NCBI RefSeq assembly: GCF_001598795.1
Contig: NZ_BCZP01000027.1
Location: 30,001 to 62,000 of the forward strand
Direction: 5' to 3'
DNA length: 32,000 nucleotides
DNA from: Delftia acidovorans NBRC 14950
GTDB lineage: Bacteria; Pseudomonadota; Gammaproteobacteria; Burkholderiales; Burkholderiaceae_C
Numbering within the stretch: the first letter of the stretch is position 1; each line of letters begins with the position of its first letter. Positions 1 through 32,000 of this stretch are shown in pieces. The position numbers were made by a program, and so were the translations under genes. A model generated the notes under the pieces. The model saw only the letters and a list, made by a program, of their open reading frames with translations. It did no database searches and was not told the DNA's origin.

Positions 1-5
1 GTCCC

Positions 6-908
6 ATGGCCCCACCCACCCATATGCCGCCGCTGTCCGCCCTGCGTGCCTTCGAGGCCACGGTGCGCCACGGCAGCGTTTCCAAGGCCGCGCGCGAGCT
101 GCACCTGACCGATGGCGCCGTGAGCCGCGCCGTGCGCGACATGGAAGAGGCGCTGGGCTTTGCGCTGTTCCAGCGCAGCAACCGCAGCATCATTGCCACC
201 CCTACGGCGCGTGTGCTGGCCGAGGAGGTGGCCCTGGCGCTGGAGCGCCTGCGCGGCGCGCTGGGCCGTGCGCGGCAGGCCGCCGGGCCGGACCGGCCGC
301 TGGTGCTGTCCTGCGAGCCCACCTTTCTGATGCGCTGGCTGATTCCCCGCCTGGGCGGTTTGCAGGAAGCGATCGGCACGCAGCGCGAGCTGCGCCTGGT
401 GTCGGCCGGCGGCTCGGTGCCCTTTGCGCGCGAGGGCATCGATCTGGCCATACGCCGCGCGGATTTCGACATGGGCGCCGATGTGGTTGCCGAGCCCTTT
501 TTGCAGGAGCACGTGGGCCCCGTCTGCAGGCCTGCACTTGCGAAGACGCTGGCACGCTCCGGGCCGCTGGGCTGCGTGCTGCTGCACACAGCATCGCGCC
601 CGGACGCATGGCGGCATTGGAGCGAGCTGACCGGCGTGCCGCTGCAGCCCGGGCGCGAGGCCCGCTTCGAGCATTTCTACCTGAGCCTGCAGGCCGCCGT
701 TGCCGGGGCGGGCATTGCCATCGGGCCGCTGGCGCTGGTGGCCGACGATCTGGCCAGCGGCACCCTGTGCGCGCCGCGCGGCTTTGTGGCCGACGGCTCG
801 CACTACGTGCTCATGTCACCCAGGCCGGTGCATGACGAGGCCCGCTTCGCCCTGGTGCTGGAGTGGCTGCGCACGCAGACATTGCCGCTGGCGCGAGCCG
901 ACGCATGA
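6..908 (+). CDS. LysR-family transcriptional regulator (GcvA-like)
   Basis: 300-aa ORF with ATG at 6. The N-terminal winged-HTH signature LSALRAFEATVRHGSVSKAARELHLTDGAVSRAVRDMEEALGFALFQR is typical of LysR/GcvA-type regulators, and the C-terminal part has the length of a co-inducer domain. Confidence 0.85.
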   Translation: MAPPTHMPPLSALRAFEATVRHGSVSKAARELHLTDGAVSRAVRDMEEALGFALFQRSNRSIIATPTARVLAEEVALALERLRGALGRARQAAGPDRPLVLSCEPTFLMRWLIPRLGGLQEAIGTQRELRLVSAGGSVPFAREGIDLAIRRADFDMGADVVAEPFLQEHVGPVCRPALAKTLARSGPLGCVLLHTASRPDAWRHWSELTGVPLQPGREARFEHFYLSLQAAVAGAGIAIGPLALVADDLASGTLCAPRGFVADGSHYVLMSPRPVHDEARFALVLEWLRTQTLPLARADA

Positions 909-925
909 CTTGCGCCTGCCCGGCT

Positions 926-1837
926 TCACTGGTCGTGCTCGGACAGCTCCCGCCAGTGCGTGCGGGTGAATGCATAGACGGTTTCCAGCGCCGGTGACAG
1001 GCTGCGCGCGCCCATGCGCGCCATGCCGTAGCGGCCGCAGCGCCGGGGATCGGCGGGCAGGGGCACTTCGGCCATGGTGCCGCTGGCGCGCTCCTGGCGC
1101 GTGATGGACAGCACGCCGAACAGCAAGGTGTCCGTGGCCAGGGTCACGCTGCGCAGCAGTTCCAGGTTGTTGCAGTGCAGGGTGAACAGCTTGTCGGGCT
1201 CGGCTCCCTCGCCCCACAGCTCGGCCAGCTGCCGCGCCATGGCCGTGCTCAGCGTGGTGGTGGCCAGGGGGTAGCGGCGGATCTCGTCCATGCCGGGGTT
1301 TTGCAGCACGGGGTGGCCCGCGCGGCAGACCAGGCCGGCGGGCAACTCGCCCAGCAGCTCCATGTCCACGTCCTCGGCGGCGCGCAGCACATAGGCGTCG
1401 CCGACGATGGCGTCTATCGACTCATTGCGCAGCAGCTCCAGCAGGGCGCTGGTGGCACCCATCTCGGTGCGCACCTTGATGCGCGGATGCGCCTGCGCCA
1501 TGTGGATCAGAAAGGGCTTGAGCAGCAGTGCCGCCGGGGCCGGCGCCACGCCAATGGCCAGTGCACCCTCCTGGCCGCCGCGCAGCAGCTCCAGGTCGCG
1601 TCGCAGCTGGGTTTCCTCCAGCCGCATGCGGCGCGCGCGCTCGGCCACCAGTTCGCCGAAGACCGTCAGCCGGGCGCGCCGCGCGCCCCGGTCGAACAGC
1701 TGCGCCCGGAGCTCGTCTTCCAGCGCGCGGATGCTGCGGCTCAGCGCCGGCTGGGTCAGGTGCACGGCGCGCGCCGCGTCTGAAAAAGTGCCGTGCTCGA
1801 CGATGGCCAGCAAGTGCCGCAGCTTCTGGGTATCCAT
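926..1837 (-). CDS. LysR-family transcriptional regulator
   Basis: 303-aa ORF with N-terminal HTH LRHLLAIVEHGTFSDAARAVHLTQPALSRSIRALEDELRAQLFDR. ATG at 1837 is preceded by GAGGA on the minus strand. It is divergent from the transporter/amidohydrolase operon, the classic LysR arrangement. Confidence 0.9.
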   Translation of the reverse strand: MDTQKLRHLLAIVEHGTFSDAARAVHLTQPALSRSIRALEDELRAQLFDRGARRARLTVFGELVAERARRMRLEETQLRRDLELLRGGQEGALAIGVAPAPAALLLKPFLIHMAQAHPRIKVRTEMGATSALLELLRNESIDAIVGDAYVLRAAEDVDMELLGELPAGLVCRAGHPVLQNPGMDEIRRYPLATTTLSTAMARQLAELWGEGAEPDKLFTLHCNNLELLRSVTLATDTLLFGVLSITRQERASGTMAEVPLPADPRRCGRYGMARMGARSLSPALETVYAFTRTHWRELSEHDQ

Positions 1838-1884
1838 GCGAAGTCCTCATGGTTTGTTGGCAAATTTCTCATTTGAATTATAGG

Positions 1885-1897
1885 TAGGCACTTCCTA
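1885..1897. promoter_or_regulatory. Candidate LysR-type T-N11-A operator (TAGG-N5-CCTA dyad) in the divergent promoter region
   Basis: TAGGCACTTCCTA reads T-N11-A with perfect 4-bp dyad arms. It lies in the lower-G+C 1838-1978 intergenic region between the minus-strand LysR gene and the plus-strand operon. Confidence 0.35.
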
Positions 1898-1978
1898 AGA
1901 TCGCATCCATGGACATTGAAACGTCCTATAGAGCGGCCACAACCGCCAACTCTTTCATCGGAGCAAAGGAGACAAATC

Positions 1979-2185
1979 ATGCTCAAGCTGTTCATCGGCA
2001 TAGGCATCCCGTACATCGCGGTGATCGGCCTGCTTCCCTGGGTCGCGTCCGTCGATCGCTTCGTGTTCGGCGTGCCCTTCATCTACCTGTGGATCTTCAT
2101 GTGGTTCGTGCTGACGTCGCTGTGCATGCTCGTGTGCTGGCTGATGTTCGACCGCCACGAAGCCGACGACGTGCAGTCGGCCTGA
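1979..2185 (+). CDS. Small two-TM membrane protein, resembling the DUF3311-type partner of sodium:solute symporters
   Basis: In-frame ATG at 1979 is preceded by GGAGCAAAGGAG; the longer track ORF starts at 1916. The product is a 68-aa hydrophobic protein (MLKLFIGIGIPYIAVIGLLPW...FIYLWIFMWFVLTSLCMLVCW) immediately upstream of an SSS transporter, which is the usual context of this small-subunit family. Confidence 0.55.
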   Translation: MLKLFIGIGIPYIAVIGLLPWVASVDRFVFGVPFIYLWIFMWFVLTSLCMLVCWLMFDRHEADDVQSA

Positions 2186-2198
2186 ACGGAGCACCGCC

Positions 2199-3581
2199 AT
2201 GACCACCGCAGTCTTTCTGGGCTTCATCGCACTGTCCCTGTACCTGGCCATCCGTTCCCGCACCGGCAAGGGTGCGCAAAGCGTGCATGACTTCTTCGTC
2301 GCCTCGCGCCAGTTCGGCGCCTACCTGGTGTTCTTCCTCGCCGCCGGCGAGATCTACAGCATCGGCACCATGGTCGGCTTTCCGGGCGGCATCTACGCCA
2401 AGGGGCCGACCTATGGCGTCTGGTTCCTGGGCTACATCCTGCTGGCCTATCCGCTGGGCTACTTCCTCGGCCCCATGATCTGGAAGGCCGGCCTGCGCCA
2501 CAACGCCATCACCCTGCCGGACCTGTTCAAGGGCCACTTCGGCAGCCGCGCGCTGGAGCTGATCGTGGCCGGCTCGGCCATCCTCTTCCTGCTGCCCTGG
2601 GGCCAGCTGCAGTTCACGGGGCTGGTGGCGGCGCTCAAGGGGCTGGGCTGGAACTTCCAGCCGCTGCACCTGCTGCTGATCTCGGCGGGCCTGGCCTTCA
2701 CCTACATCGCCATCTCGGGCGTGCGTGCCTCGGCCTATATCGCCATCCTCAAGGACATCCTCATGGTGGTGGCCATCATCGCCACGGGCGTGGCCGTGGG
2801 CTGGCATGCCGGGGTGGGTGATGTGTTCGCCGCCGCCAGTGCCAAGGTCAGCAACCACATGACCGATACGCAGCTGCGCTTTTCCATGAGCACCATGCTG
2901 TTCCAGGCGCTGGGCTTCTACATGATGCCGTTTGCCGTGCAGAACTTCTTCACGGCCAAGAGTTCGCACACCATTCGCCGCACCCAGATCGCCATGCCGC
3001 TGTACATGCTGATGTACCCGTTCCTGGTGCTGGCCTCGTACTACGCCATCAGCCAGAACCTGGAACTGGCATCGCCCAACGAGGCTTTCTTCGCCGCTGC
3101 CGTGCGCCTGCTGCCCGACTGGCTGCTGGGCCTGGTCGCCGCAGGCGCCGCGCTGTCGGGCCTGCTGGTGCTGGCGGGCATCTGCCTGGCCATCGGCCCC
3201 ATCGTGGCGCGCAACCTGCTGCCCGGCCTGCCCGAGGCCAAGCAAAAGCAGGGCGCCAAGGTGGTGATCGTCATCTACCTGCTGCTGTCCATCGTGATGA
3301 CGCTGCTCACCCCCAACCTGATGCTGACCCTGATCAACACCACCTACTACGGCGTGACGCAGTTCTTCCCGGGAATGATGGCCATCCTGTTTGGCTGGCG
3401 CATCCGGCCCCTGGCCATTGCCCTGGGCATCGTCTGCGGGCAGGCGCTGGCCATCGTGCTGTACCTGCAGCAACCGGACTTCGGCGGTATCAACCTGGGC
3501 TTCATCAGCCTGGCGCTGAACCTGCTGGTCACGGCCATCGTCCACTGCCTGCCGCGTGCTGCACACGTCAAGACCGCCTGA
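2199..3581 (+). CDS. Sodium:solute symporter (SSS) family transporter
   Basis: 460-aa polytopic membrane protein. Its N-terminal region (SVHDFFVASRQFGAYLVFFLAAGEIYSIGTMVGFPGGIY) resembles PutP/PanF-type SSS permeases. Confidence 0.88.
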   Translation: MTTAVFLGFIALSLYLAIRSRTGKGAQSVHDFFVASRQFGAYLVFFLAAGEIYSIGTMVGFPGGIYAKGPTYGVWFLGYILLAYPLGYFLGPMIWKAGLRHNAITLPDLFKGHFGSRALELIVAGSAILFLLPWGQLQFTGLVAALKGLGWNFQPLHLLLISAGLAFTYIAISGVRASAYIAILKDILMVVAIIATGVAVGWHAGVGDVFAAASAKVSNHMTDTQLRFSMSTMLFQALGFYMMPFAVQNFFTAKSSHTIRRTQIAMPLYMLMYPFLVLASYYAISQNLELASPNEAFFAAAVRLLPDWLLGLVAAGAALSGLLVLAGICLAIGPIVARNLLPGLPEAKQKQGAKVVIVIYLLLSIVMTLLTPNLMLTLINTTYYGVTQFFPGMMAILFGWRIRPLAIALGIVCGQALAIVLYLQQPDFGGINLGFISLALNLLVTAIVHCLPRAAHVKTA

Positions 3582-3594
3582 GGGAAACATCCCC

Positions 3595-5259
3595 ATGAAC
3601 CACGAAACCAGCGAGCGCGTGCGCATCTTCGCGGCGCGCACCATCCTCACCATGAACCCGGCCCAGCCGCGGGCCACCCACGTGGCCGTGCGCGGCGGCA
3701 CCATCCTCGCGGTGGGCGGGGAGGCCGACATGGCCGCCTGGCCCGATGCCGAACGCATCGACCACCTGCGCGGCAGGGTCCTCATGCCCGGCCTGATCGA
3801 GGCCCACAGCCACCTGATGGAAGGCGCCATGTGGGATGCGGTCTACCTGGGCTACTTTGACCGCCGCGATCCCGACGGGCGGCTGTGGCCCGGCCTGCGC
3901 ACGCTGGACGCCGTGCTGGCGCGCCTGGCCGAGGCCGAGCGTGCCCTGCCCGACGCGCAGGCCACGCTGCTGGCCTGGGGGTTCGATCCCATCCTCTTTG
4001 GCAGCAGCCGGCTGTCGGTGCGCGAGCTGGACCGCGTCTCGCGCACGCGGCCCATCGTCATCCTGCACGCCAGCGTGCACCTGATGAATGTGAACTCGGC
4101 CATGCTGGCGCTGGCCGGCATCGACGAGGACACCGATATCGACGGCATCCACAAGGACGCCGAGGGCCAGCCCACGGGCGAGCTGCAGGAGTTCGCCGCC
4201 ATGTATCCGGTACAGAAGGTGATTGGCAGCGCGCTGTCGCTGGCCGCTGCCGAGCAGCGCGAGGCGATCTGGAAGTTCGGCCGCGTGGCCCAGCTCGCGG
4301 GCGTGACCACGGCCACCGACCTGGTCAGCGATCTCTCGGCCCAGGGCCTGGCTGCGCTGCGCGAAGTGACGGGCGACGCGGCCTATCCGCTGCGCATCGT
4401 CCCGGCCTTTGCGCCGCAGCGCAATCCGGAAGGCGGCGCCGCGCGCGTGCACGCCGCTGCCGCATCGTCGGCCAGCGACAAGCTGCAGTTCGGCCCCGTC
4501 AAGTTCATCGTGGACGGCTCCATCCAGGGCTTCACCGCGCGCCTGCGCGCTCCCGGCTACGCGGGCGGGCAGCCCAATGGCCTGTGGCTGATTCCGCCGT
4601 CGCAGCTGCCCGCGCTGTTCGAGCCCTTCCACCTGGCCGGGCTGCAACTGCACATCCACACCAACGGAGACGAGGCCACCGAGGTGGTGCTGGATGTGAT
4701 CGAGGACCTGCTGGCCAGGCACCCGCGCGCCGACCATCGCCACACCCTGCAGCACTGCCAACTGGCCAGCAGCGCCCAGCTGCAGCGCGCCGCGCGCCTG
4801 GGAATGTGCGTCAACTTCTTCTCCAACCACCTCTATTACTGGGGCGATGCGCACGCCGGGCAGACCGTGGGTATCGAGTGGGCGTCACGCATGAATGCGG
4901 CGGGCACGGCACGGCGCCTGGGCATGGACTTTTCCATGCACTCCGATGCGCCCATCACCCCCATCAACCCCTTGTTCACCGCCTGGTGCGCCGTGCAGCG
5001 CGAAACCGCTTCAGGCCGCGTGCTGGGCGAGGCCGAGCGCCTGTCGGTGGACGATGCCCTGCATGCCATCACCATGGGCGCGGCCCGTACCCTGAAACTG
5101 GAGCAGCGCGTGGGCAGCATCGAGCCCGGCAAGCTGGCGGACTTCGCCGTGCTGGAAGACGATCCCCGCGCGGTGGCGCCCGCCGCCCTCAAGGACGTGA
5201 AGGTCTGGGGCACCGTGCTGGGCGGCCGCATCTTCCCCGCGCCCGGGTCCCAGCCATGA
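3595..5259 (+). CDS. Metal-dependent amidohydrolase (Amidohydro_3 / YtcJ-like)
   Basis: Carries the LMPGLIEAHSHLMEG metal-binding HxH motif, plus later LHIHTNGDEA and HSDAP motifs typical of the YtcJ-type amidohydrolase fold. Start chosen at ATG 3595 (MNHETSERV); the track ORF begins at 3556 inside the transporter gene. Confidence 0.85.
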   Translation: MNHETSERVRIFAARTILTMNPAQPRATHVAVRGGTILAVGGEADMAAWPDAERIDHLRGRVLMPGLIEAHSHLMEGAMWDAVYLGYFDRRDPDGRLWPGLRTLDAVLARLAEAERALPDAQATLLAWGFDPILFGSSRLSVRELDRVSRTRPIVILHASVHLMNVNSAMLALAGIDEDTDIDGIHKDAEGQPTGELQEFAAMYPVQKVIGSALSLAAAEQREAIWKFGRVAQLAGVTTATDLVSDLSAQGLAALREVTGDAAYPLRIVPAFAPQRNPEGGAARVHAAAASSASDKLQFGPVKFIVDGSIQGFTARLRAPGYAGGQPNGLWLIPPSQLPALFEPFHLAGLQLHIHTNGDEATEVVLDVIEDLLARHPRADHRHTLQHCQLASSAQLQRAARLGMCVNFFSNHLYYWGDAHAGQTVGIEWASRMNAAGTARRLGMDFSMHSDAPITPINPLFTAWCAVQRETASGRVLGEAERLSVDDALHAITMGAARTLKLEQRVGSIEPGKLADFAVLEDDPRAVAPAALKDVKVWGTVLGGRIFPAPGSQP

Positions 5260-6230
5260 GCACGCCGGCCGCCGCGGCGCAGCGGGCGCCCATTCCCATG
5301 GTCGTCGTGGGCGGCTACCTGGGCGCGGGCAAGACCACCTTGCTCAACCGGCTGCTGGAGCGCGCCGATGGCCTGCGCGTGGCCGTGCTGGTCAACGACT
5401 TCGGCGAGATCAACATCGACGCCGCCCTGATCCGCACACGCAGCAGCGACGTGCTGCAGCTGGAAAACGGCTGCATCTGCTGCTCCATCGGCGGGCGGCT
5501 GGCCGAGGCCCTGGCCGCCGTGGGCGTGCGGCCCGACCGCCCGGACCTGCTGGTCATCGAGGCCAGCGGCGTCTCCGACCCCGTGCGCATCGCCCATGTC
5601 GGCATGCTCGACCCCGCACTGCAGCTCAACGCCATCCTGGTGGCGGTGGATGTCCAGGACGTCGATGAGCAACTGTGCGACCCGCTGGTCGGCGACATGG
5701 TCCGCCGCCAGATCGCCGGCGCGACGGCGCTGGTGCTGACCAAGGCGGATCTGGTGGAACCATCGAAGTTCGATAGGGCAAAAAGCCGCCTCGCCGCTCT
5801 CGCCCCCCACACCCAGGTGCTGACCGCGCAGCATGGCGACATTCCCATGGCTTTGTTCCTCGATGCAGTTCCCCGGCCGCGCCGTTCGCAGGGTTTGCTG
5901 GGAGCGGGCGGCGTCTGGCAGGGCGCCGCCAATGGCATGGCCGGCATAGGCAGCTTCTCGTACACCACGCACCGATGCTTCGACAAACAGCGGCTCAGGC
6001 AAGCGCTGCGCACCCTGCCCGTGCCCCTGCTGCGTGCCAAGGGCATCGTGCGGATGGCGGACCACTGCAGCGGCCAGGAAATCCATTGGGTGGGCGGGCG
6101 ACTGCGCGTCACAAAGCTGCCTGTGGCACAGATCCGCGAATCCGCCTTGGTTTTCATTGGCTGCTTTGGCGACGAAGCGCGGCAACTTCTGTGCAAGCAC
6201 TTGGACAGTGCGCTGGTAGAGGCTGATTAG
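5256..6230 (+). CDS. CobW/COG0523-family G3E GTPase (putative metallochaperone)
   Basis: Walker A GGYLGAGKTTLLNRLL, CXCC metal motif GCICCS and EASGVSDP, with a C-terminal CobW_C-like region. ATG 5256 overlaps the amidohydrolase stop (ATGA). Only the last 325 aa of the 781-aa track ORF 3885..6230 look real. Confidence 0.9.
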   Translation: MSTPAAAAQRAPIPMVVVGGYLGAGKTTLLNRLLERADGLRVAVLVNDFGEINIDAALIRTRSSDVLQLENGCICCSIGGRLAEALAAVGVRPDRPDLLVIEASGVSDPVRIAHVGMLDPALQLNAILVAVDVQDVDEQLCDPLVGDMVRRQIAGATALVLTKADLVEPSKFDRAKSRLAALAPHTQVLTAQHGDIPMALFLDAVPRPRRSQGLLGAGGVWQGAANGMAGIGSFSYTTHRCFDKQRLRQALRTLPVPLLRAKGIVRMADHCSGQEIHWVGGRLRVTKLPVAQIRESALVFIGCFGDEARQLLCKHLDSALVEAD

Positions 6231-6307
6231 GGCGCCTTATCTAAGGGCACCCAGCGGACGCGCCGTGTGCATGGCGGGGGCACGTCAGGTTGGGGGCAAG
6301 GCTGGAT

Positions 6308-6335
6308 AAGCCCGTGTGGAAAAGAAGGGCTTTTT
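6308..6335 (+). terminator. Weak candidate intrinsic terminator after the CobW-like gene
   Basis: AAGCCC (6308-6313) pairs with GGGCTT (6327-6332) and runs into a T5 tract (6331-6335). The 13-nt loop is large, so the call is weak. Confidence 0.3.
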
Positions 6336-6378
6336 GAGCACCTCAAAGATAGCTTGCTACAAGAAAAATAGCTGCCGA

Positions 6379-6395
6379 GTCAATTAACCATTGAC
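6379..6395. promoter_or_regulatory. Perfect inverted repeat GTCAAT-N5-ATTGAC
   Basis: GTCAATTAACCATTGAC read directly. The half-site ATTGAC recurs at 6522-6527. Confidence 0.35.
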
Positions 6396-6503
6396 TTTGG
6401 ACTCCACGTTCGACTGAAGCATCTAGGTGCAACAAGTGAGCGCGCCTATCAGATAGCTCCTGTTTTCCTATGTCTGCCTGGTTTTATGTTGTGTATAAAT
6501 GTA

Positions 6504-6528
6504 GAATTTTTGAAAAATTCAATTGACC
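6504..6528. promoter_or_regulatory. 17-bp perfect palindrome GAATTTTT-G-AAAAATTC overlapping the 8-bp palindrome TCAATTGA; candidate operator
   Basis: Read directly at 6504-6520 and 6519-6526, about 45-70 bp upstream of the fliQ start. Confidence 0.4.
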
Positions 6529-6572
6529 GCAGATTGTGATTGAGTCATCCAAGGCACACTGCAAGGTGAAGC

Positions 6573-6839
6573 ATGAGTGCTGACTTGGCGTTAAAAATGA
6601 TGTCGGACCTGTTCTGGACGGGTCTGATCGTATGTCTCCCGATACTGGGCCTGACCATGCTGACCGGATTGCTCATCAGCGTGGTGCAGGTGGTCACGCA
6701 AATCCAGGAAATGTCGCTGACTTTCGTTCCGAAGCTGTTCGTGGCTGCCGTCGTGCTGATCGTGTGCGGCCCCTGGATGCTGAAGAAACTGGGGCAGTTC
6801 GCAACCCAGCTCTGGACGCGCATTCCGGCGATGTTCTGA
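6573..6839 (+). CDS. fliQ: Flagellar export apparatus protein FliQ
   Basis: 88-aa two-TM protein; ...GLLISVVQVVTQIQEMSLTFVPKLFVAAVVLIV... matches the FliQ/SctS family. RBS AAGGTGA lies upstream of the ATG. Confidence 0.9.
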   Translation: MSADLALKMMSDLFWTGLIVCLPILGLTMLTGLLISVVQVVTQIQEMSLTFVPKLFVAAVVLIVCGPWMLKKLGQFATQLWTRIPAMF

Positions 6840-6850
6840 ATCCCCACGAT

Positions 6851-7678
6851 ATGGATTCCCTGCCGCATCACTGGCTGCCGGCGATCGCTGGCACCTGGCT
6901 TCACGACGCGTGGTTAAAAGCTTTTCTTCCCTCGTTGCGGTTGGCTGTCGTGCTGGCAATGACCCCCGTGCTGTATGCCATGCCCATTCCCGGGCGCGTG
7001 CGTGCGCTGCTGGTGATCGGCCTGTCCTGGACGATGGGGCAATTGCTGTCGTTGCCACCGGCAGCGGCCGCACTGAGCATGGGTGGATTGCTCCAGGCGG
7101 CATGCGTGGAGGTGGCGCTGGGCATTGTGCTGGCGTTGGGCGTGCTGCTGGCATTCGCAGCCTTTTCCCTGGCGGGCAATCTTCTCGATGTGCAGATCGG
7201 GTTTGGCATTGCGCAAGTGTTCGATCCCGTGGGTAACAAGGCCGCGCCGCTGCTGGTGTCGGCATTCAACTATGTGGCCGTAGTCGGCTTCGTGCTGATC
7301 GATGGCCATCACAGCCTGCTGCGGGCCCTCGCCTACAGCTTCGAGCTGTTTCCGGCCGGTGCGAACTGGCCATTGGTTCTCGCCTCGGGCCCCGTCTTCA
7401 AGCAGGCCAGCGGGATGTTCATTCTTGGATTTGCGCTGGCCGCCCCTGTGGTGTTCTGTATTTTGCTTGTGGAGTTCGCCTTGGGCCTGGTCGCCAGAAA
7501 TCTTCCGCAGATCAATATGTTGGTACTGGGCATTCCGGCCAAGATCGTTGTCGGGTTTGCCGTGATGTCGCTGTGGTTTGCAGGAATGGGCGGCGCCATG
7601 AACCGGGTCTACATGGGAATTTTCGACATGTGGGCGGCCGTCTTTCTCACTGCGTCCCATGGGGCGGGAGCGCGCTGA
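6851..7678 (+). CDS. fliR: Flagellar export apparatus protein FliR
   Basis: 275-aa polytopic membrane protein from in-frame ATG 6851, positioned between fliQ and flhB. Contains FliR-like segments (LLDVQIGFGIAQVFDP, LVARNLPQINMLVLGIPAKI). Confidence 0.85.
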   Translation: MDSLPHHWLPAIAGTWLHDAWLKAFLPSLRLAVVLAMTPVLYAMPIPGRVRALLVIGLSWTMGQLLSLPPAAAALSMGGLLQAACVEVALGIVLALGVLLAFAAFSLAGNLLDVQIGFGIAQVFDPVGNKAAPLLVSAFNYVAVVGFVLIDGHHSLLRALAYSFELFPAGANWPLVLASGPVFKQASGMFILGFALAAPVVFCILLVEFALGLVARNLPQINMLVLGIPAKIVVGFAVMSLWFAGMGGAMNRVYMGIFDMWAAVFLTASHGAGAR

Positions 7679-8760
7679 TGGCCGAGCAGGATCTGGACCG
7701 CAATGAGACGGCCACCCCTTACAAGCTGCAAAAGGCCAGGGAAAAGGGCCAGGTTTCCAAGAGTTCCGACGTGGTGTCGGCCCTGGTGTTCACGGTTGCC
7801 GTTGCCTACCTCTCGTGGCAAGGATGGGATATGGCGCTTCGCCAGTTCCGGCTTGACCAGTTGCTGGTCATTCAAAGCTCTGCGGCCGGCCCCGGCGCTG
7901 AAATGCTGTGGCCCCTGATTGCCGGCATGCTCAAGGAAGCATTGGCCTGGCTGGCGCCGTTCGCGTGCACCGTGATGATTACCGCGGTGGTCGGCAATGC
8001 GATGCAGACGGGGCCGGTTCTCTCGGTGGAGCCCGTGGTTGCCGATTTCAACCGCCTCAATCCTGCCAATGGCATCCAGCGCGTGCTGTCCATGCGAGCC
8101 CTGTTTGACGCAGCCCGCGCCTGCGTCAAGCTGGGTTTGCTGATCGCAGTCGCCTATTTCTCTCTCAAGGACCTGGCGCCCCAGTTCTACAGCCTTTCCG
8201 GCCTGTCACCCCAGGGCTATCTCAAGACGCTGATTGCCGACCTGGGCAGCCTGGGTTTCAAGATGGCATTGCTGATGGCCATCATCGCTGCTGTTGACTG
8301 GGTGTTCACGCGCCGCGAATTCGCCAAGAAGATGCGCATGAGCAAGCGCGAAGTCAAGGATGAGCACAAGCAGCGCGAGGGCGACCCGCGGGTGAGGGCG
8401 CGACTGCGCGACTTGCAGCGTGAGGCGCGCAAGCGCAGCAAGGCCCTGCACCAGACCCGCAATGCGGACGTAGTGCTCACCAATCCCACGCATGTGGCCG
8501 TTGCGCTGCGCTATGTCCATGGAGAGATGGACTCGCCTCAGGTCGTTGCCAAGGGCGCAGGCCATCTGGCGGCGGCCATGCGGCAGATCGCCGCCAGGCA
8601 CCGCATTCCTGTCGTGCGCAGTCCTGCGCTGGCTCGCCGCCTGTTCAGTGAACTCGATGTGGAGCACCACGTGCCGCCGCACCTGTTTGCCGATGTGGCC
8701 CGCATCATCGTGTGGATCTTCGCCATGCGCGAGCGCTCGGCGGCGGGGGCTGCGCCATGA
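7678..8760 (+). CDS. flhB: Flagellar export switch protein FlhB
   Basis: N-terminus MAEQDLDRNETATPYKLQKAREKGQVSKS, four TM segments, KMSKREVKDEHKQREGDP and the autocleavage motif NPTH (VVLTNPTHVAVALRY). The start overlaps the fliR stop (TGATG). Confidence 0.93.
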   Translation: MAEQDLDRNETATPYKLQKAREKGQVSKSSDVVSALVFTVAVAYLSWQGWDMALRQFRLDQLLVIQSSAAGPGAEMLWPLIAGMLKEALAWLAPFACTVMITAVVGNAMQTGPVLSVEPVVADFNRLNPANGIQRVLSMRALFDAARACVKLGLLIAVAYFSLKDLAPQFYSLSGLSPQGYLKTLIADLGSLGFKMALLMAIIAAVDWVFTRREFAKKMRMSKREVKDEHKQREGDPRVRARLRDLQREARKRSKALHQTRNADVVLTNPTHVAVALRYVHGEMDSPQVVAKGAGHLAAAMRQIAARHRIPVVRSPALARRLFSELDVEHHVPPHLFADVARIIVWIFAMRERSAAGAAP

Positions 8761-10856
8761 AATCCCTGCAACGCTTTTTCGGCAGGCACAGCGATGTGGC
8801 CATGGTCCTGCTGGTGCTCGGTGTGCTGGTGGTGCTGTTTGCGCCCATCCCCAGCGGACTGCTGGATTTCCTGATCCTGACCAACTTCAGCTTCGCCTTC
8901 CTGATCCTTCTGCTGACCTTCTACATGGCCAGGCCGGTGGAGTTTTCCACCTTTCCGTCCCTGCTGCTGATCGCCACCTTGTTCCGGCTATCGCTCAATG
9001 TGGCGGCCACGCGGCTGATCCTGTCGGATGGAGACGCCGGACGTGTCATCGGCGCCATTGGCGCCTATGTGGTGGGGGGCAACTATGTGATCGGCCTCAT
9101 CGTCTTCCTCATCCTCATCGTGGTGCAGTACGTCGTGGTCACGAACGGCGCGCAGCGCATCTCGGAAGTGGCGGCGCGATTCACGCTGGACAGCATGCCG
9201 GGGCAGCAGATGAGCATCGATGCCGACCTGAACATGGGCTTCATCGACCAGGCAGAGGCACAACGGCGCCGCAAGAACATCGAGAAGGAAGCCGGCTTCT
9301 ATGGCGCCATGGATGGCGCGAGCAAATTCGTCAAGGGCGATGCCATCGCGGGCATCATCATCTTGCTGATCAACATCATCGGCGGCCTGGTCATCGGGGT
9401 GATGCAGCACAAGCTGCCATGGGCGCAGGCCCTCAAGACCTATTCACTGCTGACCATAGGCGATGGCATCGTCACCCAGGTCCCGGCGCTGATCATTGCC
9501 GTGGGCACCGGCATCATCGTGACGCGCTCGGCCTCGGACGGCAACCTGAGCCAGGAGGTGCTGCGCCAGATCACCTCCTTCCCCAAGACGCTGCTGCTGG
9601 TGGGTGCCGCGCTGACCGGCCTGCTGTTCTTTCCAGGAATTCCAGCCCTGCCGACTTTGGTGCTGATCGCTGTCGTTGCCGCAGTGGCGTGGGTGGTCTA
9701 CCGCAACGCCAGCAACTCCGCCGAGGATGGCACGGCGCCGGCCGATGCGCAGGATGCCGCACAGCCAGCCGATGCGGCACAGAAAGGGGAGGATGACCCC
9801 TATGCGTCGCTGCAGGTGGAGCCCATCGAAGTCCATGTGGGCAGCGAGTGGGCGGCCCTGGTCAGCCAGCCCGGCAGTGTCCTCATGGATCGCATTGCCA
9901 CCTTCCGCAAGCAGCATGCCCAGGACCTGGGCCTGGTCCTGCCGCGCGTGCGCTTCAAGGACGTTGCGCGGCTGGGGCAGGACCGGTACGAGATCCATAT
10001 CGACGGCGTGGTGTGCGGGCGTGGCGAGGCGCGGGCCGACCGCCTGCTGGCCATCCATCCGACCGGCAGGACCGATGGAATGCCCGGGGAGCCCACGCGG
10101 GACCCGACCTACGGCCTGCCCGCACTCTGGATCGAGGAGCACCAGCGCGCCGCCGCCACGGTCGCCAAGTTCACGCTGGTGGACGCGCCCACTGTCTTCA
10201 TGACGCATCTGACGGAAGTGCTGCGACGCGAATCGGCCACGCTGCTGACGCGGGCCGAGGTGGACCGGCTGCTCAATCGCGTGCGCCAGAACCAGGCCAG
10301 CCTGGTGGAAGAGTTGATTCCGACCGTGCTGTCCGTCAGTGACGTACAGCGTGTGCTGCAGAACCTGTTGCGCGAGAAGGTGTCGATACGGCATGTGGAA
10401 GCCATCCTGGAAACCTTGGCGGATGCCGGACGCCAGACCAAGGACGTACTGCATCTGACCGAGATGGTGCGTCTGCGCCTGGGTCACGCCATCTGCCAGG
10501 GGCTGGCGGGCGAAGGCGCCGCCCTGCATGTCATCACGCTCGACCCGGCCATAGAAAGCCAGCTGCTGCAAGGCCTGCAGTCCGCGCAGGCCGGCCTGCG
10601 CGCCGACGACGGCGCGGCCGCCCCGGCGTCCTTCGCGCTGGAGCCCAAGCTGGCTGAACAAATGATGCTCAAGCTCATGCAGCAGACCGAGCGGATGATG
10701 AAAAGCAATCTGCTTCCCGTGCTGTTGTGCGCCCCCGAGCTGCGCCGGCATGTACGCCTGCTGTCCGAGCGGATGATGCCCCACCTGCGGGTGCTGTCCA
10801 TGGCCGAGGTGCCCCAGGCCATCGAGCTCAAGTCCTATGCCGTCGTGAGCCTCTAG
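8757..10856 (+). CDS. flhA: Flagellar export gate protein FlhA
   Basis: 699 aa with conserved FlhA/SctV segments (FPSLLLIATLFRLSLNVAATRLIL, MPGQQMSIDADLN, GAMDGASKFVKGDAIAGIII) and a large cytoplasmic C-domain. ATGA overlap with flhB. Confidence 0.95.
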   Translation: MKSLQRFFGRHSDVAMVLLVLGVLVVLFAPIPSGLLDFLILTNFSFAFLILLLTFYMARPVEFSTFPSLLLIATLFRLSLNVAATRLILSDGDAGRVIGAIGAYVVGGNYVIGLIVFLILIVVQYVVVTNGAQRISEVAARFTLDSMPGQQMSIDADLNMGFIDQAEAQRRRKNIEKEAGFYGAMDGASKFVKGDAIAGIIILLINIIGGLVIGVMQHKLPWAQALKTYSLLTIGDGIVTQVPALIIAVGTGIIVTRSASDGNLSQEVLRQITSFPKTLLLVGAALTGLLFFPGIPALPTLVLIAVVAAVAWVVYRNASNSAEDGTAPADAQDAAQPADAAQKGEDDPYASLQVEPIEVHVGSEWAALVSQPGSVLMDRIATFRKQHAQDLGLVLPRVRFKDVARLGQDRYEIHIDGVVCGRGEARADRLLAIHPTGRTDGMPGEPTRDPTYGLPALWIEEHQRAAATVAKFTLVDAPTVFMTHLTEVLRRESATLLTRAEVDRLLNRVRQNQASLVEELIPTVLSVSDVQRVLQNLLREKVSIRHVEAILETLADAGRQTKDVLHLTEMVRLRLGHAICQGLAGEGAALHVITLDPAIESQLLQGLQSAQAGLRADDGAAAPASFALEPKLAEQMMLKLMQQTERMMKSNLLPVLLCAPELRRHVRLLSERMMPHLRVLSMAEVPQAIELKSYAVVSL

Positions 10857-10893
10857 CGGCACGCATCCTCCCATTCCCATTGCTCCCCAGACC

Positions 10894-11682
10894 ATGCAAG
10901 AAGTACTCGCCCTCGCGCTGCAATCCATGCAGCAGGACATGCAGCGACTGGACCGGACAGGCCTGAACCTGGCCAATGCCCTGACGCCGGGCTACCAGCG
11001 CGAGGTTGTCTCGGCGCGGCCTTTGCGGCTGGGCACTCCCTCGTTTGCCGCGATGGTCGGCACGGCAGCCGCCGCCGCCGTCGCCGAGAACGCGCCGGCT
11101 GTGTCACCCCATGCGCCTGCTGCCGGTCTGCTGGTGCAGACCGACCACCGTCCCGGCACGCTTCGCTCCACGGGGCAGAACCTGGATGTCGCCCTGGCTG
11201 GCGCAGGCTATTTCGAGGTGAGCACGCCCGGTGGACCGGCCTACACGCGCCAGGGCAATTTCAGGCTCGACGCACAGGGGCGCCTGGTCACCGCCCAGGG
11301 CCATGCCGTCATGGGGCGAGGTGGCGAGATCCTCCTTCAGTCAAGCCAGGTGCGCATCGATGCCCAGGGAAACATCTTCGACGGGGATGGGGTGGGCCGC
11401 ACGGACAGACCCGTCGCGCAGTTGAAGGTGGTCGAGATGCCGCAGCCCTCGCAACTGCGGCGCCTGGGCGAAGGTCTCATGTCCATCGATGGCCAGCCCG
11501 GACAGCTTGCCGATGCCGATATCCGCATACAGCAGGGCTTTGTCGAGAACTCCAACGTCAGCTCCATGCACGAGATGGTGCAACTGATGCAGACCATGCG
11601 GCATTTCGAGTCCATGCAGAAGGTGGCGCTGGGCTATGACGAGATGACCGGCCAGGCCATACGCAAGCTGGGAGAACTGTGA
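10894..11682 (+). CDS. flgF: Flagellar proximal rod protein FlgF
   Basis: 262 aa. N-terminal rod motif (LNLANALTPGYQRE) and C-terminal rod motif (GFVENSNVSSMHEMVQLMQTMRHFESMQK). Lies directly upstream of flgG. Confidence 0.8.
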   Translation: MQEVLALALQSMQQDMQRLDRTGLNLANALTPGYQREVVSARPLRLGTPSFAAMVGTAAAAAVAENAPAVSPHAPAAGLLVQTDHRPGTLRSTGQNLDVALAGAGYFEVSTPGGPAYTRQGNFRLDAQGRLVTAQGHAVMGRGGEILLQSSQVRIDAQGNIFDGDGVGRTDRPVAQLKVVEMPQPSQLRRLGEGLMSIDGQPGQLADADIRIQQGFVENSNVSSMHEMVQLMQTMRHFESMQKVALGYDEMTGQAIRKLGEL

Positions 11683-11807
11683 TGGCACATCTTCGCTGCG
11701 GTTGTTCCGCCTGCTTCGGCAGCCCGGACTCCGGCAAGCATCCGTTTTGCAAGACGCGCCAGGTCATTGCACCTGGCCAATTTCTGGAGGCAGATTTCCA
11801 TGTATGA
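11682..11807 (+). CDS. Possible 41-aa Cys-rich mini-ORF between flgF and flgG (speculative)
   Basis: My translation is MAHLRCGCSACFGSPDSGKHPFCKTRQVIAPGQFLEADFHV. The ATG overlaps the flgF stop (TGATG) and the stop overlaps the first codons of flgG. The third-position G/C bias is coding-like in the first two thirds. Confidence 0.2.
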   Translation: MAHLRCGCSACFGSPDSGKHPFCKTRQVIAPGQFLEADFHV

Positions 11808-12594
11808 CGCTTTGTACATCGGCGCGACCGGCATGCAGGCGCAGCAGCTCAACGTCGAGACCATCGCCAGCAATCTGGCCAACGTCAACACGGCAGGCTA
11901 CAAGCGGTCGCGGGTCAGCTTCTCCGATCTGGTCGCCCTGGATCCGGCACGCCGCACGGCGGCCCTGGCCGGGCCCGACGCGGGCCTGCTTGCGCCGGTG
12001 ATGCGCATGGGCGCCGGGGTGGGCGTGGCGGGCATCTCCAAGCTCTTCGACGCAGGCGATATCAAGAAGACCGACCTGCCCATGGACATCATCGTTCAGG
12101 GTGAAGGTTTCTTCGAGGTACAGACACCCGATGGAACTCCCGCGTACACACGCGGCGGCACCTGGACGGTCAACCGGGACGGCAACCTGGCCACATCCGC
12201 AGGCCTGGCCCTGAAGCCGGCAATCGCGGTTCCAGACGATGTGCAGGCGCTGGTTGTGCAGCCCGATGGACGCGTGCAGGCACGCGTGGCCGGGCAGCAA
12301 AGCCTTGCGGACCTGGGCAAGATCGATCTGGTCCGCTTTGCCAATCCCCAGGGCCTGGCTGCGCAGGGCGACAACCTGTACCGCAGCAGTGCCGCGTCGG
12401 GCGAGGCACTGCTGGTGCGTCCGGGCGAAGAGGGCGCGGGCCACATTGCGCAGGGCTACCTGGAGGCCTCCAACGTGAAGATGGTGGACGAGATGGTCAA
12501 CCTGATGCTGGCCCAGCGCACCTATGAGGCCAACACCAAGATCGTCCAGGCCGCCGACGACATGATGGGCATGGTCAACGGACTGCGGCGATGA
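11800..12594 (+). CDS. flgG: Flagellar distal rod protein FlgG
   Basis: MYDALYIGATGMQAQQLNVETIASNLANVNTAGYKRSRVSF at the N-terminus and GYLEASNVKMVDEMVNLMLAQRTYEANTKIVQAADDMM at the C-terminus closely parallel FlgG. ATG 11800 is preceded by GGAGG. Confidence 0.92.
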   Translation: MYDALYIGATGMQAQQLNVETIASNLANVNTAGYKRSRVSFSDLVALDPARRTAALAGPDAGLLAPVMRMGAGVGVAGISKLFDAGDIKKTDLPMDIIVQGEGFFEVQTPDGTPAYTRGGTWTVNRDGNLATSAGLALKPAIAVPDDVQALVVQPDGRVQARVAGQQSLADLGKIDLVRFANPQGLAAQGDNLYRSSAASGEALLVRPGEEGAGHIAQGYLEASNVKMVDEMVNLMLAQRTYEANTKIVQAADDMMGMVNGLRR

Positions 12595-13631
12595 GGCGGA
12601 TGCAGGCTCTCTTGCCCGTGGCCGCGCTGGCGACTGCGTGCTGCGCTCCCGCCTGGGCGGTGCCTGCGCAGGCGTGGCTGCGCGTTGAGCTGCGTCCTCA
12701 GGTGACGGTGCAGCATTCCAGCGTGCGGCTTGCAGACATTGCGGTGCTGACCAGCTCCGACCTGGGCATGCTGCGCCGCGCGCTGGCCATACCGCTGGGA
12801 CAGGCTCCGCGCCCGGGAGAAAGCGCCGTGCTGGAAAGCGAGCGGCTGGGCTACTGGCTCAGAAGCCGCACAGGACTCAGAGAGGACCAGATCGACTGGC
12901 GCGGGCCCCGCCAGACGGCCATCGTCACGGCCGTGCAGGAGATTGCGGGCGAGCAGGTGGCTGCCCAGGCGCAGGCTGCACTGGCCGAACACCTGCGGTC
13001 AATGGCCCGGCAAAAGGGCCTGGTCCTTTCACGCCTGGACATCGATCCTGTGGCCCTGCCCTTGTCCCTGGAGGTGCCTGTGCAGGGGCGGCGCCTGCAG
13101 GTGCGGCCCCTGAACGCGACACGGATGGGCCCGCGCATGCTGGTCTGGGTCGATGTGTTCTCGGGTGATCGCCATGTGCGGGCCATTCCCGTGCGATTCG
13201 AGGTGGCTGCCTTTGCCCGGCTTCCCGTCGCCTCGCATGCCATGCCGGCCGGCTCGCCCGTGCAGGCCGACGGCATGGAAATGCGCGAGATCGATGTGAC
13301 CGCAATGCTAGGCCTGTCCGGCCTGTCCGCCTTGCCCGGGGGCGTTCAGGTGGATGCATCGGCTGGAGCCGATGCAGACCCGCCCGTGCTGCGCCGCGCG
13401 CTGCAGGCAGGTGACGTCGTTTCTGCAGACAGCCTGCTGGCCAGGCCTGCCGTGGTGCGGGGTGAATGGGCCAGCCTGGTGACGCGCCAGGGACCGCTGT
13501 CGCTGGAGAGCCGGGTGGAAGTCCTGCAGGACGGACAGCCCGGGCAGATCGTGCGTGCCAGGCCGGCCAATGCGACGGGGGTGCTGTCCGTCCGCGTGGT
13601 GGGCCGGGGCCAGTTGGAGTTGCAACCATGA
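12591..13631 (+). CDS. flgA: P-ring assembly chaperone FlgA (unusually long)
   Basis: Signal peptide MRRMQALLPVAALATACCAPAWA; SAF-like segment VRLADIAVL; C-terminal GDVVSADSLLARPAVVRGEWASLV...GQIVRARPANATGVLSVRVVGRGQLEL resembles FlgA. Sits between flgG and flgH. At 346 aa it is longer than usual. Confidence 0.65.
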   Translation: MRRMQALLPVAALATACCAPAWAVPAQAWLRVELRPQVTVQHSSVRLADIAVLTSSDLGMLRRALAIPLGQAPRPGESAVLESERLGYWLRSRTGLREDQIDWRGPRQTAIVTAVQEIAGEQVAAQAQAALAEHLRSMARQKGLVLSRLDIDPVALPLSLEVPVQGRRLQVRPLNATRMGPRMLVWVDVFSGDRHVRAIPVRFEVAAFARLPVASHAMPAGSPVQADGMEMREIDVTAMLGLSGLSALPGGVQVDASAGADADPPVLRRALQAGDVVSADSLLARPAVVRGEWASLVTRQGPLSLESRVEVLQDGQPGQIVRARPANATGVLSVRVVGRGQLELQP

Positions 13632-14227
13632 CGACGGCAATCAAGATGACGGTGAAAGCCAGGGCCGCAGTCCTGGCGTGGGCCATGGCAGCACCGCTGG
13701 GTGCGCTGCATGCCGAGAGCCTGTTCCAGGAGCAGACCTTCAGGCCCTTGATGGCCGACAACAAGGCATTTCGCGTGGGAGACGTGCTGACCGTGCAGGT
13801 GTTCGAGAACTCCAGCGCAACCACCTCGGCCGATACGGGCACGCGCCGCCGCAACGCCTTGTCTGCCGACCTTTCCCACGGCAGCGGCAGCGTGGCACAG
13901 ACGGCAGCGGGCCTGGGTGGCACCTTCGACGGCGGCGGACGCACCCAGCGCACCAACCGCGTGCTGGCCACGCTCACGGTTTCCGTGCAGGAGGTGCTGG
14001 CCAACGGCGACCTGCTGGTGGGCGGGGAGCAGACGCTGACCGTGAACGAAGAGCCGCAGAAAGTGACCCTGCAGGGGCGGGTCCGCCCGCTGGACATCTC
14101 GGATGGCAACGTGGTGCTGTCCACGCGCCTGGCCGACGCGCGCATCAGCTACGTGGGCGAGGGCGATCTTGCCGAGCGCAGCCGCCGCCCCTGGTGGCGC
14201 AGCCTTCTGGACAACCTGGGGCTTTGA
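13628..14227 (+). CDS. flgH: L-ring protein FlgH (no lipobox cysteine)
   Basis: 199 aa from ATG 13628 (ATGA overlap with flgA). LFQEQTFRPLMADNKAFRVGDVLTVQVFENSSATTSADTGTRR and LQGRVRPLDISDGNVVLSTRLADARISYVGEG match FlgH. The protein contains no Cys at all. Confidence 0.85.
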   Translation: MTTAIKMTVKARAAVLAWAMAAPLGALHAESLFQEQTFRPLMADNKAFRVGDVLTVQVFENSSATTSADTGTRRRNALSADLSHGSGSVAQTAAGLGGTFDGGGRTQRTNRVLATLTVSVQEVLANGDLLVGGEQTLTVNEEPQKVTLQGRVRPLDISDGNVVLSTRLADARISYVGEGDLAERSRRPWWRSLLDNLGL

Positions 14228-14228
14228 C

Positions 14229-15365
14229 ATGGCGTATTGCATGAAGAATTTGTGGAGCTGCGTGCTGGGCGCTGCATTGCTGGCGGGCTTGCAGATTCCC
14301 CTGAGCGCACAGGCCGAAAGCGTGCGCGTCAAGGACCTCGGAAAACTGCAGGGCTGGCGCGAGAACGCCCTGGTGGGCACGGGCATCGTCACGGGCCTGG
14401 CGGGCACGGGCGACTCCGCCTCCAGCCGGGGTGCGCGCCAGGCGCTGTCCAACGCCATGTCGCAGTTCAACCTGAATATTCCCCCGGAGCAGATCCAGAG
14501 CCGCAACGTGGCCGTCGTCATGGTCAGTGCCGCGCTGTCGCCCTTCTCCCGCGAGGGCGATACGCTGGACGTGACCGTCACCTCGGTGGGCGACGCGCGC
14601 AGCCTGGTCGGCGGCAGCCTCATGCTCATGCCGCTCAAGGCGGCCAACGGCCGCATCTACGCACTGGCCCAGGGGGCCTTGTCGGTGGGCGGCTACCGAT
14701 ATGACGCCAACGGCAACGTGGTCCAGAAGAACCACCCCACCGTCGGCTCCATTCCTGGCGGGGCGACGGTCGAGGTCGGCGTCACCGCACAGGTGGTATC
14801 GCAGGACAACCGCATGACCTTCGTGCTCAACGAGCCCGACTACACCACGGCCGACCGGGTCGCCGAGGCCATCAACCGCCAGTTCGGCGACTCGCTCGCC
14901 CAGGCGCGCGATGCCTCCGGCATCGACCTGTTCGTGCCCGAAGGGCAGCGGCGCCGGCTGGTGTCCTTCGTCTCGCGGCTGGAGTCGGTCTTCGTCGAAC
15001 CTGACCGGCGCGCCAAGGTCGTGATCAACGAGCGCACCGGCACCGTGGTATCGGGTGGGGATGTGCAGATATCCAAGGTCGCCATCTCGCATGGAGACCT
15101 GAAGCTGTCCATTCGCAATGAGGTCACTGCCTCGCAGCCCGGCTTCATCGGCGTGGCAGGCGATGGCGTGCGCACGGCGCTGGTGACGAACACCCGCGTG
15201 GATGTGGAAGAGCGTCAGGTGCCGGGCTTCGTGTCGGGCAGCACCACGGTGGCCGACCTGGTCCAGTCCCTGGTGAGCCTCAAGACCAATACGCGCGACA
15301 TCATTTCCATTCTCCGGGCCGTCAAGGCCGCCGGCGCCCTGCACGCCGAGCTGATCGTCCAGTAA
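14229..15365 (+). CDS. flgI: P-ring protein FlgI
   Basis: Signal peptide followed by VRVKDLGKLQGWRENALVGTGIVTGLAGTGDS, and C-terminus DIISILRAVKAAGALHAELIVQ, both typical of FlgI. An alternative ATG lies at 14241. Confidence 0.92.
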   Translation: MAYCMKNLWSCVLGAALLAGLQIPLSAQAESVRVKDLGKLQGWRENALVGTGIVTGLAGTGDSASSRGARQALSNAMSQFNLNIPPEQIQSRNVAVVMVSAALSPFSREGDTLDVTVTSVGDARSLVGGSLMLMPLKAANGRIYALAQGALSVGGYRYDANGNVVQKNHPTVGSIPGGATVEVGVTAQVVSQDNRMTFVLNEPDYTTADRVAEAINRQFGDSLAQARDASGIDLFVPEGQRRRLVSFVSRLESVFVEPDRRAKVVINERTGTVVSGGDVQISKVAISHGDLKLSIRNEVTASQPGFIGVAGDGVRTALVTNTRVDVEERQVPGFVSGSTTVADLVQSLVSLKTNTRDIISILRAVKAAGALHAELIVQ

Positions 15366-15389
15366 ACATTTTCCAGGAGGGAGCACCCA

Positions 15390-15782
15390 ATGACCCAGGC
15401 AATCGAGGCCGTCACCGTGGCCAGCCTGTCCATGGCGCTGGATGCGGCATCGCTGCGCCACCAGGCCATCGCACGCAACATCGCCAATGCCGGCACCCAG
15501 GGCTACGTCCCGGTACAGGCGAGCTTCTCCGGGCAGATGCAGGAAGCACGGCGTCAGCTGGACCAGGGCCAGCTGTTGAGCACGGCGCAAGTCGATGCCA
15601 TGGCGCAGGAGAGCCTGCGCCTGGAGCCCCGGCGCGATGCGACGGGCCTGCCAGCCAGCGTGCAGCTGGACTCCGAGGTGGCCCAGATGGCGCACAACGC
15701 CGTCCACTACCAGGCCCTGCTCAAGGGCCTGTCGCAACACATGTCGCTTTTGTCATCCGCCGTCTCTGACGGCAAGCGTTGA
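15390..15782 (+). CDS. flgB: Flagellar rod protein FlgB
   Basis: 130 aa; LRHQAIARNIANAGTQGYVP rod N-terminal motif. Strong RBS AGGAGGGA. Position upstream of flgC. Confidence 0.8.
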   Translation: MTQAIEAVTVASLSMALDAASLRHQAIARNIANAGTQGYVPVQASFSGQMQEARRQLDQGQLLSTAQVDAMAQESLRLEPRRDATGLPASVQLDSEVAQMAHNAVHYQALLKGLSQHMSLLSSAVSDGKR

Positions 15783-15793
15783 GGAACCTTCGC

Positions 15794-16210
15794 ATGGACT
15801 ATTCACAAGCCTTCGCCATCAGCGCCAGCGGCATGACGCTGGAGCGCACCCGTGTCGAGGTCGCGTCGCTGAACCTGGCCAATGCCAACACCGTGGCAGG
15901 CACCGACGGCAAGCTCTTCCAGCCGCTGCGCGTCGTGGCGCGCACCTCCTTCTCGGAAACCGTGGCCCAGGGGCTGGCAGCGAATCCCGTGGTCTCGCTG
16001 GAGCCTACGCAGCAGCCGGCGCGCATGGTGTATGAGCCAGGCCATCCCATGGCCGACGCGCGCGGCTTTGTCTCCTATGCCGGCGTGGATACCGCCACGG
16101 AAATGGTCACCATGATGAGTGCCATGCGCGCCTACGAGGCCAATGTGGCCGCGATGAACACGGCTCGCAGCATGGCGCAGAAGGCGCTGGCCATCGGAGG
16201 TGGCGCATGA
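15794..16210 (+). CDS. flgC: Flagellar rod protein FlgC
   Basis: MDYSQAFAISASGMTLERTRVEVASLNLANANT at the N-terminus and EMVTMMSAMRAYEANVAAMNTARSMAQKAL at the C-terminus. ATG 15794 follows GAGGAA. Confidence 0.9.
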   Translation: MDYSQAFAISASGMTLERTRVEVASLNLANANTVAGTDGKLFQPLRVVARTSFSETVAQGLAANPVVSLEPTQQPARMVYEPGHPMADARGFVSYAGVDTATEMVTMMSAMRAYEANVAAMNTARSMAQKALAIGGGA

Positions 16211-16545
16211 GCACCGAAGCCCTGGGCGCGGTGTCCGCAGCCCTTTCCTCGATCGCCGAGCCTTCGCTGGCCCCTTTGCAAGGCGCCATGCATGCAGGGG
16301 ACGCTGGTGCGTCCGGTACCACCGGTGCCGGCTTTTCCAGCATGGTCACGCAGGGCCTGCAGCAGGTCAACGGACAACTGCTGGCCAGCCAGGCGGACTT
16401 GCAGCAGCTGTCCGTGGGCAATGTGCAGAACCTGCACCAGGTCATGATCCGCCTCGAGGAAAGCCGGCTGGCGTTCCAGCTGACCATGCAGGTGCGAAAC
16501 CGCCTGCTGGAGTCCTACCAGGACGTCATGAGGATGCAGGTGTAG
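16207..16545 (+). CDS. fliE: Flagellar MS-ring/rod adaptor FliE
   Basis: 112 aa. C-terminus LHQVMIRLEESRLAFQLTMQVRNRLLESYQDVMRMQV matches the FliE signature. ATGA overlap with flgC. Confidence 0.85.
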   Translation: MSTEALGAVSAALSSIAEPSLAPLQGAMHAGDAGASGTTGAGFSSMVTQGLQQVNGQLLASQADLQQLSVGNVQNLHQVMIRLEESRLAFQLTMQVRNRLLESYQDVMRMQV

Positions 16546-16630
16546 CCGTCCCTGGGCAGCGCAGGCAGCAGGCTTGCGCGCGCCCCGGATCACACCGCTG
16601 AACTTCGCAACGCATCAAGAGCAAAAACAC

Positions 16631-25353: not shown

Positions 25354-25758
25354 ATGTCTTTGCAGAACACGCCGCCGCAAGCTCCTGGCGCGCAATCCAT
25401 TCCGTCTCCGGCCCCGCGCATGCAGCGCATCGAGCTTGCCGAGCTGGATACTGCTGCCCCTTCCCCGGCTTCCTCTGCGGCACCCCAGCCGCTGGTGCCC
25501 AGCCTGCACCCGCTGCACCAGGTCAAGACCACCGTGCAGGTCTGCGTGGGCACTGCCACGCTGACGGTCGGTGAACTGCTGGGCGCCCAGGCACAGCAGG
25601 TGCTGGTGCTGGACACGGCTGTGGAGCAGGCCGTGGACCTGCTGGTGGAAGGCCAGGTGGTTGCGCGTGGGCAACTGGTGGCTGTGGGCGACCGCTTCGC
25701 CGTGCGCCTGACGGAGCTGCCCACGCCGCTGGGACTTCAAGCCAAGGCACATCCATGA
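25354..25758 (+). CDS. fliN: C-ring protein FliN
   Basis: 134 aa from ATG 25354. SpoA domain VKTTVQVCVGTATLTVGELLGAQAQQVLVLDTAVEQAVDLLVEGQVVARGQLVAVGDRFAVRLTEL. Confidence 0.8.
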   Translation: MSLQNTPPQAPGAQSIPSPAPRMQRIELAELDTAAPSPASSAAPQPLVPSLHPLHQVKTTVQVCVGTATLTVGELLGAQAQQVLVLDTAVEQAVDLLVEGQVVARGQLVAVGDRFAVRLTELPTPLGLQAKAHP

Positions 25759-26171
25759 CCGTGGCACTGCCGGAGTCCATCCCCCTGCGCCGTGAGCCAG
25801 CGCCTGTTCCCGGCACGCCCGCCGAGGAACTGGCGTGGATGGGTGTTTTCATCGTCCTGCTGCTGCTGGTCTTCGTGGCTTGGCGCAAGTGCCGGCCGGG
25901 CGGCGCTGCCAGCGAGGGCAAGGCGCCGGCAGCGGGCTGGCTGGGACGGTGGATGGGCAGTCTGCAAAAAAAGCAGGAGCTCCGTACCAGCCTGGTCTCC
26001 AGCGCACGCCTGACGCCCCAGCACAGCGTGCACGAGGTGACCTGGCAGGGCAGGCGGCTGCTGATAGGCTGCGCACCCCAGTCCATCGCCTTGCTGGCCG
26101 AGGCACCGCTGGATGAGAGCGCGGCGCAGCCAGCCCCGTCCACCAACGAAGGCAAGGACGGCACGCCATGA
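25755..26171 (+). CDS. fliO: FliO-like export apparatus assembly protein
   Basis: 138 aa, single TM (WMGVFIVLLLLVFVAW), then LVSSARLTPQHSVHEVTWQGRRLLIGCAPQSIALLAE, which resembles the FliO C-region. Sits between fliN and fliP with ATGA overlaps on both sides. Confidence 0.55.
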   Translation: MTVALPESIPLRREPAPVPGTPAEELAWMGVFIVLLLLVFVAWRKCRPGGAASEGKAPAAGWLGRWMGSLQKKQELRTSLVSSARLTPQHSVHEVTWQGRRLLIGCAPQSIALLAEAPLDESAAQPAPSTNEGKDGTP

Positions 26172-26917
26172 CACAAGCCGCATCTAGCAGCCTGCGTCAG
26201 GGCCTGCGCAGGGCCGCAGCCGTGGGCGCCCTGTTGTTCATGGCGGGCGCCGCCTATGCGCAGGCCAGCGGCAAGGCCGGTGCAGCCACGGAGACATCGC
26301 AGGCCTTGCGTATCGTCATCGGCCTGACCCTGCTGGCCGTGCTGCCCGCCTTGCTGGTCTGCGTGACCAGCTTCCTGCGCATCATCATCGTGCTGTCCAT
26401 GCTGCGCCACGCCATCGGCATGAACGAAACGCCGCCCAACACCGTGCTCATCGGACTGGCGCTGTTCCTCACCATGTTCACCATGGCGCCCGTGCTGGAG
26501 CAGGTCAACCGCGAAGCCGTGCAGCCCTTCATGGAAGGCCGCGCCGGCATGCAGGAAGGCTTTGCCAAGGGCATGGCGCCGCTGCGCGACTTCATGGTGC
26601 GCCAGACGCGCGAGCAGGACCTGGCCCTCATGGTCGAACTGTCCAAGGCCGAGCCGCCCGCGTCCATGGACGACATCAGCAACGTGCAGCTGATTCCGGC
26701 CTTCATGCTGTCCGAGCTGCGCGCCGCCTTCCAGATCGGCTTTGTCGTCTTCCTGCCCTTTCTGCTCATCGACCTGATCGTCTCCAGCGTGCTCATGACG
26801 CTGGGCATGATGATGATGCCGCCCACCACTATCGCCTTGCCCATCAAGGTGCTGATGTTCATCCTCATCGACGGCTGGAGCCTGCTGCTGCGTGCGCTGG
26901 TGGGCAGCTTTCACTGA
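26168..26917 (+). CDS. fliP: Flagellar export apparatus protein FliP
   Basis: Signal-like N-terminus, then SFLRIIIVLSMLRHAIGMNETPPNTVLIGLALFLTMFTMAPV and MMMPPTTIALPIKVLMFILIDGW, which are highly conserved FliP/SctR segments. Confidence 0.95.
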   Translation: MTQAASSSLRQGLRRAAAVGALLFMAGAAYAQASGKAGAATETSQALRIVIGLTLLAVLPALLVCVTSFLRIIIVLSMLRHAIGMNETPPNTVLIGLALFLTMFTMAPVLEQVNREAVQPFMEGRAGMQEGFAKGMAPLRDFMVRQTREQDLALMVELSKAEPPASMDDISNVQLIPAFMLSELRAAFQIGFVVFLPFLLIDLIVSSVLMTLGMMMMPPTTIALPIKVLMFILIDGWSLLLRALVGSFH

Positions 26918-26937
26918 GGCCTGCGCGCTTGCCCGCC

Positions 26938-27789
26938 ATGGCTGCCGCCGCACCTTCCGCAAGCACGGATCTTCTCCTGGAGGAAGAGGCGCAACTGTGG
27001 TCGCGCTGGCGTGGGGCAGGCGATGCGGCGGCCCGCGAGCGGCTGGTGCTGCACTACCTGCCCTTTGCCCGCACCCTCGCTGCCGTGCATTACCGCGGCC
27101 GGATCCACGCCGATGTGGAGTTTGACGACTACCTGCAACTGGCGCGCCTGGGCCTGATGGAGTCCGTGGACCGTTACGAGCCGGAGCGTGGCGCCCAGTT
27201 CAAGACCTATGTGGCCCATCGCATCCGTGGTGCCTTGCTCAACGGCCTGGAGAAAGCCACCGAAAAAAGCCAGCAGATCGCGGCCCGCAAGCGCCTTCAG
27301 GCCGAACGGCTCGAAAGCGTCAAATCTGCGGCGCTGGACGCAGCTGCGTCCCATCCCTGCGATGAAGGCCGAGGGACAACGGCGCGCGGCCCGGTGGCCC
27401 GCTCGCGCCAGAGCACCTTGCTGGCCTACCTGGCCGAAGTCGGCATAGGCATTGCGCTGGGTGTCATGCTGGAGGACACCGGAATGGTCGCCGCCGACGG
27501 GGAATCCGAAGGCGGGGACGTTGCCGCCGTGGCCGCCTCCCCCGACGTGCTGTACTTCCGAAAGACCGAACTGCAACGCTGGCGGGAGCAACTGCGCGAG
27601 GCACTGGCACGGCTGCCAGCCCAGGAGAGCAAGGTCATCCGCTACCACTACCAGCAGGAAATCCCGTTCGAAGAGATTGCCGCCATGCTCGGCGTCTCGC
27701 GCAGCCGGGTCTCGCAGCTGCACCGCCAGGGGTTGGGCAAGTTGCGCCACATGCTAGGACAGGGGCCGCCCTGTGACGTCTTCCTCTAG
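26938..27789 (+). CDS. fliA: FliA/WhiG-type (sigma-28 family) RNA polymerase sigma factor with an extended inter-domain linker
   Basis: Region 2-like DDYLQLARLGLMESVDRYEPERGAQFKTYVAHRIRGALLNGL and region 4 HTH IPFEEIAAMLGVSRSRVSQLHRQGLGKLRHML. 283 aa from ATG 26938; the track start at 26929 is a TTG. Confidence 0.8.
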   Translation: MAAAAPSASTDLLLEEEAQLWSRWRGAGDAAARERLVLHYLPFARTLAAVHYRGRIHADVEFDDYLQLARLGLMESVDRYEPERGAQFKTYVAHRIRGALLNGLEKATEKSQQIAARKRLQAERLESVKSAALDAAASHPCDEGRGTTARGPVARSRQSTLLAYLAEVGIGIALGVMLEDTGMVAADGESEGGDVAAVAASPDVLYFRKTELQRWREQLREALARLPAQESKVIRYHYQQEIPFEEIAAMLGVSRSRVSQLHRQGLGKLRHMLGQGPPCDVFL

Positions 27790-27872
27790 ACGCCTGCCCA
27801 TACCCGCCAATCCCACCACAGCTTCAGCCCCCGTGGCTGCCCTGACAATCACCACCATCCGAGGGAACATCC

Positions 27873-29045
27873 ATGAGCGCACAAACTCCCCAGACTGACG
27901 AAGGCTCCACGGCCAGGCTGGAACGCCTGGAAGCCTATCTGCGTGAAGACCCGTCCAACCCCGGCCTGCTGACCGAGGCCTTTGGGGCGGCGCTGCAGTG
28001 TGCCCAATGGGAGCGTGCCGCCTTTCACCTGCGGCACGCCCAGGCGCTGCAGCCCGGCAACCTGGCCTGGTCGCTGCGCGAAGGCGACCTGCTGCTGGCC
28101 CAGGGCCAGTACCAGCTCGCCGCCGAACTGCTGGATGCCCTGCTGTCGCTGGACGGCGCACCCCGAGAATTCACCGATGCCGTGCTGCACAACTTGGCCT
28201 GGATCGCCTTCCAGGATGGCCGCTACCAGGATTGCGCAGACAGGTTGACTTCCAGGCTGCAGGATCTGGACCACCCTGCGTCGGCCGCATTGGCCCGCCT
28301 GTGGCTGCGTGCATTGCACCATGCAGGCCAGGTCGATCAGGCCGTGGCCTGGGCTGGCGCTGCGGATGCAAGGCAACAACTGCCCGCCGCCGCCGCGGGC
28401 GTGGCCAGCCTCGCAGCCCTGGATGCGGATCAGTTGGAGCGTGCAGGCCAATGGGCCGCCCGTGCGCTGGAGCAGGCCACGCCTGACGACCGCCCCATCG
28501 AGGCCTTGGTCACCCAGTCCTCGCTGGCGCTGGCCCGCCAGGATGCGGCACAGGCCCGCACGCAGGCCCGCGCCGCCCTGCAGATCAGCCCGCGCGATGG
28601 CCGTGCCTGGTCCGCCCATGCCATGGCCGACCTGCTGGCTGGCGACCTGCCCACGGCCCTGGCCCACTTCGACAACGCCCTAGCCACCATGCCCGGCCAT
28701 ATCGGCACCTGGCACGGCAAGGCCTGGGCGCAGCTGCTGTCTTCCGACCTGCAGGGAGCGCAGCGTAGCTTCACCAGCGCGCTGGACCTGGACCGCAACT
28801 TCGCCGAAAGCCATGGCGGCCTGGCCGTGGCCCTGGCCCTGCAGGGCCGCACGGACGAGGCCCAGCAACACATTGAGCGCGCCCTGCGCCTGGACGCCTT
28901 CAACCTCTCCGGACGCTACGCGCAGGCCATCGTGGGTGGAGAGATCCGGGATCTGGAGTCCTTCCAGGCGCTGGCCAAGCGGCTGTTGCGGGGGCAGGAT
29001 GGGTTGCTCAAGGCAGTGCTGGGCGCCTCAAAGGCTGGGCGCTGA
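27873..29045 (+). CDS. TPR-repeat protein, last gene of the cluster
   Basis: 390 aa of helical Ala/Leu-rich repeats with TPR-like spacing (e.g. WHGKAWAQLLSSDLQGAQRSFTSALDLDRNFAESHGGLAVALALQGRTDEAQQHIERALRLD). Confidence 0.7.
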   Translation: MSAQTPQTDEGSTARLERLEAYLREDPSNPGLLTEAFGAALQCAQWERAAFHLRHAQALQPGNLAWSLREGDLLLAQGQYQLAAELLDALLSLDGAPREFTDAVLHNLAWIAFQDGRYQDCADRLTSRLQDLDHPASAALARLWLRALHHAGQVDQAVAWAGAADARQQLPAAAAGVASLAALDADQLERAGQWAARALEQATPDDRPIEALVTQSSLALARQDAAQARTQARAALQISPRDGRAWSAHAMADLLAGDLPTALAHFDNALATMPGHIGTWHGKAWAQLLSSDLQGAQRSFTSALDLDRNFAESHGGLAVALALQGRTDEAQQHIERALRLDAFNLSGRYAQAIVGGEIRDLESFQALAKRLLRGQDGLLKAVLGASKAGR

Positions 29046-31017
29046 GGACTGCCAGAACTGGCGCCGGCAGCACCGAATCCAGGCTGCCCGTGACCCGGCT
29101 CGGGTCATAGGGCTGGAAGGTGTCTGCGTTGTTGGCGTTCAGGGCCAGCTTGGGGATGCTCAGGGTCTGGCCGGCCGTGAGCTCGCCGTCGCCTGAGACA
29201 GCCAGGCCGTTGGCTTCCGCGATGCGCCACCACAGGCTGCTGTCGCCCAGCACGTTGCGGGCAATGGTCTTGAGGGTTTCGCCACCGACCACGGTGTAGC
29301 TCATGGCGCTGAAGCTGGTGTCGCGCAGCTTCAGGGCAGGGGCGTTGAGGTTGAATTCGGCGGTGTTGACGTATTTGGGGACATCTCCAGCCTTGGGCGG
29401 GTTCTCGGAGTCAGGGGCGTCGCCGTAGCGGGCCAGGACTTCGCCGTTGGCCACCAGTTGCCGTTGCACGTGGCCGGGGTTGATGGCGTCGCCGATGAAG
29501 CCGCCGATGTAGCCACCGGGCTCGTTCTGGATGCGGCCGCCCTTGTCGGCCGTGGTGCCGGCGCTCTGGTTGACGTAGAGCGCATTGCCCTGGGCATCAT
29601 TGACGAAGGCCCGGTTGTAGCGGGTGTCGTAGACCTCCCCTTTCTGCTCGATGTTGCTGATGAAGCCGTTGGCGTCGCGCCACGTGTTGGTGGTGGCCGT
29701 GCGGCCGCCCTGGGTGGTGGTGGACTCGGTCTGCTGGTAGCCGCCATTGAACTGGTGCTGGTAGGTGGTGCGCACGGCGTCATTGGTGCGGCCATCGGTG
29801 GTCTGCAGGTTTCCGCGCAGGTTGCCTGCGGCGTCATAGCCCAGAGAGGTGTCGCCGGCAGCGCCGTGGTAGGCGATGTCGATGTGCTGGGTCTTTTGCT
29901 GGTTGTCGGTGCGGCGCATGACCACGCGGGTGTCCTGCAGACGGCCCAGGTTGTCGTACTGGTTGTAGCGGTGTTCGTCGTTCCAGAGATTGTTGCTGCG
30001 GGCCAGCGACATCGCATAAACCTGGCGGCCGGCACCATCGTAGCGGATGGTGTCGGTGCGCTCGGCAATGCCGTAGCCCGAGTAGCTTTCGATCCGGTTC
30101 AGGTCGTCGTAGATGTATTGGTAGGTGCCCCGCGTGTCGGCGACACCGGCCGTGGTGCTTTTCTCGAAGACGGTGTCCTGGATGCGGTTGCCAGCCTGGT
30201 CGTAGAGGTAGTCATGCGACTTGAGCAGGGTGCCGTTGGGGGTGGCACCCTGGTATTCGCGGCTGGCGAGCTGCCGGTTCATGGCGTCGTAGCCGTAGGT
30301 CGTCACGCTTTCGTTGACGAACTGCTGGTACTGGCCCGGGGACTGGTAGGTCTTGCCTTCGTTCTTGATGGTGTAGAGGTTGTTGATGACGCTGGTCTTG
30401 ACCTGGCTGCGATTGCCGGCCAGGTCGTAGCTGATGCGCACGTCGGTGCGGCCATCGAAGCTGGCGCGCAGGCGGTTCTGGGCATCGTAGAACAGGTGGT
30501 TGTCCTGGTAGACCACGTTTTCGATGAGGCCGGAGGACAGCTTGGTCTTCTGGGTGAGCTTTTCGGTGAGTCGGTTGCCGGCCAGGTCATAGGTGTAGCT
30601 GCTGAGCTGGCCCAGGTAGTTGTCCTTGATTTCGATGAGCTGGCCGGCGCCATCGTAGCGGTAGTCCAGGCTCTTGCCCTTGGTGTTGCCCTCATGGGTG
30701 AGCTGGCCGGCCTTGTTGTAGTCGTACTGGTAGTAGACGCGTGCGCCGTTACCCAGCTGCGAGTCGCTGCGGGCTGTCAGGCGGCCGAAGATGTCGTAGC
30801 TCCAGTCCTGGCTCATGAGGTTGGGGTCGGTGAAGCCGATCTTGCGGCCCAGGGCATCGTAGCGGTAGTAGCTGACGTTGCTCATTTCGCCCAGTTTCAT
30901 GGTGGGGTCGGGTAGGGCCAGCGATGCGGTGACCTTGACCTGCTCCTGGCCCAACTTGGCCTTCATCATGCCGCTCGTTCTGTTGCCGAACGGTGCGGAA
31001 ACCTGGGACAGGGTCAA
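29008..31017 (-). CDS. YD/RHS-repeat protein with C-terminal LysM domain; no signal peptide, no recognisable Rhs core-end or toxin
   Basis: About 13 YD repeats, e.g. YYRYDALGRKIGFTD, LDYRYDGAGQLIEIKD, SYTYDLAGNRLTEKL, TIRYDGAGRQVYAMS, YNQYDNLGRLQDTRV. C-terminal LysM: YTVVGGETLKTIARNVLGDSSLWWRIAEANGLAVSGDGELTAGQTLSIPK. The track start at 31017 is a TTG; the first ATGs are at 30969/30966. The 3' end overlaps the TPR gene by 38 nt, convergently. Confidence 0.85.
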   Translation of the reverse strand: MTLSQVSAPFGNRTSGMMKAKLGQEQVKVTASLALPDPTMKLGEMSNVSYYRYDALGRKIGFTDPNLMSQDWSYDIFGRLTARSDSQLGNGARVYYQYDYNKAGQLTHEGNTKGKSLDYRYDGAGQLIEIKDNYLGQLSSYTYDLAGNRLTEKLTQKTKLSSGLIENVVYQDNHLFYDAQNRLRASFDGRTDVRISYDLAGNRSQVKTSVINNLYTIKNEGKTYQSPGQYQQFVNESVTTYGYDAMNRQLASREYQGATPNGTLLKSHDYLYDQAGNRIQDTVFEKSTTAGVADTRGTYQYIYDDLNRIESYSGYGIAERTDTIRYDGAGRQVYAMSLARSNNLWNDEHRYNQYDNLGRLQDTRVVMRRTDNQQKTQHIDIAYHGAAGDTSLGYDAAGNLRGNLQTTDGRTNDAVRTTYQHQFNGGYQQTESTTTQGGRTATTNTWRDANGFISNIEQKGEVYDTRYNRAFVNDAQGNALYVNQSAGTTADKGGRIQNEPGGYIGGFIGDAINPGHVQRQLVANGEVLARYGDAPDSENPPKAGDVPKYVNTAEFNLNAPALKLRDTSFSAMSYTVVGGETLKTIARNVLGDSSLWWRIAEANGLAVSGDGELTAGQTLSIPKLALNANNADTFQPYDPSRVTGSLDSVLPAPVLAVLSAQPLRRPALP

Positions 31018-31383
31018 GCGGCGTGCTTCGGTCGCTTTCGCTTTCTATACCCCAACCTCATGGGTCCGCGTGGACGCGTACCCGGCGCTTGGACCGCTCC
31101 CGCACGAGGTCGGCCTCTGCAACGCTGCGGCAACCCGCCTTGGGGCGGGCGCACCTTCGCGTCAGCACCGGCGCCTGCCGGAGCCGCCCGTTGTACTCTC
31201 GGCAGCAACTCCAACCCATCCCCCGCCCTTCCCAGGGAAGGGCGCGAGTCGCCTTCTGCCGTGTGCGATGCCAGGCCTTCAACGGCCAAGCACCGCACAC
31301 GGCGAGCGTCGGTCGGCACACCACCGCGTCAAGGCCAAGCCCTCACGGGCGGCCGGTGGCCAGTCTGGACCCGGTTGCCGCAG
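31018..31383 (-). other. GC-rich, hairpin-dense non-coding segment (possible structured leader, REP-like element or gene remnant)
   Basis: No plausible ORF; all frames give Arg/Pro/Gly-rich junk. Hairpins seen: 31224-31244 (9-bp stem, 3-nt loop), 31258-31303 (10-bp stem GCCGTGTGCG/CGCACACGGC enclosing GGCC-N6-GGCC), 31134-31149 (CCCGCC-TTGG-GGCGGG) and 31062-31083. Confidence 0.4.
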
Positions 31384-31614
31384 CTAATTTGCTTGGAACT
31401 CAGCAGGTGTCAGAACACGAACACCCGCTGCCAGCATTCGCTTGACTACCTCATCAGCATCCAAATTGTTTTCAATGAGCTTTGCCGCCTTCGCATCAGT
31501 GTTGACTATCAGATATTCCGGCTCACTGCCAGATGCGCCAACATTCATAAGAGCCCACTGCGGCGCAGTCCCATCCCATAAGTATCCATATTGCTGCACT
31601 TGCGCTTCCATCAT
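31384..31614 (-). CDS. Small acidic hypothetical protein (76 aa), possible immunity-type protein
   Basis: ATG ATG start preceded by GGGAG on the minus strand. Lower G+C than neighbouring DNA (27/60 in 31441-31500 by my count). Follows upstream ORFs with overlapping stop/start codons. No family recognised. Confidence 0.5.
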   Translation of the reverse strand: MMEAQVQQYGYLWDGTAPQWALMNVGASGSEPEYLIVNTDAKAAKLIENNLDADEVVKRMLAAGVRVLTPAEFQAN

Positions 31615-31724
31615 TTGCTCCCTGTGACATCCTTGCTGAATCTAACTACATCCTTGCCTACCGGAACAATCTGAGAACTGCGTTGAGGCGAGCCGATGGC
31701 TTCAAGGAAGCGCATAACTTTCAT
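31611..31724 (-). CDS. Possible 37-aa mini-ORF bridging the two flanking ORFs (speculative)
   Basis: My translation is MKVMRFLEAIGSPQRSSQIVPVGKDVVRFSKDVTGSK. Its ATG overlaps the upstream stop (ATGA at 31721-31724) and its TGA overlaps the downstream ATG (ATGA at 31611-31614). There is no other support. Confidence 0.15.
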   Translation of the reverse strand: MKVMRFLEAIGSPQRSSQIVPVGKDVVRFSKDVTGSK

Positions 31725-32000
31725 GTCCTGTGGACTTGTCCATGCAGTTCCACCAGGGTGCGATAAATCAACATCATGTCACTTTGCAATGGAACGTCAA
31801 CGGCTCCCTTTTCGCCAGAATATAAGAAGTACTGCCCTCCACGACTGTTTTGGCCGGGGCCCAGCTTGTAGGTCACTGCAAATTCGACATCATGCTTGAC
31901 CGTCAGAGCTTCCAGCTGCACTGGCGTTGGACGCCCTGGCACTGCCACTCCAGAAATACCAGGTAACCCCTCGCCAACTCTTGCACCGTACAAAAGCCTC
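31721..32000 (-). CDS. 3' end of an ORF running off the window (unknown function; possible C-terminal domain of a polymorphic toxin or other accessory protein)
   Basis: The frame stays open to the window edge, and the track 'M' at 31993 is a TTG codon. The visible C-terminal 90+ aa are ...GRPTPVQLEALTVKHDVEFAVTYKLGPGQNSRGGQYFLYSGEKGAVDVPLQSDMMLIYRTLVELHGQVHRT. G+C is lower than the rest of the window. Confidence 0.4.
   Translation of the reverse strand, partial: RLLYGARVGEGLPGISGVAVPGRPTPVQLEALTVKHDVEFAVTYKLGPGQNSRGGQYFLYSGEKGAVDVPLQSDMMLIYRTLVELHGQVHRT

Follow-up and report, generated by a model that had tools for sequence, protein, structure and literature searches.

The locus described here raises the question of what a flagellated bacterium does with a probable second set of flagellar genes from which the filament is missing. 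In the window, a stretch of 32,000 nucleotides from Delftia acidovorans NBRC 14950, an unbroken plus-strand chain of flagellar genes runs from 6573 to 29045, and the ORF listing together with Pfam and NCBIfam scans gave 26 genes instead of the 25 counted in the initial annotation. All 26 ORFs are whole, as had been claimed, and the 13 overlapping stop and start codons that had been proposed were all recovered in place, the one at 21678 provided that the fliK-like gene starts there, whereas public gene calls place its start at 21822. The AT-rich DNA noted upstream of fliQ (GC 0.56 in the 6001-7000 block versus about 0.68 elsewhere) holds a putative promoter or regulatory region (6231-6572, plus strand), in which we found neither a sigma-70 consensus site nor, by inspection, a motif common with relatives. 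At its other end the chain meets a convergent gene, also as described, which shares 38 nt with the last gene of the cluster.

The chain starts with the export-gate genes fliQ (6573-6839; Pfam Bac_export_3, 3e-24) and fliR (6851-7678; Bac_export_1, 8e-49), followed by flhB (7678-8760; Bac_export_2, 6e-101), the substrate-specificity switch with an NPTH autocleavage motif at residues 269-272, and by the gate gene flhA (8757-10856; FHIPEP, 4e-243), whose product is identical to D. acidovorans WP_034390887.1. Rod and ring genes come next: flgF of the proximal rod (10894-11682; TIGR02490 flgF, 8e-47; Pfam LlgE_F_G_D1, Flg_bbr_C), flgG of the distal rod (11800-12594; Flg_bb_rod, LlgE_F_G_D1, Flg_bbr_C), flgA for the P-ring chaperone, here with a long N-terminal extension (12591-13631; ChapFlgA; TIGR03170, 5e-15), flgH of the L ring (13628-14227; Pfam FlgH, 8e-46), flgI of the P ring (14229-15365, alternative start 14241; Pfam FlgI, 1e-113), a flgB-like proximal rod gene (15390-15782; TIGR01396 FlgB, 3e-15, slightly below cut-off, and no Pfam match above threshold), flgC of the rod (15794-16210; Flg_bbr_C, Flg_bb_rod), fliE (16207-16545; Pfam FliE, 8e-24) and fliF of the MS ring (16574-18145, alternative start 16631; YscJ_FliF, YscJ_FliF_C). 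After fliF lie the gene for a 206-aa protein in the position of FliG (18142-18762), fliH (18762-19658; Pfam FliH, 9e-13), the export ATPase gene fliI (19655-21160; ATP-synt_ab, T3SS_ATPase_C), a gene for a fliJ-like coiled-coil protein, assigned by position and weak FliJ matches (21157-21681; Pfam 0.013, TIGR02473 0.18), a gene for a Pro/Ala-rich, fliK-like ruler/switch protein (21678-22853), the hook-cap gene flgD (22850-23248; Pfam FlgD, 8e-22) and the hook gene flgE (23274-24446; Flg_bb_rod, LlgE_F_G_D1, FlgE_D2, Flg_bbr_C). The end of the cluster consists of a divergent fliM (24450-25346), fliN (25354-25758; FliMN_C, 1.5e-17; TIGR02480 fliN and SctQ models), fliO (25755-26171; Pfam FliO, 8e-7), the gate gene fliP (26168-26917; Pfam FliP, 7e-75), a FliA/WhiG-family, sigma-28-like sigma factor (26938-27789) and a conserved last gene for a 390-aa TPR protein (27873-29045; Pfam TPR families).

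The cluster is without filament, junction, cap, stator or chemotaxis genes. Using E. coli and Ralstonia proteins as tblastn queries (cut-off E<1e-4), we found no FliC, FliD, FliS, FliT, FlgK, FlgL, FlgM, FlgN, FlgJ, MotA, MotB, FliL, FliG, FliM, FliK, CheA/W/Y, FlhF or FleN in the window or in about 175 related loci, taken from species genomes and metagenome contigs. This bears out the reported lack of filament, junction, cap and stator genes. The parallel claim that chaperone genes are missing stands for FliS, FliT and FlgN, but not entirely, since the TPR protein, which weakly matches the SctY and LcrH/SycD models of T3SS chaperones, may be a chaperone.

The proteins that stand in for the rotor and the switch are strongly altered, in agreement with their earlier description as degenerate. 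The FliG-position protein has no Pfam or NCBIfam match. Its moderate-confidence AF2 model (pLDDT 75) shows two helical domains, the top 11 Foldseek PDB matches are all FliG, with weak E-values (0.03 at best), and its residues 92-153 align with E. coli FliG 107-168 in hhalign, so that the second domain corresponds to the FliG middle ARM domain. The model thus predicts a FliG fold in a protein too short for the torque-generating C-terminal domain, and homologues are likewise 127-234 aa long. Given the established role of that C-terminal domain, such a FliG would be unable to drive the observed motility. The window FliM, with a (PLV)n linker and a C-terminal SpoA domain (Pfam FliMN_C only; best NCBIfam match SctQ), lacks the CheY-binding N-terminal peptide, and the only Foldseek matches of its low-confidence AF2 model (pLDDT 58) with E <0.01 are Salmonella FliM. 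The fliK-like protein matches no Pfam or NCBIfam family and was assigned by position and by a FliK-like C-terminal segment seen by inspection only. These three proteins evolve fast: the numbers of homologues or families that could be recognised for the FliG-like, FliM-like and FliK-like protein are 31, 10 and 0, respectively. The retention of FliK and of the NPTH motif in FlhB implies that some late substrate exists.

The cluster recurs in many soil bacteria. It was present with the same gene order in 80 of the 80 best-matching species genomes (FlhA identity 66-88%), mainly Burkholderiales but also Holophaga and Anaeromyxobacter, and the order of its 3' half is kept in 80 metagenome contigs. 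Because the distribution is patchy and reaches Acidobacteria and Myxococcota with FlhA at about 74% identity, horizontal transfer is the likely cause. Within Delftia, purifying selection acts on each of the 26 genes (pN/pS 0-0.58). Could the cluster be the decaying remains of a once-complete secondary flagellar system? The many missing canonical genes, the rapid evolution of the FliG-like, FliM-like and FliK-like proteins and a split flgI in the Undibacterium YM2 copy would fit such a history, but the intact ORFs, the coupled junctions, the selection on every gene and a reduced gene set fixed in the relatives make it highly improbable and uphold the earlier proposal of a working unit.

A different possibility is that this is the sole basal-body set of Delftia, within a single split regulon whose fliC, flgKL, fliD, motAB and fliG lie elsewhere. 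D. acidovorans is indeed flagellated, making true flagella with hook, junction and filament by cryo-ET (PMC12901137). However, the window FlhA reaches only 40% identity with E. coli FlhA, versus 61% for the primary Ralstonia FlhA_1, and in a rough neighbour-joining tree, a phylogenetic check that the initial annotation had proposed, the cluster clade is separate from the E. coli/Ralstonia primary group and nests among flagellar FlhAs, with the deep branches unresolved, and does not group with SctV. Moreover, other bacteria carry the cluster on top of a complete system. R. solanacearum MAFF 211479 has the same 26-gene cluster (flhA_2) about 120 kb from motAB-che-flhBA_1-flhF-fliA, and a Hrp T3SS too, while other Ralstonia megaplasmids mostly have only two FlhA-family places; in Xylophilus strains the cluster is patchy and sits beside a full type-1 flagellum (PMC13436205). 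Together with the horizontal spread and a FliG that would not support motility, these observations make a split regulon very unlikely. The genes for a primary basal body presumably lie elsewhere in Delftia, and the cluster is probably not its swimming flagellum.

The cluster could instead belong to a second, conditional flagellum, lateral or surface-induced for example, with its own basal body and hook, and with flagellin, junction, cap, stators and full FliG supplied in trans from the primary regulon via the sigma-28-like factor. D. acidovorans bears flagella both laterally and at the poles (PMC12901137), the cluster has canonical hook, rod and ring components, and a motif of sigma-28 architecture found in relatives (below) would also be readable by the primary FliA. 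Against this, the cluster encodes its own FliG-position protein without the stator-binding domain and keeps it under purifying selection, its FliM has no CheY-binding peptide, filament and stator genes occur in 0 of the roughly 175 loci, and the carrier Holophaga foetida is reported as non-motile in a statement of PMC8841776 citing Liesack 1994. Known secondary systems have their own flagellin and motAB, as does Xylophilus flhA2 (PMC13436205). We regard a conditional flagellum as improbable. Truncated FliG, altered FliM, purifying selection, fixed order and coexistence with a primary flagellum all favour a dedicated, selected, non-rotary hook-basal body, as initially suggested.

If the apparatus does not build a filament, its neighbours may indicate what it handles. 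The flanking genes are non-flagellar by family, as had been stated, but those downstream are not mere bystanders: giant Rhs/YD-repeat toxins are conserved neighbours of the cluster, a feature new here. The convergent gene is an orphan rhs fragment of 652 aa (29008-30966, minus strand; Pfam RHS_repeat, LysM), with 81% identity to the C-terminal portion of a 5,974-aa Rhs protein encoded nearby, just outside the window, and 41% to the RHS/LysM neighbour at a related locus (L024). We sampled 21 downstream flanks from outside Delftia, each 6.5 kb or longer; 15 contain Rhs homologues and 6 are without rhs, and upstream the count is 12/80 flanks. The flanking giants are RHS/DUF6531/LysM proteins of 4,400-6,000 aa, homologous to one another, and consist of an N-terminal prefix, DUF6531, dozens of RHS repeats, LysM, a hydrophobic Gly/Ala-rich stretch and a variable toxin tip, followed by immunity and orphan cassettes; the Delftia tip has a weak EndoU-like match. 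LysM is also typical of periplasmic proteins. The rhs genes may lie on either side of the cluster, upstream or downstream, and in convergent or divergent orientation, and the carrier may be a chromosome, a chromid or a plasmid. The link extends to FlhAs as divergent as 52% identity (B. ubonensis type). It is common without being strict: when we started from 6 Rhs fragments that bear the prefix and looked back over 10 kb of upstream sequence, no flagellar genes were there.

The prefix (MVAIVSGNSLGL...) is common to 17 giants in relatives, where its profile scores 34-47 bits, against at most 6.9 bits on 6,861 control N-termini. By inspection it holds no canonical signal peptide, and by profile scoring it is not flagellin-like (E. 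coli FliC ranks 4949/5015). The motif CTAAAC-N16-GGAT(A/G)(A/T), of sigma-28 type, precedes about 14-15 of the 17 giant starts and TPR genes of relatives, including orthologues of the window TPR gene, as well as 1 of 3 unlinked prefix-rhs genes examined, in a genome whose cluster lies on another contig. Prefix and promoter were both observed in relatives only, the start of the Delftia giant lying outside the sequence covered, and the motif is absent from the Delftia window plus 10 kb beyond. The cluster sigma factor, called sigma-28-type from the outset (TIGR02479 6.5e-32, below cut-off; Sigma70_r2 and r4; about 30% identity to E. coli and Ralstonia FliA), presumably reads these promoters. Contrary to what was first thought, the cluster is not self-contained, because giant Rhs toxin genes make up, with TPR genes, a late module that is conserved.

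Since a filament-less, torque-less cluster recurs beside giant rhs genes with sigma-28-type promoters, we hypothesise that a flagellum may have been turned into a toxin-export device, and we give slightly better than even odds (roughly 0.55) to an accessory, horizontally mobile, flagellum-derived non-rotary exporter with an Rhs toxin as its late substrate. The gene content would build a complete type III export gate and ATPase complex, MS ring, reduced C ring, rod, P and L rings and a length-controlled hook, leaving out the propeller parts, namely the FliG torque domain, stators, CheY input, hook-filament junction, cap and flagellin. Once the hook is finished, FliK and FlhB would switch export to late substrates, a class transcribed in relatives from the sigma-28-type promoters, presumably via the FliA-like sigma factor, and made up not of flagellin but of giant Rhs toxins (a family prefix with no canonical signal peptide, DUF6531, RHS repeats, LysM and variable tip) and chaperone-like TPR proteins, which would serve as chaperones of the toxin. 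Because junction and cap proteins are missing, the hook could act as an open conduit through both membranes for the unfolded Rhs protein. We know of no precedent for a flagellar T3SS exporting a protein of 4,000-6,000 aa. The missing Delftia motif, a prefix unlike flagellin, the LysM domain and the non-obligatory adjacency speak against Rhs export.

A non-motility hook-basal body for which Rhs is not the cargo is possible, though we consider it unlikely. In that case the rhs genes would accompany it on mobile islands, or have no more than a regulator in common with it. The apparatus itself would form a surface or adhesive structure or export other proteins, with Rhs leaving the cell otherwise. 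The flanks without rhs and the unlinked prefix-bearing fragments are in line with this, LysM suggests peptidoglycan contact, a different giant ('tandem-95 repeat protein') adjoins the cluster on the Undibacterium YM2 plasmid, and Rhs proteins are known cargo elsewhere (T6SS; a T2SS link has been proposed, bioRxiv 10.1101/2025.05.08.652813). Yet a common promoter and a family-specific prefix fit hitch-hiking poorly, the rhs link outlasts both rearrangement and FlhA divergence, no VgrG, PAAR, Hcp, T1SS or T2SS genes are annotated in the flanks examined (nor was a PAAR domain found in the giant parts scanned with Pfam), and the conserved switch implies a late substrate.

This cluster type has been noted once before, without functional analysis, as a 'third candidate flagellar system' (flhA3) of Xylophilus sp. 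ASV27 and KACC 21265, with Flg ABCDEFGHI, FlhAB and Fli AEFHIJMNOPQR and no flagellin (Roux et al. 2026, PMC13436205). It is the same family, the ASV27 FlhA being 80% identical and the order the same (locus L032), but that catalogue gives no function, FliG analysis, Rhs link or promoter. There, FlhA3 branches as sister to the flagellar class, whereas the clade nests among flagellar FlhAs in our rough tree. In Lysobacter, a flagellar export apparatus without functional fliC is reported to release FlgD as well as antifungal proteins and to help kill other microbes (2020, PMC7688988); by description it is the sole ancestral set after flagellin loss. The Delftia-type cluster, in contrast, is dedicated, mobile and additional; its FliG is truncated, it encodes a sigma factor of its own, and giant Rhs genes are linked to it. 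E. coli Flag-2, lateral flagella and Xylophilus flhA2 are likewise second, horizontally acquired clusters beside a primary one, but secondary flagella encode flagellin, hook-associated proteins, full FliG and MotAB, which the Delftia-type cluster never does (about 175 loci). Buchnera aphidicola has hook-basal bodies without flagellin that are thought to be exporters. The comparison with them, drawn initially, is apt for the filament-less structure and otherwise loose, since in that endosymbiont the hook-basal body is a reductive remnant of a single flagellar system, whereas here it is a conserved accessory module of free-living motile bacteria. As a non-rotating, flagellum-related exporter the apparatus also resembles the injectisome, and the FliM-like protein and FliN score best on SctQ models, but the cluster has no secretin, SctD, needle or translocon genes, keeps rod, L and P rings, hook, FlgD and FliE, and has a flagellar FlhA rather than SctV and a FliG-position protein matching FliG, not SctK.

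The giants themselves share YD repeats, DUF6531 and a variable C-terminal toxin with T6SS-, Sec- or Tc-associated Rhs systems, from which they differ in being 3-4 times longer, in having neither VgrG/Hcp annotated nearby nor a Sec signal evident by inspection, and in their unique prefix, their sigma-28-type promoter (in relatives) and the linked flagellar-type apparatus. As in known Rhs systems, small ORFs and orphan modules lie downstream: a 75-aa ORF after the orphan toxin tip (31384-31611, minus strand; public gene call), which matched no family and is a candidate immunity protein by position, and a 366-aa orphan Rhs C-terminal module (gene call) that runs off the 3' end of the window (31721-32000, minus strand) and by inspection has the motif ...QQVATDAFGNALG... 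in common with the C-terminal region of the giant.

Between positions 6573 and 29045 of the window, which has a G+C content of about 67%, the ORF listing, inspection of start codons, and Pfam and NCBIfam scans resolved an unbroken chain of plus-strand genes. It reads fliQ, fliR, flhB, flhA, flgF, flgG, flgA, flgH, flgI, a FlgB-like gene, flgC, fliE and fliF, and continues with the gene of a 206-aa protein at the FliG position (18142..18762, plus strand), fliH, fliI, a FliJ-like gene, a gene at the FliK position, flgD, flgE, a FliM-like gene, fliN, fliO, fliP, a sigma factor gene and, last in the cluster, the gene of a 390-aa TPR protein. By their Pfam and NCBIfam matches, these genes encode the flagellar type III export gate and ATPase complex (FlhAB, FliOPQR, FliHIJ), together with the MS ring, the rod, the L and P rings, and a hook with cap and ruler (FliF, FliE, FlgBCFG, FlgAHI, FlgDE). 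The match of the FlgB-like rod protein is weak, the FliJ-like protein is a coiled coil weakly assigned and mainly from its position, and the FliK-position protein, Pro/Ala-rich and 391 aa long, was assigned from position alone; the sole domain of the FliM-like protein is a C-terminal SpoA domain. The flagellar-type cluster described in the initial annotation was thus recovered by ORF listing, profile scans and tblastn absences, with 26 genes rather than the 25 it had counted and, as it had stated, every one of them intact. The 13 stop/start overlaps it listed were all found, that at 21678 depending on the choice of start, since the FliK-like gene opens at 21822 in public gene calls. The upstream neighbours bear no relation to the cluster and encode two LysR regulators, an SSF transporter, an amidohydrolase and CobW. 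No sigma-70 consensus site was seen in the window region upstream of fliQ, inspection of the fliQ upstream regions across loci revealed no common promoter motif, and Rfam and tRNA scans of the window gave no matches.

Comparison of the window with seven Delftia-like contigs gave pN/pS values of 0-0.58 for every cluster gene, in comparisons that are not independent of one another (FliG-like 0.21, FliK-like 0.23, FliM-like 0.38, sigma factor 0.18, TPR 0.14). As judged from its sequence, the cluster is under selection rather than decaying. Just past the fliH overlap, a 6-bp tandem repeat (TGCCCT, 4.5 copies, 19662-19688) encodes LPLPLPLPL at the N-terminus of FliI. Enterobacterial FlgH is a lipoprotein; the FlgH of the cluster opens with a signal-like stretch (13628-13730, MTTAIKMTVKARAAVLAWAMAAPLGALHAESLF...) and appears to have no lipobox, because this N-terminus contains no cysteine.

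The absence of filament, junction, cap, stator, FlgJ/M/N, FliS/T and FliL genes, also claimed from the first inspection, was borne out: tblastn gave no match in the window to flagellin, FlgK/L, FliD, FliS/T, FlgM/N, FlgJ, MotA/B, FliL, a full FliG or che genes, and Pfam placed no Flagellin_N/C domain above threshold in the window gene products. When the search covered both the window and about 175 related loci gathered from genomes and metagenome contigs, tblastn found no MotAB stator and no FlgKL, FliD, FliC, FliS/T or FlgN, and no second FliG was present; che genes were not found near the cluster. The 206-aa protein has no family match in the Pfam and NCBIfam scans and 31 detectable homologues (127-234 aa, mostly 200-234 aa), and it evolves fast, with 47-50% identity to its Paracidovorax homologues as against 88% for FlhA. 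Its AlphaFold model (28-sequence alignment, pLDDT 75) comprises two helical domains and a disordered tail. The best 11 Foldseek matches of this model in the PDB are all FliG, the first being full-length FliG of Aquifex (probability 0.99, E 0.03), and the FliG-like MgtE N-domain ranks after them. FliG middle domains superpose on the model at 2.1-2.2 Å over 57-58 residues, and profile alignment pairs residues 92-153 with E. coli FliG 107-168, the middle ARM domain with its EHPQ motif; it is the second of the two domains that aligns there. These scores are individually weak and mutually consistent, and the 206-aa protein is predicted to have a FliG fold. Its length leaves no room for the FliG C-terminal domain of about 130 residues, which holds the torque helix and binds the stator, and the orthologues on plasmids are shorter still (156 aa in B. 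ubonensis, 169 aa in Undibacterium).

Inspection of the N-terminus of the FliM-like protein (MVRTLQDQCVAAGLL...) found the CheY-binding peptide LSQxEIDALL to be absent, and the low-confidence model of this protein (pLDDT 58) has Salmonella FliM as its sole match below E 0.01. Our reading is that the C ring has been kept as an export platform anchored to FliF, with torque generation and switching lost, in keeping with the fact that stators and che genes are consistently missing. Since the NPTH autocleavage site of FlhB and a ruler-position protein are kept, the machinery for switching to late substrates is retained, though none of the late substrates known so far is encoded. In the linker before the FliM-like SpoA domain, a perfect 9-bp tandem repeat (CTGGTGCCG, 5.4 copies, 25044-25092) encodes (PLV)n; the Delftia homologues of this protein differ in length (277-298 aa), so strains may differ in the number of repeats.

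Cryo-ET shows D. acidovorans with ordinary flagella, polar or lateral, that have a hook, a junction zone and a filament (PMC12901137), so the species must carry genes for flagellin and junction proteins at other sites. This study was the only one found on the flagellar genes of Delftia. The cluster might be one locus of a single ordinary regulon split across the genome, the alternative raised in the initial annotation, which we consider unlikely because its FlhA diverges from the primary type and because in Ralstonia and Xylophilus the cluster is additional to a full flagellum. The window FlhA is 40% identical to E. coli FlhA, against 61% for the primary Ralstonia FlhA_1. In a neighbour-joining tree of 165 FlhA/SctV sequences (150 of them closest representatives), whose deep branches are very short and in which the separation alone is reliable, the cluster FlhAs form a clade among flagellar FlhAs, apart from the group into which E. 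coli FlhA and the FlhA_1 of Ralstonia fall; SctV is the outgroup. The megaplasmid of Ralstonia solanacearum MAFF 211479 carries three FlhA-family genes, namely flhA_1, with motAB, che genes, flhB, flhF and fliA as neighbours, a Hrp T3SS gene, and, at a distance of about 120 kb, the flhA_2 of the cluster. Just two such genes are present on each of the other megaplasmids listed for Ralstonia. A 2026 survey of Xylophilus reports the cluster (as flhA3) in 2 of 12 strains, patchily and without flagellin, and a complete 55-gene type-1 flagellar system in all strains surveyed (PMC13436205); the cluster of strain ASV27 is among our loci. Taken with the stripped rotor, the pN/pS values and the missing genes, the extra copy in Ralstonia and Xylophilus supports the main proposal of the initial annotation, a selected hook-basal body with its own sigma factor and a role other than motility. 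The cluster is best regarded as an additional system rather than the swimming flagellum, and we infer a separate primary set in this Delftia genome.

An intermediate between flagellum and injectisome was also considered, as the 206-aa protein is of SctK-like length and FliM and FliN score best against SctQ models. It was rejected as a claim and is the less likely reading, because Foldseek finds FliG and not SctK, and because FlhA nests among flagellar FlhAs with SctV as outgroup in the neighbour-joining tree; its distance is 1.1 to flagellar FlhAs and 1.3 to five SctV references. Pfam families for the secretin SctC, SctD, the needle SctF or translocators were not found among the 26 gene products, and the cluster differs from an injectisome in lacking a secretin, a needle and an SctV-type gate. 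From a motility flagellum it differs in lacking the FliG C-terminal domain, stators, filament and CheY input. We regard the cluster as a flagellar T3SS that has been recruited for secretion.

Three of the cluster products, FlhA, the 206-aa protein and the TPR protein, have identical counterparts among the DR66_ proteins of D. acidovorans GCA_000741825.1 (scaffold KN046795.1, where the window spans about 1,297,964-1,329,963), and their 90%-identity protein clusters have 53-56 members, the named ones all from Delftia bar one: EDO25690.1 of Nematostella vectensis (383 aa, 'predicted protein, partial'), which shares a cluster with Delftia FlhA and is evidently bacterial contamination of that assembly. 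With the window FlhA as query, 362 relatives were found among species-representative genomes (one genome per GTDB species), the best 80 having 66-88% identity, and FliP had 292 metagenome relatives. Delftia genomes are absent from the FlhA scan, though several NCBI Delftia assemblies hold an identical FlhA; because the source stretch may be masked there, this says nothing about Delftia species. The hosts of the best 80 include Acidovorax/Paracidovorax, Comamonas, Variovorax, Ramlibacter, Xylophilus, Roseateles, Ralstonia, Cupriavidus, Burkholderia, Pandoraea, Undibacterium, Duganella, Collimonas, Massilia, Telluria and Chitinimonas; beyond Betaproteobacteria they include Holophaga foetida, an Anaeromyxobacter MAG and a 'delta proteobacterium' MAG, with FlhA at about 74% identity. 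The gene order from fliQ through fliI, the 206-aa homologue included, is common to all 80 genome loci, and the 3' half (fliF through fliP, sigma, TPR) matches in 80 metagenome contigs anchored on FliP. Plasmid-borne copies occur in B. ubonensis (a conjugative plasmid; FlhA 52% identical) and in Undibacterium, and further copies on a chromid of Variovorax and on the MAFF 211479 megaplasmid; the patchy distribution points to probable horizontal transfer.

The initial annotation had called the cluster self-contained, a description that does not hold: a late module of TPR genes and giant Rhs genes accompanies it. Within the window, an ORF with RHS repeats and LysM (29008-30966, minus strand; Pfam) converges on the TPR gene with a 38-nt overlap. 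Its product shares 81% identity with a portion of a 5,974-aa protein whose gene, also on the minus strand, follows shortly after the window end (around 1,333,146-1,351,300 on the complement strand of KN046795.1); five small ORFs separate the two. This Delftia giant has RHS, TEN_YD-shell and Big_3_5 domains, and its C-terminus comprises RHS repeats, LysM, a Gly/Ala-rich hydrophobic stretch and a weak EndoU nuclease match (6e-4, below cut-off). The ORF at 29008-30966 is probably an orphan rhs fragment, and the 366-aa ORF that runs off the window would be an orphan C-terminal module; the region would thereby have the usual polymorphic-toxin layout of a main gene, small candidate immunity ORFs, an orphan module and an orphan core fragment. 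The rhs region (window 29000-32000, and 11136-21173 of L100, the Delftia locus) has a G+C of 0.59-0.66, lower than the cluster, and a strong GC skew.

Giants also flank the cluster in other bacteria, with DUF6531 and up to 66 RHS_repeat copies (Pfam): in Ralstonia MAFF 211479 (4,440 aa; DUF6531, 31 RHS repeats, LysM), on the B. ubonensis plasmid (4,897 aa), in Telluria (>3,276 aa, 66 RHS repeats), and in Chitinimonas, Ramlibacter, Acidovorax sp. LjRoot129 and the Anaeromyxobacter MAG. They are homologous to one another (26-39% identity over 900-1,900 residues). By inspection, the C-termini differ among the four upstream Rhs neighbours compared, and are followed by orphan fragments and small ORFs without family match. 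Scored by tblastn, as a strict YD-motif regex badly under-counts RHS repeats, Rhs homologues lie downstream of the cluster in 15 of the 21 non-Delftia metagenome loci whose flank on that side spans at least 6.5 kb and in 4/4 Delftia-like loci with at least 7 kb, and upstream in 12 of 80 genome loci (7.8-kb upstream flank), counts that are not fully independent, as some contigs come from related organisms. Genomes carry few rhs genes, so adjacency by chance would be expected in about one per cent. The adjacency is not universal: reverse look-ups of six prefix-bearing rhs fragments (the prefix is the N-terminal segment common to the giants) found no flagellar genes within 10 kb upstream, and two of the six assemblies hold the cluster on another contig. 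In Telluria antibiotica (L088, 1-22037) the cluster is circularly permuted, with fliI...flgD-flgE-fliN-fliP-sigma directly before fliQ-fliR-flhB-flhA and a giant rhs with a sigma-28-type promoter after flhA; since the permuted cluster still adjoins a giant rhs, the link survives rearrangement.

In the relatives, the prefix M-V-A-I-V-S-G-N-S-L-G-L-x-L-x-S-L-x-x-L-G-Q-R-G opens all 17 giants with known starts, the Ralstonia and B. ubonensis proteins included, and is followed by a generic DUF6531 region; a partial giant of Variovorax PDNC026 has the same prefix. A profile of its first 22 residues scores 34-47 bits on the giants, and none of 6,861 control N-termini exceeds 6.9 bits. The cluster's own FlgD is among the highest non-self scorers (5.7-6.9 bits), and FliD and FlgK are in the top 2%. 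By eye the N-terminus resembled flagellin (MVAIVSGNSLGL against MAQVINTNSLSL), a likeness we rejected, as the profile ranks E. coli FliC 4949th of 5015 controls. Inspection showed no basic n-region in the prefix and a hydrophobic stretch broken by Ser/Gly/Asn. The prefix search returned short fragments alone, none of them from Delftia, whose giant starts about 24 kb past the window end.

The cluster's sigma factor belongs best to the FliA/WhiG family, at 111 bits against a curated cut-off of 189.6 and with about 30% identity to FliA. Again in the relatives, a motif CTAAAC-N16-(T/C)GGAT(A/G)(A/T), with the architecture and spacing of the sigma-28 consensus TAAA-N15-GCCGATAA, is found 50-135 nt ahead of the start in about 14-15 of the 17 giants. 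It also stands before TPR genes of two types (190 aa and 370-390 aa), located at the 3' end of the cluster or close to it, and before a few other ORFs. The 2.64 Mb scanned contain 57 matches, where local-composition shuffles give about 14, and the motif is kept at one of three unlinked prefix-rhs genes examined, in a Ramlibacter assembly with the cluster on another contig. The motif was not found in the Delftia window or the 10 kb beyond (L100), a stretch that does not contain the giant's start; in Delftia a TPR gene directly follows the sigma gene. The TPR proteins match weakly the T3SS chaperone models SctY and LcrH. On a Logan contig (L190, SRR31342644, 7613-11645), TPR genes of 194 and 376 aa separated by a 129-aa ORF, a truncated rhs fragment with the prefix and a fragment of sigma-70 region 4 form a late module by themselves, with basal-body genes absent within 10 kb. 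In Ralstonia a similar pair, a 194-aa TPR gene and an ORF of roughly 130 aa, lies beneath a sigma-28-type promoter. At three loci (L134 9578, L167 18572 and L145 19460, all minus strand) a second sigma-28-type motif, divergent from the giant rhs promoter, fronts a conserved 346-383-aa protein (MFIAITMNHI...) without Pfam family, a candidate further member of the regulon.

We hypothesise that the cluster builds a non-rotating basal body and hook, that FliK and FlhB would then switch export specificity, and that the FliA-like sigma factor would drive the late genes. The giant Rhs toxin could be the late substrate, its prefix being recognised and TPR proteins serving as escorts, and the hook could be an open conduit, FlgK/L and FliD being absent; flgK and flgL mutants of Salmonella release flagellin into the medium. 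The cluster family may accordingly represent an unrecognised secretion system, a flagellum without propulsion or filament dedicated to exporting giant Rhs proteins, with sigma-28-type late genes, recognition of the prefix and TPR escort, a reading to which we give slightly less than even odds (roughly 0.45). We know of no precedent for T3SS export of a protein of 4,000-6,000 residues. Delivery might possibly be contact-dependent, and LysM in the giants would also fit a periplasmic location. As regards known Rhs delivery (PAAR/VgrG for T6SS, a Sec signal, TcA/TcB), the Pfam results contained no PAAR domain in the giants scanned, and no VgrG or Hcp was annotated in the flanks examined; for a Sec signal, inspection of the prefix showed no basic n-region.

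Filament-less basal bodies are known from Buchnera, and these are alike in concept; the cluster differs in being additional, mobile and conserved, with its own sigma factor. The same four differences separate it from the similarly conceived flagellar T3SS with which non-flagellated Lysobacter enzymogenes secretes antifungal proteins (PMC7688988). In the openly searchable literature, the only mention of the cluster found was a descriptive paragraph in the Xylophilus paper (PMC13436205), no link between Rhs proteins and a flagellar cluster was found, and a survey of Ralstonia Rhs toxins nowhere mentions flagella. Genome surveys score the cluster as 'a flagellum', so that a widespread machine would be hidden in plain sight. 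If true, our reading would mean that the flagellum was converted to toxin delivery a second, independent time, in parallel with the injectisome, and that Rhs toxins can leave the cell by a new route. If the inference holds, the cluster is a natural case of the step proposed for the origin of the injectisome, motility lost and secretion kept, and a tractable one, since Delftia, Paracidovorax, Variovorax and Ralstonia are all culturable and flhA, fliI, the sigma factor, the prefix and the promoter offer genetic handles. It would also advise caution with motility calls from flagellar gene counts, for example in Holophaga, given as non-motile in a passage of PMC8841776 that cites Liesack 1994.

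On plasmid pUYM01 of Undibacterium sp. YM2 (L093, 1-14992 and 25306-26438), a 38.8-kb gene for a 'tandem-95 repeat protein' of about 12,900 aa, in which RHS similarity is absent, precedes the cluster. In this copy flgI is broken into two CDSs, and after the cluster comes a FliH/SctL gene on the opposite strand; it may be a variant or a decaying copy.
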